A stretch of DNA of 64,000 nucleotides from Tubulanus polymorphus. Lineage: Eukaryota; Animalia; Nemertea. Positions 1-64,000 of the stretch are shown in pieces. The translations under genes were made by a program, and so were the position numbers. The notes below the pieces were generated by a model that worked only from the letters and a program-made list of their open reading frames with translations, did no database searches and was not told where the DNA came from. The stretch spans positions 22,776,210 through 22,840,209 of the forward strand of contig NC_134030.1 in NCBI RefSeq assembly GCF_964204645.1, written 5' to 3'. The number at the start of each line of letters is the position of its first letter. Within the stretch, counting starts at the first letter, position 1.

Positions 1-162
1 AACTATCTGAACTCCTATAATTGTATAATAATCTTGGATGAAATGATGATGAAAATAAAATTATCATTATCATTATTATCAATGTGATAAGATCTTTAGA
101 GGCATCTGTTTTGATTCAGAGCCATGTGTTACGCATATAGCTGTATAACCACTGGCCAAGTG

Positions 163-1611
163 TACTTTTGGTATAAAGTTTAACGTGTGCAACTATAGAT
201 TAGTAAAAGTGCAAGCAAGTTACGCAGTGTCATCGGTTCAATTGTCGGCTCAATATCAAACATAGCCACGTGAAGACGCCATGTTTTAAGCGTTAAACTA
301 AGAATGTTTATAAGTCATCACAGTTTGTTCACGGTTTGTATCGATGTGAATATTTGTTTATTTATCTATTTGTTTTCAGTTGACGAGTGTTTGGGTGAAT
401 GCACTAAAACAATGAGTGATAAATGGAATACTGGTGAGTTACTCCCCTCATGAGTAACCCTTTATGAGAGGTACTCATGAGTAACCCTCATAAGTACCTC
501 TCATAAGTACTCCTCATGAGTACCTCTCATGAGTACCCCTTATGATCAGTACCTGTATTCATACCTGACATCTTGAGTACAATTTGAGTACAGGACCTAA
601 ATACAAATCGTAATTTGGGTGCCTGAGTACCAAAGCTATTGGACCTTGAATTAGTGACGGGATATGTCATTGTAGTGAGTACATGAAGTACCAAATACAG
701 ATACTCAACTGAGTACCCGGTCCCGTTACCTGAATCGTTTAAATGATGTAATGATCAGAAATCATGAAGTTGAAACAAACGGCAAACTAAATCAGATTTC
801 TGTGAGCTTATATTTCATGTTTTAATATTTTTAGACGATTTTAAGGGGCGCAACATGATTTTAGAGACAGGTAAATATTCCGTATATAATTCACATAGGG
901 CCGGTTCATCACTACTCAAAGTTAATACTAGTCTAAGACGATATCAGTTCTACAACCGATCTCACAACTTTAAGACGAATTGTGAACTTAGGTTTCGACT
1001 ATGGAACCTGGTTCAATCACAAACCAGTTTTTATCTTAAAAATCTATTTGATTTTCTATCTATTACCATGAATTTTTTTCAATCAAGCACAAACGTTTCA
1101 ATGAAAGTAATGAGTTAGGAGTCTAGATCCCTCCTAATCCCTGAACTCCTAAGACTTGACTCCTAAGCTGAGTCTTGAAATGGGCTAAATCCAACAAAAA
1201 ATATAAAATATAGCTGCGAAGCAGCGCTAACGGGTTTTCTGACAAGCCATGCGGCCAAAACAAAAGGAATAAGAGAAGATAAAAATATTTCATTTGCGGA
1301 ATTCGAACTCGATGTGGCACCTTCAGAAATAAAAAAATTATTGCCGGGGATTCGAACCAGTTATAACTGCATAAAATAAAAAAATAAAAACACTCGTCAA
1401 CTGAAAACAAACAAATAAATAAATAAATTTTGACATCGATGCAAACTGTGACAAAACAGTGATGACTTATAAACATTCTTAGTTTAACACTTAAAACACG
1501 GCGTCTTCACGTGGCTATGATTAAGCGGACAATTGAACCGATGATACTGCGTAACTTGCTTGCACTTTTACTAATCTATAGTTGCACACTTTAAACTTTA
1601 TACCAAAAGTA
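163..1611. repeat. ~230 bp inverted duplication (163-392 vs 1388-1611)
   Basis: 1388-1611 is a diverged reverse complement of 163-392 (e.g. tacttttggtataaagttt / aaactttataccaaaagta). The left arm includes the acceptor of exon 380-433. Confidence 0.9.
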
Positions 1612-1844
1612 TGAGTGAATATAAGTTTATGATTGAATATCTAAGCAGAAGACAATTCTATTGTGTTCACTATTGTATTTCGTATTATGTTTATATTGTA
1701 GGGCGAAGTAGTGAAATGTCTGACGATGGTGGAGTAAGTCAGCGGCCATCAAGAGGTTATGGCCGGTCACCTGATGTTGGACAAGGTCAATCTAGTGGTG
1801 ATAGTAACGTAATGAGTGGTTATGGTAGATCGAGCTATCGTTGA
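380..1844 (+). CDS. 3' end of an upstream type-B receptor copy (B0); exons 380-433, 835-870 and terminal exon 1702-1844 (GRSSEMSDDGGVSQRPSRGYGRSPDVGQGQSSGDSNVMSGYGRSSYR*)
   Basis: Exons have AG/GT flanks, are phase 1, and the internal two are 54 and 36 nt. They are homologous to B1 exons 29413-29454 and 29832-29867 and to B2 exons at ~58866 and 59257. The terminal exon lies in ORF 1611..1844. The rest of the gene is upstream of the window. Confidence 0.7.
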
Positions 1845-2664
1845 TATCTGTCTGATTTTTCTATGCTTGAAACAAGTGCGATTTTTTTTTTGAAAAGAAA
1901 AAATTATCGATGAAGGAAAAAAATTCGATTAAAAGAGAAATCACTGTAGTTTGTTTTATTGATAAATAAATTAGTATTTAGGAAATATCCAGAGATTGAT
2001 TTTTGCTCTTATTTCTTATGCTTTTATTTCTTGTAAAAAACGAATTATATAAATATTACTCGTTTTCCGCGTCTAATCTATTTTCTTCCGCTAAAACCTG
2101 ATTTTGTTTTGCTGTAGTCTGTGGAGGTTCGAAGTCATCAGATTTCACTACTGAAATATACATTGTTACTGAATTATAGTTTATATGAAATACAGTGTAA
2201 CTGAATTATAGTGTAGATGAAATACAGTGCGGACTTTTGCGAAATCTTGTCAGAATACTGAACGCTCAATTTGTAAAAAGATGCGTAAGATTATCAAGGA
2301 TTAAAAGTCACGAAGCTACCGACTGCACAGCTGCACCAGCGATGTTCTAACTAATATAGCACCAACCAGCAGATTTATACTGAGGCTGTCTTGAAATGTG
2401 TTCCGTAAATTTGTATGTATTCAAATAAAAACTACGTTAATGAAAATAATAAACAAAATCTATATTCATTATTTTCATTAGATATATATCTAATAAAATG
2501 AATTATTGACCTTAAGATTATATCTACTTACACTACATCCAGAAGAAGGGGGATTTTTACCTACTTTGAAGAATTGGGGATTTTTACCGAGGAGATTTTA
2601 CCGATGGGATTTTACCAAGGGGATGTTTACCTAGGGGATTTTACCTGGGGGGCTTTTACCGCTA

Positions 2665-3692
2665 ACCCTCAACACATGTTAAGTATTGGCGATCAGTTTT
2701 TGAAAGTGAGCTGATAAAAGGTCTAATATCTGGTGTTTGTAGTTTCTCTTCAATTAGAAGGTGATATTTTTAATTAAAAATGTCTCAGATGAAGCACTGA
2801 ACACATGTGAAGTGTGGATGATCAGTTTTTGAAAGTGAGCTGATAAAATGTCTAATATCTGGTGTATTTTGATAAAATGTCTAATGTCAAGTGTTTTTAG
2901 TTCATTATCAATTAGAAATGTCTCAGGTGAAGCACTGAGCACATGTGAAGTGTGGATGATCAGTTTTTGAAAGTGAGCTGATAAGATGTCTAATATCTGG
3001 TGTATTTTGATAAAATGTCTAATATCTGGTGTTTGTAGTTCATTTTCAATTAAAAATGTCTCAGGTGAAGCACTGAACACATGTGAAGTGTGGACGATCA
3101 GTTTCTGAAAGTGTGCTGTTAAAATGTCTAATGCCTGGTGTTTGTAGTTCATTTTCAATTAAAAATGTCTCAGATGAAGCACTGAACACATGTGAAGTGT
3201 GGACGATCAGTTTTTGAAAGTGTGCTGTTAAAATGTCTAATGTCTGGTGTTTGTAGTTCATTTTCAATTAAAAATGTCTCAGATGAAGCACTGAACACAT
3301 GTGAAGTGTGGACGATCAGTTTTTAAAAGTGTGCTGATAAAATGTCTAATATCTGGTGTTTGTAGCTCATTTTCAATTGAAAATGTCTCAAGTGAAGCAC
3401 TGAACACATGTGAAGTGTGGACGATCAGTTTTTAAAAGTGTGCTGTTAAGATGTCTAATGTCTGGTGTTTGTAGTTCATTTTCAATTAAAAATGTCTCAG
3501 ATGAAGCACTGAACACATGTGAAGTGTGGACGATCAGTTTTTAAAAGTGTGCTGTTAAAATGTCTAATGCCTGGTGTTTGTAGCTCATTTTCAATTGAAA
3601 ATGTCTCAAGTGAAGCACTGAACACATGTGAAGTGTGGACGATCAGTTTTTAAAAGTGTGCTGTTAAAATGTCTAATGCCTGGTGTTTGTAG
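2665..3692. repeat. Minisatellite, ~109 bp unit (some units ~28 bp longer), about 9 copies
   Basis: gaagcactgaacacatgtgaagtgtgg recurs at 3067, 3176, 3285, 3394, 3503 and 3612. The minus-strand ORFs here are repeat artefacts. Confidence 0.95.
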
Positions 3693-4572
3693 CCACTATT
3701 ACCAAAACGTAAGCTAGAATTTAGAATATTACGAAAAATAATGTTCGTGTTCTCATCATGATAGTAGATATATATTTTGATGGAATTTATAATAAACCGG
3801 TTGATAGCTGCGTGCGTACTCCACTAGTTGAAGCCGTTATCACCGGCGCTTCGATTTAAAAACATTAAAATCACACTGCGTGTTTACGGGCCCTGACGAG
3901 AGAGATATAACATTTTTGTGCTGATAAAGTATGGATAACTAAGCCTACCGGTACACACTAGTTATACAAAATGATTAACAACCCAATCAGATCCAATCCG
4001 ATCATCGGTGGAACATCTCCCATCAATCTGATTGATATATTGAATCATATCAGTTAAAATTGCGCTTATTTTTGACCGAAGAAATGAACATAAATTACAC
4101 GGTAATTACAAAATATGGCTGACACAAGGAGCCTTGGTCGTAACGATGGCGTCGAATGCGATTGGATTGTTGATGAATGACATCTACATACAGTTATATA
4201 GCAAGAGATTTGTACAATAAAAAATACTTCCTGCATCCATAGACGACCTGAAATAATTTCAAGAGTTCGAGTCTCTTATTGTTCTAGCCAACTAAACAAA
4301 AAGGTGCATTTTATTTACTTAGTGAAGTTTTATCTCGTCCGATGACTGTTCAAATCTTCCGCATCAATCAGGAGACTCAATTTTTATAGATACGGTCATT
4401 TCGTTCGATGCGACTTAAAAAGAGAGGCGAGTGTTCTCGCTCGTGAGCGTCGTTTACTAAACAGAAATGTTTCCAATGAAGAGAAACATCATTTGATTCA
4501 TTAAACAAAGAAACTGGTTTCTATCTGTGCGCAGAATTTAACTGGGAGGTTCAGAGAACCAGAATCCTGAGA

Positions 4573-7500
4573 ATGATGTTGAAGAACTGCGTCGTAGTTT
4601 TACTACAACTGGGAAATATACACAGTACAGAATTGTCTCGAATGAAGAGAGATGAGAAAAGTAAGTTATTCAAATTATCAGTGACTCTTTCCTCTTGTTT
4701 AGTTTACGCGTAGTATAATCGTTCCACAAACTTAAAACATATCAATTATTTTCAGGTGTCCCACATATTGAACCTTACCCAGTTCCCACGGGTCGACTCG
4801 ACCGGAAAACCCAAGGAGACGAGATAGTTTATAAATGCAAACTACTGTTTGAAAAGTCGGATCGTTCGTTGATATTTCAACAGAAGAGTCGAGGTTCTGA
4901 ATCATGGGGTCCGGTTCGAGGTGATATACAACTTCACAGTTATAACGATAACACCTTAGTTTACGCGAATTTGAGCTTCACAGCAGATTTCAAGCTACAC
5001 AATGGATCATCATTTAGATGTCTTGTAAAGGATAATCCTACAGATCCGAAGCCGGTCCAGTTCGATACAATCGTAGTTCGTGGTAAGTAACAGTTCATTT
5101 CCTTATTGTTATCTCAAACGAGGGGAATTTACAATCAATCAATCAATCAATGCATCTATAACTTGTTGATATTTCATTATCAGTAAGGAAGTTATCAGGC
5201 GCTATTTTCAGGCAATCAAACACGATGGTTTTTAATCCAAAAATAGTTGAACATTTCCATGAAAAAAGCATTATCTGCGCATGCACAAAAATCGACGGTC
5301 AACGTTTCTATGGAGATTTTTGTACAAAATGCAGTATCAACAAAATCCTCAGATAAAACTATATCTTCAATGAAAAATTCCAACATATATCTCAAAAAAT
5401 AAAAAAATCAATAACGCAAAATGTGTGTAATCGAGTGTGTAATCAAGCGAATATTTCATTTTATATCAGCCCCCTTTTATATTGGTCTCAGATTTAGCAG
5501 ATTCGGTTTGTCGAACAATGGAATGTGGAGAACAGTGTCATTTTGTTCGTGATGGTTTTAATAATCAGAACAAATAAACTTTTTAAACTTCATCATTCAT
5601 CTTCAAATCAACAACAAAGTAATAACAGTTTATTGTTCATCTCATTATTTTTATAAACGTCGAATGAAACATGAAGTGACTTTTCAGAATTCATATTGCT
5701 GCTGTCATAGTTGAAATTGTCGACTGTTAGACGCGAGGTACGGAAATCGTAGCCTGATTTCTATTCTATTTTCATTTCAGGTAATACAACTTCTGACCTA
5801 CCAAAGGTGAGTATCTGGCCGTCAAACCCACAATATTGTTAAACTGTGTCCAGAAACAAATAAAACCCATTCAACATTGAAAAATGGGTTCATCGTCAAA
5901 TAAAACTAGCAATAACTGTGGAACTTAGTATCCAGGGTAAAATAAAATGCACTATTAAATCCTTAGACGTTTTATAATAGCTAAATACAAGTATGATGTT
6001 TTTTCAGCGCATTTAGAATCGTTACGGGTTGATTGTTGTTGATGATCGCAGTGACCAGTTCACAATATGCGATAAAATGGTCGTTCATAATAGCAATTTC
6101 ATGATTCTTACATCTTTCAGACTACATCAGACCTCCATCACCGAACTATTGTGATACTTTACATCACGTGTGGAGCGACTGCATTCATTTTGATCGTTCT
6201 CATCGCAGTATTCACTACTCGCAGGTACGAACTCGACTGGAAAACAGTTTCAGTTCAGTTTATTCACTCCACAAGTTATAATAAAATTGCACAGAGCACA
6301 AAAGTAGCGCATAGATTACAGCATATTACAAAAATATAATGATATTATTAATAATGATTATATTAATAATAATAACAATTATGATAATAGTAAAAATAAT
6401 AATACTAATAGTGATAGCAGTAATATAATACTTATAATAATAATAATTATAATTATAATGAAATTATAATGCAAAGATGAGGCGGAATTGTCGTATCGAG
6501 ATCCGATAATTATACACTATATTAGGTAAATGATTTGATACCTTTTTGATAAATATCGCCAGATTGAGCAAAGTTTTACAGCTCGAACAGAAAAGGTTAT
6601 GTAGGGTATTTTCATTGGGATGTCGCCAGTAGTAACTAGGTATAAATTTGTCTCAGGCTTTGAAAAAAGGGACATACTAAAAGAAAATGGAATTCGTCTC
6701 CAGTTGCTGCCAAATTACATTTCTGACAAATTCTATGGTTTCGCTCAATCTGGCGATATCTACCGATTTCAATAGGTAACTTATGGTTTGAGCATCTGAA
6801 TCGACACAAGGCTTGGTGGAGTCTGGGGGGTAATACGGGTACACAGTACCGGCTTACATACGTACATACATACGGGAACACGGCATACACTGGGGCCGGT
6901 TTCACAAAGCGTAATTAACCCTTAATTATGATTAAATCAGTAATCATGATTAAATTATCATGATAATCAAGTTAGGTGTTTCACAAAACGTAATAAACCC
7001 TTAATTATGATTAAATCACTAATCATGATTAAATCAAGTTAGGTGTTTCACAAAACGTAATTAACTTTAATTATAATTAAGTTAATTACAAAATTTAATT
7101 CCCCTCTAGAGTGTAAATAAACCATTCAATCATCATTAGTTTATTATTGAAAACAAAAGCTGCAGATATTATTCATGGAATTTGGTGTTTATTAATTGAC
7201 GAAGGCAATTCCTACACTTATTCCTAGTTTTTCAGATTGTTTGGCTGAATAATTTGGATTTTTTGCCTTTTGTAAAAATAATACCCTAAATTTTATTGAT
7301 TTATTTTCAAACATCCTATGTTTTTGTCAGCACGACCACCACATACTTAGAAGTATTGAATTAATTGATTTTGTCCATAGATTTCTGTCCGTAGAGTACA
7401 TATCTATGGAGTTATGGTGTTAAAAAGTATCACTGCTCGGAAATAAACCCCAAGGATTATATTTCGCTGACTGGAGGTGAGTTTCTATTTAGAAACTTTA

Positions 7501-10500
7501 GAGACATCTTGCTATGTTGTTCAACTTGTTCCTGAGACTTTCAGATAAAACTTTTACTCCCAAAGGAGTGAATTTCTCTTTTCCTCTAAACAAGGAAGGT
7601 TGTTAATGCTTGGACAGGAAACGGCTGTCTAAAAGTTCCGCCATTTTGATACAGTTAAATTGTAATTAAGTTGCCTAATTATGTAATAGTTAATTTTGTA
7701 ATTAAACCCTTTCTTGAAACACAATTTTAATCGTTATTAACTAATCATGATTAAAAAAATTTAGGTCCTAATTATAATTAAAAGTTAATTATGCTTTGTG
7801 AAACCGGTCCCCTGCTGATTATTATCATGTGTTTACTATTTACTAGCAAATTCTTCAAAAAATTATCTCCTTTCGGCCAATCTGATTACTATAAAAGAGG
7901 AAGTCAAAATACAGTTTACTCGCAGACCGGTAGGTGCTGCCACCTATGCATATGGCAAAGCGAACCAAGATTGACTTACAAAACTTCAAAACACGGTTCA
8001 AGGCCCATCACGATTTATCCTTAATTATTGAGGCCACACGAATAACTTGAGCTAAAACCTGACGGCCGAGGAAAACCGATACCGGTATTCACCCAGTGGG
8101 TGGAAAAAAACCAAAAACGCCAACACGCATGCGCAAACTAAAAAATTACCCTAAAACAATGGATCCGGACTCGACTAGGAACCGGACAAATAAAACACCG
8201 GCAAAACTATTACAATCATCGCCTTTTTTGAAGTTTTGCTGAATCTAGAAATATTCTGTCGCCAAGTCAAATATGTTTCAAAAGAAGTGCACGCTGTGCT
8301 GACCGCCTACTAATACAAACGCATCTGGTTGATTAGCAAACGTCAAATCGTAGGCAGAAACTTTTCTGCGGTTTTTAATAGATTTCCAGCGAGCTTTTGA
8401 TAGTGGTCTACCCGAGGCCTTGTTTATCAAGTCAATTAGAGGCGGAATTAATGGTTATTTTTATAGGACAGTGAAAGATCATGTACAGTCATGCTGTGTC
8501 ACAGGTTCAGAATAAATCTCATCTATCTGCACCTTTCCCAGTTAAAGAAGGGGTGTATCAGGGTACTATACTAAGCCCACTGCCTTTTGATATTTTCATT
8601 AATGACGCATCCGAGATACTAACTACAAAGATGTCTTACGTAATTCTATGCTGAAAGAATTAATACACATTTCAGATCCAGACGTTCGTTCGATGAAGGT
8701 CATGGTCATGTGGAGACTTCAACACTACCTCAACAGCTCGAAGCAACCGATGTATTGTTAAACGTCTACGAAGATCCTGATGATGGTAATGATGATGATT
8801 CAAACGGAAAACCTGTGAGAAATACTGAAACTGGATTACAACATAACATACAAACTCCTAACGCCATGAGAGCCGAGAAGGGCAAGGACACAACTCCGTA
8901 CATGGATATGGGAGCCGGAAAGGCAGCTACTTTGAAAAAAGTTTCAACTCCTTTCATGAATATGGAAGCCGAGAAGGTCAAAGATACAACTCCATACATG
9001 AATGTGGGAGCCGGGAAGGCAGCTACTTTGAAAAAAGTTTCAACTCCTTTCATGAATATGGAAGCCGAGAAGGTCAAAGATACAACTCCATACATGGATA
9101 TGGGAGCCGGGAAGGCGGCAAGTCTGGAGAGAGATACAGCTACAAACATGGATTTGAAAATAGATGATAATGAAATTTATTCTTACGCTCTTGTTGAATT
9201 TGATCTCAGGAAAAATGCGATAGAATTTCAGAACACATCATTTCATCAAGCTATGGAAGCCGGGCGGGGCAAAGATACAAATCCTTACATGGATATGGAA
9301 GCCGGGAAGGCAGCGAGTTTGAAAGAAGTTTCAACTCCTTTCATGAAGACGGGAGCCGAGAAGGACAAAGACACAACTCCATACATGAATGTGGGAGCCG
9401 GGAAGACATCGAGTCTGAAGAAAGTTTCAACTCCTTTCATGAATATGGAAGCCGAGAAGGCCAAAGATACAACTCCATACATGGATATGGGAGCCGGGAA
9501 GGCAGCTACTTTGAAAAAAGTTTCATCTCCTTTCATGAATATGGAAGCCGAGAAGGTCAAAGACACAACTCCATACATGGATATGGGAGCCGGGAAGGCG
9601 GCTACTTTGAAAAAAGTTTCATCTCCTTTCATGGATATGGAAGCCGAGAAGGTCAAAGATACAACTCCATACATGAATATGGAAGCCGGGAAGGCAGCTA
9701 CTTTGAAAAAAGTTTCATCTCCTTTCATGGATATGGAAGCCGAGAAGGTCAAAGATACAACTCCATACATGAATATGGAAGCCGGGAAGGCAGCTACTTT
9801 GAAAAAAGTTTCATCTCCTTTCATGAATATGGAAGCCGAGAAGGTCAAAGATACAACTCCATACATGAATGTGGGAGCCGGGAAGGCAGCTACTTTGAAA
9901 AAAGTTTCATCTCCTTTCATGAATATGGAAGCCGAGAAGGTCAAAGATACAACTCCATACATGAATGTGGAAGCCGGGAAGGCAGCTACTTTGAAAAAAG
10001 TTTCAACTCCTTTCATGAATATGGAAGCCGAGAAGGTCAAAGATACAACTCCATACATGAATGTGGGAGCCGGGAAGGCAGCTACTTTGAAAAAAGTTTC
10101 AACTCCTTTCATGAATATGGCAGCCGAGAAGGACAAAGACACAACTCCTTACATGAATGTGGGAGCCGGGAAGGCAGCTACTTTGAAAAAAGTTTCATCT
10201 CCTTTCATGAATATGGAAGCCGAGAAGGACAAAGACACAACTCCTTACATGAATATGAAAGCTGGGAAGGCAGCTACTTTGAAAAAAGTTTCATCTCCTT
10301 TCATGGATATGGAAGCCGAGAAGGTCAAAGATACAACTCCATACATGAATGTGGGAGCCGGGAAGGCAGCTACTTTGAAAAAAGTTTCAACTCCTTTCAT
10401 GAATATGGCAGCCGAGAAGGACAAAGACACAACTCCTTACATGAATGTGGGAGCCGGGAAGGCAGCTACTTTGAAAAAAGTTTCATCTCCTTTCATGAAT

Positions 10501-10692
10501 ATGGAAGCCGAGAAGGACAAAGACACAACTCCTTACATGAATATGAAAGCTGGGAAGGCAGCGAGTTTGAAGAAAGTTTCAACTCCTTATATGAACTTGG
10601 GAGTCGAGAAGGTCAACGATACAACTCCATACATGGATATGGAAGCTGGGAAGTCGGTGAGTTTGAAGAAAAATACAATTCTACATAGATGA
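4573..10692 (+). CDS. Type-A receptor A1: single-pass membrane protein with one Ig-like domain and a cytoplasmic tyrosine-motif array (~853 aa); exons 4573-4660, 4756-5082, 5781-5806, 6121-6224, 8676-10692
   Basis: All junctions are GT-AG and join in frame (phases 1,1,0,2). Exon 1 MMLKNCVVVLLQLGNIHSTELSRMKRDEK is signal-like. Exon 2 is Ig-like (YKC...SWGP...NGSSFRCLV). Exon 4 is the TM IVILYITCGATAFILIVLIAVFTT followed by RR. The last exon continues into ORF 8710..10692. Structure matches A2. Confidence 0.85.
6530..6830 (-). mobile_element. Non-LTR retrotransposon (LINE) ORF2 C-terminal fragment
   Basis: Minus-strand peptide LCRFRCSNHKLPIEIGRY...RICQKC...GDEFHFLLVCP matches the Cys/His-rich C-terminus typical of invertebrate LINE ORF2. 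Confidence 0.8.
6892..7812. mobile_element. Non-autonomous DNA transposon (MITE), PIF/Harbinger-like
   Basis: ~28 bp terminal inverted repeats ggggccggtttcacaaagcgtaattaac / gttaattatgctttgtgaaaccggtccc, subterminal taattatgattaaa repeats, possible CTG target duplication. Not present in the A2 intron. Confidence 0.75.
8370..8625 (+). mobile_element. Degenerate LINE reverse transcriptase fragment
   Basis: ggggtgtatcagggtactatactaagcccactg...gatattttcattaatgac translates to GVYQGTILSPLxFDIFIND, the RT GVxQGxxLSPxLF motif. Confidence 0.7.
8870..10670 (+). repeat. Coding tandem repeat, 96 bp / 32 aa unit (DTTPYM[DN][MV][GE]AGKAATLKKVS[TS]PFM[ND]MEAEKVK)
   Basis: The 96 nt period is read directly (gtttcaactc at 8941 and 9037). 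The array is interrupted once at ~9130-9260. Confidence 0.95.
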
Positions 10693-11409
10693 ATTTGTAA
10701 GAAATTGTATGGACTTGGCGTCACTTGTGGAATTCGATCGCATTAAATCCACGAACGAAGAAAGTGATTGAATAGATGCCGGTCGTCAAGTTAACTGATT
10801 TACGGTCAATCGGAAAGTAGTAATAATCGATTCTACTAATCAAGTTTTTTTGCCGTATCGACAGAAAACCTATTGTTATTCGGATGATTATCAACATAAG
10901 GATGTTATGCTATATCGCAGAAAAGCAGGTTGTTATTCAGTTCATTATTATCATTAATGTATATTTTCCACTTATTTTTCGAAAATGAAATTCATCTATC
11001 AGATTCGATAAGTAGCCGCTTCTAAACGATACGTTGTATTCTGAAAGGATATAATGAATCAGCCGAAACGTTGCTCAGATATGAACTCTTCTATTCAGGT
11101 TTCTCATTTTTGGCTGTATTTATTGTGGAATTTCTCGCGTTTATTCTAAAAGGAATATAACAGTCTCTCTCATCTTGCAGATTATATGTATGTGCTGTCC
11201 ATCCTATATAAAACTTAAAATTACTTATTGTCAGACAACACTGGCGGAAATCTAGTACTGCAACTAGCTATCAGCATGTCCCTTCAGGAACCCCGCCGTA
11301 CTCCCGCAATCCTACGGTTTACCTGAAGAAACATATACGTCGAAAATACGCCGAGAAGAGAATTGCTCCGAGAATATCCAAATCAGGTCAGCATCCGTTC
11401 GTTGCTTTC

Positions 11410-12080
11410 CGTTCGTGACACTTTTTCTTCTTCTTCAGTTATATCTGGTTTCGAATCACCGGCGATTTATTTTGAAAATCGTCGAATCTTTCCAAAATAC
11501 GATATAATTTTACATATTTTTTGTACAAACAAGATTCTCGAAAAAGAACGCAGCATGGACTTATTGTAAATTTGTTTTTTTTCTCCTGTTTTCTTTTTTC
11601 CTGATTTTATTGTTTTGCATTTCCGCGATAAAATATTGATTTAATTTGATTTGAATTGAATTGACTGCTGTGGTGACACTTTTTTTATCTTCTTCAGTTA
11701 TATCTGGTTTCGAATTACCGGCAATTTATTTTGTTTACAATTTCTACAACTAATCAGAGTCCTAATTTTAAGCGTGTTCAATGCATAAAATCTCTCTATC
11801 AGTTCAAATGAAAGATGTAATGATTTGTTTTCTGTACCTTTCCAATGATTTATGATGGCATCAAATCGTCGAATCTTTCCAAAAATACGATAGAATTTTA
11901 CATGTATTTTATACAAACAAGATTAGTCGCATTACTTCTCGAAAAAGAACGCAGCATGAACTTATTGTAAATTTGTTTTTTTCTCTTGTTTTCTTTTTTC
12001 TTGATTTTATTGTTTTGCATTTTCACGAAAAAATATTGATTTAATTTGATTTGAATTGAATTGACTGCTGTGGTGACGGC
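11410..12080. repeat. Locally duplicated interspersed repeat (two diverged direct copies)
   Basis: tcttcttcagttatatctggtttcgaa and aatcgtcgaatctttccaaaa...ttgactgctgtggtgac each occur twice. Related sequence is at ~39480-39700. Confidence 0.7.
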
Positions 12081-12169
12081 GGGAATGGAGGCGATTTTTT
12101 TCAAAAGAGAGCTTCCGCCATTTTGTTCGCAGTTTGCTGTATTTGTAAAGAAATACACATGGAATCACT

Positions 12170-13420
12170 GAATGTATGGTCGAGTGTGTACAGTATGGCG
12201 TCACTGCATTAGTGCCACGAGCAATCATCTCAAGATTGGGAATGATGGCTTGTAGATTAGTGTAGCACGGCCATGTACCCGTGAAACAAATATCGAATGG
12301 TACCATCATTTGGCCCAACTTCGGGTGCTTCCTATAAACAGTCCGAGACATTTAGGCATGAATAGAGGTAGTACCACAGCCCTGTAAATCTTGACCATGG
12401 TCATTAATCCGATGCCGTGGTCATCCCAGAGACGGTGACGTAGCCGCCCAAAGGACGCGATATTGCCTTGACAATGCGTTGAATGACTTCTTGGTCAATA
12501 GTGGCCGAGTTATACAGATTAATTCCAAGATAGCAGGAACTTTTAACTGGTTAAAGAGCTGTACTCCAAACAAATGCTAGGGGGTCAACATGTATCTTGC
12601 CACGGGCTAGTTGGTACAATGCTTCTTTGTTAAAAATGTGAGACAAAAGCGTTTTGCTGCACGTGTTATGTATTGGATGTCCTAAAGCGTATGAGTGACC
12701 AGACCACAGTCTTCTGCAAATAATAGATCTCGGGTCAGTATTTCCAAAATCTGTAACTGGAAATGGATCCGACAGATTTCCAGAATCCTAGACCCTAGCC
12801 GTCATGCCATCATGGAAGGACCAGACGAAAAAATAAATTTATCCGGGCACCTTAACTTGTGTAGCAACTTCCAAAGACCATCACAATTTACAGTGTCGAA
12901 TGCCTTGGTAAGGTCAATAGAAACACATTTGCACCGGCCTGGTAGTAAATATCAACAGTACCCCGCCCTGCACGGAAACCGCACTGGGATTCAGGATAGC
13001 TCGACTCACCAGGTGAGTGATCATCCGGGCTATGATTGTCGGTAATTGACACCGGGGAAATACCCGGATGGTTACAGCAAGTCGCAGCTTTGCGTTTGTG
13101 CACAATAGAGATATCTTTCATGTCCTGCATGAAGAGGTTGCGGACCTCCATGCTTGAAGAATTGTCCGATGATGCCTGCTTAACAGCTGTTTGGACTTCT
13201 TGAAGTGATTGTGGTAAGTCAAGATCATGGGTGATGTCCCAATGAGGTATAATGATATTTGGTATTGTACGGGTAATTACAAACCTCTTGCGGACCTCCA
13301 TGCTTGAAGAATTGTCCGATGATGCCTGCTTAACAGCTGTTTGGACTTCTTGAAGTGATTGTGGTAAGTCAAGATCATGGGTGATGTCCCAATGAAGTGT
13401 AATGATATTTGGTACGGGTG
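12170..13420 (-). mobile_element. Degenerate RTE-clade LINE (reverse transcriptase remnant) with a ~150 bp internal duplication
   Basis: Minus-strand YPESQCGFRAGRGTVD and IDLTKAFDTV motifs with frameshifts. 13130-13265 is repeated at 13283-13415. Confidence 0.8.
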
Positions 13421-14132
13421 ATTAAAACTTAGGTAATATCTAAAATGCACTAAATAATGTGGAAAAGATGATAGAAGAAAAAAATTGTTTCAAACTGGTC
13501 GAGCAAATTAAATATGCAACTACATTTACCGAAAGAACACACAAAAATGCTAAAATAAAAGATTTCGCGGATGCCATGGCAATATATCTCAACAAATGCA
13601 GATTTTTTCCGAGATATCCTCATACCGTGTAAAGTTTACTTTTATTTCCGACAGTAAGATAGGCCAATTTCCGACACACATATATATGTGAATTCCAAAA
13701 TCAAGCCCCAAGGACCATATGGTTACTTTTTGGGAATTTGGTTATAAAACGGTTGCCATGGCAAAAACGGTAACAATGAAAATTGGCCACCGGTCATTTT
13801 CGTGATGCGGGCTGCCAAGCTGTAACATGCTATGCATAATAAACCAAATTTCCGAACATAAGCTCTGTTAGATAACTATTAGATAAAATAACAACTTAAG
13901 TGTAAAAGTGAAATTAAAAGTATGTTAGTATTTTTGTCTTATTATCTTGTTTATTTGGGTTATTATCATTAAAATTGATATATAGTTTTTTTATCTGTCG
14001 CAAATTAAAGTAGATTAAGTTGTTTCTATATGAACACATATACATGAGACGTGTAAGAAGAGCGCGCAGTTTACTCTACATTACATTAGATTCCAATTGT
14101 TTATTTCAAGGTGACACGTTAACGCATTGAAG

Positions 14133-17100
14133 ATGAAGAACTTAATCTGGTTGTTAATTCTACTGCTGACAATCTCGTTCCATTCAGAAGCTGTATCGGT
14201 ACTAAATAAGAGAAATACTGGTGAGTTAAAATGATGAACTACTTTTAAACTGCAGCGTCCGGTCCGTATATTGTGTATTTGATATTTCAGCACCTGATGG
14301 AGTTGTACTGGACAGTGTGAATGTATTACCGGGTACAAGAATATTACGTATATTGTGTATTTGATATTTCAGCACCTGATGGAGTTGTACTGGACAGTGT
14401 GAATGTATTACCGGGTACAAGAATATTACGTATATTGTGTATTTGATATTTCAGCACCTGATGGAGTTGTACTGGACAGCGTCAATGTATTACCGGGTAC
14501 AAGAATATTACGTATATTGTGTATTTGATATTTCAGCACCTGATGGAGTTGTACTGGACAGTGTCAATGTATTACCGGGTACAAGAATATTACATATATT
14601 GTGTATTTGATATTTCAGCACCTGATGGAGTTGTACTGGGCAGTGTGAATGTATTACCGGGTACAAGAATATTACGTATATTGTGTATTTGATATTTCAG
14701 CACCTGATGGAGTTGTACTGAACAGTGTGAATGTATTACCGGGTACAAGAATATTACGTATATTGTGTATTTGATATTTCAGCACCTGATGGAGTTGTAC
14801 TGAACAGTGTGAATGTATTACCGGGTACAAGCATGTTACTTTCGCAGGAAGGCAAAAATGTCAGTATTACCTGTAAACAGAGCAGCTCTACAGCGACTGG
14901 TGTACACTTTGAGCTACAGGTGAACAGTGGAGCAGGAGGGACCTGGACTGCATTACATACAGCATCATCAGCAGAGTGGGTTGGTGAACTAGAGGCTGGT
15001 AAACAGTATAAATGTGTAGCCACTAATTCAGCGGGAACGAAAGAAAGTGAAATCTACCAATCAGATGTGATTAGTGAGTATGGGCCTATGTTTTTGACAT
15101 TAAACACGCCTGTGCGATCATTGCATACACTTCTGATTAACATCGATGTTTTCAGTGTCGTCCGTCGTTGGTTTTTTTAAATGCAGGAGAGTTCCGTTCA
15201 ATTTTAAGAACACTCTGGACTTAATGGGTTTTTGCGATCTGTTTAATATCATGCAATTGGCGGCCATCTACTGTCATCAGTTGACAGCCTTCATACGGAA
15301 AAAGTCATCAGTTGGAAAAAGGTTTTTTTAGGAAAATAACAACAGGTTTTAACTTATTGTCTTGATATTATTATCAGCGCCATCATAGGATACATCTCAA
15401 GAGGGGTTGAATATTGAATCATACACAATTTGTTAATTTATATTGGTACCTATGGATAATTTGTAACCACAATCGGTTACATAATTTTAGCTCATATATA
15501 TTTGAAGTAAGTTTCAATATCATTGGTTTTTGTATATGGTCACCGGGGTTGGGGGTGGCGTTGGAATAATTCAGTATTTCCATAGTATGTTGGTGCCTAG
15601 GCATATTTTGTAACCACAATCAAAGCAAAAATCAAAGTAAAACGTGTCTTTTGTGGACACTATATTTTTGATACTTTAACTCCGTCAGCTTAATCTCGTC
15701 ATAAGTGCCTTATTCTCTGGGACCCTGATATTCAAAACCAGCGTGAAAACTATAATCAAACTCTTAATCGAACTAAGAAACTCATTTTCACTCAGATAAA
15801 ATAAGATGACTTTTCATGTGCTAAACAGTTGAAGAAACGCAACTCTTGTAATCTTCATTTTTTACTCAATTATCTTTTGATTCCTTCAGTCATTTTGAAG
15901 AGCAAACAGAATTTATATCGTAATGTAAATCTTTTATAGGTATAAACATATTTGAAAACCCGTGTAAACTGCATGAATTCCAACCATCACTAGCTTGTAC
16001 TTGTAAAGCCACTAGTAAGATTGGTAATCCAAACATCAAAGTAAAATGGTATGCTGATGGATTTACTGAAGGATCAACAGAAATTGTAAATATGTATGAG
16101 CAAGGCAAAGATACTGCGTTGGAAGATGGAATTATCAACAGGAATAAGATAGATTATAGGTACAAGGAACATGTGAAATTGATTCAATGTCGTTTATGGA
16201 AGTATAATGGGATAGAGATACCGGAACCACTTCAAAAACAAATACTACATCAAACTAAAATGGACGTTACGTGTAAGTTAAAAAATCATTTCATGAAAAT
16301 ATCCAGACAAACTTACGTTTTAAAAATGAGCGCAAAATATCGGAACAATGGGGACCTCGAGGGACCGCCACAAAATGGCACCTAGAAACTTGAAACTTCT
16401 TTATTCATACCCCAGTACAGCTAGCAGACCTATCCATCATAAGCGCGCCACAATATTGTTACTGCGAGGGAGGAACATGGCAGAGTCTCACGATTTCGTC
16501 AGGTTCGACTCCCTGCCGGTGATGATGATGATCCACTCACGAAAGAATCAGAACTCTGTTAGAGAGTGTGTTCGTAAGAACATTGCTTTTGTATTTTTTA
16601 GAATTTGACACTCATTCACCTGATGAAGCTTCTATTCATTAGTAGTGAAAGCTTGCGCGTCAAATAAATAGTTAACCTATCTAGTACTACTCGTCTCGCT
16701 ACTGATCACAAGAAAGGCAGTGAAAACGAATGTTTTGTTTTTTTTCAATCAGATTTTGCTGCACCAGTTTTCAAGAAATCCAGTGAAAATGAAACACACG
16801 CGGCGTATAATGTAACAGTTAATAGTAACCCATTGACTCAACAAGTTACATGTGACCCTCCAGCTGTCGTTCAAAAACTATCAAACTCTCAGTGGAATAT
16901 AACGATACCTATCGTAAATAGTACCACAACTGACTATAGAGGGCAGTGTTTGGCTGACGGTAAAAGTGAAAGGGTCATTGATGTCGCTGGTTATCATAAC
17001 GCCGGTAAAACTGATGAAGCAGGTAAGATTCTGGGGCAGAACTGGATGAATTTTATCTGAATCTGAACAAATGATTTAAGTCCCGGTTGCCACGTGATAA

Positions 17101-20100
17101 AACTTCATTAATTCTAAGCAATCAAACAACATTTAGGGAGGGCTCTAATAGTTCGTACAATTTTAGGGGGATGAGGGATCGTGGAAGTGCTAGGGGTTGG
17201 GGGTGGGGTTAAAAATGGCAAACCTGATCAGACGTACTCCTTTATAGTAAGTGTAAGTCATTATTTCGATAAGTCGTCACATCACTGAAGTCTTCGATAT
17301 TCTTGTGTCCCAATATTATTTGTATCTCTAATTCTATATGCTGTATTTCCAATTTGGATAAGTCAACATAATTGCACATTATTGCACATAATGCACATAA
17401 CTGCACATAATGCGGTGGAGTCTGATGATGTAATCAGATTTGATTCTCTGCACGGTAAGAACAGCATGACAATCCTTTAAAAGTGTCATTTCTCAGTATC
17501 AACTGAACTCGACATATTTCATTATTTGTGAATATATCACGTCATTCAAATTTTACACTTTGAAACCGTTTGTTTTTGGTTTTTTGCATTTCAAAAATAA
17601 CTTATTTACTTTATTTAGAGGCTATTTGAGCTTTGAAAATTAGGAAACAGATATATCTTGCTTGACCTATTTAATTATTCAATTTCATTGCTGTTACTTT
17701 TATCAATAGTAAAAACAGAAATATTTCTAGCTTTTTCTTTATACAATTTAATGCAAATTGCTGATTTGTTTGAAATCCAATTCAAGAAGGAATGAATGGA
17801 GGCTTTTATCAATAGTAAAAATAGAAATGTTTCTAGCTTTATTTGATACAAATTGCTGATTGGTTTGAATTTCAGTTTCAGATGAAGTGAATGGAGGCAG
17901 AGTGGCTGGTGCTGTAATCGGTATACTGATATTACTGATTCTGATAATACTGTTTATACTGTGGCGTCGTGACTGCTGTAAGTTTTACATAATATCATCG
18001 ATAAATCTTAAAAACAATAACAAACAAACTGCAGAAAACTATTATTTCTAATTGACAGTGCGGTGCAGAAAACCTTATGATGAACTAAATAGATGTGGAA
18101 ATTGTAAGTTCTGTAGTAATTCATATACATAATGCTTAAAATTGAAAAATAGTTTACAAGACTTGAGGGATTCGGGGTCTTTTAGGTTGCCGGATACATT
18201 TCATTCTCAATTATCTGTGAAAATCTTTAATCTCGGGACCCTAAATGCACAGTCTTATTCCAAATATGTGGTCGTAAAGTATTAGACTGGTCTTTAGTCG
18301 TTAGATTGGTTATAGAACTAAAATATGTACAGACTGGCCTTAAGTCGTTAGATTGGTTATAGAACTAAAATATGTACAGACTGGCCTTAAGTCGTTAGAT
18401 TGGTTATAGAACCAAAATATGTACAGACTGGTCTTAAATTGTTAGATTGGTTATAGAACCAAAATGAGCTTAGACTGATCTTAAGTTGTTAGATTGGTTA
18501 TAGAACTAAAATATGTACAGACTGGCCTTAAGTCGTTAGATTGGTTATAGAACTAAAATATGTACAGACTGGTCTTAAATTGTTAGATTGGTTATAGAAC
18601 CAAAATGAGCTTAGACTGATCTTAAGTTGTTAGATTGGTTATAGAACTAAAATATGTACAGACTGGCCTTAAGTCGTTAGATTGGTTATAGAACTAAAAT
18701 ATGTACAGACTGGTCTTAAATTGTTAGATTGGTTATAGAACCAAAATGAGCTTAGACTGGTCTTAAGTTGTTAGATTGGTTATAGAACTAAAATATGTAC
18801 AGACTGGCCTTAAGTCGTTAGATTGGTTATAGAACTAAAATATGTACAGACTGGTCTTAAATTGTTAGATTGGTTATAGAACCAAAATGAGCTTAGACTG
18901 ATCTTAAGTTGTTAGATTGGTTATAGAATCAAAATGAGCTTAGACTGGTCTTAAGTTGTTAGATTGGTTATAGAACCGAAATGAGTTCAGACTGGTCTTA
19001 AGTCGTTAGATTGGTTATAGAACTAAAATATGTACAGACTGGTCTTAAATTGTTAGATTGGTTATAGAACCAAAATGAGCTTAGACTGATCTTAAGTTGT
19101 TAGATTGGTTATAGAATCAAAATGAGCTTAGACTGGTCTTAAGTTGTTAGATTGGTTATAGAACCGAAATGAGTTTAGACTGGTCTTAAGTCGTTAGATT
19201 GGTTATAGAACTAAAATATGTACGGACTGGTCTTAAATTGTTAGATTGGTTATAGAACCAAAATGAGCTTAGACTGATCTTAAGTTGTTAGATTGGTTAT
19301 AGAATCAAAATGAGCTTAGACTGGTCTTAAGTTGTTAGATTGGTTATAGAACCAAAATGAGCTTTGACTGATCTTAAGTTGTTAGATTGGTTATAGAACC
19401 AAAATGAGCTTAGACTGGTCTTAAGTTATAGTTAGATTGGTTATAGAACCAAAATGAGCTTAGACTGGTCTTAAGTTATAGTTAGATTGGTTATAGAACC
19501 CAAATGAGCTTAGACTGGTCTTAATTCTGTTAGATTGGCCACAGAACTAAAACTGGTCTTGAATCTAAGCCATGACTGCTCCATTACAAAACATTTAGTT
19601 CATTGTCAATTAAGATGATGTTTTTTTCAATCGTAGATTATCCGCTGTCAAAACCGGTCTCGACAGTGGCCGATAATTGAGAGTTCATGAGGTCTGAAAT
19701 TAGCCTCACCTCTAGATATGCTTATAGTTCCTATTTGCAGTGCTGTTGAGAAGTGAGCCGTGCAGATGTAATTGCTGTGAGTTAAAATATTTTGTTTGTT
19801 TGTTTTCAGTGACTTGTTTCCGCAAAGATACTGCCGATGAACCTGATAATGAGGATGACTCCTCAGATGAACTGTGTCATTGTTGCTGCTGTGAGTTCTA
19901 AAAAAACCTTCTTTGAAACTGATGAAGATTAATATTAACATTAACGGTAGAATGGACTGTTGTATTATTTTCTATTTGCAGTGCTGTTGAGAAGTGAGCC
20001 GATTAGATGTAATCGCTGTAAGTTGTATTAACATTGAAAACATTGATGATTAATCCTGCAAAATTAACTGTTGTTATTGTAGTTGGATATTCGTGCATTT

Positions 20101-23100
20101 GAATTCAAAGTCTAAGAGTGTTTGAAAGTCTTTGGTCACAGTTTGTATTGATGTGAATATTCTTCAGACCGAGTTCATCGTAGATGATTAAAATCAGTCG
20201 TGTTCAAAGTTTTACAGTATCATCGGTTCAATTGTGGCCTCAAAATGAATCATAGCATTAGCTACGTTTATAGATAGCATTAATATTATCCTTTTTCTCT
20301 GGTGGATCAATTGGTTAGGTTTTGTTGTGTGTCAGGTGAACGTGCATCGTGTAAATAAACAGTATTTCTGTTTTCTAATTTACAGTCCATCGTGAGGATC
20401 CGGAATCTAAAGATGTGAATGAATTGTTGCGTTGGACAAGTGAAACCTGGTATGAAAAAGGTAAGATTCTCTCACATGATTTACTGCACATATTCTCAGA
20501 TATCGGTTTGATAATTTTAGGTGTTGTTTTCTCTTTGTAGATCATGAGAATTGGGTGAATACACGTGACCAACTGCAGCCAGGTATTTATAGAATTATTA
20601 ACCCTTTATTTCTATAACATGTAGAATATCTTACATGAATACAGTTCATAGATTTAGGGATTATTCACTTATCATCTGGTCTCGGTTTTACAGACTAGTA
20701 TTATCTTTAACCCGGGGTTAACTCTATTCATTATCAATTAGGTTAACCCCCGGGTTAAAGTTAATACCAGTCTATAACACTGAATTATATCCAACAGATA
20801 TTGTTTCATTATCACAACTGTAATTATCAACTTAAGTTTGTGCTTTGCTAACCACTTCGGTAGTTCAAAGAATGTCATGATTGGAATCAAGATGGCTGAC
20901 TGGTGCATTTTTGCACATTTTTGAAGGCGCTTCAGTCAATTGAGATTAGGTTTAATCTGCAGCCAAATATTGAGCACAATCATCCTTTTTGCGAAATATT
21001 GAAGATTTCTTGAGAACTCTTTGTTCAATTGAGTTGATATTTAGTTTCTACCCTAGACCCACATCTGCATTCCAAAACATATTGCTGGCAGCCATTGTTT
21101 AACACAGAAGTCAGCACTTCACGCATATTTGGGTTAATTGTCTTGACGTTTGAAATATATTATAAAATATTATACCCTGAACACAACACCCTGCCACATA
21201 AACATTTGGCTGACTGGTTTTCGTTTTCAAAAATCAGAACTGTTTTTTGGGGTTTTCTAGAGGGATTTATAAAGACACTTTGATAGATTTTTTATTGATG
21301 TTTGTTTTATACATGTATTTACCCTAAATGTATCTGCAGTTATAAAAATGTAATAGTTACAGCCGAGACTATTGTTGTTTGGCAGGGGTGGATTCCGGGT
21401 GGTCCGAGGTTCGAACCCCCTTTCTGACCAAGTGCCCTAAATAAAGGCTTCTCATCCCCTGTACTGGTCATTATCTAATGTGCACTAAATATGCATAAAA
21501 TTGATGTACCTGTATTATCAATTATTTTTGCACTTCGTGCGTGCGACGCTTGCTGGGCCACTCAACGCCGACAAAGTGCCTTTTTCGTGTAAGGTGAAAC
21601 CCCCTTTTTGTGACCAAGTACCTGAAATAAAGGCTTAAGCCCGGTACCGATCTTTGAGGTCATTGAAAGGTCATTCAGTCCAGGTAAATTAGATATTTAT
21701 TGTAATTTCATTTCAATCAAACACAATATAAACTCAGATAATTCCTTTATAAATCAACTACTTGTTTGAAACGTTGATGATTGTATTTCAAAAGTGAATT
21801 ATTCTAAAATTTCCTTTTCTAGAAATTGTTAGAATAATCGGCGATGTTTACGGAACTGAGAATGATTGGGTGATAACAAGAGATACGGATAAACAAGGTA
21901 AGATGAGTGATGACTCAGTTGCCGGAGGAATAGCAGAACTGTCTGATTGGTTTATTGCAACCCTGCATACCATCCTGTCTTTAAACATGACAAATCTGCC
22001 TCCTATCTTCATCCAGCAGTAATTCAAGCTGTTTGATGCACAGTTTTATTTGACTATTGAACAAATACTTTCAATATTTCATTTCAGCAATAGCTATCAG
22101 AGAATTCCTGTTCCACCAGTTATCAGGTGATCAAAGTAAGTAATTGATTACTGTTGTTGTAAGTAATTGTCTATAGTTTGTGTTATGTTCATATACACAT
22201 GCACGTGTGTGTTTGTAATGTGAACATGTACATGCGAGTTATGGTTACATGTACATGTGAGTTGTGTGAACATGTACATGTGAGTTATGTTTTCATGTTA
22301 TGATAACGTGTACATGTGCATGTGAGTAATACATGCATGTACACGTGAATGATACATACATGTGAGGCATGCGAACATTTGCATGTGATTTAAGTATACA
22401 TGTTCATGTAAGTTTACATGCACATGTGATTCGTTACATGCACATGTGTATTAAGTTAACAAGAGTTTGATCAATGTATTTTCAGGTGTGTTAGATTTGG
22501 TCAAAGAAATCCTAAGTAAGTTTACGAAACGACTCAATATTTCCTCTTCAACTCGAATCTTGGATTCAAATGTGTTTATAATTATTTATTGACAGGAAAA
22601 TACTTTAGAATAAAGAATTTAAAAATGAAACTATCAAATGAGATCGGTAAGAGTTGATTGAATACAGTTATTGATGTATGAGTTTATTGATTATTATTCT
22701 ACTGTCAACTCATTTTGTAAATGTATTAAAGATAAACTACTGAACAAGAAGAGGTCAATAGATGGCGCTGCTGCAGTTTACAATAGAGATGAAGGTACCG
22801 CACTATTATTCACGGTTGACCTGAAATATTCAGCTTTGCAGATAGAAAAGTAGCGAATTCTATTCAAGATGGCCGCTTGGCAGCCTTTTGACAATAATGA
22901 ATAAACCTGATACAAGCGACCAGTTTAAAATTTATAATAATTCACTGTGTTATTTCGTGAAATGGAATGTTACTACGGTATCGTTTTTTTTTGCCTAAAT
23001 TCGTAACGTTTTTACCAAATCGGATAAATCAAAGTTTAAGATGGGAATTTCATTTTTAAACATATAAGACTAGAGCTTCAGAAATACTCAAGTTAAAACA

Positions 23101-26100
23101 AAATAATCAGATATACATTTGTTATTTAAGAATAAGATGTGATACAAATTAGGGGTAATGATACAGCATGAAACAGAATTTCAAATCTATTTTTTCCGTG
23201 TTTCAGATGAAGTTCATGTTAGTTTTATGACGCAATTGGATGAAGAGAAAAGACCCCTGACAAACAAAGAGAAACAGTTCATCAGAGATGGTCAGTAAAA
23301 CTATGGAATCTATCTGAGTTCAATTTTCACATGTAGTTTCACAGAGTTGCCAGAGAGTCTAAAAAAGTGTTTAAAGAAATTAGTGACGAAAGTTGCTAAC
23401 TTTGTGTCTACCACATTTTTCAAGTTTTATACAGATGTCTGTTAGTAATGATAAGTCATGTAGTTAACAGGGTTCAGTGATTCACTGCGTCACCAATATT
23501 TAGGATTTATCTATATTTATAGATTTGCAAAATAAAACGAGCGCCAAAAGAGCAACTGCTCTGCGTGAACCACATTCAGCTTATACCTTTTTGTAGGTTT
23601 CAAATCCCCAGTAAACGGTTATTGAATGTCTATATTTTCAGTTGCTTCAGCAGTTGAATCTGTTGTTGATTTCTTTGCTAAAATGTCCGGTAGGTTCCAT
23701 AAATCATTTCAGTAAAAATACTGTGGAGTTTGTTGTGGAATCATTGAATGATTGATTGTGTTTATTTTTACTGTAGATGCTGAATTATGTGAACGAGGAA
23801 TATTCAACATTAAACGTAGGTTTTAATTCTCATTTATCCTCGACTGAGTTTATAAATACATGTGCTTTATAATCTACTGTACATGTACATGTAGATTTTA
23901 TCTGTACATGTACATGTTAGTTTCCTGAAGTGTTTGACTGAAGTATTTAAATACTTATTCTTTATATTTCAGCTACTGTTGAAATTGCTGGTAAGTTATG
24001 ATATTCACTATGATGTTTAAACTGGTGCTGAGTCTGTTCATTTATAACTGAAATATCGCTGTATCTTTTTATAGAAAAGTTTGTGAAAGAAACACTTGAT
24101 AAAGAAGTTAAACAACAGAATGGTGAGTGTTTAGTTAATCTAGGAATCTATGAGGGGGGAGGGCTTATAACTATAAACTGATTACAAATTAAACATATTT
24201 TGTTCAATTACAGAAAACCTCGTCACACAAATAGAAAACCAGAAAGTAACTGATGAAACAAAGACAGGTTTGTTAATGATCATAAATAATCCATTCAGAT
24301 GTTGTCAATATTAAACTATCTACCGGTACTGAAAACATGTAGTTAGAAATTAACCCCGCAATGATAATTTATAGAAACTATCTTTATGATTGGTTTTACA
24401 GAAATGGAAGTGGCTGACCGGGACCGTTCTGTGAACAAAGATATTTGTGGTAAGACTGAAAATGTTATTCTTTCCTTATTTTTCAAGCTAATTACAAATC
24501 GTTTCATTAATGAGAAATCGGAGGTATAATAAAACCAGCTAGACCCGGTAATGTGGAACAATTGGCAACGTTGTCAAAATTCATCCGCTTTGTGGGAAAT
24601 TCAAGGTTTTATAAAACCCGGTTAATCCAGATGTATTTTGGATGAAATTCTAGTTTGAACTGATCCGGTTAATATTCATGTTATTCTATTCATGTATTCA
24701 TTTGTAGAATCAGTTTTATTTGAGTCAAGTTTGCAGAAATTAGAAGAGAACAAACATTCTACAGAACTAGATAAAAGTAAGTGTAAACTTTCTTTGTCCC
24801 TAGAACTAAATTTACACTGTTTTTGATGACCATGAATTGAAAAAGAAATTTATTGATGTCATCAGATTATCAGAGGCATCTGTTTTGATTCAGAGTCAAG
24901 TTTTAGCTGACAGTTTGTATCGATGTGAACTTTCTTCAGACCGACTTCATCGTTGATGATTAAAATCAGTTGCATTTGAACTAGAAAGTTGCCCAGTTAG
25001 TATCATGGCAACAAAATCAATCATAGCTTGAATTAGATTAGATTATTCTTTATCGCTCCAAATTGTTGAATTGACCATGGACCAGGATTTCTGTCAAAAT
25101 GTTCCATATTGGGAAATTGTTTGATTTGATCTGCTGTTTAATTGTTTTTTTTTGCAGGTATCTATGAAATAAGCCGAGATGTTTTAGGTAAGAACTAAAT
25201 AATAGTAACAAACTATAAAAATCGAGGTCTAGGGTCGAAAGCAGACGCTTTAAAAGAAATTTCTGGCGGACAAACTCTATCAAAACTATTATCAATAGAA
25301 CTCTGACTGAAATCTTTGAGCCATTTCGTTTATGTCTCGTGATTTCCTGATGAGCTAGAAACTTGTTTGACTGACTTAAATATCTCAAATATTTCGAAAG
25401 AGGTTTAAAATAGAAGTGTTGATTTCAGCCAAAATTGTGAAAAATGTTTTTTTTTTCTTCAGAAATCAAATTGAAAATCGCAGTTTTCGAATCTATCAAA
25501 GATAAGAGGCCAATGTCAATATTGCATCAGCAGGGTTTGTTCCATCATTTTCCAAGATTCAGCCTGAGCTCAATTTTTTTGTGGATCTCAATTTCTCATT
25601 GTTTTCACGGTGAATCACTTGTAGAATTGTACGCTGAACGAGCTGAAAGATTTCAGAAAGAACTCAAAGAGAAACTGAAACAAGAGGAAAATGAGGAGAG
25701 AAAAAATGAGGAGGAATTGAACAGAATAATTCACAGTTCAGTTTGTCAGGCGTTTAAATATATCACTGATATGGATGAAAGTAAATATCGATTTTATATC
25801 TCAAATTATACATGCACTTAACATGTCACATATTATATGTGAATCAATGCACATGTTACATGTTCATGGAAATGAATGCACATGTAACATGGTTCAAACA
25901 TCTTTGATACATTTCAGAAACTCTGATGGATAATAAAGTTGTAGGATATGGAGGTTTGTATATAATTCACATGTTTCAATCACAAACCAGTTTTTATCAT
26001 AAATAATCTGTTTGATTTTCTCTATTTATATTTCAGTGAGTCCAGAAGAGATAAGTGAGTTCTGATTGATATTTGTAAATATTCTCAGTACAGTAGACTG

Positions 26101-29100
26101 CGCGCTTGTCTTTGATTTCATGTTGTAATTCGTCATATTTACCTGTTTATAAGTTGTTTGTGATGTCAGTGATTTTCTATATTGATAGATTCTAAACTAC
26201 ATGAATTAGCCGATAAAGAGTTTGAAGATAGGAAATTAGGTACTGTACACATGACAAAGTGTGAAATTCAACATGTTTTATGTTTAAATTTTATCAATGT
26301 TTATTATCGATGTTTATTACAGTCATTAGAGATGCATCAGTCGAACGTGTAAAGACACCTGAAGAAATAGTCACGCTAAAACTGAATATGCCGGACCAAC
26401 TCCGCACTGGTAAGTGATTATACAGTGAAGTGGTACTGTTTGAATTGGAAAATGAATTATGAATATTTTGAAAAGTTGAGAGCGAGGCAAATCAGTTCAT
26501 TACAAATTTTCTGTGTTTTTTAATCGTTTATTCAATTTTTGTAGAGTTGGATTCAGCTGGTCGGGATCCAGTTATTCTGTCGGATCGAGCAGGTATTGTA
26601 TAAGTCTGTTATTAATCTAACCTGTTTAAAAATTTAATACAGTGAAAATGAATTGCGAGTAATTTTGACAAGTTAAGAACGAGACAAATCGGTTCATTAC
26701 AAATTTTCTGTGTTTTTAAATCGTTTATTTAATTTTTGTAGAGTTGGATTCAGCTGGTCGGGATCCAGTTATTTTATGGGTTCGAGCAGGTATTGTATAA
26801 GTCTGTTATAAATCTAACCTGTTTAATGCCACTGATCTCACCATGTATTTCATCGGTCCCAACAGTGGCTGGCTTGATATACTTTTTCTGTAATAACGGA
26901 ATTTTCAGCTTCTTAGGAGCACTAGCCTGGAATATTCTGCAACTGATCTTTGTCCCTCAAAAGACGGTTAACTCTCTTAAGTCCTTCTTGCAAAAAGTCC
27001 TTAATCTGATCATTTAGGAATTACTAGAAAATGTTCTTCTATTTTAAACTCGATTATGAAGAGCAGATCCTGAAAATAGTTTTTCTAACCCGGATTTACT
27101 GGTCTAAATAAATGAAGTTTTAAATTGAAACCAAGCTCAATGAATGTAGTGTCTATGTTTGCTGTTTTTATGTGAATTTCAGTGGAATATTTCAAGGATG
27201 AATTCATTATTGCAATACAATCTGATGAATCATTGAAAACTGCTACTCAAACTGCTTTAGATAAAAGTAAGTTACATCTACAGTAAACTACATTTACATC
27301 TACAATAAACTACATTTACATCTACAGTAAACTACATTTACATCTACAGTAAACTACATTTACATCCACAGTAAACTACATTTACATCTACAGTAAACTA
27401 CATTTATATCTACAGTAAACTACATTTACATCTACAGTAAACTACATTTACATCTACAGTAAACTACATTTACATCTACAGTAAACTACATTTACATCTA
27501 CAGTAAACTACATTTACATCTACAGTAAACAACATTTACATCTACAGTAAACTAAATTTACATCTACAATTAGATAGAGTTATTCACTGAGATTTTCAAT
27601 CATTGAAATTTGTTTGTGGTTTTTTGAAGAATCAAGCAACATCAACGATTTGTTGAGGAAAGGAAACTCGAAAGGTAAAATTGTCTCATGAAACGTGGCT
27701 AGATGTTTGTTTTTACGCACTGAATAATTTCACTGTGTAAAATGATTCAATGATTTCTTCTAATTTCAGTTGTTGATAGAATTTATGGTGATGTGAAAAA
27801 CAGAATACAATCAATTTCTACAGGTTTGTATTTTGATAATTCACTATCAATTCTTATATTTAAATGTGAGATATATTCCCTCCTTTTTAGGTTTTTTCAT
27901 ATCGTATAATTGTTATGATATATCATTTCATTTATCATATGCATATCATGTCATATAACGCTAGCATATACAATATCATCAATCATATATCAAATATCAC
28001 TTATCTCATCACGTCATATCACATATCATATCATTTATGCTTGTAAAACGTAATGTTGAAGGTGATTAGTTTCATTTCATTTTTCATCACGGATTGATTT
28101 ATTTTTATTTCTATTTGTGATTTCAGAGGAATTAAAGGAACGAGGAATCATAGTCTATAGAAGTGAGTAAAATTCCTTAGTTTCAAGTTACCCGTAAACT
28201 CCTAACCTGTATATTCCTAACTCTTAACTCCTAACAGTGAGACTGAACTAAATTCAACCATAGTTAAAGTGAACTGTATGAATTGGCCTGTTTAGATCTA
28301 CTCAATATATGAATTATTGTTGTTTTCAGTAAACGATGAAACAGCGAGTAAGTACTGATAACAACTTACACATTAAAGTCTACATGAACAGATATATGAA
28401 ATGATATGATAAGTTGTGTTTTGATAGCTCTTAAATCCAATGAAACTACTCAGAGTGATTTACAGATGTTGCTTCCTTCAACAGGAAGTATTGGTAAAGA
28501 ACAACATGTTTCACTCTCCCTGCAGTAATCTATTGTGTTTATTCTGTTTCAGTGAAACATATTGAACCAATTATTGAAAACAGAATCCCACAGTTTAAAG
28601 GTGAATACATTATGTTGACTGTTAAGTGTTTAGTATACTAGCAAAGAACCGGCCGTCCTGTACGGGTTTTATCGTGATTGAGTTTGAGTTGATTATTTTA
28701 CTTCTCATGTGGAATACACAGTTATTTCGCGTAAGGTCGACTGTATTTTGTAGGAGGATATTGTGACGCGATAGCAACATAAATAGTTTACATCAGTTGA
28801 CATCATCATAGTTTATAAATATGTCCTTACTCTTCATTAGTTACATTTTAACATTTTATAATTTCAGATTCGCTAGTGACTGTTTTAAAAGAGAAATGTC
28901 AGGCTGTCAGTATTTCGTCATCTGAACCACACTGGGTTTATGATATATCTACTGCGTGTAAGTGCACAGTGAAATCAGTTTGTGATTTATAATAGAATTC
29001 TATTGTATAAAAATTTGTCTATTGTTTATTACATATAGTGTCTGAACTCAGTGAATTTACCGGTGAAACTTTAAAGACAAACACAGATTATTGGAGACAA

Positions 29101-31982
29101 GTCAAAGAATGTTTCGGTAATGGTTTCACTTCTGATTTTTTTTAATGATCAGATTTTTATGTTTTGAATAATAATTGTTTGTTCTGTTTGAATAGGAGAT
29201 GAAATTAACAGTGAAACAAATACAACTGAACTGACAGAAATAGGTGAATATAAAAAAAGATTCAGATAAACAAAAATATAGCATTGAATTTATTGAAGAT
29301 GAAATTCATCAATTTAATCAGATCTTTAGAGGCGTCTGTTTTGAAAGTCGTCACTCTTTGTTCATACTTTGTATCGATGTGAAAATTCATTTATTTATTT
29401 ATTTGTTTTCAGTTGACGAGTGTTTGGGTGAATGCACTGATAAATGGAATACTGGTGAGTACCTCGCATGAGTACCTCTCATGAGTGAATACCTTATTCG
29501 CTAACGCATGAGTATCTCTCACGAGTATTCCTCATGAGTACCTATCATGAGTACCTCTCTTGAGTACCCCTCATAAGCAACCCTCATGAGTATCCCTCAT
29601 GAGTACCTCTCATCATGGACGTATAAACGTATAATCTAGTTTATACGTCCATGCATATATTAACTATCGGGATATGTGATCAGTGTAGTGGTGAGTACAT
29701 GAGTATCAAATAGAAACCCTTAACTGAGTACCCGACCCTGGTACCTGAATTGTGTAATTTGAATGATGTAATTCAGTGCAAACTAAACCAGTTTTTCTGT
29801 GAACTAATGTTTCATGTTTTGATATTTGTAGACTATTTTAAGAACAACAAGATGATTGTAGAGACAGGTAAATATTGTATAGCTCTGATATTCAGCCCAG
29901 TACTGCCCCCTGGTGACTGTATGAGATGTAACTATTCTGTTATTTGTATTTTAGACGAGATTGTTGATGAGATAAAACGCGAATATTTTCAAACTCCCGA
30001 ATTTAGAAGTAAGTTTCCAATAAAATCAGAACCTGTTTTAACAACCAGAACTCAAATATGAATATCTGTATGTATTGTATTATTATTTATAGGATCAGTT
30101 GAGACTGCATTGAATGAAGCTATCGAGAATTCAGGTAATTGAATATTTCCAATAAATTAATTTCCAATTAATTTTTCAATGAAAATTTTGAATTGACTTC
30201 AGAATTGAGTTCAGTTTGGCTGAAAGTGTATGTTTTTATTGTATTAACATATTCCATGTTTACAGATAAATCAAAACAAAACAAAAAACCAGACTATGAA
30301 GCTGCAGGTTTGTAAAACTCTTATTTCTACTAATTTGACCTGACGAATTTCACAGATAAGAAAACTGATTTTGAAATATGTCAGTTATTTCAATTTCCAT
30401 GGTTTCTCGTCGTTACTAGCGTGGTAGTCACCCTTATTGATGATTTACCCCTTAGGGTAACTTTTAAACGTGGTCTATGAAACCAGGAAGATTATGTAAT
30501 ATTCTGTTCAGAATTATATCTTATCATTATTTCAGTGAAATGGATAGCTGATGAAATGAAAGGTAAATTGACTGATAATAAATACTAAATTTCGTGATGA
30601 GTTTGTGTTGATGTTTACAGAATCATTTCTAATTTCAGGTTTCACGGTTAAACCATCTGCAACTTCAGGTATGTAATATTGTTTTATATCTATATATCTT
30701 GTGTGGGTGCCTCATCTGTCAGACAACTGGGCAGGAATTTGAGTAACAATTCACTAAATATCTTGATGTGTTTTCAGAACGTAATGAATTTGCTAAACTT
30801 GCACGAGCAAAAGGTAATGAATAAATTATGTGTTTTAAAATTGATGTTATCGATTTTGATAATGTTTTATGAGGTTACGTTTTCAATTTCTATTTCAGTA
30901 ATGAGTAAATCAGAAGAGTTGATGGATAAGATACGTGCTATAACAAATAAAGGTAATCAATATTGACTTCTATAAACATCTTACTGACTCAATAATTCCA
31001 TATTCATGAATTCATGTTTCCACATTCGTATAACATGTCTTATGGTTCCCAAACCGGAAATTTCAAAATAATATTTCCTGGCTCAAAATATTTGCGTTGT
31101 AAGTTGATAGATTTTCCTCTAGTTCTGGAAATATTTTTGAAATTCAATTTGCGCTTCGTCTTTCTTCGGTGATCTTTCTTGAAAATCACCTTCATCAACC
31201 AATCACCAGTAAAATGTTTATAGTTTGATGCATCAGTTTTTCGGGAATAATTTATTTCATTTTCAGCCGAATTAAGAAGGCTCGGTTTCCTGGTAGATGA
31301 TGAATAGAGTAAGTAAATCATACAGTCGTCACTTTCTGATTTAAACCATTTGATCGAGGTTAAACTAGTTTTGAGGTTAAATGGTTTGAAATGAAATAAA
31401 TTGATGAAATTTAGATGAAATTAAGTTCCATTTTCTCCTGGTTTATGAGGAATCCAGATTTAGAATCGTTTTCCATCAGAAACTAGTTGATTGTTAAAAA
31501 AAGAGTCGTAGAATTTAACCAAATCTCATAATCCGGATTTAACTGATCCTGATTAGGTTAATCCGGTATGGTTCTAATCTCTACTGAACAGTTTAAGAGA
31601 TAAATGAGCAACAATGTTCAATATCATAATATCAAAACTCTTAGAATAAAAAGAGTATGAATTTTTTCCTTAAGAAGATATTCATTCAACGTTTCAATAC
31701 TTTAAATAGCTAAAATATATATGAATAAACAGCATAAAAACAGTTACAAATTAAACAAATTAAGGAAACTTATAGAATACAACAGTGAATATAAGTTACT
31801 GATTGGATATCTAAAGCAGAACAAACTATAAGGTGTTTGTAATTGTATTTGATGTTTGGTTTATATTGTATTCATTTATAGGGCTTAGTAGAATGTTGAG
31901 AGATGATAGTCCTGGATCGATTGTTGATGATAGTAGTGATAGTAGTGATAGTAGTGGTATTGACCTAATGGTTTTATCCTAG
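14133..31982 (+). CDS. Type-B receptor B1: signal exon 14133-14220; Ig-like exons 14783-15073, 15940-16272, 16753-17022; TM exon 17876-17977; ~46 cytoplasmic micro-exons from 18059-18103 to 30899-30952; stop either in exon 31267-31308 (TAG 31305-31307) or in terminal exon 31882-31982
   Basis: Signal peptide MKNLIWLLILLLTISFHSEAVSVLNKRNT. Domain 1 has ITC...YKCVATNSAG (I-set-like). Domain 2 has CTCKA...KWY...QCRL. TM is VAGAVIGILILLILIILFIL followed by WRR. Every exon checked is phase 1-1 and a multiple of 3 with AG/GT ends, except one mutated donor at 25502 (e.g. 20386-20460, 22486-22515, 23973-23990, 25625-25780, 28868-28957). Indels against B2 that I compared are in frame. Confidence 0.8.
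14265..14830 (+). repeat. 82 bp tandem repeat spanning the intron/exon boundary of B1 Ig exon 1 (7 acceptor copies)
   Basis: gatatttcag|cacctgatggag with the AG ending at 14290, 14372, 14454, 14536, 14618, 14700 and 14782. Confidence 0.95.
16320..16720 (+). mobile_element. Interspersed repeat, probably a Penelope-like terminal remnant with a minimal hammerhead-like motif at 16620-16655
   Basis: ctgatga-a-gcttcta-ttcat-tagtagt-gaaa-gctt fits CUGAnGA / stem II / GAAA / palindromic stem III, followed by aataaa. The segment is absent from B2. Confidence 0.5.
18284..19560. repeat. Intronic minisatellite, 47 bp unit, ~27 copies
   Basis: agactggtcttaagttgttagattggttatagaaccaaaatgagctt, starts at 18331, 18378, 18425 and onward. 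Confidence 0.95.
20675..20785. mobile_element. Short hairpin MITE-like insertion
   Basis: Inverted arms agactagtattatctttaacccggggttaac / gttaacccccgggttaaagttaataccagtct. Not seen in the B2 intron. Confidence 0.55.
27273..27570. repeat. Intronic minisatellite, 22 bp unit (tacatctacagtaaactacatt), ~13 copies
   Basis: Period of 22 read directly. It starts immediately after the donor of exon 27183-27266. Confidence 0.95.
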
Positions 31983-32697
31983 AATCGAGTGAGATTTTAT
32001 ACGGAAAAAAAAATAAAAATGAAAGGAAAAAATGCGATTCAAATAAAATTTGTGATATTTAATTGAATAACTGTGGTCATATTAGTAAATTGATAAATTA
32101 ATTCATCAGCTCAATTGTGATAACATTAATCAATATGAACAGATATTATCTGCTTTTATCTCTTGTGTGAAAAATGAATAACATGTTCCTCGTTTTCCCG
32201 CGTCTCTGTTAAAACCTCTCGTTTTGATGTAGTCAGTGGAGGATCAGATTTGTTTGTAGGACTTATATACTGAAATGTGCTACACTGACTACTCAAATAT
32301 ACAGTGTAACTGATGAATTGTACATGAAATACTGAGTGCAACCTACGAGCAATTATCTAAGATAATTGTTAGATAATTGTTCGTAGGTGTAACTGAATTA
32401 TAGTCTAGATGAAATGCAGTGTAACTGAATTATTGTACCGTAGTTGAAATATAGTTTGTAATTATATATCGAGCAGAAATACATTGTAATTGAAATTACT
32501 TTTTACAAAATTATCAGCGGTCTTAGGAGGATTTACTAAAACTTCTCTCAATGCTGAATCTTACAATGTATAATTGTATTTTTATACAATGTAACTGGTT
32601 TAACGATATTACAATAATGTAAGTTAAAAACTGTACAAATTTATTAATGATTGACTTGATCAGTATTATTATTGAAAACAGTGATAAAATTCATTTT

Positions 32698-33722
32698 CAT
32701 GGGCTTGCATGCTTGCAAACCCATTGCTATCACACGGATTGGTAAGTTGCTTGGGGAGTCTATAACTTTCATTAGAACCTTTCTTAGGCTCTGATATTTA
32801 CACACATTTAATGCAGTAATAAAATCTAGGTTCCTTTCGTATATTGGCTATATCGGTTGTCGTTTTCATTGTTTTATGATTTTTTTAAATCGTTTTTGTT
32901 ATTTTAGCAGCGCATACCAACCTTGGTTGAGCGTGCGTGATCATTCTTGAAATTGGTATTCATGCGCGGCATAGTGCTGCCGGCAATTCAATTCATTCTT
33001 TATTGACACAAAATTTCACAATGAATCATTTTACTTTCACGTTTTGAAAAAATTCTGTCAATTTTCTTTTACTTTCATTTGGGCGCTTGCGTTAGCGGCC
33101 ATTTGTAAAATCTCTGTATGAACATCTTTATTTTTCATTTTAAATATTTAACTTAAAAACCGCTTTTCTGTGAAATAAATTCTGAATTGAATTGAAGACT
33201 GGTTGCCTGTCTCCAAAGATCCAGGGGGCGGTAGTCTATGGTGGCAATAAACTTTATCGGATGATCGTAGTGGATTGTCGTTTGAAGGAAATGTAACTTA
33301 TTCTCGCTTAATGTCTTTATTATTTTAAAAAAGAAAAATCATGGCTCTCATCTATATTTGTGTTCACTTCTCTTCACCTGAAGTCACTCGAGTTAGTCAC
33401 GTTTTTTCTTTCAGCTGTAAAATTTTCTAAGCAAAATCATTTCCACACAATCCGATAAATCAACATGATGATACATTCCGACACTACAATATTCAAATAA
33501 CAACTATCCAAAAGCTCGGTCCACGTCTACAATAAAACCATTCCGATTCCCAGTCCCCGTGTGTAACATTTCATGTAGTGATGTAAGACAACACCGATCA
33601 CTTAGATCTTTAACAAGTAATCAGTTCAAAGTTCGATTAATTCTACTACAGAAATACAAAACCACCAAGCACGCTTTCAGTACAACTATGTCAGCAAGCC
33701 CATTTTTAGAATTTCTTTCTTG
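32698..33722 (-). mobile_element. ~1 kb insertion with subterminal inverted repeats, Helentron/HINE-like non-autonomous element
   Basis: atgggcttgc (32699) / gcaagcccat (33694) plus terminal hairpin gggcttgcatgcttgcaaaccc, inserted in a T run. An empty site is visible in the duplicate flank at ~60055. Confidence 0.55.
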
Positions 33723-34029
33723 TTTTAAATAGTTTTGTAAGGATGCTTCTTTATGAAACCGATGATGTTAGATGCGGTTTGTACAACGAGAGAGACTAAA
33801 TGTTTTTCATAAAACCATGTACAATATTATAACTTATTGACATTTATGATAATTAGTGATTATCAGATTCTTTTAAGTAAGAAATTCTTATAAAATAAAC
33901 AAACTTTGATTCAAACCTTGTTATACTCGTTATAAGGTTTCATTTAAGAATAGCGATGGGATCATCGCACGTCATGTTGCATCTGAACCTTAAACATCTC
34001 GGGTTCTCTAAACATCTACGAATATAACA

Positions 34030-34268
34030 GCCAACACTCGAAAATAAACATCAACGAACAACTCGAAAATAAACATCAGCGAATATTACGGCCAACACGC
34101 GAAAATAAACATCAACAAACAACTCGAAAATAAACATCAGCGAATATTACGGCCAACACTCGAAAATAAACATTAACGAACACATCGAAAATAAAAATCA
34201 GCGAATATTACGGCCAACACTCGAAAATAAACATCAACGAACAACTCGAAATTAAACATCAACGAATA
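34030..34268. repeat. Short tandem repeat (actcgaaaataaacatca core, ~60 bp dimeric unit)
   Basis: The core is repeated about 8 times. Confidence 0.85.
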
Positions 34269-34302
34269 TAACAATCTTTAACAGTTGAATAATCAAACTT
34301 AC

Positions 34303-34377
34303 AGCGCATGAATGTATGTTCAGGGTTCGTAGATTCTGACAAAACTTCGCTAAATCTGAAATGCCTTCATCTGTCAA
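34303..34377 (-). pseudogene. Isolated 75 nt exon encoding one cysteine-containing leucine-rich repeat (F-box/LRR, FBXL-like)
   Basis: Minus strand cag|LTDEGISDLAKFCQNLRTLNIHSCA|gtaagt, which fits the LRR_CC pattern (iTD.gl..la..CpnLr.L.l..C). No neighbouring exons were found. Confidence 0.6.
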
Positions 34378-34774
34378 CTGAATATATACATTATCACTTA
34401 CAAACACATGAATGTAATATTTGTGCAATAAAGACACTTCCTGCATACGATGGGCCCTGGAATAATTTTAGAAATACGTGTTGAAACACATCTCTTATTG
34501 TTGTCAACTAGATTTACTTAGTACAGTTTTATTTACCGATGACTTTTCTTCCGCATCTATCAGGATGATCCGGCAGTCGATTTTTATAGATACGGTCATT
34601 TCATTCGGTGTGACATATAGAAAGGTGAGTGACTGAGTTAACTATACAGAAATGTCTCGAATGAAGAGAAACATCATTTGATTCATTTAAAAGTAAAACG
34701 GATAAAACGGGAAGAAACTGATTTTTTTTTGTGCGCAGAATTTTACTGGGAGTTTTTAGATCAGAATACTGAGA

Positions 34775-37700
34775 ATGATGTTGAAGAACTGTTTCGTACT
34801 AATGTGCGTCGTAGTTTTACTACAACTTGGAAATATACACAGTACAGAATTGTCTCTAATGAGGAGAAAGAGACGTAAGTTATTCAAATTATCAGTGACT
34901 CTTTCCTCTTGTTTAGTTTACGCGTAGTATAATCGTTCCACAAACTTAAAACATATCAATTATTTTCAGGTGTCACGCATATTGAACCTCGCCCAGTTCC
35001 CACGGGTCAACTCGACCGGAAAACCCAAGGACAAGATGTAAATTATTCTTGTGAAACAGAGATTGGAAAGTCGGATCGTTCGTTGATATTTCAACAGAAG
35101 AGTCGAGGTTCTGAATCATGGGGCCCGGTTCGAGGTGATATACAACTTCAAACAGATTCCAAAAGGAAATTTCTCGCTAACGCTGAGCTAAAATTCAAAG
35201 CTGATTTCAAACTTCACAACGGATCTTCATTTAGATGTCTTGTTATGGAGAACCCAAAATATCCCGAACCTATCCTGTTTGATACAATCGTAGTTCATCG
35301 AACTGGTAAGTAATAGTTCATTTCCTTATTGTTGTTATGCCATTGGCAAAGTAGATGAGATTAGAATCAATCAAAGCGCGTTTATAAGCATTACAACAAG
35401 ACAGTGAAGTGCGGACGTCGAACAGATTTTGAAAGCGCCCCGATTCAAATAAAATTCAAGTCTCCCTTATCCTAGAGGGGGACCTGGTGGATTACTAGGC
35501 TGATGGAATCAATTTATGATATGTGATGTAAGACGATCTTTTAAGCCCTTTTTAAAATTGTGCTTGTTTTTCATGAACATTGCTAGAAAATTGGCACTTG
35601 ACTGTTTATAATTATTATCGTTCGATTGTGTAATCAAGTGAATATTTCATTTTATATCAGCCCCCTTTTATATTGGCCACACATTTAGTATATATAACTC
35701 GTCGAACACTAGAATGTGGAGAACAGTGTCAGTTTGTTCGTGATGGTTTTGATAATCAGAGCAAATAAACTTCGCAAACTTCCTCATTCATCTTCGAATC
35801 AACAACACTGAAGTGATAACAGTTTATTATTCATGTCATATTCAGTTTCATAAACGTCGAAACGATAACCTGTGCGCTCAAACGTGGTGAACGGATAATA
35901 AGATATAAACCCACTATCTACAAATTAAAAGAATTTAAAAACAAGAATTTATTTGTTCAATCTAAAATATATAGAATACACGACGTTTCGATCTCACCCT
36001 AGAGATCATCGTCAGGTGAGATCATCGTCAGGTGTGACGCCTGTCATCTGACGATGATCTCTAGGGTGAGATCGAAACGTCGTGTATTCTATATATTTTA
36101 GATTGAACAAATAAATTCTTGTTTTTAAATTCTTTTAATCTGTAAATAGTGGGTTTTTATCTTATTAAACTGAAGTGACTTTTCAGAATATATATCGCTG
36201 CAAGTCTAGGCCCTCATTTTGGGTTTGAACCCGATACACTCAATTCAAAATTGATGAAAAAATAGTCTTGAAAGTAATTTGTAGATCCTTAATTTGATAT
36301 AATACAGTGACCTAGTTGTATAAAAGATAATCAGATTCGATATACCCACAATAAACATTGTTGTCATTTCTTGCATATTAATGATGCTGATGTCACGTGG
36401 TTAGTGTTGTGATGAAATCGTCGACTATTAGCCACTAAGGTTGGGAGATCGAAGCCTGATTCTTTTTAATTTTCGTTTCAGACAAAACGAATACTGATCT
36501 ACCAAAGGTGAGTATCTGGCTGTTAAACCCATACTATTGTTAAACTGTGTCCAGAAACAAATTGAACCCATACAACCCAACGACATGGGTTCATAGTCAA
36601 ACTAAACAAGCACAACTGTGAAACCTGGATCCAGAGTATCATCATTTTTTTGAAAGTTTAAGAAGTCGCTACATTGCGCAACAACTAGTAAATATCCCTA
36701 ACTTAAGACAATTTATGAATCTTTTTACATCACAAGACCCAAACATCTTGAGGAAGCTAGCAGTATTTATAAAAAAGGCACATAGCCTCATCTAGCCATC
36801 GCTGTGCACATCACGTGTATAATGATACGTCTAGAAGAAGTAACTGTCACTGTATATTATAAATGTAATTGGAGTAACCGTAATTGTATAACTGTAAATC
36901 GTTAATTTTTTGTATCCTGTGCTCGAAAAAAATGTATAATTTCTGGAGCAATAAATTAAATTTGAATCTGAGTAGAATAAAATGCACTTTTATAAATATA
37001 TCCTTAAAGTGAACGACTAATTGTAAGACAATTAGGTAAAGATGAGTACGATGTAATTTACCGCGCTTTTTAGATTCGTTACAGGTTGAATATTTTTTTC
37101 ACGTTTTCTAAATTTCTATGCGATTATATGGTCTTTCAAATTTTATTATTCTTACATCTTTCAGACTACATCAGACCTCGATCACCGGACCATCTACATC
37201 ACGTGTGGAGTGACTGGATTCATTTTGATCGTTCTCATCGCAGTATTCACTACTCGCAGGTACGAACTCGACCGGAAAACACGGCATACACTGTGTGTGG
37301 TTCCGTCGAAATACCTATTAACCCTTACCCTCAACAAAATGTTCATATCCACATGATCTCTGTTACGTCTAAAGATTGTGACAGAGTTGATACATTCTGC
37401 AATAAATCCCTTGATATAACACATTACTGCCCAGTTATTTCATACATTCAAGCAAGTTTTCGTTGGCAATAATCTAGAATATTTCAGAGTATTATGAAAA
37501 TGAGAGCATAAAAGGGCTAAAAGAGCTCGTTAGCAAAATGTTTGGTTGTAGTATTTTTTCTTATTTGGAATTCTACAAAAGCGGAACTAGATTTCCTGTG
37601 TGAAATTGTTAAGTTTCATACTCACATTAGATAAATCTTTAAGCATGATGAATTACATGATTACTATCATCACAAAGCCGTTACTTTTTATTGTGTAACT

Positions 37701-38849
37701 CAGTAGGCGACATACAACATAACAAATGTGTATCATAGATAAACTACATACTTTCCTCACGTAATTTTATGCTGCATAAATTACCCCCATTTCAGATGCA
37801 GACGTCGATCGTCCGGTGAAGGTCACGTGGAGACTTCAACACCACAGCAACTGCTCGAAGCAACAGACGTGTTGTTAAACGCCTACGAAGATCCGGATGA
37901 TTACAGAAATTCCGATAATGTTTCAAACAGAAAACTTGTGAGAAAATCTGAAACTAGATTACAACATAACGTACAAACTCGTAAAGCCACAACTCCTTAT
38001 ATGGACATGGGAGCCGAGAAGGGCAAAGATACAACTCCTTATATGGATATGGGAGCCGGGAAGGGCAAAGATACAACTCCTTATATGGATATGGGGGCCG
38101 GGAAGGGCAAAGATACAACTCCTTATATGGATATGGGAGCCGGGAAGGGCAAAGATACAACTCCTTATATGGATATGGGGGCCGGGAAGGGCAAAGACAC
38201 AACTCCTTATATGGATATGGGGGCTGGTAAGGGCAAAGACACAACTCCTTATATGGATATGGGGGCCGGTAAGGGCAAAGATACAACTCCTTACATTGAT
38301 ATGGAAGCCGGGAAGGGCAAAGGCACAACTCCTTATATGGATATGGAAGTCGGGAAGGGCAAAGACACAACTCCTTATATGGATATGGAAGCCGGGAAGG
38401 GCAAAGATACCACTCCTTATATGGATATGACAGCTGGGATTGGCAAAGATACCACTCCTTATATGGATATGGAAGCCGGGAAGGGCAAAGATACCACTCC
38501 TTATATGGATATGGAAGCTGGGAAGGGCAAAGATACAACTCCTTATATGGATATGGAAGCCGGGAAGGGCAAAGATACCACTCCTTACATGGATATGGAA
38601 GCCGGGAAGGGCAAAGATACAACTCCTTATATGGATATGACAGCTGGGAAGGGCAAAGATACAACTCCTTATATGGATATGACAGCTGGGAAGGGCAAAG
38701 ATACAACTCCTTATATGGATATGACAGCTGGGAAGGGCAAAGATACAACTCCTTATATGGATATGGAAGCCGGGAAGGTGGAAAGTTTGAAGAGAGATAC
38801 TACAGTTACATATATAAATTTGGATATTGTGGAGTTTGGAAAGAGATAA
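34775..38849 (+). CDS. Type-A receptor A2 (~536 aa); exons 34775-34874, 34970-35305, 36482-36507, 37165-37259, 37796-38849
   Basis: In-frame GT-AG junctions with the same phases as A1. Signal/propeptide MMLKNCFVLMCVVVLLQLGNIHSTELSLMRRKR, an Ig-like exon, TM IYITCGVTGFILIVLIAVFTT followed by RR, and a last exon that continues into ORF 37827..38849. Confidence 0.87.
35897..36166. mobile_element. ~270 bp near-perfect palindrome made of two inverted Penelope-like terminal fragments
   Basis: 35897-36015 is the reverse complement of 36048-36166. It is absent from the homologous A1 intron (~5660). Confidence 0.7.
36048..36082 (+). ncRNA. Minimal hammerhead ribozyme-like motif (mirror copy on the minus strand at 35981-36015)
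   Basis: ctgacga-t-gatctc-tagggt-gagatc-gaaa-cgtc gives a CUGAnGA core, perfect 6 bp stem II, GAAA and palindromic ACGU stem III, as in Penelope-like elements. Confidence 0.6.
37985..38780 (+). repeat. Coding tandem repeat, 42 bp / 14 aa unit (DTTPYMDM[GET]AGKGK), 19 copies
   Basis: Read directly from the sequence and ORF 37827..38849. Confidence 0.95.
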
Positions 38850-41518
38850 TATAAAACTGGTTTTCTTACCTCTCGTGGAATCTGATCGCATATAATCTGC
38901 TGAAGAAAGTGACTAAATAGATGCAGGTCGCAAAGTAAACCGATTAAGGGTCAACTGGATATTCTAATGATACGACCCAATTCAATTATTCCATTGATAT
39001 TTTAAGATATTATCAAAGGGTTTCAGTAGTATAGGAGTTGTTTTGCCCTATCGACAGAAAACCTATTTTTATTCCGATGATTATTATCGCAGAAAAGAAT
39101 CTTGTTTTTTGTACATCATTATCGTTAGGGTTTTCTCGTAATAACAGATTGTATACACTTGTAAATTCGCTCATTGAAAAATGATGTGAAATGCATGGGA
39201 TAACGTATTATTTTCCTCCTGGGTTCAGCTTCATGAAAAGATTGAAGCTTAAATTGCAGTTAAGTTTGAATTGTTGTCCTCATTGAAAACATGAAGTAAC
39301 AAATAGCAATTACACCTAGAAATCGTGGAGTTAAACTTGTGTGCGAAACCGAGCCCTGGATAATTGTGATTACGTGATTGCTAAGAAATATTGGCTAGTT
39401 AAAGTGAAACAACATGTATCCAAGATGGGAAAATGATGTTCAAGCGATTGATTTAATTGTGAAGAACGATTCGAATGCATGAAATCTTTCCATCAGTTTA
39501 AATGAAAAACGTTATGATCTGTTTTCTGTGCCTTTCCAATAGTTTGTGATTTTCATATTCAAATCTTCGAATGTATTTTATGCAAACAAGATTAATCGCG
39601 ACTTTTCAGAAAAAAATCCAATGCTCAATGTTTTTCTCTCGTTTTTAAATTGTTTACTTACTCCTGATTTTATCATTTATACTTTTCCGTGAAATAAATA
39701 TAATAACTCTTCCCAATTCACTCTCATCGCCTATCTTTGCTTCATTCTTTTTCATTGTCTTTTCTCCAATTTCTCATTCTGATTGGGCATTCAAATACAT
39801 TTGAAAGATAAAGATAATTGATCGAAGTTTATTCAACGTTTTTTCTCTCTATCTTCAAGAGTGCTTCTGGCTTTTGCTTGGTCTCATTAGAAAATCACCA
39901 TACGAATACATCATCAATGACTTATCCGAGCGGTGCGATCGGGTTCGAGTCCCCTGACATATTTTTTCAGTTAATCATACGGTTCATGGATGACTTTGTG
40001 TCTGTCTAAAGTACATAGTTTTAGTTTTATGAGGTATTATCATTTATATGACTCATATTCTATTATATAAGAGCCATTAGACTTTTATCAATCTGTTAAA
40101 CTCAGTTAGTTTCACTTTGTCTCATTCAGGTTTGCTGTGACAAATTTTCTATGGTTTTCAGAAGGTTCGCAGATCACTTGTTCCTTTCTAAAGTACATTG
40201 TCTTAGTTTTTTTATGAGGTGTTATCATTTATATCGACGTATATTCCATCCACGCAATATTTAGAGCCATTATTCCGGTTGTACATATTCTAGCCCCAAT
40301 GATCTTAATCAATCCATCAAATCAGTTACTTTCACTTTGTCTCGTATTAAACACAAATAAACTGCTTTAGTCTCAGGTTTCATATGACATATTTTTTTCA
40401 TTTAATCATAAAGGTTCACTTTGTGCCTAGATATGTACCAACCAATCACCTGTGTGCCTATAGTAGATAAGAACCAACTGATGAGTTTTCCCAGTATTGA
40501 CCTATATTCTATTCGTCCGTGTCGTTTATCGTCGACTCATTACGTTTGTGTAGTCTCACCCTATAGCATTGTATTTCATAGGATACTTTCATTTTCCCAG
40601 ATATTTTCTTTAAGCTGATAGAAGATCTTATGTGAAGTTAACAATGTATCATGTAGCTTGTTTGACTTTTTAAATGCGTGTCAGAATGAGGATTGTATTT
40701 TGAGATACTTTCATTTTCCCAGATATTTTCTTCAAGCCGAATGAAGATCATACGTGAAGTTAACAATTGATTGTGCAGATTGTTTGACTTTTTAAACTGC
40801 ATCAGAACGAGGATTATTTGTTTAGCATTAATTGTTATGGATATTTAGAGTAGTTTCACTTTTTCTGATACACAATTTTTGAATTGTTTCATTCAGGTAA
40901 AACTTATTTCCTCCTAGATTTCATTTCACATCAGATTTTGCTTTCAGGAAACGGTTTAAGCTTTAGACGGTTAAATTCCGATTGGTTTCCTCGTTACATT
41001 TCGTCTTTCCTAGAAAATGCGATGGGGGTGAGTAAACCCGGTCCATCGCTTTTTCCGTCAGTCATCTCCGATCCGAGTTTTTGATCATTCGCCGTCGTAT
41101 CTCGTTTAGATATCACAAATTCAGTTGTATTTCGTTATTTCTGAAGATTAATCATAGGATATAACCGAAATCTTCCAGATTCTAAATAAACCTCGTCAAA
41201 CTTGATATACTAACCAATAATAACAGCTGAACCGAAAATTCAAGTTATCTTCAGTACAAAATTCATGTTTTTTATGCAGTGACTGATACAACACTTGGAC
41301 GTAGACAAACATTTCCTATACTGTGCATACAGATATTTATATGTTTAGTTTACGAGTGAACACCAAATTCTATAGATGAAAATAAGAATATTGATTAAAA
41401 TAAGAAAATGAGAATATAATTATCAATATAATTGTTACTAGTATTATGTTCAATATTGTTTGTATGTGACGATGATCTGAAGTTTGTGTCTTTATTTCTA
41501 GGTAATGAATGAATCAAG

Positions 41519-44500
41519 ATGAGGAATCAATCGAGAAATCTGCAGCAGTTTGAATTGATCTGCGTGATTTTACTGTTGATTCTGATCCCGTACAGCAACA
41601 GCCCACAAGCGTTTAGACTCTTTAAGAGAAATACAGGTAAGACAACGTGAAAGAACATATCATAGAGTATATATGGAAAACGTATTACATAAGATAAAAC
41701 TTATCACCAGACTTGGAAACTTGAAATATCTGGGACAAAATGATAATAGTTCAACTACATTCACCTCGTTACGTACCAATTCAATTCAATTTAATCTTTA
41801 TTGCACCGGGATATATTAATGACATTATTGACTTTTTACAATAAAAAGGAGAACAAGAATCAAGTGTCAAAATGAAGAGTACGTGTATAGTATATAAACC
41901 CGGAGATGAAAGAAACAGATAAAATTCATAGCAGTCTAAATACAAACACGATAAGATAAAGCAGATACACTAGTTTCTCTATACTATGACTAGGATTCAA
42001 TAGTCCGAGACTGTTCATATTAGTAAGAGGTAAAAAATCTGATTCAATAAACAAGTTCATATCATATCATGTACATACACATAGTTGAATCCAGCAAGAA
42101 ACATTTATAAAATTCCCAAGGCTTCAAGCCATCTGTACAGTTGACATTACGGTTCTGAATTAACATTCATTTGAGAAACACCAGCATTCCGGAAAATTTC
42201 TATATAATTCTTCAAGAAGAGTTTTCCATTGTCAGACCACATTGCATTACAACGTGAAATTCATCCTCAACAATATTACATCTATCACATAACCTACTCT
42301 CGTTTTCGCGCGCTAAAAGTGAATATAAGACTATACGATATTCAATCTGATGTTTTGAAAAATGAGCGCTAACTATCGCAAAAATGGGGACTTTTTTATT
42401 GCTGAATATTAAGCTTTGTAGCCAACTCGAAATACAGGGGCAGCACGATTCAATGTGAATGTATTACCGGGTACAAGAATATTATGTATATTGTGTATTT
42501 GATATTTCAGCACCTGATGGAGTTGTACTGAACAGTGTGAATGTATTACCGGGTACAAGAATATTACGTATATTGTGTATTTGATATTTCAGCACCTGAT
42601 GGAGTTGTACTGGACAATGTGAATGTATTACCGGGTACAAGAATATTACGTATATTGTGTATTTGATATTTCAGCACCTGATGGAGTTGTACTGGACAGT
42701 GTGAATGTATTACCGGGTACAAGAATATTACGTATATTGTGTATTTGATATTTCAGCACCTGATGGAGTTGTACTGAACAGTGTGAATGTATTACCGGGT
42801 ACAAGAATATTATTTATATTGTGTATTTGATATTTCAGCACCTGATGGAGTTGTACTAGACAGTGTGAATGTATTACCGGGTACAACAATATTACGTATA
42901 TTGTGTATTTGATATTTCAGCACCTGATGGAGTTGTACTGAACAGTGTGAATGTATTACCGGGTACAAGAATATTACGTATATTGTGTATTTGATATTTC
43001 AGCACCTGATGGAGTTGTACTGGACAGTGTGAATGTATTACCGGGTACAAGAATATTACGTATATTGTGTATTTGATATTTCAGCACCTGATGGAGTTGT
43101 ACTGAACAGTGTGAATGTATTACCGGGTATAAGAATATTACGTATATTGTGTATTTGATATTTCAGCACCTGATGGAGTTGTACTGGACAGTGTGAATGT
43201 ATTACCGGGTACAAGAATATTACGTATATTGTGTATTTGATATTTCAGCACCTGATGGAGTTGTACTGAACAGTGTGAATGTATTACCGGGTATAAGAAT
43301 ATTACTTATATTGTGTATTTGATATTTCAGCACCTGATGGAGTTGTACTGGACAATGTGAATGTATTACCGGGTACAAGAATATTACGTATATTGGGTAT
43401 TTGATATTTCAGCACCTGATGGAGTTGTACTGGACAGTGTGAATGTATTACCGGGTACAAGAATATTACGTATATTGTGTATTTGATATTTCAGCACCTG
43501 ATGGAGTTGTACTGGACAATGTGAATGTATTACCGGGTACAAGAATATTACGTATATTGGGTATTTGATATTTCAGCACCTGATGCAGTTGTACTGGACA
43601 GTGTGAATGTATTACCGGGTACAAGAATATTACGTATATTGTGTATTTGATATTTCAGCACCTGATGGAGTTGTACTGGACAGTGTGAATGTATTACCGG
43701 GTACAAGAATATTACGTATATTGTGTATTTGATATGTCAGCACCTGATGGAGTTGTACTGGACAGTGTGAATGTATTACCGGGTACAAGAATATTACGTA
43801 TATTGTGTATTTGATATTTCAGCACCTGATAGAGTTGTACTGGACAGTGTCAATGTATTACCGGGTACAAAAATATTACGTATATTGTGTATTTGATATT
43901 TCAGCACCTGATGGAGTTGTACTGGACAGTGTGAATGTATTACCGGGTACAAGAATATTACGTATATTGTGTATTTGATATTTCAGCACCTGATGGAGTT
44001 GTACTGGACAGTGTGAATGTATTACCGGGTACAAGAATATTACGTATATTGTGTATTTGATATTTCAGCACCTGATGGAGTTGTACTGAACAGTGTGAAT
44101 GTATAACCGGGTACAAGAATATTATTTATATTGTGTATTTGATATTTCAGCACCTGATGGAGTTGTACTAGACAGTGTGAATGTATTACCGGGTACAAGA
44201 ATATTACGTATATTGTGTATTTGATATTTCAGCACCTGATGGAGTTGTACTGAACAGTGTGAATGTATTACCGGGTACAAGAATATTACATATATTGTGT
44301 ATTTGATATTTCAGCACCTTATGGAGTTGTACTGGACAGTGTGAATGTATTACCGGGTACAAGAATATTACGTATATTGGGTATTTGATATTTCAGCACC
44401 TGATGGAGTTGTACTGGACAGTGTGAATGTATTACCGGATATAAATATGTTACTGTCGCAGGAAGGTAAAACTGTTAGTATTACCTGTAAACAGAGCAGC

Positions 44501-47500
44501 TCTACAGCGACAGGTGTACACTTCCAGCTGCAAGTGAACAGTGGAGCAGGAGGGACCTGGACTCCAATACCACTCGGTATATCGACGGTGTGGAAAATTG
44601 TACCCGAGGCTGGTAAACAGTATAAATGTGTAGCCACTAATTCAGCAGGAACAAAAGAAAGTCAAATCTACCAATCAGATGTGATTAGTGAGTATGGCGG
44701 GAAACCTGTATGGTTCTCCAAAAATGCAACTGAACCTAATTTCAATATTGTAGAATGCAAATGGGCTAAAAAAAAAACCTTACGACTTCAAAGGGACTCC
44801 CACAATCAGTTCAGAAAAAGACGAAAGGATCGTGAAGTAAATGAATTTATGTTAGATCTTCCTTTCAGCGTTAAATTCATTGTCATCATCAGGCAAATTC
44901 AAGCGTTGACTCTACAAGAACTTATCGTCTTTTCTGAACTGATTGACAGATCTCTGGTGCTGACTCGGATGACAATTACTAAACCAGTAGCCTTCACACA
45001 TTTACTGTTCATTGTCGGTTATCTGACAATACATGTATTTTTTGTGTCAAATTTCAACGCTCTTATTCTCTGTGGAAACAAGTCCGCATATCCTTTCATT
45101 CAGCACTTATCAAATAATGCTGGGAAAAATAGAAGAAATGTTTCCTGTGCACTTGGTATTTTTTGTATATAATTTGTATTATAGGTATAAAGATAAATGA
45201 AAACCCGTGTAAACTGCATGAATTCAAACCATCACTGGCTTGTACTTGTGAAGCCACTAGTAAGATTGGTAATCCAAACATCAAAGTAAAATGGTATGCT
45301 GATGGATATAGAGGTTCCAAAAAAATTGAGATTTTCAAAGAGCAAGGGGTAAATACTGCGCTGAAAGATGGATTAATCAACAGAAATCAGATGTATTATC
45401 TGTACAAGATTGACACAACATTGACTCAATGTCGTTTATGGAATTATAATGGGATAGAGTTACCGGAACCACTTCAAAAACAAATACTACATCAAACTAA
45501 AATGGACGTTACGTGTAAGTTGTAACATATTTTCATGAGAAAATTTCCATACAATATCAAACTGAAGTCTGATAGTTAGAACATTCTGCCGTGGTGTCCA
45601 CATATGAATGTCCCTGTCTTGTGACGTAAGAATTTAAGCTTTTTCGGTTAGAAGTTATTTATTTAGATGAAAAAATCAAACGTGTCCCTTGAGAGTTGGA
45701 CTTAAATCAAACATTATCGCCCATTTTCTCCTTTTACCTCATATTTATTATTTAATTATTGTAACAACACAAAAGTTCGCATTGTATTCCCATTAATATG
45801 TAATGTAAAAACCATTGCAGTAAAATAGTTGAAAAATTATAATATTAAAAACCAATTCAGTTGAAAAGGATTCAATTCAATTAAAGAATTTAGCAAACAT
45901 TGAATGATATCCAAAAAGTTCTTCTTTTCAGATTTTCCTGATGAAATTCTGACGAACGATACTTATACGGGACAACCTGACATTAGAACTGAAGGAGAAG
46001 TTGTAGAATATATTTGTAGAACAGAAGGTGGAAGGCCCGATCCTACAGTGATATACCAACAGAAGAGAAGAGGTTCTGAACAATGGGAGCCAATTCCTGA
46101 TCCACAACCTCGTAAAGTACCCCTCAAAGGGACGTTAAAAGGTTTTGACACGACCTACAAGTTCAATGCTGATTTCAAACTGCACAATGGAACGTCATTT
46201 CGATGTGCTGTAGAGGAGAACCTTACGTTTCCAGAACCTCAGCAATTTAATCCAATCATCGTTCATCGTAAGTAACAGATTTATTGTTGTATTTCAGAAA
46301 AGATCTTCGGCTTTTGGTGTTAAGAGTTCTCTTTGGAATAGTACCAACCCCAGTCCTGTATACCTATCCACCCTCGGCATATGGCAGATATTTGTAACAA
46401 CTTTGATTTTGTGTTTTCAATCAGATTTTGCTGCACCAGTTTACAAGAAATCCAGTGAAAATAAAACAAATGCAGCGTATATTGTGACAGTTAATAGTTA
46501 CCCATTGACTCAACAAGTTACATGTGACCCTCCAGCTGTCGTTCAAAAACTATCAACCTATCAGTGGAATATAACGATACCTATCGTAAATAGTACCACA
46601 ACTGACTATAGAGGGCGGTGTTTGGCTGACGGTATTAATGAAAGGGTTATTGATGTCGCTGGTTATCATAACGCCGGTCCAACTGATGATCTAGGTAAGA
46701 TTCCGGGTCACAAACGGATGATTTTTATCTGAATCTGAACAAATGTTTTAGGTCCTCGGCGTCATCATCTCTTAACTGGATGAATTTTATGCAGTCTTAC
46801 GTCGCCGTAGGAAAAGTCGCAACAAATTCGTCTTTAAGATCCGCCATTTTATATTTTCATTTCTATTTACTAAGTTTAAGTCATCATTTGGATAAGCCAT
46901 TTACATATTGATCTGAAGACATTACTCAAAGTTATCATCGTGGAAAGTCCAAAATATTCAGCTTTCTAACTTTTTATTTAGAAGTCGTTTAACCCGATCA
47001 AGGAACAATTAGTTTCAGTTAGTTATCGGAAATTGCTGAACTTAAAGTAAATTCAAATATTAATCACTTGTGGATATTTTACATTCAAATTTCCAATTCT
47101 ATTTGAAAGTTTTTGCTTCAATTCAATTGCTGATACTTTTATCACTAGTTACAATAGAAATATTTACAGCTTTATATAATCTGATTTAATTGCTGCTCAA
47201 TTTCAGTTTCTGATGGAGGGTATGGAGGCAGAGTGTTCGGTGCTGTAATCGGTGTACTGATATTAGTGATTCTGATAATACTGTTTATACTGTGGCGTCG
47301 TGGCTGCTGTAAGTTTTACCTAAAACCATCATTAAACAGTGATGAAAAAACTGTTGAAATAAAATACTAGGTCCAGTTCCACAGTTCTGAGTTAAGATTT
47401 AACTCAGAGTTAACTCATTCAAAATGAACTGATTTTAACTCAGAGTTAACTCTAACTCACAACTGTGGAACTGGGTCCTGTATTATTTCTAATTGACAGT

Positions 47501-50500
47501 GCGGTGCAGAAAACCTAATGATGAACTGTGTAGATGTGGAAATTGTAAGTTCTGTTATAATTCATTAACACAATGCTTAAAATTTAAAAATAGTTTACAA
47601 GCCTTGAGGGATTCGGGGTCTTTTAGGTTGCCAGATACATTTCATTCTCAATTATCTGTGAAAATCTTTAATCTCGGGACCCTAATTGCACAGTCTTCTT
47701 CCGAATATGTGGTCGTCAACTATTAGACTGGTCTTAAGTCGTGAGATTGGTTATAGAACTAAAATATGTACAGACTGGTCTTAAGTTGTTAGATTGGTTA
47801 TAGAACCAAGATGAGCTTAGACTGGTCTTAAGTCGATAGATTGGTTATAGAACTAAAATATGTACAGACTGGTCTTAAATTGTTAGATTGGTTATAGAAC
47901 CAAAATGAGCTTAGACTGGTCTTAAGTTGTTAGATTGGTTATAGAACTAAAATGAGCTTAGACTAGTCTTAAGTTGTTAGATTGGCTATAGAACTAAAAT
48001 GAGCTTAGACTGGTCTTAAGTTGTTAGATTGGTTATAGAACCAAAATGAGTTTAGACTGGTATCAATTTGTTAGATTGGCTACAGAACTAAAATGAGCTT
48101 AGACTGGTCTTAAGTTGTTAGATTGGTTATAGAACTAAAATGAGTTTAGACTGGTATCAATTTGTTAGATTGGCTACAGAACTAAAATGAGCTTAGACTG
48201 GTCTTAAGTTGTTATTGGTTACATAACCAAAAATGAGTTAAGACTAGTCTTGAATATAAGCCGTAACTGTAAAACTAGCTCCTACAAAACATTTAGTTCA
48301 TTGTCAATTAAGATGATGTAATCTGCAATCTATAAGATTATCCGCTGACAAGACCGGTCTCGACAGTGGCAGATAATTGAGAGTTCATGAGGTCTGAAAT
48401 TGGCCTCACCTCTAGATACGCTCAATATCGCATACATGATTATTGCAAGTTAACATAATTTGTTTGTTTGTTTTCAGTGACTTGCAAATTACCTACTGCC
48501 GATGAACCTGATAATAAGGATGACTCCTCAGATGAACTGTGTCATTGTTGCTGCTGTGAGTTCTATATATAAACTGATAATGATTAAGAGTCAGTAACTG
48601 TAGAATAAACTGTTGTATTATTTTCTATTTGCAGTGCTGTTGAGAAGGGAGCCATGTACATGTGATTACTGTAAGTTGTATTAACATTGAAAACATTGAT
48701 CACAAAATAAATTCCCAAACTCTCGAGAAATTAATTTTCTAATTCGCAAACTGGACGGTTGATGAAGGTTACGCAGTATCATCGGTTCAATTGTCTCAAA
48801 ATCTATCATACCATTAGCTACCATTGTGTGTGGCATTTACGATATCCAAATCACAGCATCATCCATTTTCTTGGTTGGATCAATGTGTCAGGTTTTGTTG
48901 TGTGTCAGGTGAACGTGCATCATGTAGGACAAACAGTATTTCTGTTTTCTAATTTACAGTCACGCGTTTGGGTCCGGAATCTAAAGATGTGATTGAATTG
49001 TTGCGTTGGACAAGTGAAACCTGGTATCGAAGAGGTAAGATTCTCTCACATGATTTAATGCACATATTCTCAGATATCGGTTTGATGATTTTAGGTGTTG
49101 TTTTCTCTTTGTAGATCATGAGAATTGGGTGAAAACACGTGACCAACTGCAGCCGGGTATTTATTAACCCTTTATTTCCATAACATGTATAATATCTTGC
49201 ATGAACACAGTACCTGATGCCCTAATGTAATGAAGCAGTACATGTTGTTTATAATAATCGCTGTGAATCATGTACAGGATGATGGTTTTTAATTTATATA
49301 TTTGTAGCTGGAGACTTTGAGGTCATTGACACATTCAGTCCATGTATAATCATCATATGAATTGAATCAAAATTGTTTATTTATCAATCAACTATTTGCT
49401 TGTGACGTGAGTGAATTCATTTGGAACTTGATTTACTATGAATTATCTTTCATTTCGTTTATAGAAACTGTTAGAATAATTGTCGATGTTTACGGAACTG
49501 AGAATAATTGGGAGATAACGAGAGATAAGGATAAACAAGGTAAGAGGAGTGATGACTCAGTTGCCAGAGGAAGTGCAGAACCGACTGATTGGTCCCCTGC
49601 AAGTCTCTCTAAACACGACACTTCTGCCTCCTATCTTCATCCAGCAGTAATTCAAACTGTTTGATGCACAGTTTATTTGACTATTGAACAAATAATTTCT
49701 ATATTTCATTTCAGCAAAAGCTATCAAAGAATTCCTGTTTGGACAGTTATCAAGTGATCAAAGTAAGTAATGGTTTACACATAGTTTGTGTTAAGTTCAT
49801 GTACACATGCACATTAATGTGAACATGCACATGTGAGTTGTGTGAACATGTACATGTGAGTTATTGTTACATGTACATGTGAGTTATGTATTCATGTTAT
49901 GATAACGTGTACATGTGCATGTGAGTAATACATGCATGTACACGTGAATGATACATACATGTGAGGCATGCGAACATGTGCATGTGAATTAAGTATACAT
50001 GTTCATGTAAGTTTACATGCACATGTGAGTAATGTGTGCATGTACATTTGATTGATACATAGTAAGTTGTGAGTTGCGGAAACATGTTCATGTAAGTTAA
50101 CATGCACATGTGATTTGTTACATGCGCATGTGTATTAAGTTCGATCAGTGTTTATATATTTCTAGGTATGTTGAATTTGGTGAAAAAAATTCTAAGTAAG
50201 TTTATAAAATCTCATATGAATTTTCTCTTCAACTCAAACCATGTCTCTAAATGTGTTAATTATCTATTGACAGGAAAATACGCGACAATAAACAATTTGA
50301 AAATGAAACTATCAAATGAGATCGGTAAGAGTTGATTAAATACAGTTATTGATGTATGAGTTTATTGATTATTATTCTACCGTCAACTCATTTTGTAAAT
50401 GTATTACAGATATATTACTGAACAAGAAGAGGTCAATAGATGGCGCTGATGCAGTTTACAATAGAGATGAAGGTACATGATTATCTACTGTTCAAATGAA

Positions 50501-53500
50501 ATATTCAGCTTTGCAGATAGAAATATAGCTAATTCCATTCAAGATGGCCGCTTGGCAGCCTTTTGGCAATAAGTCTATAAACCTTATAGAAGCGACCAGT
50601 TGAGAATTTGTAATAATTCACTGTGTTATTTCGTAAAATGGAATGTTACTGTAATCATATTTTTTTCCTAAACTCCTACCATTTTTGCTAAATCAAAATT
50701 TGAGATAAAAATTTCATCTTAAACATATCAGGCTAGAGATCAGAATATCAGACTTCTGCGATTGGACAACATCTCGCAATGTGTTTTGGGTGTAATTTGT
50801 TTTTTTATTTATTTTTTAAACAGTACCCAATAATCCGAATAACCATCAGTGCTAAATTCTAAGCTAATTACAAACCAAGTATTCAATTACAAGCTAATTA
50901 TTTGAATACATTTAAGATAAAGGATGAGCTGTTTTGGAATAATTGTTGATTGAGAGAGGGTCGTTTGAAATGTGCTACCCCTAAATCGCTGAAGGCTAAA
51001 GTCATATATAAATTTAATTGTTTATGGGATATAAACACTTCCTATATTGGGAAAACTAAACGACATTTGGCCATCAGGATTAAAGAACACAGATCAAAGA
51101 CTTCTGCGATTGGACAACATCTCGCAATTTGTCACACTTGTGAGCAGGAATTCAGTGACAACAAATTCAAAATTCTAGACAAAGGTTTATCTGATCTCGA
51201 CTGTAAAATTAGGGAGGCCCTGTTTATTAAAGCGCAACGACCCTCTCTCAATCAACAATTATTCCAAAACGGCTCATCCTTTATCTTAAATGTATTCAAA
51301 TAATTAGCTCGTAATAAAATACTTGGTTTGTAATTAGCTTAGAATTTAGCACTTGTAATTGTGTAACTTATGTTGTATATAAACCTGTAGTTTAATCATT
51401 TGATTCACTTGTATTTCACCCGATCAGGGGATATGATCCCGAAAATGTTCGTGTTAATAAACTGTATTTACTCATTAGAAAATGAGGTTTTTAGTGTTAT
51501 CGCTTCTATGGCTATTCGGATATTTGATCTCTCTTCCTAACATATCAGACTACAGCTTCAGAAATACTCAAGTTACAACAAAATAATCAGATATACACAA
51601 TCCAGAACAAAGAAACTAATTGAGAAATAAGATGTGATATAAATCAGGGGTAATGATACAGCATGAAACAGAATTGCAATTAAACTAATTTCAAATCTAT
51701 TTCCGTGTTTCAGATGAAGTTCATGTTAGTTTTATGACGCAATTGGATGAAGAGAAAAGACCCCTGACAGACAAAGAGAAAGAGTTCATCAGAGATGGTC
51801 AGTAAAACTATGATTTCTATCTGAGTTCAATTTTCACATGTAGTTGACGACCCAGATTTACCACAGAGTCTTAAAAGGTGTTGAAAGAACCTACTGGCGA
51901 AAATTGCTTTTTGAAAAAAAGTATTTTGGCATTTTTCAAGTTTTATTCAGATGTCTGTTAGTAATGATGAGTCATGTAGTTAACAGGGTTCAGTGATTCA
52001 TTGTGTTACCAATATTTAGGATTTATCTGTATTTATCGATTTGCAAAATAAATCGAGCGCCAAAAGAGCAACTGACTGCTCTCTGTGTGAATCTATTGAA
52101 CTTTTTTTGTAAGTTTCAAATCCCCAGTAAACGGTTATTGAATGTCTATATTTTCAGTCGCTTCAGCAGTTGAATCTATTGTTGATTTTTTTGCTAAAAT
52201 GTCCGGTGGGTTCCATAAATCATTTCAGTGAAATACTGTGGAGTTTGTTGTGGAATCATTGAATAATTGATTGTGTTTATTTTTACTGTAGATGCTGAAT
52301 TATGTGAACGAGGAATATTCAACATAAAACGTAGGTTTTAATTCTCATTTATCCTCGAATGAGTTTATGAAATACATGTGCTCTATAATCTACTTTACAT
52401 GTACATGTAGATTTTATCTGTACATGTACATGTTAGTTTTCTGAAGTATTTGTAAGTTCTGTGGTAAATACTTTTTCTCTATATTTCAGCTACTGCTGAA
52501 ATTGCTGGTAAGTTATAATATTCACTATGATGTTTAAACTGGTGCTGAGTCTGTTCAATTATAACTGAAATATCGCTGTATCTTTTTATAGAAAAGTTTG
52601 TTAAGGAAACTCTTCAAACAGAAGTTAAACAACAGAATGGTGAGTGTTCAGTTAAACTAGGAATCTATCGGGGGGGGGGGGGGGCATCAACTATGAACTG
52701 ATTACAAATTATACCTATTTTGTCTAATTACAGGAAAACTCGTCACACAAATAGAAAACCAGAAAGTAACTGATGAAACAAAGACTGGTTTGTTATACGA
52801 TAAACTGATTATCATAATTTATCCATAATCCATTCAGATGTTGTCAATATTAAACTATTTACCGGTACTAAAATCATGTAGATAGAAATTAACCCCGCAA
52901 TAGTGAATAATAGAAACTATCTTTATGGTTGGTATTACAGAAATGGGAGTGGCCGATCGGAACCGTTTTGTGAACAAAGATATTTGTGGTAAGACTGAAA
53001 ATGTTATTCTTTGATAATTTGTCACGCTTTGTAATTAATCGTTTCGTGAATGAGAAATCCGAGGTACATTAAAACCAGCTACCCGGTAATGTGCAACAAT
53101 TGGCAACGTTGTCAAAATTCATCCGCTTTGTGGGAAATTTAAGGTTTTATAAAACCCGGTTAATCCAGATGTATTTTGGTGAAATTCTAGTTTGAACTGA
53201 TCTAATCAATATTTATGTTATTCTATCCATGTATTCATTTGTAGAATCAGTTTTATTGGCGTCAAGTTTGCAGAAATTAGAAGAGAACAAACATTCTACA
53301 GAACTAGATAAAAGTGAGTGTAAATTTTCTTTGTTCTTAGAACTAAATTTACCGAGTATTTGATGACTATGAATTGAAGATGAAATTTGTTGATTATCAG
53401 AGGCATCTGTTTTGATTCAGAGCCACGTTAGTGGTGTTAAACTAGAATGTAGCTAGGTGACATTTTTTGTCGATGTGAATATTCTTCAGACCGAGTTCGA

Positions 53501-56500
53501 ATCATAGCTTGAAGAAACCATATTTTGATTGTCATGCATACATCACATGGGGTAGCTCTGAGAATATCCAAATCATATCATCATTAGAGGCTAGCTGAGG
53601 GTGATTTCTGTCCAAATGTTCCATTTTGGAAAATTATTTTTTCATTAATTTATTTCATTGTTCAACTAACTATATTTGCAGGTATTTATGAAATAGGCCG
53701 AGATGTTTTAGGTAAGAACTAAATAATGGTAACAAACTATGACTATTGAGGTCTAGGGTCGAAAGCAGACGCTTTAAACAAAAATTCTTGCAGAGAAACT
53801 TTGAATAAAGATTTTAGTCCTTTTCAATTATATTTTATATTTCTTGAGATTTTCTGTAAAGCTAGAAACTTGAAGGATTGAATATCTGATGAAAATATTT
53901 GATATTTGAAAAGAGGTTTAAAATAGCAGTGTTGATATTAGCAGTAGTTGATGCTGTGTTGGAATCATGAATTATATTCTTTTTTCAGAAATTAAATTGA
54001 AAATCGTAGTTTTCGAATCTATCAAAGGTAAGAGATCTATGTATGGATTACATCACAATCAGCAGGGTTTATTCCATCATTTTCCAAGATTCAACCTGAG
54101 CTCAATTTGTTTCCTGAGAACTCAATTTCAGTTCTGATGAAATTTTCCTGGTAATTTAGCTTTACGAATCACTTTTAGAATTGTTCGCTGGACGAGCTGA
54201 AAGATTTCAGAAAGAACTCAAAGAGAAACTGAAACAAGAGGAAAATGAAGAGAGAAAAAATGAGGAGGAATTGAACAGAATAATTCACAGTTCAGTTTGT
54301 CAGGCGTTTAAATGTATCACTGATATGAATGAAAGTAAATATCGATTTCATATATCAGATTATACATGCTCTTAACATGTAACATGCTACATGTAAATGA
54401 ATGCACATGTTACATGTTCATGTAAATGAATTCACATGTAACATGTTGGTTCTCTGATACATTTCAGAAACTCTGATGGATAATAAAGTTGTACGATATG
54501 GAGGTTTGTATATAATTCACATGTTTCAATCACAAACCAGTTTTTATCATAAATAATCTGTTTAATTTTCTCTATTTATATTTCAGTGAGTCCAGAAGAG
54601 ATAAGTGAGTTCTGATTGATATTTATAAATATTCTCAGTACACTAGACTGCGCGCTTGCCTCTGATTTCATGTTGTAATTTGTCATATTTACCTGTTTAT
54701 AAGTTGTTTGTGATGTCAGTGATTTTCTATATTGATAGATTCTAAACTACATGAATTAGCCGATAAAGAGTTTGAAAGTAGGAAATTAGGTACTGTACAC
54801 ATTACAAAGTGTAAAATTCAACATGTTTTATGTTTTAAATCTTATTGATGTTTATTATCAATGTTTATTACAGTCGGTTACTTTAATAGAATAAAGACAC
54901 CTGAAGAAATATTGCCTCTAAAACTGAATATACCGGCACAACTCCGCACTGGTAAGTGACTACACTGAAGTGGTACTGAGTGCTTGAACTTGAATTCAAT
55001 ACAGTAAAAATGTATTGCGAGTAATTTTGACAAGTTTAGAACGAGGCAAATCGGTTCATTACAAATTTTCTGTGTTTTTAAATCGTTGAAATTTCATTTA
55101 ATGTTTGTAGAGTTGGATTCAGCTGATCGACATCCAGTTATTTTATGGGATCGAGCAGGTATTGTATAAGTCTGTTATAAATCTAACCTGTTTAATGCCA
55201 CTGATCTCACCATGTATTTCATCGGTCCCAACAGTGGCTGGCATGATATACTATTTCTGTGATAATGGAATTATCAGCATCTTAGGAGCACTAGCCTGGA
55301 ATATTCTGCAACTGATCTTTGTCCCTCAAAAGACGGTTAACTCTTCTAAGTTCTTCTTGCAAAAAAATCCTTAATCTGATCGTTTAGGAATTACCAGAAA
55401 ATGTTCTTCTATTTTAAACTCGATTATGAGGAGCAGACCCTGAAAATAGTTTTCAAACCCTGATTTACTGGTCTTATAAATGAAGTTTTAAATTGAAACC
55501 AAGCTCAATGAATGTTGTGTCTATGTTTGTTGTTTTTAAATGAATTTCAGTGGAATATTTCAAGGATGAATTCATTATTGCAATACAATCTGATGAATCA
55601 TTGAAAACTGCTACTCAAACTGCTTTAGATAACAGTAAGTTACATCTACAATAAACTACATTTACATGACAGTAAACTACATTTACATCTACAGTAAACT
55701 ACGTTTACATCTACAGTAAACTACGTTTACATCTACAGTAAACTACATTTACATCTACAGTAAACTACATTTACATCTACAGTAAACTACATTTACATCT
55801 ACAGCAAACTACATTTACATCTACAGTAAACTACGTTTACATCTACAGTAAGTTACATCTACAATAAACCTACATCTACAGTAAATTACATTTACATCTA
55901 CAGTAAACTACATTTACATCTACAGTAAACTACATTTACATCCGCAGTAAACTACATTTACATCCGCAGTAAACTACATTTACATCTACAGTAAACTACA
56001 TTTACAGTAAACTACGTTTACATCTACAGTAAGTTACATCTACAATAAACCTACATCTACAGTAAATTACATTTACATCTACAGTAAACTACATTTACAT
56101 CTACAGTAAACTACATTTACATCCGCAGTAAACTACATTTACATATACAGTAAACTACATTTACATCTACAGTAAACTACATTTACATCTACAGTAAACT
56201 ACATTTACATCTACAGTAAACTACATTTACATCTACGGTAAACGAAATTTACATCTGCGGTAAACTACATTTACATCTACAGTAAACTACATTTACATCT
56301 ACAGTAAACTACATTTACATCTACAGTAAACTACATTTACATCTACAACAAACTACATTTACATCTACGGTAAACGAAATTTACATCTACAGTAAACGAA
56401 ATTTACATCTACAGTAAACTACATTTACATCTACGGTAAACTACATTTACATCTACAACAAACTACATTTACATCTACGGTAAACGAAATTTACATCTAC

Positions 56501-59294
56501 AGTAAACTACATTTACATCTACAACAAACTACATTTACATCTACAGTAAACTACATTTACATCTACAACAAACTACATTTACATCTACAATTAGATACAG
56601 TTACTCACTAAGATTGTAAATCATTGAAATTTGTTTGTTTTTTTTTAGAATCAAGCGAAATCAACGATTTGTTGAGGAAAGAAAACTTGGAAGGTAAAAT
56701 TGTCTTCTGAAACGTGGATAAGATGTTTGTTTTTACGAACCGAACAATTACACCGTTTAAAATGATTCAATGATTTCTTCTATTTTCAGTTGTTGATAGA
56801 ATTTATGTTGATGTGAAAAACAGAATGAAATCAATTCCTACAGGTTTGTATTTAAATAATTTACTATCAATTCTTGAATTTAAATGTAAGATATATTTCC
56901 TCTTGTTGAGGTTTTTGTATATATATATATATATAATAATAATATAATATACGATAAGTGATATGACGTGATATGACGTGATGAGATATGTGATATGTGA
57001 TATATCATATTCCGTCATATCGCGTATTTATTTATGTCTGAATTTACGTTCCTATTTGTGATTTCAGAGGAATTAAAGCAACGAGGAATCGTAGTTTATA
57101 GAAGTGAGTAGAATTCCACAGTTTCAAGTTCCCCGTAAGCTCCTAACCCAAAAGCTCCTAACCCGTAAACTCATAACCCGTAAACTCCTAACCCAAAAGC
57201 TCATAACCCGTAAACTCCTAACCCGTAAACTTCTAACCCAAAAGCTCATAACCCGTAAACTCATAACCCGTAAACTCCTAACCCAAAAGCTCATAACCCG
57301 TAAACTCCTAACCCGTAAACTCCTAACTCGTAAGCTCCTAACCCGTAAACTCCTATAAAACTATAGACTCCTAACCTGTATATTCCTAACACTAAACTCC
57401 AAACACTGAGACTGAACTAAATTCAACCATAGTAAAAGTGAACCGTATGAATTGACCTGTTTAGATATACTCAATGTTTATACATGAATTATTATGTTTT
57501 CTGTTTTTCAGTAAAAGATGTAACAGCGAGTAAGTACTCATAACAACTTACACATTAAAGTCTAAATAGATAGATTTATAAAATGATAAGTTGTGTTTTG
57601 ATAGCTCTTAAATCCAAAGAAACTGCTCAGAGTGATTTACAGATGATGAAAATGCTTCCTTCAACAGGAAGGATTGGTAAAGAATAATAATAATAATAAT
57701 AATAATAATCCCTGCAGTAATCTATTGTGTTTATTCTGTTTCAGGGATTCCCATTAAACGAATTATTAAAAACAGAATCCCACAGTTTAAAGGTGAATAC
57801 ATTATGTTGACTGTTAGGTGTTTAGTATACTAGCAAAGAACCAGCCGTCCTGAACGGGTTTTATCGTGATTGAGTTCGAGTTGATTATTTTGCTTCTCGT
57901 GTGGAATCCACCGATATTTCGCGTAAGGTCGACTGTATTTTGTTGGAGGATATTGTGATGTAATAGCAGCATAAATAGTTTTACATCAGTTGACATCGTG
58001 ATATTTTCTAAATTAATCTTAGCTCCTCATTACGTACATTGTAACATTGTATAATTACAGATTCACTAGAGCCTGTTTTAAAAGAGAAATGTAAAGAAGC
58101 TTCTGGTTTGTCAGCAAACAGCAGCATGAACCCTATCACGTGGATAGTATCAAAACAATGGGAATATGATATATCTACTGCGAGTAAGTTCACAGTGAAA
58201 TCAGTTTGTGATTTATAATAGAATTCTATTGTATAAAAACTTGTCTATTGTTTATTACATATAGTGTCTGAACTCAGTGAATTTACCAGTACAACTTTAA
58301 AGACAAACACGGGTTATTGGAAACTGGTCAGAGAATGTTTCGGTAAATAGTGAATTCTTGTTTGACTGAACGTTTTATTAAATGATTCGATTTTCAGGTT
58401 TTGAATAATAATTGTTGTGTTCTGTTTTAATAGGAGATGAAATTGACAGTGAAACAAATACAACTGAACTGACAAAAATAGGTGAATATCAATACAATAA
58501 CAACTTATCATTTAATTTAACAGAAATATGGTGATGTGGTGAATTTTGCGTTGAATACTTTGAAGAGGAAATCTATTGATGTCATCAGATTATCAGAGGC
58601 ATCTGCTTAGATCCAGAGCCATGTTTTAAGTGGTGTTATTGAACTAAGAATGTTGCTAGGTGACAGTTTGTATGGATCTGACCGAGTTTACAGTAGATTA
58701 TTATAATCAGTCACGTTGAGAAGAAACGTTTAAGCATTACCGGTACCAAATCAAATATTATCAGTTACAAAATCAATCAAACCGTGTTTTAAGTGTGAAA
58801 CTAAAAGTGTTTGAAAGTCATTGTTTGTTTCGATGCTAATGTTCATTTGTTTCATTTGTTTTCAGTTCATGAATGTTTAGGTAAATGCGCTAAAACAATG
58901 TGTGATAAATGGAGTTTTGGTGAGTACCTCTCATGAGTACCCCATTTGAGTACCTCTCATGAGTACCTTATTCAAATAACTACCAGGCATCTCTTGAGTA
59001 CTGTTGAGGACTTGAATTCAAATCGGAATTTGAGTAGAAAAGTTGAGTGAGTACCATTTATTAACTGTCAGGATATGTGATCAGTGTAGTGGTGAGTACA
59101 TGAGTACCAAATACAGACACTCAACTGAGTACCCGGCCCCGGTACCTGAATTATGTAAAGGCATTTAAAAGATATAATACATTGATCAAGTTGAAACAAA
59201 CTGCAAACTGAACCAGTTTTTCTGTGAACTTATATTTCATGTTTTATCATTTCTAGACGATTTTAAGAACCACAAGATGATTAAAGAACCCTAA
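41519..59294 (+). CDS. Type-B receptor B2: signal exon 41519-41636; four Ig-like exons 44397-44687, 45185-45514, 45932-46267, 46425-46694; TM exon 47207-47308; ~37 cytoplasmic micro-exons from 47500-47544; stop TAA 59292-59294
   Basis: Signal MRNQSRNLQQFELICVILLLILIPYSNSPQAFRLFKRNT, phase 1. Exons are collinear with B1. Domain 3 has YICRTEGGRPDPTV...W...FRCAV. The micro-exon length differences from B1 that I compared are multiples of 3 (78 vs 87, 72 vs 66, 123 vs 90 nt). Confidence 0.8.
42450..44440 (+). repeat. 82 bp tandem repeat spanning the acceptor of B2 Ig exon 1 (24 acceptor copies)
   Basis: First AG ends at 42510 and last at 44396. The difference of 1886 equals 23 x 82. Confidence 0.95.
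47369..47478. mobile_element. ~110 bp hairpin MITE
   Basis: Termini ggtccagttccacagtt / aactgtggaactgggtcc with internal inverted aactcagagttaactc. Absent from the B1 intron. Confidence 0.7.
47725..48250. repeat. 47 bp minisatellite, ~11 copies (counterpart of 18284-19560)
   Basis: Same unit in the same intron. Confidence 0.95.
50745..51538 (+). mobile_element. 5'-truncated Penelope-like retroelement (GIY-YIG endonuclease end) with an inverted partial copy at its 5' end
   Basis: ORF 50950..51303 reads VIYKFNC...YIGKTKRHLAIRIKEH...REALFIK...PSLN. 50845-50965 is the reverse complement of ~51235-51352. Flanked by a duplicated aacatatcag and absent from B1. Confidence 0.85.
55640..56590. repeat. 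22 bp minisatellite, ~43 copies (counterpart of 27273-27570)
   Basis: Same unit in the same intron. Confidence 0.95.
57130..57358. repeat. 15 bp minisatellite (aaactcctaacccgt)
   Basis: Explains the KLLTR-repeat ORF. Only about one copy is present at the homologous B1 site (~28190). Confidence 0.9.
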
Positions 59295-60349
59295 CCGTCG
59301 ATCTAGTGGTGGCAGTGACTGGAGGAGTGGTTATGGTAGATCGAACTACCGTTGATATTCTGTTGTCAGTGTTTAACCTCATCCGCAGTTTGACCTGTTC
59401 TCTTATTGCGTATTGTGTAAGAATCGATTGCTTTGTGTCACCCGGTAGAAAATACACTTCATTCTGAAAATAATTCGATATTGATAAACCAGAAATTCCT
59501 AACTCACGACCGGGTTTTGTATCACTGATTGATGCTGTTTATAAATCGTTTTATCCTAGAATCGAGTGCGATTTTATACGAAAAAGAAATAATAATGAAA
59601 GGAAAAAATACGATTCAAATAAAATTTGTGTAATTTGTTTAAATTGAATAGCTGTATTATTGGTCTTTTTAATAAATTGATAAATTAATTTCATCAGCTC
59701 AATTGTGATAACATTAATCAATTGTAACTGAATTGTAAATGAAATACTGAGTAACTGAATTATAGTCTAGATGAAATACATTGTAACTGAATTATTGAAC
59801 CGTAGTTGAAATATAGTTTGTAATTATATATCGAGCAGAAATACATTGTAATTAAAATTACTTTTTACAAAATTATCAGCGGTCTTGGGGAGATTTACAT
59901 AAACTTCTCTTGAAGCTGAATCTTACAATGTATAATTGTATTTTGATACAATGTAACTGGTTTAACGATATTACAATAATGTAAGTTAAAAACTGTACAA
60001 ATTTATTAATGATTGACTTGATCAGTATTATTATTGAAAACAGTGATAAAATTCATTTCTTTAAATAGTTTTGTAATTATGCTTTTTCTATGAAACCGAT
60101 GATGTTAGATGCGGTTTATACAACGAGAGAGGTCACGGGCTCCTGGTAAATGCAGGTCGCGGGCCCCCGGTAAAATTATGAAAATACTGATTCAATGTGT
60201 TCCATGGAGGTCGTGGGCTCCCTGGTTAAAATGTGCAGCTAGAAATTGCTAATAATGCAACGTGCTTATTTCATTAATGAAAATTTATATATAGAATTTT
60301 TAATTCAAGCAGTGAATAATTATTCAGTTTTACAGAAAACCTGAATCTG

Positions 60350-60560
60350 CGGATCAGAGCAGGAATAGAGGATATACGGGGTGTGTCCCTGGTTCGAACC
60401 CAGTAATTACTGACACTGATTCAGAGTGGTCCTGATGCTGAATAGAGGATGTACAGGGGTGTCCCGGGTTCGAACCCAGTAGTGGTCCCAGTTGTCCTGA
60501 TGCTGAATAGAGGATGAACAGAGATGTTTCGGGTTCGAACCCAGTAATTACTGATGCTGT
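60350..60560 (+). repeat. Three diverged tandem units each containing a Pol III B-box-like ggttcgaaccc
   Basis: gaatagaggat...ggttcgaacccagt occurs three times. Confidence 0.6.
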
Positions 60561-60959
60561 TTCACAATAGCCATGATGGTGAATAGACAACTGGACGTCA
60601 GTTGTTTTACTAATTCTGAAGCCTAAACCAGAAATGTTATTGCAATAACAACATTAGTTTCGTCCCTCACAATCTGCCTGAGCTTTCAAGTCCAGATTGA
60701 AAACTTTGATTGTCTACGGACACCTAAATGATGATTGATTGCTAACTTTTTAACTTTCTTTAATTTCTAACTTCGACATGACGGAAAACACTTGTTCAGA
60801 TTTAAAAATTTTAAAACTAAGGATTTATATAATCAAAAAGAGACAACTTCCGCAGAGATCATACCTGGTGAAAAAGTCTCGAGATTCAACTCAAAGTTTG
60901 ATGTAACTGATTAAAGGTGAGTTTGTTTTAGTATTATTCAACTCCACTCTAGTCGGATC

Positions 60960-61215
60960 CGATCAACTCGGAGATACCTGTTCAACTCAGAGATAACCGA
61001 TCAACTCAGAGATAACCGTTCAACTCAAGAGATAAGCGATCAACTCAGAGATAACCGTTCAACTCAGAGATAAGCGATCAACTCAGAGATAACCGTTCAA
61101 CTCACGAGATAAGCGATCAACTCAGAGATAACCGTTCAACTCACGAGATAAGCGATCAACTCAGAGATAACCGTTCAACTCAGAGATAACCAATCAACTC
61201 GGAGATCACCGTTCA
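60960..61215. repeat. 19 bp minisatellite (tcaactcagagataaccga)
   Basis: Starts at 60963, 60982, 61001 and onward. Confidence 0.9.
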
Positions 61216-61489
61216 GGCGTTGATCCACGCTGTCGCAATTGCCACACGTGTGACAGTCAGAGCTGCTTAAAAAAATTAAAAAGTTGCCGAAATAAATTAC
61301 AAGCATATGAAAAGACAAAGGTTTAGTTCATACTGATCCTATAAATACTAGACTAATGCGCAATTACCTTCTCACCTCGTAGATTTTGTCAAATTATATA
61401 CGCTACGTTAGGTTAATATAAATTATAATTTATTGAGGCTCTGAAAAGTCCACACAACGCGTCTTCAGAAGCATAAATTAGCAAAATGC

Positions 61490-61716
61490 CTGGTCACCAG
61501 TTACCACACCTGACTGGTCACCAGTTACCACACCTGACTGGTCACCAGTCACCACACCTGACTGGTCACCAGTTACCACACCTGACTGGTCACCAGTTAC
61601 CACGCCTGACTGGTGACCAGTCACCACACCTGACTGGTCACCAGTTACCACACCTGACTGGTCACCAGTTACCACGCCTGACTGATCACCAGTCACCACA
61701 CCTGACTGGTCACCAC
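61490..61716. repeat. 24 bp minisatellite (tggtcaccagttaccacacctgac)
   Basis: About 9 copies. Explains both overlapping repeat ORFs. Confidence 0.9.
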
Positions 61717-61772
61717 AGCGAAATGGTCTCCACACTGACCAGACAAACTTAAATCCTCCGTCAGTCACCATT

Positions 61773-61875
61773 GATCTATGGTCTAGTGGTTAGCATGCTC
61801 GGCTGACATGCTAAAGGTGTCAGGATCGAGTCCTGCTAGGGTTAGGGTTGTAGGCGAGCTAGGGTTAGGGTTACT
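61773..61875 (+). pseudogene. tRNA-derived (SINE-head-like) sequence followed by TTAGGG-like repeats
   Basis: A-box tggtctagtgg and degenerate B-box ggatcgagtcc within a caggatcgagtcctg hairpin. The anticodon stem does not pair. Followed by ctagggttaggg twice. Confidence 0.5.
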
Positions 61876-63214
61876 AAATAGCTAGGATTGGGGTCACTGG
61901 CGACTCAGATGCTTACAGGTCACGCTATTTAAAAACTTTTTTTTATTTCTAAAGTGGGTTGATATACACATAAAACTTCGGTGACTCAAAACGTCCTCGA
62001 TCCTAAATTATTATTAAAATGTCATTCATTTTTCTCGGCCAATACGAGGTCACGTGATGCGCGCTGAACCGGTTTAAACCAGTTTCGCTATCTCTACTTA
62101 GATATGCAGATTTTGTTACATTTTAGCCAATCAGTGACGAGTGCGACTGATTATGCGTCCAATCACTGATGAGGATGTTTTAGGAGCTGGACCTTGTGTT
62201 TACGTCATAAAATATCAATTATCAAATCAAATCAATTGCTATAAGATATTCCAAGTCTCTGATACACACGCGTTTACCATATTCAATCGGGGAATCAATT
62301 GATTTTAGTAAAGCTCCGCAGTTTATAGAGCGAAGATGGATTATAACAGTTGGACATGTGTAAGTTTACTGACCCCAATAGTTAGATAATGTAAAATGTA
62401 ACGCATTGTTCGACCATTCTTGTCGTACGTGGCGTTGTACCATAGATAGACCTCTTATACAACTGGTATGTCTTCAAACCTAGAGGTGCTCGCAAATGTC
62501 TCCCGTAAAATCAGACAAATATCACATGTACCTCTTGTGAGTTACACATATTTTAAATAGTTCAAGATGTAACTGGGTAAAGGTGAGTTTGTCGTAGTTT
62601 TAATAAAGTCAAACATTAAAATATTTGCCACCAATTTTATGTTGATTTTATATCAACAATTTTCTGACCCAAATTTGAAAATTTTAGTGAAAATTTTATT
62701 GACGACTTCAAAATATTTTCTGAAAGTGGTGAAAACCACTTTCAAGAATCAATTCATTTATTTTTCTAAATTGTATGATTTTATTTGTAATCATTGAGAA
62801 ATTGCTCTCGTATTTTCTTCTTGCGCTGTTTTATTTTGAACTCACTCCAGACACGTTTTCGATCATTTATTCATGATTCTAGGTAAGTTTGAAACTCGCA
62901 CCGACCGGAACTGGTAAGCGAGGACAATTCAATTCAATTTATTGACGTAATTTCTTTTCGGTTTTAGCCGGTATTTAGTACAGCTATGACCGGAACCGGG
63001 AAGTTGATTCGGGTTTTCCCCGATCAGATCCAGGCCGATGTAATTTATAGTATGTATGTAGAATTTAATTTCAAAGCAAGCCTTCCCCTTACGACGATAT
63101 TTCAAAAAGATGTTTAAGATTGAACATTTGCCGTCAAAATATCCGTTCAGAAATATAAAGGTAGGTAGAGCAGTTCAGCTGAAACATTATAAATTGCCAT
63201 TCATTAACTCGGCT

Positions 63215-63575
63215 CAGTTAGTTACCTAATCGTTGGTGGTAAGCTTTTTATAATCGGATGGGCTTATACCTTATACTTATGTGGTTTGTGAAAATATCCG
63301 ATCGTGAAACTAAACCACAGTCAGGTTACTGACTATAACTCGGCTATGTATACGATGTAAGGCCTCTAAGTCTTCTAAGCCTAAGTCGGCTCTTAGTTGA
63401 GTCTTAAGTCTATTAGTAGGGCCTAGTAGACGCCAATAAGTCTGTTAGTCTTTTAGTTAGTTACCTAATCGTTGGTGGTAAGCTTTTTATAATCGGATGG
63501 GCTTATTCCTTATACTTATGTGGTTTGTGAAAATATCCGATCGTGAAACTAAACCACAGTCAGGTTACTGACTAT
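63215..63575. repeat. ~120 bp direct repeat (63215-63335 and 63456-63575)
   Basis: agttagttacctaatcgttggtgg...caggttactgactat occurs twice. Confidence 0.9.
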
Positions 63576-63809
63576 TAGTCTTTAGTCTTTATTTAGTAGG
63601 CTCGTGTCCCCATGGGGAACAAGGATGCTAAATTGTCACTGTTTTTGGGTCCGCGGACACTTGAATATGGGCCTTGATACTGGAAAATTGATTGACAGTT
63701 AGCAATACTAGATATTTTTGATAAAATGTAACGGAAGCCTTAACTTAAGTATTTGAATGGTATATTGAAATATATCATTGTTATTACAGAAATTGCAGGA
63801 TCTGTTATG

Positions 63810-63976
63810 CAGCAGTGATAGACAGTCTGACAGCAGCAGTAATAGACAGTCTGACAGCAGCAGTGATAGACAGTCTGACAGCAGCAGTAATAGACAGTCT
63901 GACAGCAGCAGTAATAGACAGTCTGACAGCAGCAGTAATAGACAGTCTGACAGCAGCAGTGCTAGACAGTCTGACA
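63810..63976. repeat. 24 bp minisatellite (cagcagtaatagacagtctgacag)
   Basis: About 7 copies. Explains the LLLLSDC ORF. Confidence 0.9.
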
Positions 63977-64000
63977 CTACTAGTAGTGATTCTATATCAT

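What the first reader, a model, noticed from the sequence alone, without database searches (positions are those of the whole stretch)
380..59294. Tandemly duplicated two-gene Ig-receptor cassette resembling an invertebrate paired immune/allorecognition receptor cluster
Seen: the order B0-A1-B1-A2-B2 on one strand with ~30 kb period. A and B share an Ig domain but have unrelated cytoplasmic tails, and copies differ in domain number, tail length and Ig-loop sequence. Known: linked receptors with related ectodomains and different signalling tails define paired receptor families (KIR/LILR, SIRP, CD300), and Hydractinia Alr genes are clustered polymorphic Ig-like receptors with tyrosine motifs. Inference: this is an independently evolved recognition system in which A and B act together. 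I do not recognise either protein as a named family.
Basis: partly seen in the sequence, partly recalled or inferred. Interest (0 to 1): 0.92.

Follow-up and report, generated by a model that had tools for sequence, protein, structure and literature searches.

The report
Ribbon-worm paired Ig receptor gene family
A ribbon worm carries about 19 side-by-side copies of a two-gene receptor unit, in which one gene's inner tail is a repeat of docking sites for the enzyme PI3K and the other's inner part is either an unknown helical chain or a complete immune alarm module (NLR); it looks like an undescribed immune recognition family, but its function is untested.

Summary
Observation confirmed. The genome is the nemertean Tubulanus polymorphus. 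The window holds B0(end)-A1-B1-A2-B2 on the + strand. A is signal peptide-Ig-TM plus one tail exon of minisatellite-built YxxM motifs (10 in A1, 19 in A2). B is 2-3 Ig, a spacer, TM and a helical tail of 37-46 symmetric phase-1 micro-exons with no tyrosine motif and no fold match. My B2 model equals RefSeq XP_074652441. The shared Ig is B's third domain, which B1 lacks. Genome-wide, 19 of 24 B genes have an A directly upstream, so this is no haplotype artefact. Six B genes run into a phase-1 NACHT-LRR exon (membrane-anchored NLR); the window's B genes do not. The scan noted those NLRs before, elsewhere in this genome. One pair duplicated as a unit across 3.9 Mb, but about 21 A-type tails are unpaired. 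No RNA reads were available. Allelic polymorphism, co-expression and binding are untested, and no ITAM/ITIM activating-inhibitory pairing was found. Best reading: a lineage-specific innate receptor pair, A docking PI3K and B sensing. It works like Botryllus FF/FcoR and sea-cucumber AjNLRC4 but belongs to neither. Allorecognition is unsupported.

The parts
380..1844 (+). B0, last three exons (380-433, 835-870, 1702-1844); its Ig exons and its upstream A0 lie before the window
   Evidence: A0 Ig at C6:22758545, B0 Ig2 at C6:22765259
4573..10692 (+). A1, 5 exons (4573-4660, 4756-5082, 5781-5806, 6121-6224, 8676-10692), 853 aa: signal peptide, one Ig, short stalk, TM, tail
   Evidence: homologous to RefSeq A-type proteins P0001-P0011; no RefSeq protein for A1 itself was returned
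8871..10653 (+). A1 tail minisatellite, 96-bp unit x18.5: 10 YxxM, 9 YMN[V/L] and 14 Phe-substituted FMxM units
14133..31982 (+). B1, 51 exons, about 1171 aa: signal peptide 14133-14220, Ig1 14783-15073, Ig2 15940-16272, spacer 16753-17022, TM 17876-17977, 46 cytoplasmic exons; lacks Ig3; donor of exon 25463-25501 is AT, not GT; exon 26545-26592 is a local duplicate
   Evidence: RefSeq P0013 (447 aa) covers only the first part
14265..14839 (+). 82-bp minisatellite (7 copies) that repeats the Ig1 splice acceptor and the first 42 coding bases
18059..31982 (+). B1 cytoplasmic micro-exon chain (18-156 nt, all multiples of 3, all introns phase 1): Cys-rich juxtamembrane exons, then predicted helices
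34775..38849 (+). A2, 5 exons (34775-34874, 34970-35305, 36482-36507, 37165-37259, 37796-38849), 536 aa
37989..38778 (+). A2 tail minisatellite, 42-bp unit x18.8: 19 YxxM motifs 14 residues apart, followed by one ITIM-like VTYINL
41519..59294 (+). B2, 43 exons, 1159 aa = RefSeq XP_074652441.1 (LOC141906884); ends early through a deletion that joins exon 59257 to the end of the last exon
   Evidence: B2-type deletion joint also seen in DNA run X1
42454..44438 (+). 82-bp acceptor minisatellite of B2 (24 copies)
45932..46267 (+). B2 Ig3 exon, paralogue of the single Ig of A; absent from B1

Best explanation
A lineage-specific innate-immune receptor family organised as a head-to-tail A-B gene unit that evolves by birth and death. 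Shown: architecture, motifs, gene order, copy number, tail swapping. Inferred: A and B sit together at the surface of phagocytic or epithelial cells; the variable distal Ig1/Ig2 of B and the variable Ig of A bind foreign ligands; clustering lets a tyrosine kinase phosphorylate A's YxxM array, which recruits class IA PI3K (YxN copies may bind Grb2) and drives engulfment or activation. Repeat number and Tyr-to-Phe changes would tune signal strength. B supplies an exchangeable cytoplasmic module: because every B intron is phase 1, exons and blocks can be lost, doubled or capped by a phase-1 NACHT-LRR exon, giving helical, short, NLR or helical-plus-NLR tails on one ectodomain.
For: 19 of 24 B TM exons have an A directly upstream on the same strand, at 8 separate places on 3 contigs; strict alternation read from DNA over 200 kb. 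A at C6:22.297 Mb and A at 18.380 Mb are 88% identical (next best 63%) and their B partners are sisters (99/95). Four RefSeq B proteins join the ectodomain and TM to NACHT (Pfam E 3e-14 to 1e-10) with Walker A intact; the NLR exon has a phase-1 acceptor. Variation is highest in A-Ig (50% identity) and B Ig1/Ig2 (78%, 73%; clustered, p<=0.002) and lowest in Ig3 and spacer (87%, 91%). A p85 gene is in the genome. p85 binds tandem phosphotyrosines 10-30 residues apart (PMC6937578); A2's spacing is 14. AjNLRC4, an Ig-TM-NACHT protein, binds microbes and drives phagocytosis (PMC8699970).
Against: No expression, co-expression or binding data. About 21 A-type tails and 5 B genes are unpaired. A-B and B-A gaps are alike (2.7-3.4 kb), and tandem duplication alone keeps neighbours together. 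No charged TM residue suggests a fixed heterodimer. dN/dS of the Ig exons is below 1 (0.56-0.68), so positive selection is not shown. The ten A copies of the large array are near-identical (six compared: 95%). The LRR match is below Pfam's cut-off (E 0.0008-0.035). The three B genes in this window have no NLR exon.
Confidence: 0.5

Rival explanations
1. A and B are both immune-type receptors but work independently; they stay adjacent only because segmental duplications copy 30-40 kb blocks.
For: About 21 unpaired A-type tails and 5 unpaired B genes; equal intergenic gaps; A subtype does not predict B tail type; A-type tails also occur behind PLAT or other ectodomains (P0007, P0009, P0010).
Against: The A-then-B order is kept at 8 places, through inversions and moves between contigs, while A-Ig diverged to about 50% identity; B tails lack tyrosine motifs, as FF genes do in the Botryllus pairs (PMC12582321).
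Confidence: 0.27
2. An allorecognition (self/non-self tissue compatibility) locus like Hydractinia Alr or Botryllus FF/FcoR.
For: Clustered, lineage-restricted Ig genes in linked pairs with tyrosine motifs on one partner, as in FF/FcoR. Nemerteans (Lineus) reject xenografts with memory (PMC2248247).
Against: No allelic polymorphism data; no ITAM in A tails or helical B tails and ITIM-like motifs in only 3 of 13 A tails; array copies are homogenised rather than diversified; Tubulanus is a solitary worm with no natural fusion that I know of (own knowledge); NLR tails point to microbe or damage sensing.
Confidence: 0.1
3. Non-immune recognition or adhesion proteins (neural wiring, gametes, regeneration) that use PI3K growth signalling.
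For: Ig domains and YxxM arrays also serve growth and adhesion receptors (established knowledge: IRS-1, PDGFR); distant hits of Ig2 are hemicentin-like proteins.
Against: No conserved orthologue outside the species in the searched sets; rapid birth and death with broken copies; repeated fusion to NACHT-LRR.
Confidence: 0.11
4. The two units are a mis-assembled pair of haplotypes.
For: Read depth could not be set against a genome-wide mean.
Against: Three tandem units here, ten in a second array, 24 B genes in all; B1 is as far from B2 (80-89% DNA identity) as from copies about 0.9-1.0 Mb away (76-86%).
Confidence: 0.02

Closest known systems
Botryllus schlosseri fester family / fester co-receptor (FF/FcoR) pairs (PMC12582321)
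   Same: Two lineage-specific Ig-superfamily families encoded as linked pairs that duplicate as pairs; tyrosine motifs on one partner only.
   Different: FF/FcoR are head-to-head, carry Sushi domains and ITIM/hemITAM, lack the DAP10-type YxNM motif, and are tied genetically to allorecognition. Here the pairs are head-to-tail, the motif is a YxxM repeat array, and the partner has a large helical or NLR tail. No homology seen.
Sea cucumber AjNLRC4 (PMC8699970)
   Same: Extracellular Ig domains, TM and intracellular NACHT in one protein (true of six B paralogues, not of B0-B2).
   Different: AjNLRC4 lacks LRRs and has two TM segments; the Tubulanus proteins have one TM, keep an LRR-like C-terminal region, come from a worm-specific NLR clade, and are mostly linked to a YxxM partner gene.
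Hydractinia Alr family (PMC9546547)
   Same: Clustered single-pass Ig proteins, one exon per domain, a spacer before the TM, divergent tails, pseudogenes.
   Different: Alr tails carry ITAM/ITIM; no obligate two-gene unit or NLR tail is described in the passages read; no homology seen.
Vertebrate paired receptors (KIR, LILR, SIRP, CD300) and YxxM chains (DAP10, CD28, BCAP)
   Same: Related ectodomains with different tails; YxxM as PI3K docking site.
   Different: Vertebrate pairs share near-identical ectodomains with opposite ITIM versus charged-TM adaptor signalling; not so here. Those chains carry one to a few YxxM, not minisatellite arrays of up to 19 (own knowledge, plus for BCAP).
Biomphalaria GRC/PTC2 clusters (PMC7494358)
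   Same: Spiralian clusters of lineage-specific single-pass membrane genes with an immune role.
   Different: Defined by allelic association with schistosome resistance; only the abstract was seen; no paired or NLR architecture compared.
Anthozoan membrane-bound NLRs (PMC3879445)
   Same: NLR with N-terminal transmembrane anchoring.
   Different: Three to four TM segments, no Ig ectodomain.

Membership tests
Classical paired receptors (KIR/LILR/SIRP/CD300) | Partners have highly similar ectodomains | tested here: not met
   A shares one domain with B at 45% mean identity; the two sets split 100/100
Classical paired receptors (KIR/LILR/SIRP/CD300) | One partner ITIM-bearing, the other with charged TM residue or ITAM | tested here: not met
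   No ITIM, ITAM or YxxM in helical or short B tails; no charged residue in the TM segments; ITIM-like motif in 3 of 13 A tails
Botryllus FF/FcoR | Genes linked as pairs that duplicate together | tested here: met
   19 of 24 B genes; one pair duplicated over 3.9 Mb with inversion
Botryllus FF/FcoR | Head-to-head orientation, Sushi domains, ITIM/hemITAM | tested here: not met
   Head-to-tail; no Sushi hit in Pfam; motifs are YxxM
Botryllus FF/FcoR | Co-expression of cognate pairs; copy-number variation between haplotypes | not testable with these tools
   No RNA run and no second assembly
Allorecognition locus (Alr, fuhc) | Extreme allelic polymorphism linked to fusion or rejection | not testable with these tools
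   Differences in DNA runs cannot be split from paralogues at 90% likeness
NLR (NACHT + LRR) | NACHT domain with Walker A and B, in B0, B1, B2 of this window | tested here: not met
   No NACHT match in or next to the window
NLR (NACHT + LRR) | NACHT domain with Walker A and B, in B paralogues P0012, P0015, P0047, P0048, P0052 | tested here: met
   Pfam NACHT above cut-off; Walker A in all five; second acidic Walker B position is Gly in P0012
NLR (NACHT + LRR) | C-terminal leucine-rich repeats | tested here: inconclusive
   LRR_14 E 0.0008-0.035 and LRR_FBXL18 E 0.023, all below curated cut-offs; not folded
PI3K-docking (YxxM) chain | Cytoplasmic YxxM motifs above chance and a p85 reader in the genome | tested here: met
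PI3K-docking (YxxM) chain | Tyrosine phosphorylation and p85 binding | not testable with these tools
   needs bench work
Ig superfamily | Ig-fold ectodomains | tested here: inconclusive
   Single exons give sub-threshold Ig/C2-set hits (E 0.001-0.14); whole B proteins reach Ig_2 E 5e-9 to 4e-4; A1's Ig has no hit of its own and is assigned by homology to B-Ig3; ectodomains were not folded

The most novel reading that the evidence does not exclude
The A-B unit is an animal counterpart of plant linked sensor/helper pairs: a membrane-tethered NLR with no death-fold domain either signals through the partner's YxxM array (NACHT oligomerisation clusters A and switches on PI3K) or guards A against microbial effectors that target phosphotyrosine signalling, and the phase-1 micro-exon chain is a platform on which cytoplasmic effectors are swapped.
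Probability: 0.17. Interest if true: 0.9.

Novelty: new variant of a known kind. Interest (0 to 1): 0.68.

Why it matters
Immune and self-recognition receptors of nemerteans are largely unknown, although graft rejection with memory was shown in Lineus decades ago. This family gives concrete candidates. It is a further, apparently independent case of gene-pair organisation of Ig receptors, with a different signalling code (minisatellite-tuned YxxM rather than ITAM/ITIM). It also shows step by step how a surface receptor acquires an NLR: one phase-1 exon lands on a chain of symmetric phase-1 exons. If A and B cooperate, it would link NLR activation to PI3K without a death domain. The gene models are already in RefSeq as uncharacterised proteins; I found no paper on them in the searchable library.

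Tried and rejected
RNA test: the search found no RNA holder; the three runs that map cover introns and show no GT-AG joints, so they are DNA. Helical tail: Pfam gave nothing above cut-off; AlphaFold models were poor (mean pLDDT 44 and 53) except one ~100-residue unit at 88-94; Foldseek, VIA-align (best Z 6.0) and Atlas (TM <=0.26) gave no match. Language-model hits to Sey1/GBP/GVIN1 helical bundles (0.91-0.75) are a weak lead only. The idea that the tail is five homologous repeats was not supported (hhalign probability <=7%). A putative exon at 28428-28493 (B2 57605-57676) was dropped: absent from RefSeq B2 and not found in five array copies. Positive selection on Ig exons was not shown; IQ-TREE omega values were not obtained. 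No solved-structure relative of the ectodomain by sequence. My own spliced models (A1, A2, full B1) were not sent joined to any search or fold tool; searches used single exons by reference or RefSeq proteins returned by the tools.
Full report
Source. Protein searches return only Tubulanus polymorphus (Nemertea) proteins as close relatives. The window is C6:22776210-22840209 of a 268-Mb, 77-contig assembly.

Observation. Self-comparison shows a direct duplication with a 28-30 kb offset. Using splice sites conserved in both copies I built B1 and B2 and A1 and A2. The 43-exon B2 model is identical to RefSeq XP_074652441.1. RefSeq's B1 model stops after exon 10 (447 aa), and no RefSeq protein for A1 or A2 came back, so these three models are sequence-based only. 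No RNA run was available: the runs that map are DNA. I did not send my own joined models to any search or fold tool; I used single exons by reference and RefSeq proteins returned by the tools.

Gene A. Signal peptide, one Ig-like exon, short stalk, uncharged TM, and one long last exon built from a coding minisatellite. A2 has 19 YxxM motifs at 14-residue spacing and one ITIM-like motif; A1 has 10 YxxM, 9 YMN[V/L] and 14 units with Phe in place of Tyr. Both counts exceed 1000 shuffles. Eleven RefSeq relatives have 1-12 YxxM; some carry other ectodomains, for example PLAT. YxxM is the p85 PI3K docking motif, and p85 favours tandem sites 10-30 residues apart (PMC6937578). A p85 iSH2 gene is in the genome.

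Gene B. Signal peptide, Ig1, Ig2, Ig3 (missing in B1), spacer, TM, Cys-rich juxtamembrane exons, then a long tail. Every intron is phase 1 and every internal exon a multiple of three, 46 cytoplasmic exons in B1. Paralogues lose single exons, double blocks of about 270 residues, or truncate, and keep frame. B1 itself has one dead donor and one duplicated exon. The tail is predicted helical, holds no YxxM, ITIM or ITAM, and has no sequence or fold match. A's Ig is a paralogue of B's Ig3 (45% identity; clean split in the tree).

The family. TM-exon, Ig and tail searches give 24 B genes on C6, C9 and C19. Nineteen have an A directly upstream on the same strand: three here, ten in an array at 21.75-22.10 Mb (alternation read from DNA for 200 kb), and six more at 18.34, 18.38, 22.30 and 22.39 Mb, on C9 and on C19. 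Five B genes and about 21 A-type tails are unpaired; these counts are lower bounds from hit lists. The A genes at 22.297 and 18.380 Mb are 88% identical, against at most 63% to any other, and their B partners are sisters with the same multi-Ig layout, so at least this pair moved as a unit. A haplotype artefact is excluded by copy number and by B1-B2 divergence equal to that between distant copies.

Tail swapping. B paralogues P0012, P0015, P0047 and P0052 join the same ectodomain and TM to NACHT, HD2 and an LRR-like region. In P0047 and P0048 part of the helical chain precedes the NACHT. The NLR part is one exon of about 930 codons with a phase-1 acceptor, so it can cap the chain at any point. 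By coordinates six B genes run into such an exon, five of them with an upstream A; two of the six (C9, C19) lack a full RefSeq model that I saw. Related soluble NLRs have short N-termini with RHIM-like VQIG repeats (below Pfam's cut-off) and no death domain hit. These joins rest on RefSeq predictions. The window's own B genes have no NLR exon. I reached the NLR link; the scan's earlier notes on other windows of this genome report the same NLR genes.

Variation. Mean identity among paralogues: A-Ig 50%, B Ig2 73%, Ig1 78%, Ig3 87%, spacer 91%, proximal tail 86-87%, distal tail 71-76%. Variable sites cluster in Ig1 and Ig2 (p<=0.002). Pooled dN/dS over seven B copies is 0.56-0.68 for the Ig exons and 1.26-1.50 for distal tail exons, the latter with intervals spanning 1. 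Positive selection is therefore not shown. A copies within the big array are 95% identical.

Mechanism. Shown: architecture, motifs, linkage, tail exchange. Inferred (0.5): A and B act as one surface unit in innate defence; variable Ig domains bind non-self, A's phosphorylated YxxM array recruits PI3K for engulfment or activation with strength set by repeat number, and B adds a scaffold or an NLR. Rivals: independent receptors that only co-duplicate (0.27), non-immune recognition (0.11), allorecognition (0.10), artefact (0.02).

Comparison. It works like Botryllus FF/FcoR in being linked Ig gene pairs with tyrosine motifs on one partner, but orientation, domains and motifs differ (PMC12582321). 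NLR-tailed members resemble AjNLRC4, which has Ig, TM and NACHT but no LRR (PMC8699970); multi-TM NLRs are known in anthozoans (PMC3879445). It fails the KIR/LILR definition and is not shown to be an allorecognition locus. Literature searches found no description of this family.

Verdict. New variant of a known kind; interest 0.68.

Noticed in passing
window 14265-14839 and 42454-44438; L001-L020: The 82-bp minisatellite that repeats the Ig1 acceptor occurs in all seven B copies examined (7, 24, 8, 7, 8, 4 and 2 units). Each unit holds an acceptor, 42 in-frame bases and a GT, so it could add 14-residue micro-exons; RefSeq uses only the last acceptor.
   Followed up: partly
P0049-P0059 (soluble NLRs on C8, C9, C32, C56): N-termini carry RHIM-like motifs (VQIG type), seven in tandem in P0057; Pfam RHIM only E 4.1 on P0049. 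Possible amyloid-signalling NLRs, the likely source of the exon captured by B.
   Followed up: partly
window 163-392 and 1388-1611: 230-bp inverted repeat (90%) that includes the acceptor of B0 exon 380; it flanks the stretch where B0 lacks seven distal exons.
   Followed up: no
window 50750-51540: Insertion in a B2 intron with 118-bp inverted ends (50848-50965, 51236-51353) and a 117-codon frame that by eye resembles a GIY-YIG endonuclease remnant; no Pfam hit.
   Followed up: partly
window 6636-6905 and about 12000-13400 (minus strand): Short frames that by eye look like decayed LINE retrotransposon pieces, inside an A1 intron and between A1 and B1; no Pfam hit of note.
   Followed up: partly
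P0007, P0009, P0010: The A-type TM and YxxM tail also sits behind a PLAT domain (P0007, E 3e-5) and behind other ectodomains, so A swaps ectodomains while B swaps tails.
   Followed up: partly
window 32600-33800: High-copy repeat between B1 and A2 (depth 30-100 times the flanks); about 1 kb of it is absent downstream of B2.
   Followed up: no
window 61835-61898: Short interstitial repeat containing TTAGGG-like units, among several minisatellites at 60363-63976.
   Followed up: no
G000:C9:4.2-5.1 Mb: Six genes with one or two tandem A-like Ig exons and A-like tails, with no B gene nearby.
   Followed up: no

Follow-up and report, generated by a model that had tools for sequence, protein, structure and literature searches.

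The intracellular part of an immunoglobulin (Ig)-type receptor gene in the nemertean Tubulanus polymorphus is encoded by an array of 46 symmetric phase-1 exons and a terminal exon. The array occupies 18059-31307 on the + strand of the window, by which we mean the whole stretch of 64,000 nucleotides analysed (C6:22776210-22840209), and belongs to B1, one of about 20 tandem type-I Ig-receptor gene copies. Taking the evidence as a whole, we consider it reasonably probable that this is a shuffled array whose frame is under selection, that its diversity is germline and that its product acts as a helical scaffold leading to NLR-type signalling.

The micro-exon array of B1

The B1 tail has 47 coding exons. 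All 46 internal exons have a length that is a multiple of 3 and are phase 1-1; they measure 18-156 nt with a median of 48 nt, 30 of them being no longer than 51 nt and 41 no longer than 81 nt. Together they come to 2400 nt, or 2441 nt when the terminal exon is included, giving a product of ~813 residues, and the 46 introns of the tail have a median length of 136 nt. When open candidates with strict AG...GTRAG borders were counted over 18000-32000, 15 were found in phase class 1-1 and 0-2 in any other class, with none on the minus strand; the same count for the sister gene B2, our main comparison sequence for B1, gave 13 in phase 1-1 against 0-3 elsewhere. Furthermore, the RefSeq protein of B1 (XP_074652249.1, P0001) aligns letter for letter to 38 tail exons between 22625 and 31307, and each of the 10 tail exons lying 5' of it (18059-22646) is matched by an intact exon of the B2 RefSeq model. 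The phase-class enrichment and the exact mapping thus confirm, in place and strand, the run of short symmetric phase-1 micro-exons put forward in the original prediction. Its exon sizes and phase also stood, while its count of 46 exons and ~2415 nt is corrected here to the 47 coding exons and total given above. Three further details did not hold: introns of 58-59 nt had been proposed where the smallest credible one is 76 nt, the exon that begins at 27770 runs to 27823 and not to 27865, and the array had been extended to 31982, which requires the skipping of a 42-nt stop exon, the RefSeq coding sequence ending at 31305-31307. Beyond this stop, the Ser/Asp-rich exon stays open in phase 1 until a stop codon near 31980; the C-terminus of paralog P0002, past that protein's own exon 47, is similarly rich in Ser and Asp.

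Several local features of the array can be traced to duplication or mutation. Tail exon 2 duplicates exon 4, in B1 only, and is separated from exon 3 by only 33 nt, so that the two cannot both be used as separate spliced exons. Tail exons 27 and 28 stem from a tandem duplication of 197 bp, and exon 21 is longer in B1 because the family donor at 25502 reads AT. The stretch listed in Table 1 as a pseudo-exon was rejected as a coding exon, since it is missing from RefSeq P0001 and its copies in 8 of 8 paralogs are broken in splice sites, length (101-117 nt) or frame. An introner or transposon origin of the introns was also rejected, the introns being mutually unlike save for recent duplicates and a dispersed ~115-bp repeat, as was a simple internal repeat, for which self-comparison yielded weak similarities only.

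The sole exon used as a search query was 25627-25779, and the spliced proteins studied are the database entries matching that query; our own joined-exon model was used for mapping database proteins and for statistics only.

Table 1. Positions of the B1 exons and of related features within the window
Feature	Position	Strand	Remarks
Candidate signal-peptide exon, B1	14133-14220	+	29 residues, hydrophobic core, phase-1 GTGAGT donor
Three Ig-like ectodomain exons, B1	14783-15073, 15940-16272, 16753-17022	+	All phase 1-1
Transmembrane (TM) exon, B1	17876-17977	+	102 nt, phase 1-1; counterpart of B2 47207-47308
Tail exons 1-4, juxtamembrane	18059-18103, 19741-19776, 19810-19890, 19982-20017	+	Cys-rich, acidic; B2 counterparts intact
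Tail exons 5-8	20386-20460, 20541-20582, 21823-21897, 22088-22135	+	Intact in B2
Tail exons 9-11	22486-22515, 22596-22646, 22732-22794	+	Intact in B2
Conserved core, exons 12-17	23207-23290, 23642-23689, 23777-23815, 23973-23990, 24075-24122, 24214-24267	+	Exact RefSeq mapping
Pseudo-exon	23345-23440	+	Open and AG/GT-flanked in B1 only
Conserved core, exons 18-22	24402-24449, 24708-24776, 25158-25187, 25463-25534, 25625-25780	+	Exact RefSeq mapping
Tail exons 23-27	25918-25953, 26037-26054, 26189-26239, 26323-26409, 26545-26592	+	Exact RefSeq mapping
Tail exons 28-31	26742-26789, 27183-27266, 27630-27674, 27770-27823	+	Exact RefSeq mapping
Tail exons 32-35	28127-28162, 28330-28347, 28553-28600, 28868-28957	+	Exact RefSeq mapping
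Tail exons 36-39	29039-29116, 29196-29243, 29413-29454, 29832-29867	+	Exact RefSeq mapping
Tail exons 40-43	29955-30008, 30093-30134, 30266-30307, 30536-30562	+	Exact RefSeq mapping
Tail exons 44-47	30639-30668, 30778-30813, 30899-30952, 31267-31307	+	Exact RefSeq mapping; stop 31305-31307
Ser/Asp-rich exon	31882-31982	+	Coding only if a 42-nt TAG exon is skipped
B2 tail (LOC141906884)	47500-59294	+	36-37 phase-1 exons; exact mapping of P0003 and P0009

B1 as a member of a receptor family

The array lies 3' of the TM exon, which encodes a 21-residue hydrophobic stretch followed by WRR, and its first exon is basic and Cys-rich; the cytoplasmic location originally proposed is borne out by this arrangement and by the finding that tail blocks also head a cytosolic-type NACHT-LRR protein. 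Each of the three B1 Ig exons corresponds to a B2 exon of the RefSeq model and has kept its frame and AG/GT, and B1 has nothing that corresponds to the third Ig exon of B2 (45932-46267). The Ig exons are 270-336 nt long, the micro-exon character being confined to the tail, and from the first Ig exon on B2 has phase-1 introns only. The candidate signal exon, which RefSeq does not confirm, is the sole combination of ATG, hydrophobic stretch and donor in 10700-14790 and ends in a KRNT motif that it has in common with the B2 signal exon (41519-41638). B2 and the paralogs have a signal-like N-terminus and a TM exon and show the signal peptide, Ig ectodomain and single TM segment with basic residues of a type-I IgSF receptor; in B1, a candidate signal exon accompanies an intact TM exon and three intact Ig exons. 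Pfam matches of the B2 protein to Ig_2 (E = 3e-4) and C2-set_2 (E = 1e-3) are both weak and below the gathering score.

The genome contains the 156-nt exon in 18 copies and the membrane-proximal Ig exon in 29. The family forms 16 protein clusters, every one from T. polymorphus, and its full-length paralogs are proteins of 1038-1750 residues. Protein searches, as far as they extended, gave no match to the tail outside this species. RefSeq labels these gene models 'uncharacterized protein', and a literature search found no paper describing them.

The RefSeq product of B1 is a tail-only protein of 647 residues starting at the ATG at 22625, within tail exon 10, which means that B1 may not be made as a full receptor. 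B1 could then be decaying or repurposed, yielding a cytosolic tail-only protein or nothing at all. Such a fate would fit the missing third Ig exon, the strongly diverged signal exon, the mutated donor of exon 21, a B1/B2 tail dN/dS of 0.80 and the TAG that ends exon 47 at a point past which P0002 continues. However, all 47 tail exons, the TM exon and the three Ig exons retain their frame and AG/GT, when at ~10% divergence about one third of unconstrained exons would be expected to have lost a splice site, and an intact paralog likewise has a tail-only form among its annotated isoforms (LOC141907671 X3). We therefore regard decay or repurposing of B1 as rather unlikely.

Selection on splice sites, frame and residues

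The paralog statistics are based on 30 loci centred on 23100-26500, together with B2 and B0. AG and GT were both intact in 401 of 405 exon copies from ~20 paralogs; the length was a multiple of 3 in 398 of these copies and a stop was present in 6. The core exons 12-22 were recovered in 17-24 copies each, almost all intact, and tail exons 7-10 were intact in 5-15 paralog copies. Divergence was 0.3-0.6% at AG/GT, 7.7-8.8% in the flanking intron and 7.1% in the exons, and the tail dN/dS of 0.66-0.86 indicates weak selection on residues. Splice sites and reading frame are kept by selection, and the residues only weakly so. The comparison of B1 with B2 that had been suggested as a check was made by thirds of the tail, and the whole-tail value given above falls to its lowest, 0.39, in the middle third (exons 12-23).

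Since the exons diverge almost as much as the introns and dN/dS is 0.66-0.86, a loosely constrained spacer fits these figures as well as a specific interaction module does. The tail would then be a long, flexible, charged helix of the single alpha-helix or coiled-coil type, in which length and frame matter and sequence does not. Its composition (acidic, 37% charged, 2% Gly and 2% Pro) agrees with this, as do the long predicted helices of low pTM and the domain searches without a match described below. Against it, exons 12-23 are more constrained, this third overlaps exons 14-22, which are retained in a NACHT-LRR protein that has no membrane anchor, and a unit of three exons (36-39, 18 and 48-51 nt), which bears an ELxxRG-type motif, recurs and is retained in three places. 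A pure spacer thus seems to us a minority prospect.

The predicted tail protein

The structure predicted for the tail consists of long helices and not of a compact domain of a known kind. Two AlphaFold2 models contained helices only (pLDDT 36.7 and 54.6; pTM 0.20 and 0.23), and for residues 2-88 of P0005 (exons 20-22) one long helix was modelled with a mean pLDDT of 53-78 over 10-residue blocks. Since the models are poor, extended helices are weakly evidenced. A compact six-helix bundle was not predicted in these low-confidence tail models. No credible Pfam family matched the tail at E <= 1, and specifically no death-fold, TIR or NACHT N-terminal-helical family. In the PDB there was no sequence match, profile comparison giving two weak matches at chance level; in the ESM Atlas the best look-alikes scored 0.75 and 0.78, also chance level, the Atlas's own model having a pLDDT of 0.44. 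The ESM Atlas lead to NNH3 was discarded, its score of 0.78 being at chance level. The description of the tail as largely helical with no recognised domain therefore stands, at the low confidence of these models, and the modelling proposed as a search for a cryptic domain returned helices and no known domain.

The 156-nt exon is E/K-rich. An ELxxRG helix-turn motif in the tail was spotted by eye only.

Block shuffling and splicing

The phase 1-1 character of all the exons has allowed runs of them to be duplicated, lost and moved from paralog to paralog with the frame kept, and permits single skips. Order maps of the paralogs show blocks 25-38 doubled in most and partly tripled in P0012. The B2 tail ends early, the 2.1-kb stretch of exons 40-47 being deleted there and present behind ~18 other paralog tails. 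The frame-neutral change that had been anticipated has thus occurred, exon runs having been gained or lost between paralogs with the frame unbroken.

RefSeq annotates 2-4 protein isoforms per locus in the 11 multi-isoform loci compared, and in 9 of the 11 an isoform omits one or two micro-exons or the exon of the membrane anchor; the exons concerned are single ones of 18, 36 or 45 nt, two that together make 90 nt, and the 102-nt TM exon. The TM exon is skipped in isoforms of three paralogs, the counterpart of tail exon 1 in B2 isoform X2, and relatives of tail exons 24 and 30 in other paralog isoforms. Three sequencing runs containing the stretch, compared over 19700-25699, consist of genomic contigs that continue across the introns and show no GT..AG joints. 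The further proposal, that any subset of exons can be skipped to give combinatorial diversity, is weakly supported by these single skips; the annotated isoforms are few, and the documented variety is germline. If micro-exons were skipped independently, as in the micro-exon genes (MEGs) of schistosomes, most of the diversity would come from somatic splicing, and the symmetry of all 46 internal exons would make any skip frame-safe. Even so, the splice sites are strong and conserved in nearly all exon copies, which suits constitutive use, and the visible variation consists of germline block duplication and loss; together with the few isoforms per locus, this makes combinatorial splicing quite improbable. 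The documented variety appears to be mainly germline, spread across ~20 gene copies, with splicing adding a few variants per gene.

The shuffling of extracellular modules classically draws on symmetric phase-1 exons. Here the same logic spans 46 consecutive exons of an intracellular region, and the ~20 paralogs show what would be expected from it: blocks have been duplicated, lost and transferred, also onto an NLR.

Link to NACHT-LRR proteins

One annotated NACHT protein, P0004, carries tail blocks. In this NACHT-LRR protein the tail blocks come first, followed by a NACHT domain (PF05729, E = 8e-17); its N-terminus holds tail exons 14-22, exons 32-37 recur ahead of NACHT, and ~300 residues of tail blocks directly precede the domain. 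The conserved core defined by B1/B2 dN/dS (exons 12-23) overlaps the blocks that head this protein. Furthermore, several loci have tail blocks flanked by an Ig exon on one side and by a NACHT frame of the same strand on the other; this collinear order was seen at C6 22.26-22.277 Mb on the minus strand and at C9 306-321 kb on the plus strand. None of the 27 genome matches to NACHT lies within the window.

These arrangements suggest that the tail may be an extended helical assembly or adaptor scaffold connecting surface recognition to NLR-type signalling. Coupling would be in cis in the putative Ig-NACHT sister genes, and by like-with-like association in B1 and B2, which have no NACHT. On the spacer reading, the tail of the putative Ig-NACHT genes would simply hold the NACHT module off the membrane. 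A more specific version of the scaffold proposal, which we put forward tentatively and consider doubtful, is that the tail is a new homotypic signalling module of a spiralian, joining polymorphic, tandemly expanded Ig receptors to NACHT-LRR proteins, transmembrane Ig-tail-NACHT forms included, in self/non-self or pathogen sensing. If so, the phase-1 design would let evolution, and in part splicing, rewire the intracellular part in the way that ectodomains are shuffled. An assembly module common to Ig receptors and NACHT proteins would represent a new wiring for signalling in innate immunity or allorecognition, in a phylum for which immunological data are very scarce, and also a rare case of a membrane-anchored NLR.

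Comparison with known systems

The exons of schistosome MEGs are 3-81 bp long and are separated by introns that can reach 5 kb, and the products are small secreted proteins (PMC10526429). As in MEGs, most of the coding sequence of the B1 tail is in short exons of a multiple of 3 that can be skipped without loss of frame, and both form gene families with some alternative splicing recorded. The B1 array differs in being the cytoplasmic part of an Ig receptor of more than 1000 residues, with the short median intron noted above, in showing no sequence relation to MEGs (Pfam E <= 1) and in having its diversity mainly between gene copies. A predominance of symmetric 3-81 bp exons is found in the tail only, and in place of a small secreted product without a membrane anchor there is a TM exon preceding the array and a full-length paralog size far from small. 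The analogy originally drawn with MEGs therefore holds for exon symmetry, and fails for protein type, intron size and homology.

Titin PEVK and nebulin are intracellular proteins of symmetric repeat exons with heavy exon skipping. Like the B1 tail they are elongated, non-globular intracellular regions whose numerous short in-frame exons can be lost or duplicated, but their exons encode recognisable repeats whereas those of the B1 tail are mostly unlike one another, and here the region is a membrane receptor tail from, as far as searched, one nemertean. The N-terminal effector domains of NLRs (CARD, PYD, death-fold and helical N-terminal domains) occupy the same position before NACHT as the tail blocks of P0004, and these blocks are predicted to be helical; the tail, in contrast, matches no death-fold, TIR or NACHT N-terminal-helical family of Pfam (E <= 1), and its low-confidence models show no six-helix bundle.

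Known invertebrate IgSF families of immune type or allorecognition function have undergone tandem expansion and signal via short tails with Tyr motifs or via known domains. Like them, the B1 family evolves fast, numbers dozens of tandem paralogs and combines a single TM segment with a type-I Ig ectodomain encoded by phase 1-1 exons. It differs in its predicted helical micro-exon tail of 800-1200 residues, which it has in common with NLRs.

Results and Discussion

The window, C6:22776210-22840209 of a 268-Mb assembly, contains the gene pairs A1/B1 and A2/B2 in tandem, and its first 2.2 kb belong to the end of another B copy, B0. In B1 (LOC141906786), the Ig-receptor gene under study, the micro-exon array occupies the 3' two thirds. 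When open AG...GTRAG segments with a pyrimidine tract in front were collected from positions 18000-32000 and sorted by phase class, phase 1-1 (two leading bases, one trailing) gave 15 candidates, every other class 0-2 and the minus strand none; the sister gene B2 (LOC141906884) gave 13 phase 1-1 candidates versus 0-3 in other classes. One B1 exon (25627-25779, 51 residues), searched with HMMER against 1.84 billion representative proteins, matched five, each of them a RefSeq model from T. polymorphus. The B1 protein P0001 (XP_074652249.1, 647 aa) matches the gene letter for letter over 38 exons, starting with the ATG at 22625 and ending with a stop codon at 31305-31307, and all its internal exons have AG/GT boundaries and a length divisible by 3. 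The B2 isoforms P0009 (X1) and P0003 (X2) map exactly on 44 and 43 exons, with all introns in phase 1 from the first Ig exon onward. Since P0001 maps in this way and the ten B1 tail exons that precede 22625 are all matched by intact exons in the B2 model, we propose a tail of 47 coding exons (18059-31307; 2441 nt, 813 codons). Its 46 internal exons measure 18-156 nt (median 48; 51 nt or less in 30), and the 46 introns between tail exons have a median length of 136 nt, 18 of them being shorter than 100 nt.

The original prediction of 46 exons and about 2415 nt was essentially right, with some corrections. The exon predicted from 27770 ends at 27823, and the predicted CDS end at 31982 is reachable only if exon 47 is skipped, given the in-frame TAG directly 5' of its donor. 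The supposed exon at 23345-23440 is a pseudo-exon, since it has no place in RefSeq and all eight paralog copies are defective in splice sites, length (101-117 nt) or frame. Exon 21 measures 72 nt in B1 versus 39 nt in RefSeq models of B2 and other paralogs; its GT donor in the family is AT in B1, and a downstream donor is therefore used. Exon 2 (19741-19776), a B1-specific duplicate of exon 4, lies only 33 nt 5' of exon 3, so that separate splicing of both exons is impossible.

The 102-nt exon at 17876-17977 codes for a hydrophobic helix of 21 residues and then WRR, and is followed by Cys-rich acidic exons with CCC-type clusters. B2 and the paralogs carry an N-terminal signal-like peptide and then Ig-like exons, whose Pfam Ig_2 and C2-set_2 matches are weak and below the gathering score. 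From this order of exons the tail, as predicted, is cytoplasmic in the standard type-I reading, with which the same blocks at the head of a NACHT-LRR protein agree. The tail-only RefSeq product of B1, its missing third Ig exon, diverged signal exon, mutated donor and early stop favour the view that this copy is itself decaying or repurposed, which we consider unlikely. An 82-bp minisatellite, whose unit takes in the acceptor and opening codons of the first Ig exon, has 7 copies in B1 (14265-14839) and 24 in B2 (42454-44438); a candidate B1 signal exon (14133-14220) lies just 5' of it.

Contigs from three sequencing runs were continuous through introns and contained no GT..AG joints, and selection was therefore judged from paralogs. 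The 156-nt exon has 18 genome copies (84-98% protein identity) and the membrane-proximal Ig exon 29, mostly on C6 (17.6, 18.07, 20.4-20.6, 21.69-22.37 and 22.77-22.83 Mb), with others on C9 and C19. Among 405 exon copies from 27 paralog loci, B2 and B0, AG and GT were both intact in 401 and length was a multiple of 3 in 398, while 6 contained a stop. In the 172 copies with fully aligned flanks, AG diverged in 0.3% and GT in 0.6% of cells, compared with 7.7-8.8% for flanking intron and 7.1% for exon bodies, and exon indels between copies were multiples of 3 (78/81, 48/51, 78/87, 123/90 and 54/42 nt). Judging from these counts, the splice sites and frame of the tail exons are strongly maintained. 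The residues are, by the same kind of comparison, under weak constraint (dN/dS 0.66 against all copies and 0.80-0.86 in the proposed B1 versus B2 check), with the middle third (exons 12-23) more constrained at 0.39.

The exon peptides of B1 were placed on 20 family proteins, which share a common exon order (5-39). Most full-length paralogs have blocks 25-38 twice, and P0012 has the distal part three times; P0021 carries two sets of exons 5-6, and B2 lacks exons 40-47. Tail lengths range from ~640 to ~1250 residues. RefSeq isoforms amount to 2-4 proteins per locus in the 11 multi-isoform loci compared. They include single skips of 45-nt exon 1 in B2 and of 36-, 45- and 18-nt exons elsewhere, a skipped pair of micro-exons (90 nt together) and, at three loci, loss of the 102-nt TM exon; the other differences are site shifts of 3 or 6 nt and tail-only alternative starts. 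The NCBI pipeline as a rule calls such variants only where transcripts support them. Frame-neutral exon skipping, as predicted, occurs in the annotation, and these skips would be expected if the micro-exons were spliced in massive combination, any subset being skippable. With just 2-4 isoforms per locus, however, we regard that as quite improbable, and the evidence favours germline block shuffling. The B1 tail is thus a selected micro-exon array of uniform phase, with block-wise germline variation and occasional annotated skipping.

The 2.1 kb with exons 40-47 (29857-31967, versus 59282-59544 in B2) is kept in ~18 other paralogs, and the B2 RefSeq protein ends exactly at the deletion point. 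A tandem duplication of 197 bp (26448-26826; 1.9 copies, 91% alike) doubles one 48-nt exon and its intron, giving B1 exons 27 and 28 versus a single exon in B2, a fresh frame-neutral gain. LOC141906974, LOC141906946 and LOC141907917 (P0023, P0029, P0036) have in-frame isoforms without all or most of the TM exon; such a skip would join the Ig ectodomain straight to the "cytoplasmic" tail, with a signal peptide but no anchor.

No credible match to the tail was found in Pfam (E <= 1), PDB (by sequence and family profile) or the ESM Atlas. AlphaFold2 gave P0001 (7 family rows) a pLDDT of 36.7 and pTM of 0.20, with 28 helices and no strands, and P0005, a natural 179-residue fragment (16 rows), a pLDDT of 54.6; residues 2-88 of the latter, encoded by exons 20-22 with the 156-nt exon among them, are modelled as a single long helix (pLDDT 53-78, 10-residue block means). 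The models and database results are consistent, at low confidence, with the predicted largely helical region with a coiled-coil-like exon and no recognisable domain. The tail is composed of Glu 13%, Lys 10%, Asp 8%, Gly 2% and Pro 2%; that it is a charged spacer indifferent to its sequence seems to us improbable. Self-comparison found no strong internal repeat. A three-exon unit (36-39, 18 and 48-51 nt) recurs at exons 14-16, 23-25 and 32-34, and since it recurs, the sequence points to old duplications of multi-exon units. An ELxxRG-type motif is found in the first exon of two of the three units, with a weaker similar pattern in unit 23-25, and a similar motif lies 5' of the NACHT domain in P0004.

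P0004 (XP_074661813.1, 1217 aa), the one annotated NACHT protein with tail blocks retrieved, opens with blocks 14-22 and 32-37, followed by NACHT (E = 8e-17) and an LRR-like region; the core of the tail is thus reused before a NACHT domain. At five loci a family Ig exon is followed 7-16 kb downstream, on the same strand, by a NACHT frame that stays open for >900 codons; tail blocks lie between them at two, and at the other three the distance is 7-15 kb. The NACHT match of the first C6 locus sits in a 921-codon open frame. Such collinear loci may encode membrane-anchored Ig-tail-NACHT receptors.

Loci with a family Ig exon upstream of a NACHT frame (chromosome positions)
Feature	Position	Strand	Basis
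Ig-tail-NACHT order	C6:22260581-22277030 (Ig exon 22276773-22277030; tail blocks 22267832-22271441 and 22262769-22263272; NACHT 22260581-22261048)	minus	collinear sequence matches
Ig-tail-NACHT order	C9:306596-320856 (Ig exon 306596; tail blocks 311772-314720; NACHT 320392)	plus	collinear sequence matches
Ig exon 5' of NACHT frame	C6:22308281-22319250	minus	same strand
Ig exon 5' of NACHT frame	C6:18353974-18369304	plus	same strand
Ig exon 5' of NACHT frame	C6:18436134-18445267	plus	same strand

We propose that the tail would form an extended helical assembly or adaptor scaffold, which would link Ig-mediated recognition to NLR-type signalling in cis or via like-with-like association. The tail resembles NLR effector regions by position, but is at most a candidate member of any death-fold family, none of which matched it in Pfam at E <= 1. 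The suggested parallel with schistosome MEGs (PMC10526429) stands for exon symmetry and size only, and does not extend to a small secreted protein or to homology. Modular exon arrays of elongated intracellular proteins would be a closer working likeness. We found no paper on this gene family, whose models are public in RefSeq but unnamed.

Since A genes are interleaved with B genes in the array, the two may have been co-duplicated as a pair. The A genes end in long YM[DN]M-type tyrosine-motif arrays (8710-10692, 37827-38849). The A1-B1 spacer (10900-14100) has no similarity to the matching A2-B2 spacer and contains a 150-bp tandem repeat along with ORFs that overlap on the two strands at 12695-13301, and on these sequence features an insertion may have replaced the region upstream of B1. 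A 47-bp minisatellite fills the intron after tail exon 1 (18282-19552, 27 copies in B1; 47723-48251, 11 in B2), and a 22-bp one lies in the intron after exon 29 (27272-27568, 13.5 copies; 55640-56589, 44.5 copies). A ~115-bp intronic element (30368-30487), with at least 25 copies on many chromosomes at 76-81% identity, resembles a short dispersed SINE- or MITE-type repeat; a candidate exon at 30356-30379, absent from RefSeq, overlaps its edge.

Follow-up and report, generated by a model that had tools for sequence, protein, structure and literature searches.

ErbB3, also known as HER3, does not signal by a kinase of its own and serves as a platform on which PI3K docks, with YxxM motifs that are phosphorylated in trans and six p85-binding sites (PMC4279368; PMC8449365). 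The protein proposed for A2, a gene of the nemertean Tubulanus polymorphus, would be similar in these respects with differences in its construction. The sites of HER3 are dispersed and non-repeated, whereas A2 contains 19 near-identical tandem units. HER3 has a pseudokinase and an EGFR-type ectodomain, while A2 lacks any kinase-like domain and has one Ig domain. The two are not homologous in sequence.

Multiple YMxM motifs are also a feature of IRS-1, IRS-2 and Gab. These are said, after the work of Shoelson in 1992 and Songyang in 1993, to be docking sites for the p85 SH2 domains, and YMxM is reportedly also a preferred substrate of the insulin-receptor kinase. These proteins are cytosolic adaptors with PH/PTB domains and approximately nine scattered, dissimilar sites, unlike A2, in which the array is fused directly to a transmembrane (TM) receptor. 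In PDGFR, Y740 and Y751 are 11 residues apart and engage both SH2 domains of p85; the 14-residue period of A2 is in a similar range. YMDM, the tetrapeptide of A2, is the Y740 site of PDGFR-beta, found in the standard PI3K-activating phosphopeptide (PMC11750134), and the Y721 site of KIT (PMC5913247), both of which are proven to bind p85. Unlike A2, these receptors contain one or two such sites within the kinase insert of an active receptor tyrosine kinase. The short tails of CD28, ICOS, DAP10 and CD19 recruit PI3K through YxxM motifs (YMNM, YMFM, YINM). Similar to A2, they are kinase-less and Ig-family or Ig-associated, and YMNM, which binds both p85 and Grb2, recurs in the sister gene A1 and in other paralogs. 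However, each chain has one or two motifs rather than an array.

Repeated tyrosine motifs are known from other settings. The number of tandem pTyr units in CagA (EPIYA), Tarp and the Bep proteins is variable between alleles and scales the recruitment of SH2 proteins. These are injected bacterial proteins and, unlike A2, use other motifs and readers (SHP2, Csk). In p130Cas, a Src-docking site distinct from the motifs makes phosphorylation processive, a parallel to the membrane-proximal Tyr that is invariant in the A family. The p130Cas substrate domain contains 15 YxxP motifs and becomes a multivalent SH2 docking region once phosphorylated by Src-family kinases (PMC2553404). Like A2, it is an array of many repeated Tyr motifs, although these are of the YxxP type (Crk/Nck), in a cytosolic protein, and are not exact tandem DNA repeats. 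The scallop Ylistrum balloti encodes a type I receptor (XP_060076754.1, P0020) with FN3-type ectodomain repeats and approximately 45 tandem 14-residue tail units, STTPYVDSTTVTSQ. It has the TTPY core and the period in common with A2, with the motif YVDS rather than YxxM, and shows that tandem Tyr-unit tails occur in another spiralian. The entry is annotated as a low-quality “mucin-2-like” model and the match may be a low-complexity resemblance rather than homology.

The docking of p85 to YxxM is itself textbook. To our knowledge, there is no natural kinase-less receptor in which one optimal p85 site is repeated 19 times in near-perfect tandem, and none is described in the literature searched, which also contained nothing on the A2 family or on YxxM arrays in invertebrate receptors.

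Gene structure and predicted topology of A2

A2 is a five-exon gene on the forward strand of the window, the 64,000-nucleotide stretch of contig NC_134030.1 that was analysed. Every intron has GT-AG boundaries, the phases are consistent (1/1/0/2), and a CDS of 1611 nt gives a predicted product of 536 aa. The exons encode, in order, the signal peptide, an Ig-like domain, a micro-exon of 26 nt, the TM segment and the tail (Table 1). This architecture agrees, exon by exon, with that of NCBI-annotated paralogs such as P0002 (...FTIRRCRRRSPGEGHVETS...). The N-terminus encoded by exon 1 has 94-97% identity to the annotated paralogs P0001 and P0002, and the counterparts of exon 3 are DNTTTDPPK in P0002 and DHSTTDLPK in P0001 and P0003. 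The original prediction began the tail at 37796, which is the first base of exon 5. The acceptor ag ends at 37795 and base 37796 completes a split codon, with the open frame itself covering 37797-38849. Exon 4 ends with ACT CGC AG before the donor gt, and the A of exon 5 completes AGA, followed by CRRRSS; the tail exon is thus predicted to join the TM exon in frame.

Table 1. Features of A2 (window coordinates) and candidate SH2-domain genes elsewhere in the genome
Feature	Position	Strand	Remarks
Exon 1: ATG and signal peptide (MMLKNCFVLMCVVVLLQLGNIHSTELSLMRRKR)	34775..34874	+	phase 1 end, donor gtaagt
Exon 2: Ig-like ectodomain, phase 1 to 1	34970..35305	+	Cys27...Trp50...Cys89, one NYS sequon; aligned with 10 paralogs
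Exon 3: 26-nt micro-exon, (D)KTNTDLPK stalk, phase 1 to 0	36482..36507	+	acceptor tttcag, donor gtgagt
Exon 4: stalk end and TM helix, TTSDLDHRT-IYITCGVTGFILIVLIAVF-TTR	37165..37259	+	phase 2 end (AG/gt); homologous to paralog TM region
Exon 5: entire cytoplasmic tail (predicted), 350 aa and stop	37796..38849	+	first base completes AGA (Arg), then CRRRSSGEGHVETS
Membrane-proximal YEDP, Tyr at tail residue 30	37884..37895	+	Tyr invariant in 10 paralogs (A1 column Y221)
YRNS, extra Tyr with +2 Asn (YxN type)	37902..37913	+	DDYRNSD, tail residue 36
Array, 19 x 42 bp, unit TTPYMDM(G/E/T)AGKGKD	37989..38786	+	19 units in the register used here
VTYINL	38805..38822	+	fits ITIM consensus, also pYxN; P0002 counterpart VTYMNL
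Stop codon TAA	38847..38849	+	sequence
p85-type gene, SH2-iSH2-SH2	G000:C2:27959217-27961507 (SH2 27959217-339; iSH2 27959921-27960302; SH2 27961388-507)	+	all domains on one strand
Candidate SHP-type locus, SH2-SH2-PTP	C7:4118074-4125084	-	domain matches
Candidate SHP-type locus, SH2-SH2-PTP	C7:19099445-19105016	+	domain matches

A2 itself is absent among the annotated proteins returned, and neither A1 nor A2 encodes any of P0001-P0028. Three runs from a single study are filed as RNA, and their contigs at the A2 locus (34400-38000) span introns and exons with no splice joints. As the locus-bearing contigs cover introns as well as exons, they are DNA. The joints at 35.9-36.2 kb and at 36.8-36.9 kb stem from high-copy repeats. 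Reverse-strand ORFs of 264 and 310 aa over the array have neither splice context nor homologs and are repeat artefacts.

The AlphaFold2 model of the Ig exon is all beta (pLDDT 85.7, pTM 0.79). Its best Foldseek matches in the PDB are V/I-type Ig domains (shark VNAR, CD79b, MyBP-C C1 and Rst D1), with E values of about 1e-4 and TM scores of 0.6-0.7. C27, W50 and C89 are invariant across 11 aligned ectodomain sequences. No Pfam Ig model matches the exon even at E = 1, and because all of these models miss it the domain is regarded as divergent. Inspection and hydropathy identify a signal peptide (MMLKNCFVLMCVVVLLQLG), a single TM helix and a basic cytoplasmic side, with the Kyte-Doolittle 19-residue maximum of 2.58 at IYITCGVTGFILIVLIAVF. 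With the signal peptide, the one TM helix and RRCRRRSS directly C-terminal to it, the tail is predicted to be cytoplasmic. The original prediction of a kinase-less receptor also stood, as Pfam has no match in the A2 tail, the TM exon or seven paralogs, and the tail stops after the array. A receptor tyrosine kinase is ruled out for A2 by the absence of an intracellular kinase domain in the Pfam search. A2 would be a type I membrane protein with one V/I-type Ig-like domain, a short Thr/Asp stalk and a disordered tail of 350 aa without an enzyme domain. This description shares in an even estimate, which was made jointly for the whole of the best explanation, that is the gene, the family and the proposed PI3K-scaffold mechanism.

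The tandem array and its gene family

The A2 tail carries 18 YMDM and one YIDM in a single open frame, as first described, with Tyr at residues 68, 82, ... 320 in a strict 14-aa period. Tandem Repeats Finder reports 18.8 copies of period 42 at 37989-38778, with 93% matches, no indels and a score of 1272; the repetition is the result of tandem duplication rather than chance. Unit subtypes are arranged in blocks, G-type (units 1-7), E-type and T-type, which point to stepwise local duplication. The tail is rich in T, G, D, K and M (11.7% Lys, 13.4% Gly). The coding frame is open for 1053 nt; stops interrupt both of the remaining forward frames. Within the array, the core TTPYMDM has one replacement against seven synonymous cells, compared to 18 against 11 for the linker (Fisher p = 0.019).

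Other classes of repeat were considered. An ITAM (YxxL/I-x(6-8)-YxxL/I) is ruled out for A2, since +3 is Met and the distance from Tyr to Tyr is 14 rather than 10-12. Reflectins, the cephalopod YMDM proteins, are cytosolic, with Arg/Tyr/Met-rich repeat domains poor in Lys and Ala. This class is rejected, as Pfam finds no family in the A2 tail, which is Lys-rich and TM-attached, and the tetrapeptide common to the two is coincidental. A search of the ESM Atlas by features gave no usable match.

At least 59 tail-exon matches were found in the T. polymorphus genome, mostly on one chromosome arm (C6, 17.4-22.8 Mb) and some with stops. Exon 5 of A2 has 61-74% identity to the tails of 16 annotated proteins of the species. 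Among the strong matches from a search over 1.84 billion representatives, those checked by name were T. polymorphus proteins. Under the same even joint estimate, the family is judged to be large, clustered, fast-evolving and seen only in T. polymorphus. Its tail module of 14 residues, DTTP-Y-[MIV]-[DN]-M-EAGKGK, is present in 1 to about 34 units per gene, and may have been amplified by unequal crossing-over to gene-specific lengths, with 19 copies in A2. In A1, most of the Tyr units have a +2 Asn (YMNV/YMNM, Grb2-type), and alternate units have Phe in place of Tyr, 15 out of 34 in all, with the M-x-M context kept (PFMNM). The Phe units could reflect a phosphorylation-independent role of the module, or merely recent amplification of a 96-bp super-unit.

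Constraint on the unit was assessed in 79 unique DNA units from 15 intact paralogs. These were chosen on flanking residues only and the four core positions are therefore unbiased. Tyr was found to be constrained across paralogs, with 41 TAC, 30 TAT and eight replacements (30 synonymous against 8 replacement variants). The other two-fold codons, when pooled, gave 27 synonymous to 102 replacement variants, a difference from Tyr with a Fisher p of 1e-10 calculated from cells that are not independent. The +3 Met is likewise retained in 67/79 units, with approximately three I/V replacements. Position +1 is M, I or V in 70/79 and exchanges Met freely for I/V (21 units), while +2 is D or N in 73/79. 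Conservation is not confined to Y and M but is good over all 14 residues of the unit, with the DTTP and EAGKGK flanks included. Arrays that undergo gene conversion with one another could give a pattern resembling selection, and the units are not independent observations. The strict Tyr and +3 Met together with a tolerant +1 match the specificity of the p85 SH2 domains, reportedly pY-[M/I/V/E]-x-M in the work of Songyang in 1993. The motif of the A2 array fits this pattern in a segment that is predicted to be cytoplasmic and disordered.

The array is preceded by YEDP (NAYEDPDD, residues 28-35) and followed by VTYINL (residues 337-342), both in agreement with the original prediction. The +3 of the membrane-proximal Tyr is P, L or I across the family (YEDP / YEEL / YDDI/L). 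The proposal of a Crk/Nck/Abl site at YEDP holds within one subfamily only, as elsewhere +3 is L or I, and the pattern looks more like a docking site for Src-family SH2 domains (pYEEI-like). The Tyr of DDYRNSD was missing from the earlier list of motifs. Other family tails end in ...SLKEETVHT or with a YMNPEAL/TYLQL/LYSYATVEY module.

VTYINL had been read as a built-in phosphatase brake. The fit to the ITIM consensus was borne out, but the brake itself is weak: the motif is present in one copy and is common only to the neighbouring paralog P0002, and the A2 tail lacks a further ITIM or ITSM of the kind with which such motifs are usually paired. Two sites give the best engagement of SHP-type phosphatases. 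The chances are balanced that VTYINL is instead a Grb2-type pYxN adaptor site or a further YxxPhi signal. The single copy is in keeping with this, the +2 Asn is kept in P0002, the sole paralog carrying the motif, and YxN sites are plentiful elsewhere in the family (YMNM, YMNV, YMNPEAL). In favour of an inhibitory ITIM, both V(-2) and L(+3) are retained and agree with (I/V/L/S)xYxx(I/V/L), and two SHP-type genes are present in the T. polymorphus genome.

Proposed PI3K scaffold and competing readings

It is plausible that the A2 tail is a multivalent docking scaffold for PI3K, again at the even odds set jointly for gene, family and mechanism. Clustering of the ectodomain by ligand would recruit a cytoplasmic or co-receptor tyrosine kinase, for which the invariant membrane-proximal Tyr (YEDP; YEEL/YDDI in relatives) is a possible docking site. 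The recruited kinase would phosphorylate the array, and each pYMDM would then bind an SH2 domain of a p85-type regulatory subunit of class IA PI3K. A p85-type gene of this kind is encoded in the T. polymorphus genome (Table 1), in line with the proposal. Many PI3K complexes per receptor, or a bivalent hold on both SH2 domains of one p85, could lead to strong local PIP3. As every A2 unit has a +2 Asp, A2 would be PI3K-selective. VTYINL would serve as a second kind of pTyr site, read by a Grb2-type adaptor or a SHP/SHIP-type phosphatase. Src-family kinases are not known typically to favour Pro at -1. Features that speak against the PI3K reading are the conservation of the entire unit and not of Y and M alone, the Phe units of A1, the Pro at -1 in the A2 units and the fit of YMDM to the endocytic YxxPhi signal.

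The latter fit is the basis of a reading in which the units are sorting signals for AP mu subunits and A2 is an endocytic or phagocytic receptor, with internalisation efficiency set by the array. YMDM, YIDM and YINL all match YxxPhi with a bulky hydrophobic +3, and the tail is predicted to be cytoplasmic and unstructured. No position of the unit is kept better than Tyr, and mu2 binding needs Tyr also. However, the Phi position of YxxPhi can be L, I, F, V or M, and ATG becomes a codon for I, L or V by six of its nine possible single-base changes; +3 has nevertheless stayed Met at the rate given above. A fixed Met at +3 beside a free Met at +1 therefore fits a Met-specific pocket, such as that of the p85 SH2 domain, and not a generic hydrophobic one. 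We know of no sorting signal in the form of a 19-fold array, and this reading is considered improbable. A role of the module without phosphorylation, as a Met/aromatic short linear motif or a multivalent low-complexity clustering region, is rated slightly lower still. The Phe units of A1 demonstrate that a unit can accept Phe while the rest of it stays intact, and the conservation extends to the DTTP and EAGKGK flanks. Outside A1, however, Phe is rare (2/79 unique units against 71 with Tyr), and the Tyr codon has had heavy synonymous turnover with few replacements. The other tail modules of the family are Tyr-centred (YMNPEAL, TYLQL, LYSYATVEY), which points to pTyr signalling in general, and Pfam detects neither reflectin nor another family in the A2 tail.

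The strongest of the competitors to the PI3K scaffold, though still unlikely at somewhat under one chance in four, is that array length has no function. The array would be a neutral coding minisatellite, A2 a young and possibly unexpressed or decaying member of a birth-and-death family, and one or a few units would suffice. The units of A2 are 93% identical and occur in same-subtype runs, as expected of recent local duplication; paralogs get by on 1-14 units, and several tail exons of the family contain stops. A2 is without RNA support, its locus being covered by DNA contigs only, and it was not among the annotated proteins returned. It has been reported that a single YxxM is both required and enough for HER3 to associate with p85 (PMC4279368). 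Against decay, the frame of A2 is open throughout, all five of its exons are undamaged, and their splice sites are good. The excess of synonymous change in the array core relative to the linker, and the constraint on the motif across paralogs, also oppose neutrality.

Significance for receptor signalling in Nemertea

A wider and doubtful reading, given a low joint estimate a little above that of the sorting signal, is that the family comprises nemertean self/non-self or immune receptors. Gain would be set by the copy number of the pYxxM cassette and quality by single-residue edits, where +2 D/N would switch between PI3K only and PI3K with Grb2, and Y to F would silence a unit. In the same reading, 19 pYMDM and the two-SH2 p85 would cross-link A2 into membrane PI3K condensates, and the A and B genes, which alternate in pairs, would encode paired receptors whose outputs are opposite or graded.

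If the array is not phosphorylated, it is still a clear coding minisatellite in a species-restricted gene family. If it is phosphorylated, A2 would be a natural experiment on how motif valency is converted to PI3K output, with the paralogs, which range from 1 to about 34 units and include D/N and Y/F variants, as a ready-made allelic series. It would also indicate that invertebrate receptor families can diversify their signalling tails by minisatellite dynamics, and not their ectodomains alone. For the phylum Nemertea, where functional data are nearly absent, it would be a first way into receptor signalling.

Gene model and predicted topology of A2

Comparison of the window with itself revealed a tandem duplication in the order A1-B1-A2-B2. 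The sister gene A1 (4313-10800) and A2 (34512-38954) match in five blocks, which contain the five exons listed in the table. The introns of A2 are GT-AG in every case and the coding sequence is 1611 nt (536 aa). At the exon 4/5 junction, ...TTC ACT ACT CGC AG joins A TGC AGA CGT CGA to encode FTTR-R-CRRRSS. A basic cluster lies directly after the transmembrane (TM) helix, IYITCGVTGFILIVLIAVF, whose mean Kyte-Doolittle value is 2.58. This arrangement and the N-terminal signal peptide indicate a type I topology with a cytoplasmic array. The in-frame splicing of the tail exon to the TM exon and the position of the array inside the cell are thus predicted from the junction, hydropathy and annotated paralogs, and the gene model and topology are very probably correct.

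Exons of A2 (positions within the window) and the class IA PI3K regulatory subunit locus of the T. polymorphus assembly (G000)
Feature	Position	Strand	Content	End phase
A2 exon 1	34775-34874	+	ATG, signal peptide	1
A2 exon 2	34970-35305	+	Ig-like domain	1
A2 exon 3	36482-36507	+	26-nt micro-exon, DKTNTDLPK	0
A2 exon 4	37165-37259	+	End of stalk and TM helix	2
A2 exon 5	37796-38849	+	Tail, ending at stop
Class IA PI3K regulatory subunit	G000:C2:27959217-27961507	one strand	SH2, iSH2, SH2, in this order

The ectodomain exon gave zero matches in a Pfam search. Its predicted fold is a confident beta sandwich (pLDDT 85.7), and the nearest PDB structures are V/I-type Ig domains: shark VNAR, CD79b, MyBP-C C1 and Rst D1. 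Within intron 2, the stretch at 35852-36214 has a summed contig depth of 65,000-118,000 in DNA runs, vs about 30-50 nearby, and many DNA contigs end or jump within it. The high-copy stretch is missing from the A1 intron (A1 5664-5712 vs A2 35861-36413) and was probably inserted as a transposable element or MITE.

The tail array and constraint on its motif

The A2 tail is a single open frame of 350 codons (37797-38849, + strand, stop TAA); both other forward frames are interrupted by stops. Tandem Repeats Finder returned a 42-bp unit in 18.8 copies (93% matches, 0 indels, score 1272), and 19 in-register units occupy 37989-38786 with the consensus ACAACTCCTTATATGGATATGGAAGCCGGGAAGGGCAAAGAT, translated as TTPYMDMEAGKGKD. 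The original prediction of 18 YMDM and one YIDM motifs with a 14-aa period, YEDP before and VTYINL after, proved accurate to the base by translation and repeat analysis. The array tyrosines lie at tail residues 68 to 320, spaced by exactly 14, with NAYEDPDD upstream, VTYINL downstream and an extra Tyr in DDYRNSD. At 37936, one DNA contig of run X1 has C for T, changing Leu to Pro in NRKLVRK; paralogs have Pro (NRKPVRK), and the difference is probably allelic.

In the core of the A2 unit, TTPYMDM, seven variant cells are synonymous (ACA/ACC, TAT/TAC, GAT/GAC) and a single one is a replacement; it exchanges M for I at +1 and preserves YxxM. The linker has 18 replacement vs 11 synonymous cells (Fisher p = 0.019 for the contrast). 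For a cross-paralog test, 20 further family tail exons were fetched, and 79 units of unique DNA sequence from 15 intact paralogs were compared; units were chosen on flanking residues alone, leaving the four core positions unbiased. The Tyr codon was TAC in 41 units, TAT in 30 and replaced in eight (H, F, R, V). Met was retained at +3 in 67/79, +1 was Met in 49 and Ile or Val in 21, and +2 was Asp or Asn in 73. The remaining two-fold codons, pooled, had 102 replacements vs 27 synonymous changes; the comparison with the Tyr codon (Fisher p = 1e-10) is overstated because the units have common ancestry. The expected conservation of Tyr and +3 Met was therefore found, these being the strict positions of the pattern, with the caveats that the rest of the unit is likewise well conserved, that gene conversion may exchange sequence between arrays and that A1 has Phe for Tyr in 15 of its 34 units, which still retain M-x-M.

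In the family pattern, Tyr and the +3 Met are strict, +1 is Met, Ile or Val, and the polar residue at +2 varies freely; this is the preference reportedly described for p85 SH2 domains by Songyang in 1993. In a generic YxxPhi signal, Leu, Ile or Val at +3 is equally serviceable; this candidate is disfavoured, as Met is the strict +3 residue of the family pattern. The membrane-proximal Tyr (YEDP in A2) is invariant in ten paralogs. Its proposed role as a Crk/Abl-type site fits the A-type subfamily, to which the +3 Pro is limited, but not other members, which have YEEL, YDDL or YDDI; the ancestral site would thus be closer to a Src-family SH2 ligand than to a Crk/Abl site. A reasonable guess, by analogy with p130Cas, is that this Tyr would dock the kinase that goes on to phosphorylate the array.

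The proposed phosphatase brake, VTYINL, matches the ITIM consensus; however, it occurs singly, only in A2 and its closest annotated paralog P0002, and retains Asn at +2. Asn at +2 also defines Grb2-type sites, so the candidate brake is one of two equally likely readings. Other family members stop at ...SLKEETVHT, precisely where A2 goes on with ...SLKRDTTVTYINL, and still others have a different Tyr module (YMNPEAL, TYLQL, LYSYATVEY). Many tails (L006, L016, L018, L012 and others; C9, C6) share a further conserved module centred on Tyr, with the sequence GPGIEEDTYMSTEGAI...DTDQYMNPEAL..TYLQL..DTDEP..DDVELYSYATVEY; at times it is duplicated, and at times it lies between YxxM units.

The receptor family in Tubulanus polymorphus

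A protein search with the A2 tail exon gave 16 matches, all "uncharacterized protein" entries of the palaeonemertean T. polymorphus, and these paralogs have the exon-for-exon architecture of A2. P0002 reads MMLRNCFVLMCVVVLLQLG... Ig ...DNTTTDPPKTTSDPHHRTIVILYITCGATGFILIVLIAVFTIRRCRRRSPGEGHVETS...YEDPDD..., followed by four YMDM units and the end VTYMNLDAKFVKR. Neither A1 nor A2 encodes any of the proteins returned. In the species' own assembly (268 Mb), where the window occupies C6:22776210-22840209, at least 59 sites match the tail exon, mostly at C6 17.4-22.8 Mb with a few on C9, C11 and C19, several with stops. A family profile from ten members, searched against 1.84 billion representatives, gave 16 matches below 1e-30, the named ones (multi-Ig "B" type, 823-2188 aa) all being from T. 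polymorphus; weaker matches were low-complexity, in molluscs and a plant. "Species-restricted" here means not seen elsewhere in these sequence searches, the share of other nemerteans in the library not being established. The TM-and-tail cassette also lies behind unrelated ectodomains (P0007, P0013, P0015, P0016), which indicates that the tail is a shuffled module. Units per gene range from 1 to about 34; the suggested tuning by repeat number thus holds as variation between paralogs, the scope being paralogs only.

The neighbours B1 (14265-32000) and B2 (41519-55633) are multi-Ig receptor genes, and A and B genes alternate in duplicated pairs. P0025 (1144 aa) is 89-100% identical to B2 exons. 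The A-type Ig domain (profile positions 37-154) aligns with the third Ig of B-type P0018, P0024 and P0025 (residues about 245-364). The A1 tail exon (8644-10692) encodes an open tail of 682 aa with 34 units, in a 96-bp super-unit of DTTPYMN(V/M)GAGKAATLKK alternating with VS(T/S)PFMNMEAEKVK. Phe replaces Tyr in 15/34 units with M-x-M retained; the 19 Tyr units comprise six YMDM, four YMNM, eight YMNV and one YMNL. The tail has an EIYSYALVEF module midway and ends ...SLKKNTILHR, without VTYINL.

Candidate SH2 readers and known docking systems

Both iSH2 matches at the C2 locus (49.6 and 39.1 bits) exceed the Pfam cut-off. Two loci on C7 encode SH2-SH2 followed by a tyrosine-phosphatase domain, like SHP-2/Corkscrew. 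Such p85-type and SHP-type genes are expected in any animal; their presence removes an objection and proves nothing on binding. Matches to the tyrosine-phosphatase domain (PF00102 search) cluster densely at C12 1.07-1.47 Mb, many with internal stops, which suggests tandem expansion of PTP-like genes or pseudogenes.

The same tetrapeptide, YMDM, forms the Y740 site of PDGFR-beta, used in the standard bisphosphopeptide that activates PI3K (PMC11750134), and the Y721 site of KIT (PMC5913247). HER3 is the classical kinase-impaired receptor feeding PI3K via six YxxM sites (PMC4279368; PMC8449365), one of which is enough for p85 association (PMC4279368). The 15-Tyr-motif array of p130Cas can serve as a multivalent SH2 platform (PMC2553404). 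In A2, a minimal Ig receptor, one optimal site is repeated exactly and in tandem at the DNA level. The scallop receptor P0020 (Ylistrum balloti XP_060076754.1, residues about 1000-1340), whose annotation is "mucin-2-like" and of low quality, combines FN3-like repeats with a TM helix. In its cytoplasmic tail a 14-residue unit, STTPYVDSTTVTSQ, recurs in tandem about 45 times. This may be a second case of a tandem Tyr-unit tail in Spiralia and suggests such tails beyond T. polymorphus.

A PI3K scaffold is the best reading of A2, with about an even chance of being correct; it is based on motif identity, on substitutions that follow an SH2-like pattern and on a candidate reader encoded in the genome. 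A2 is a new form combining known docking ideas, in a family with 1 to about 34 units per gene.
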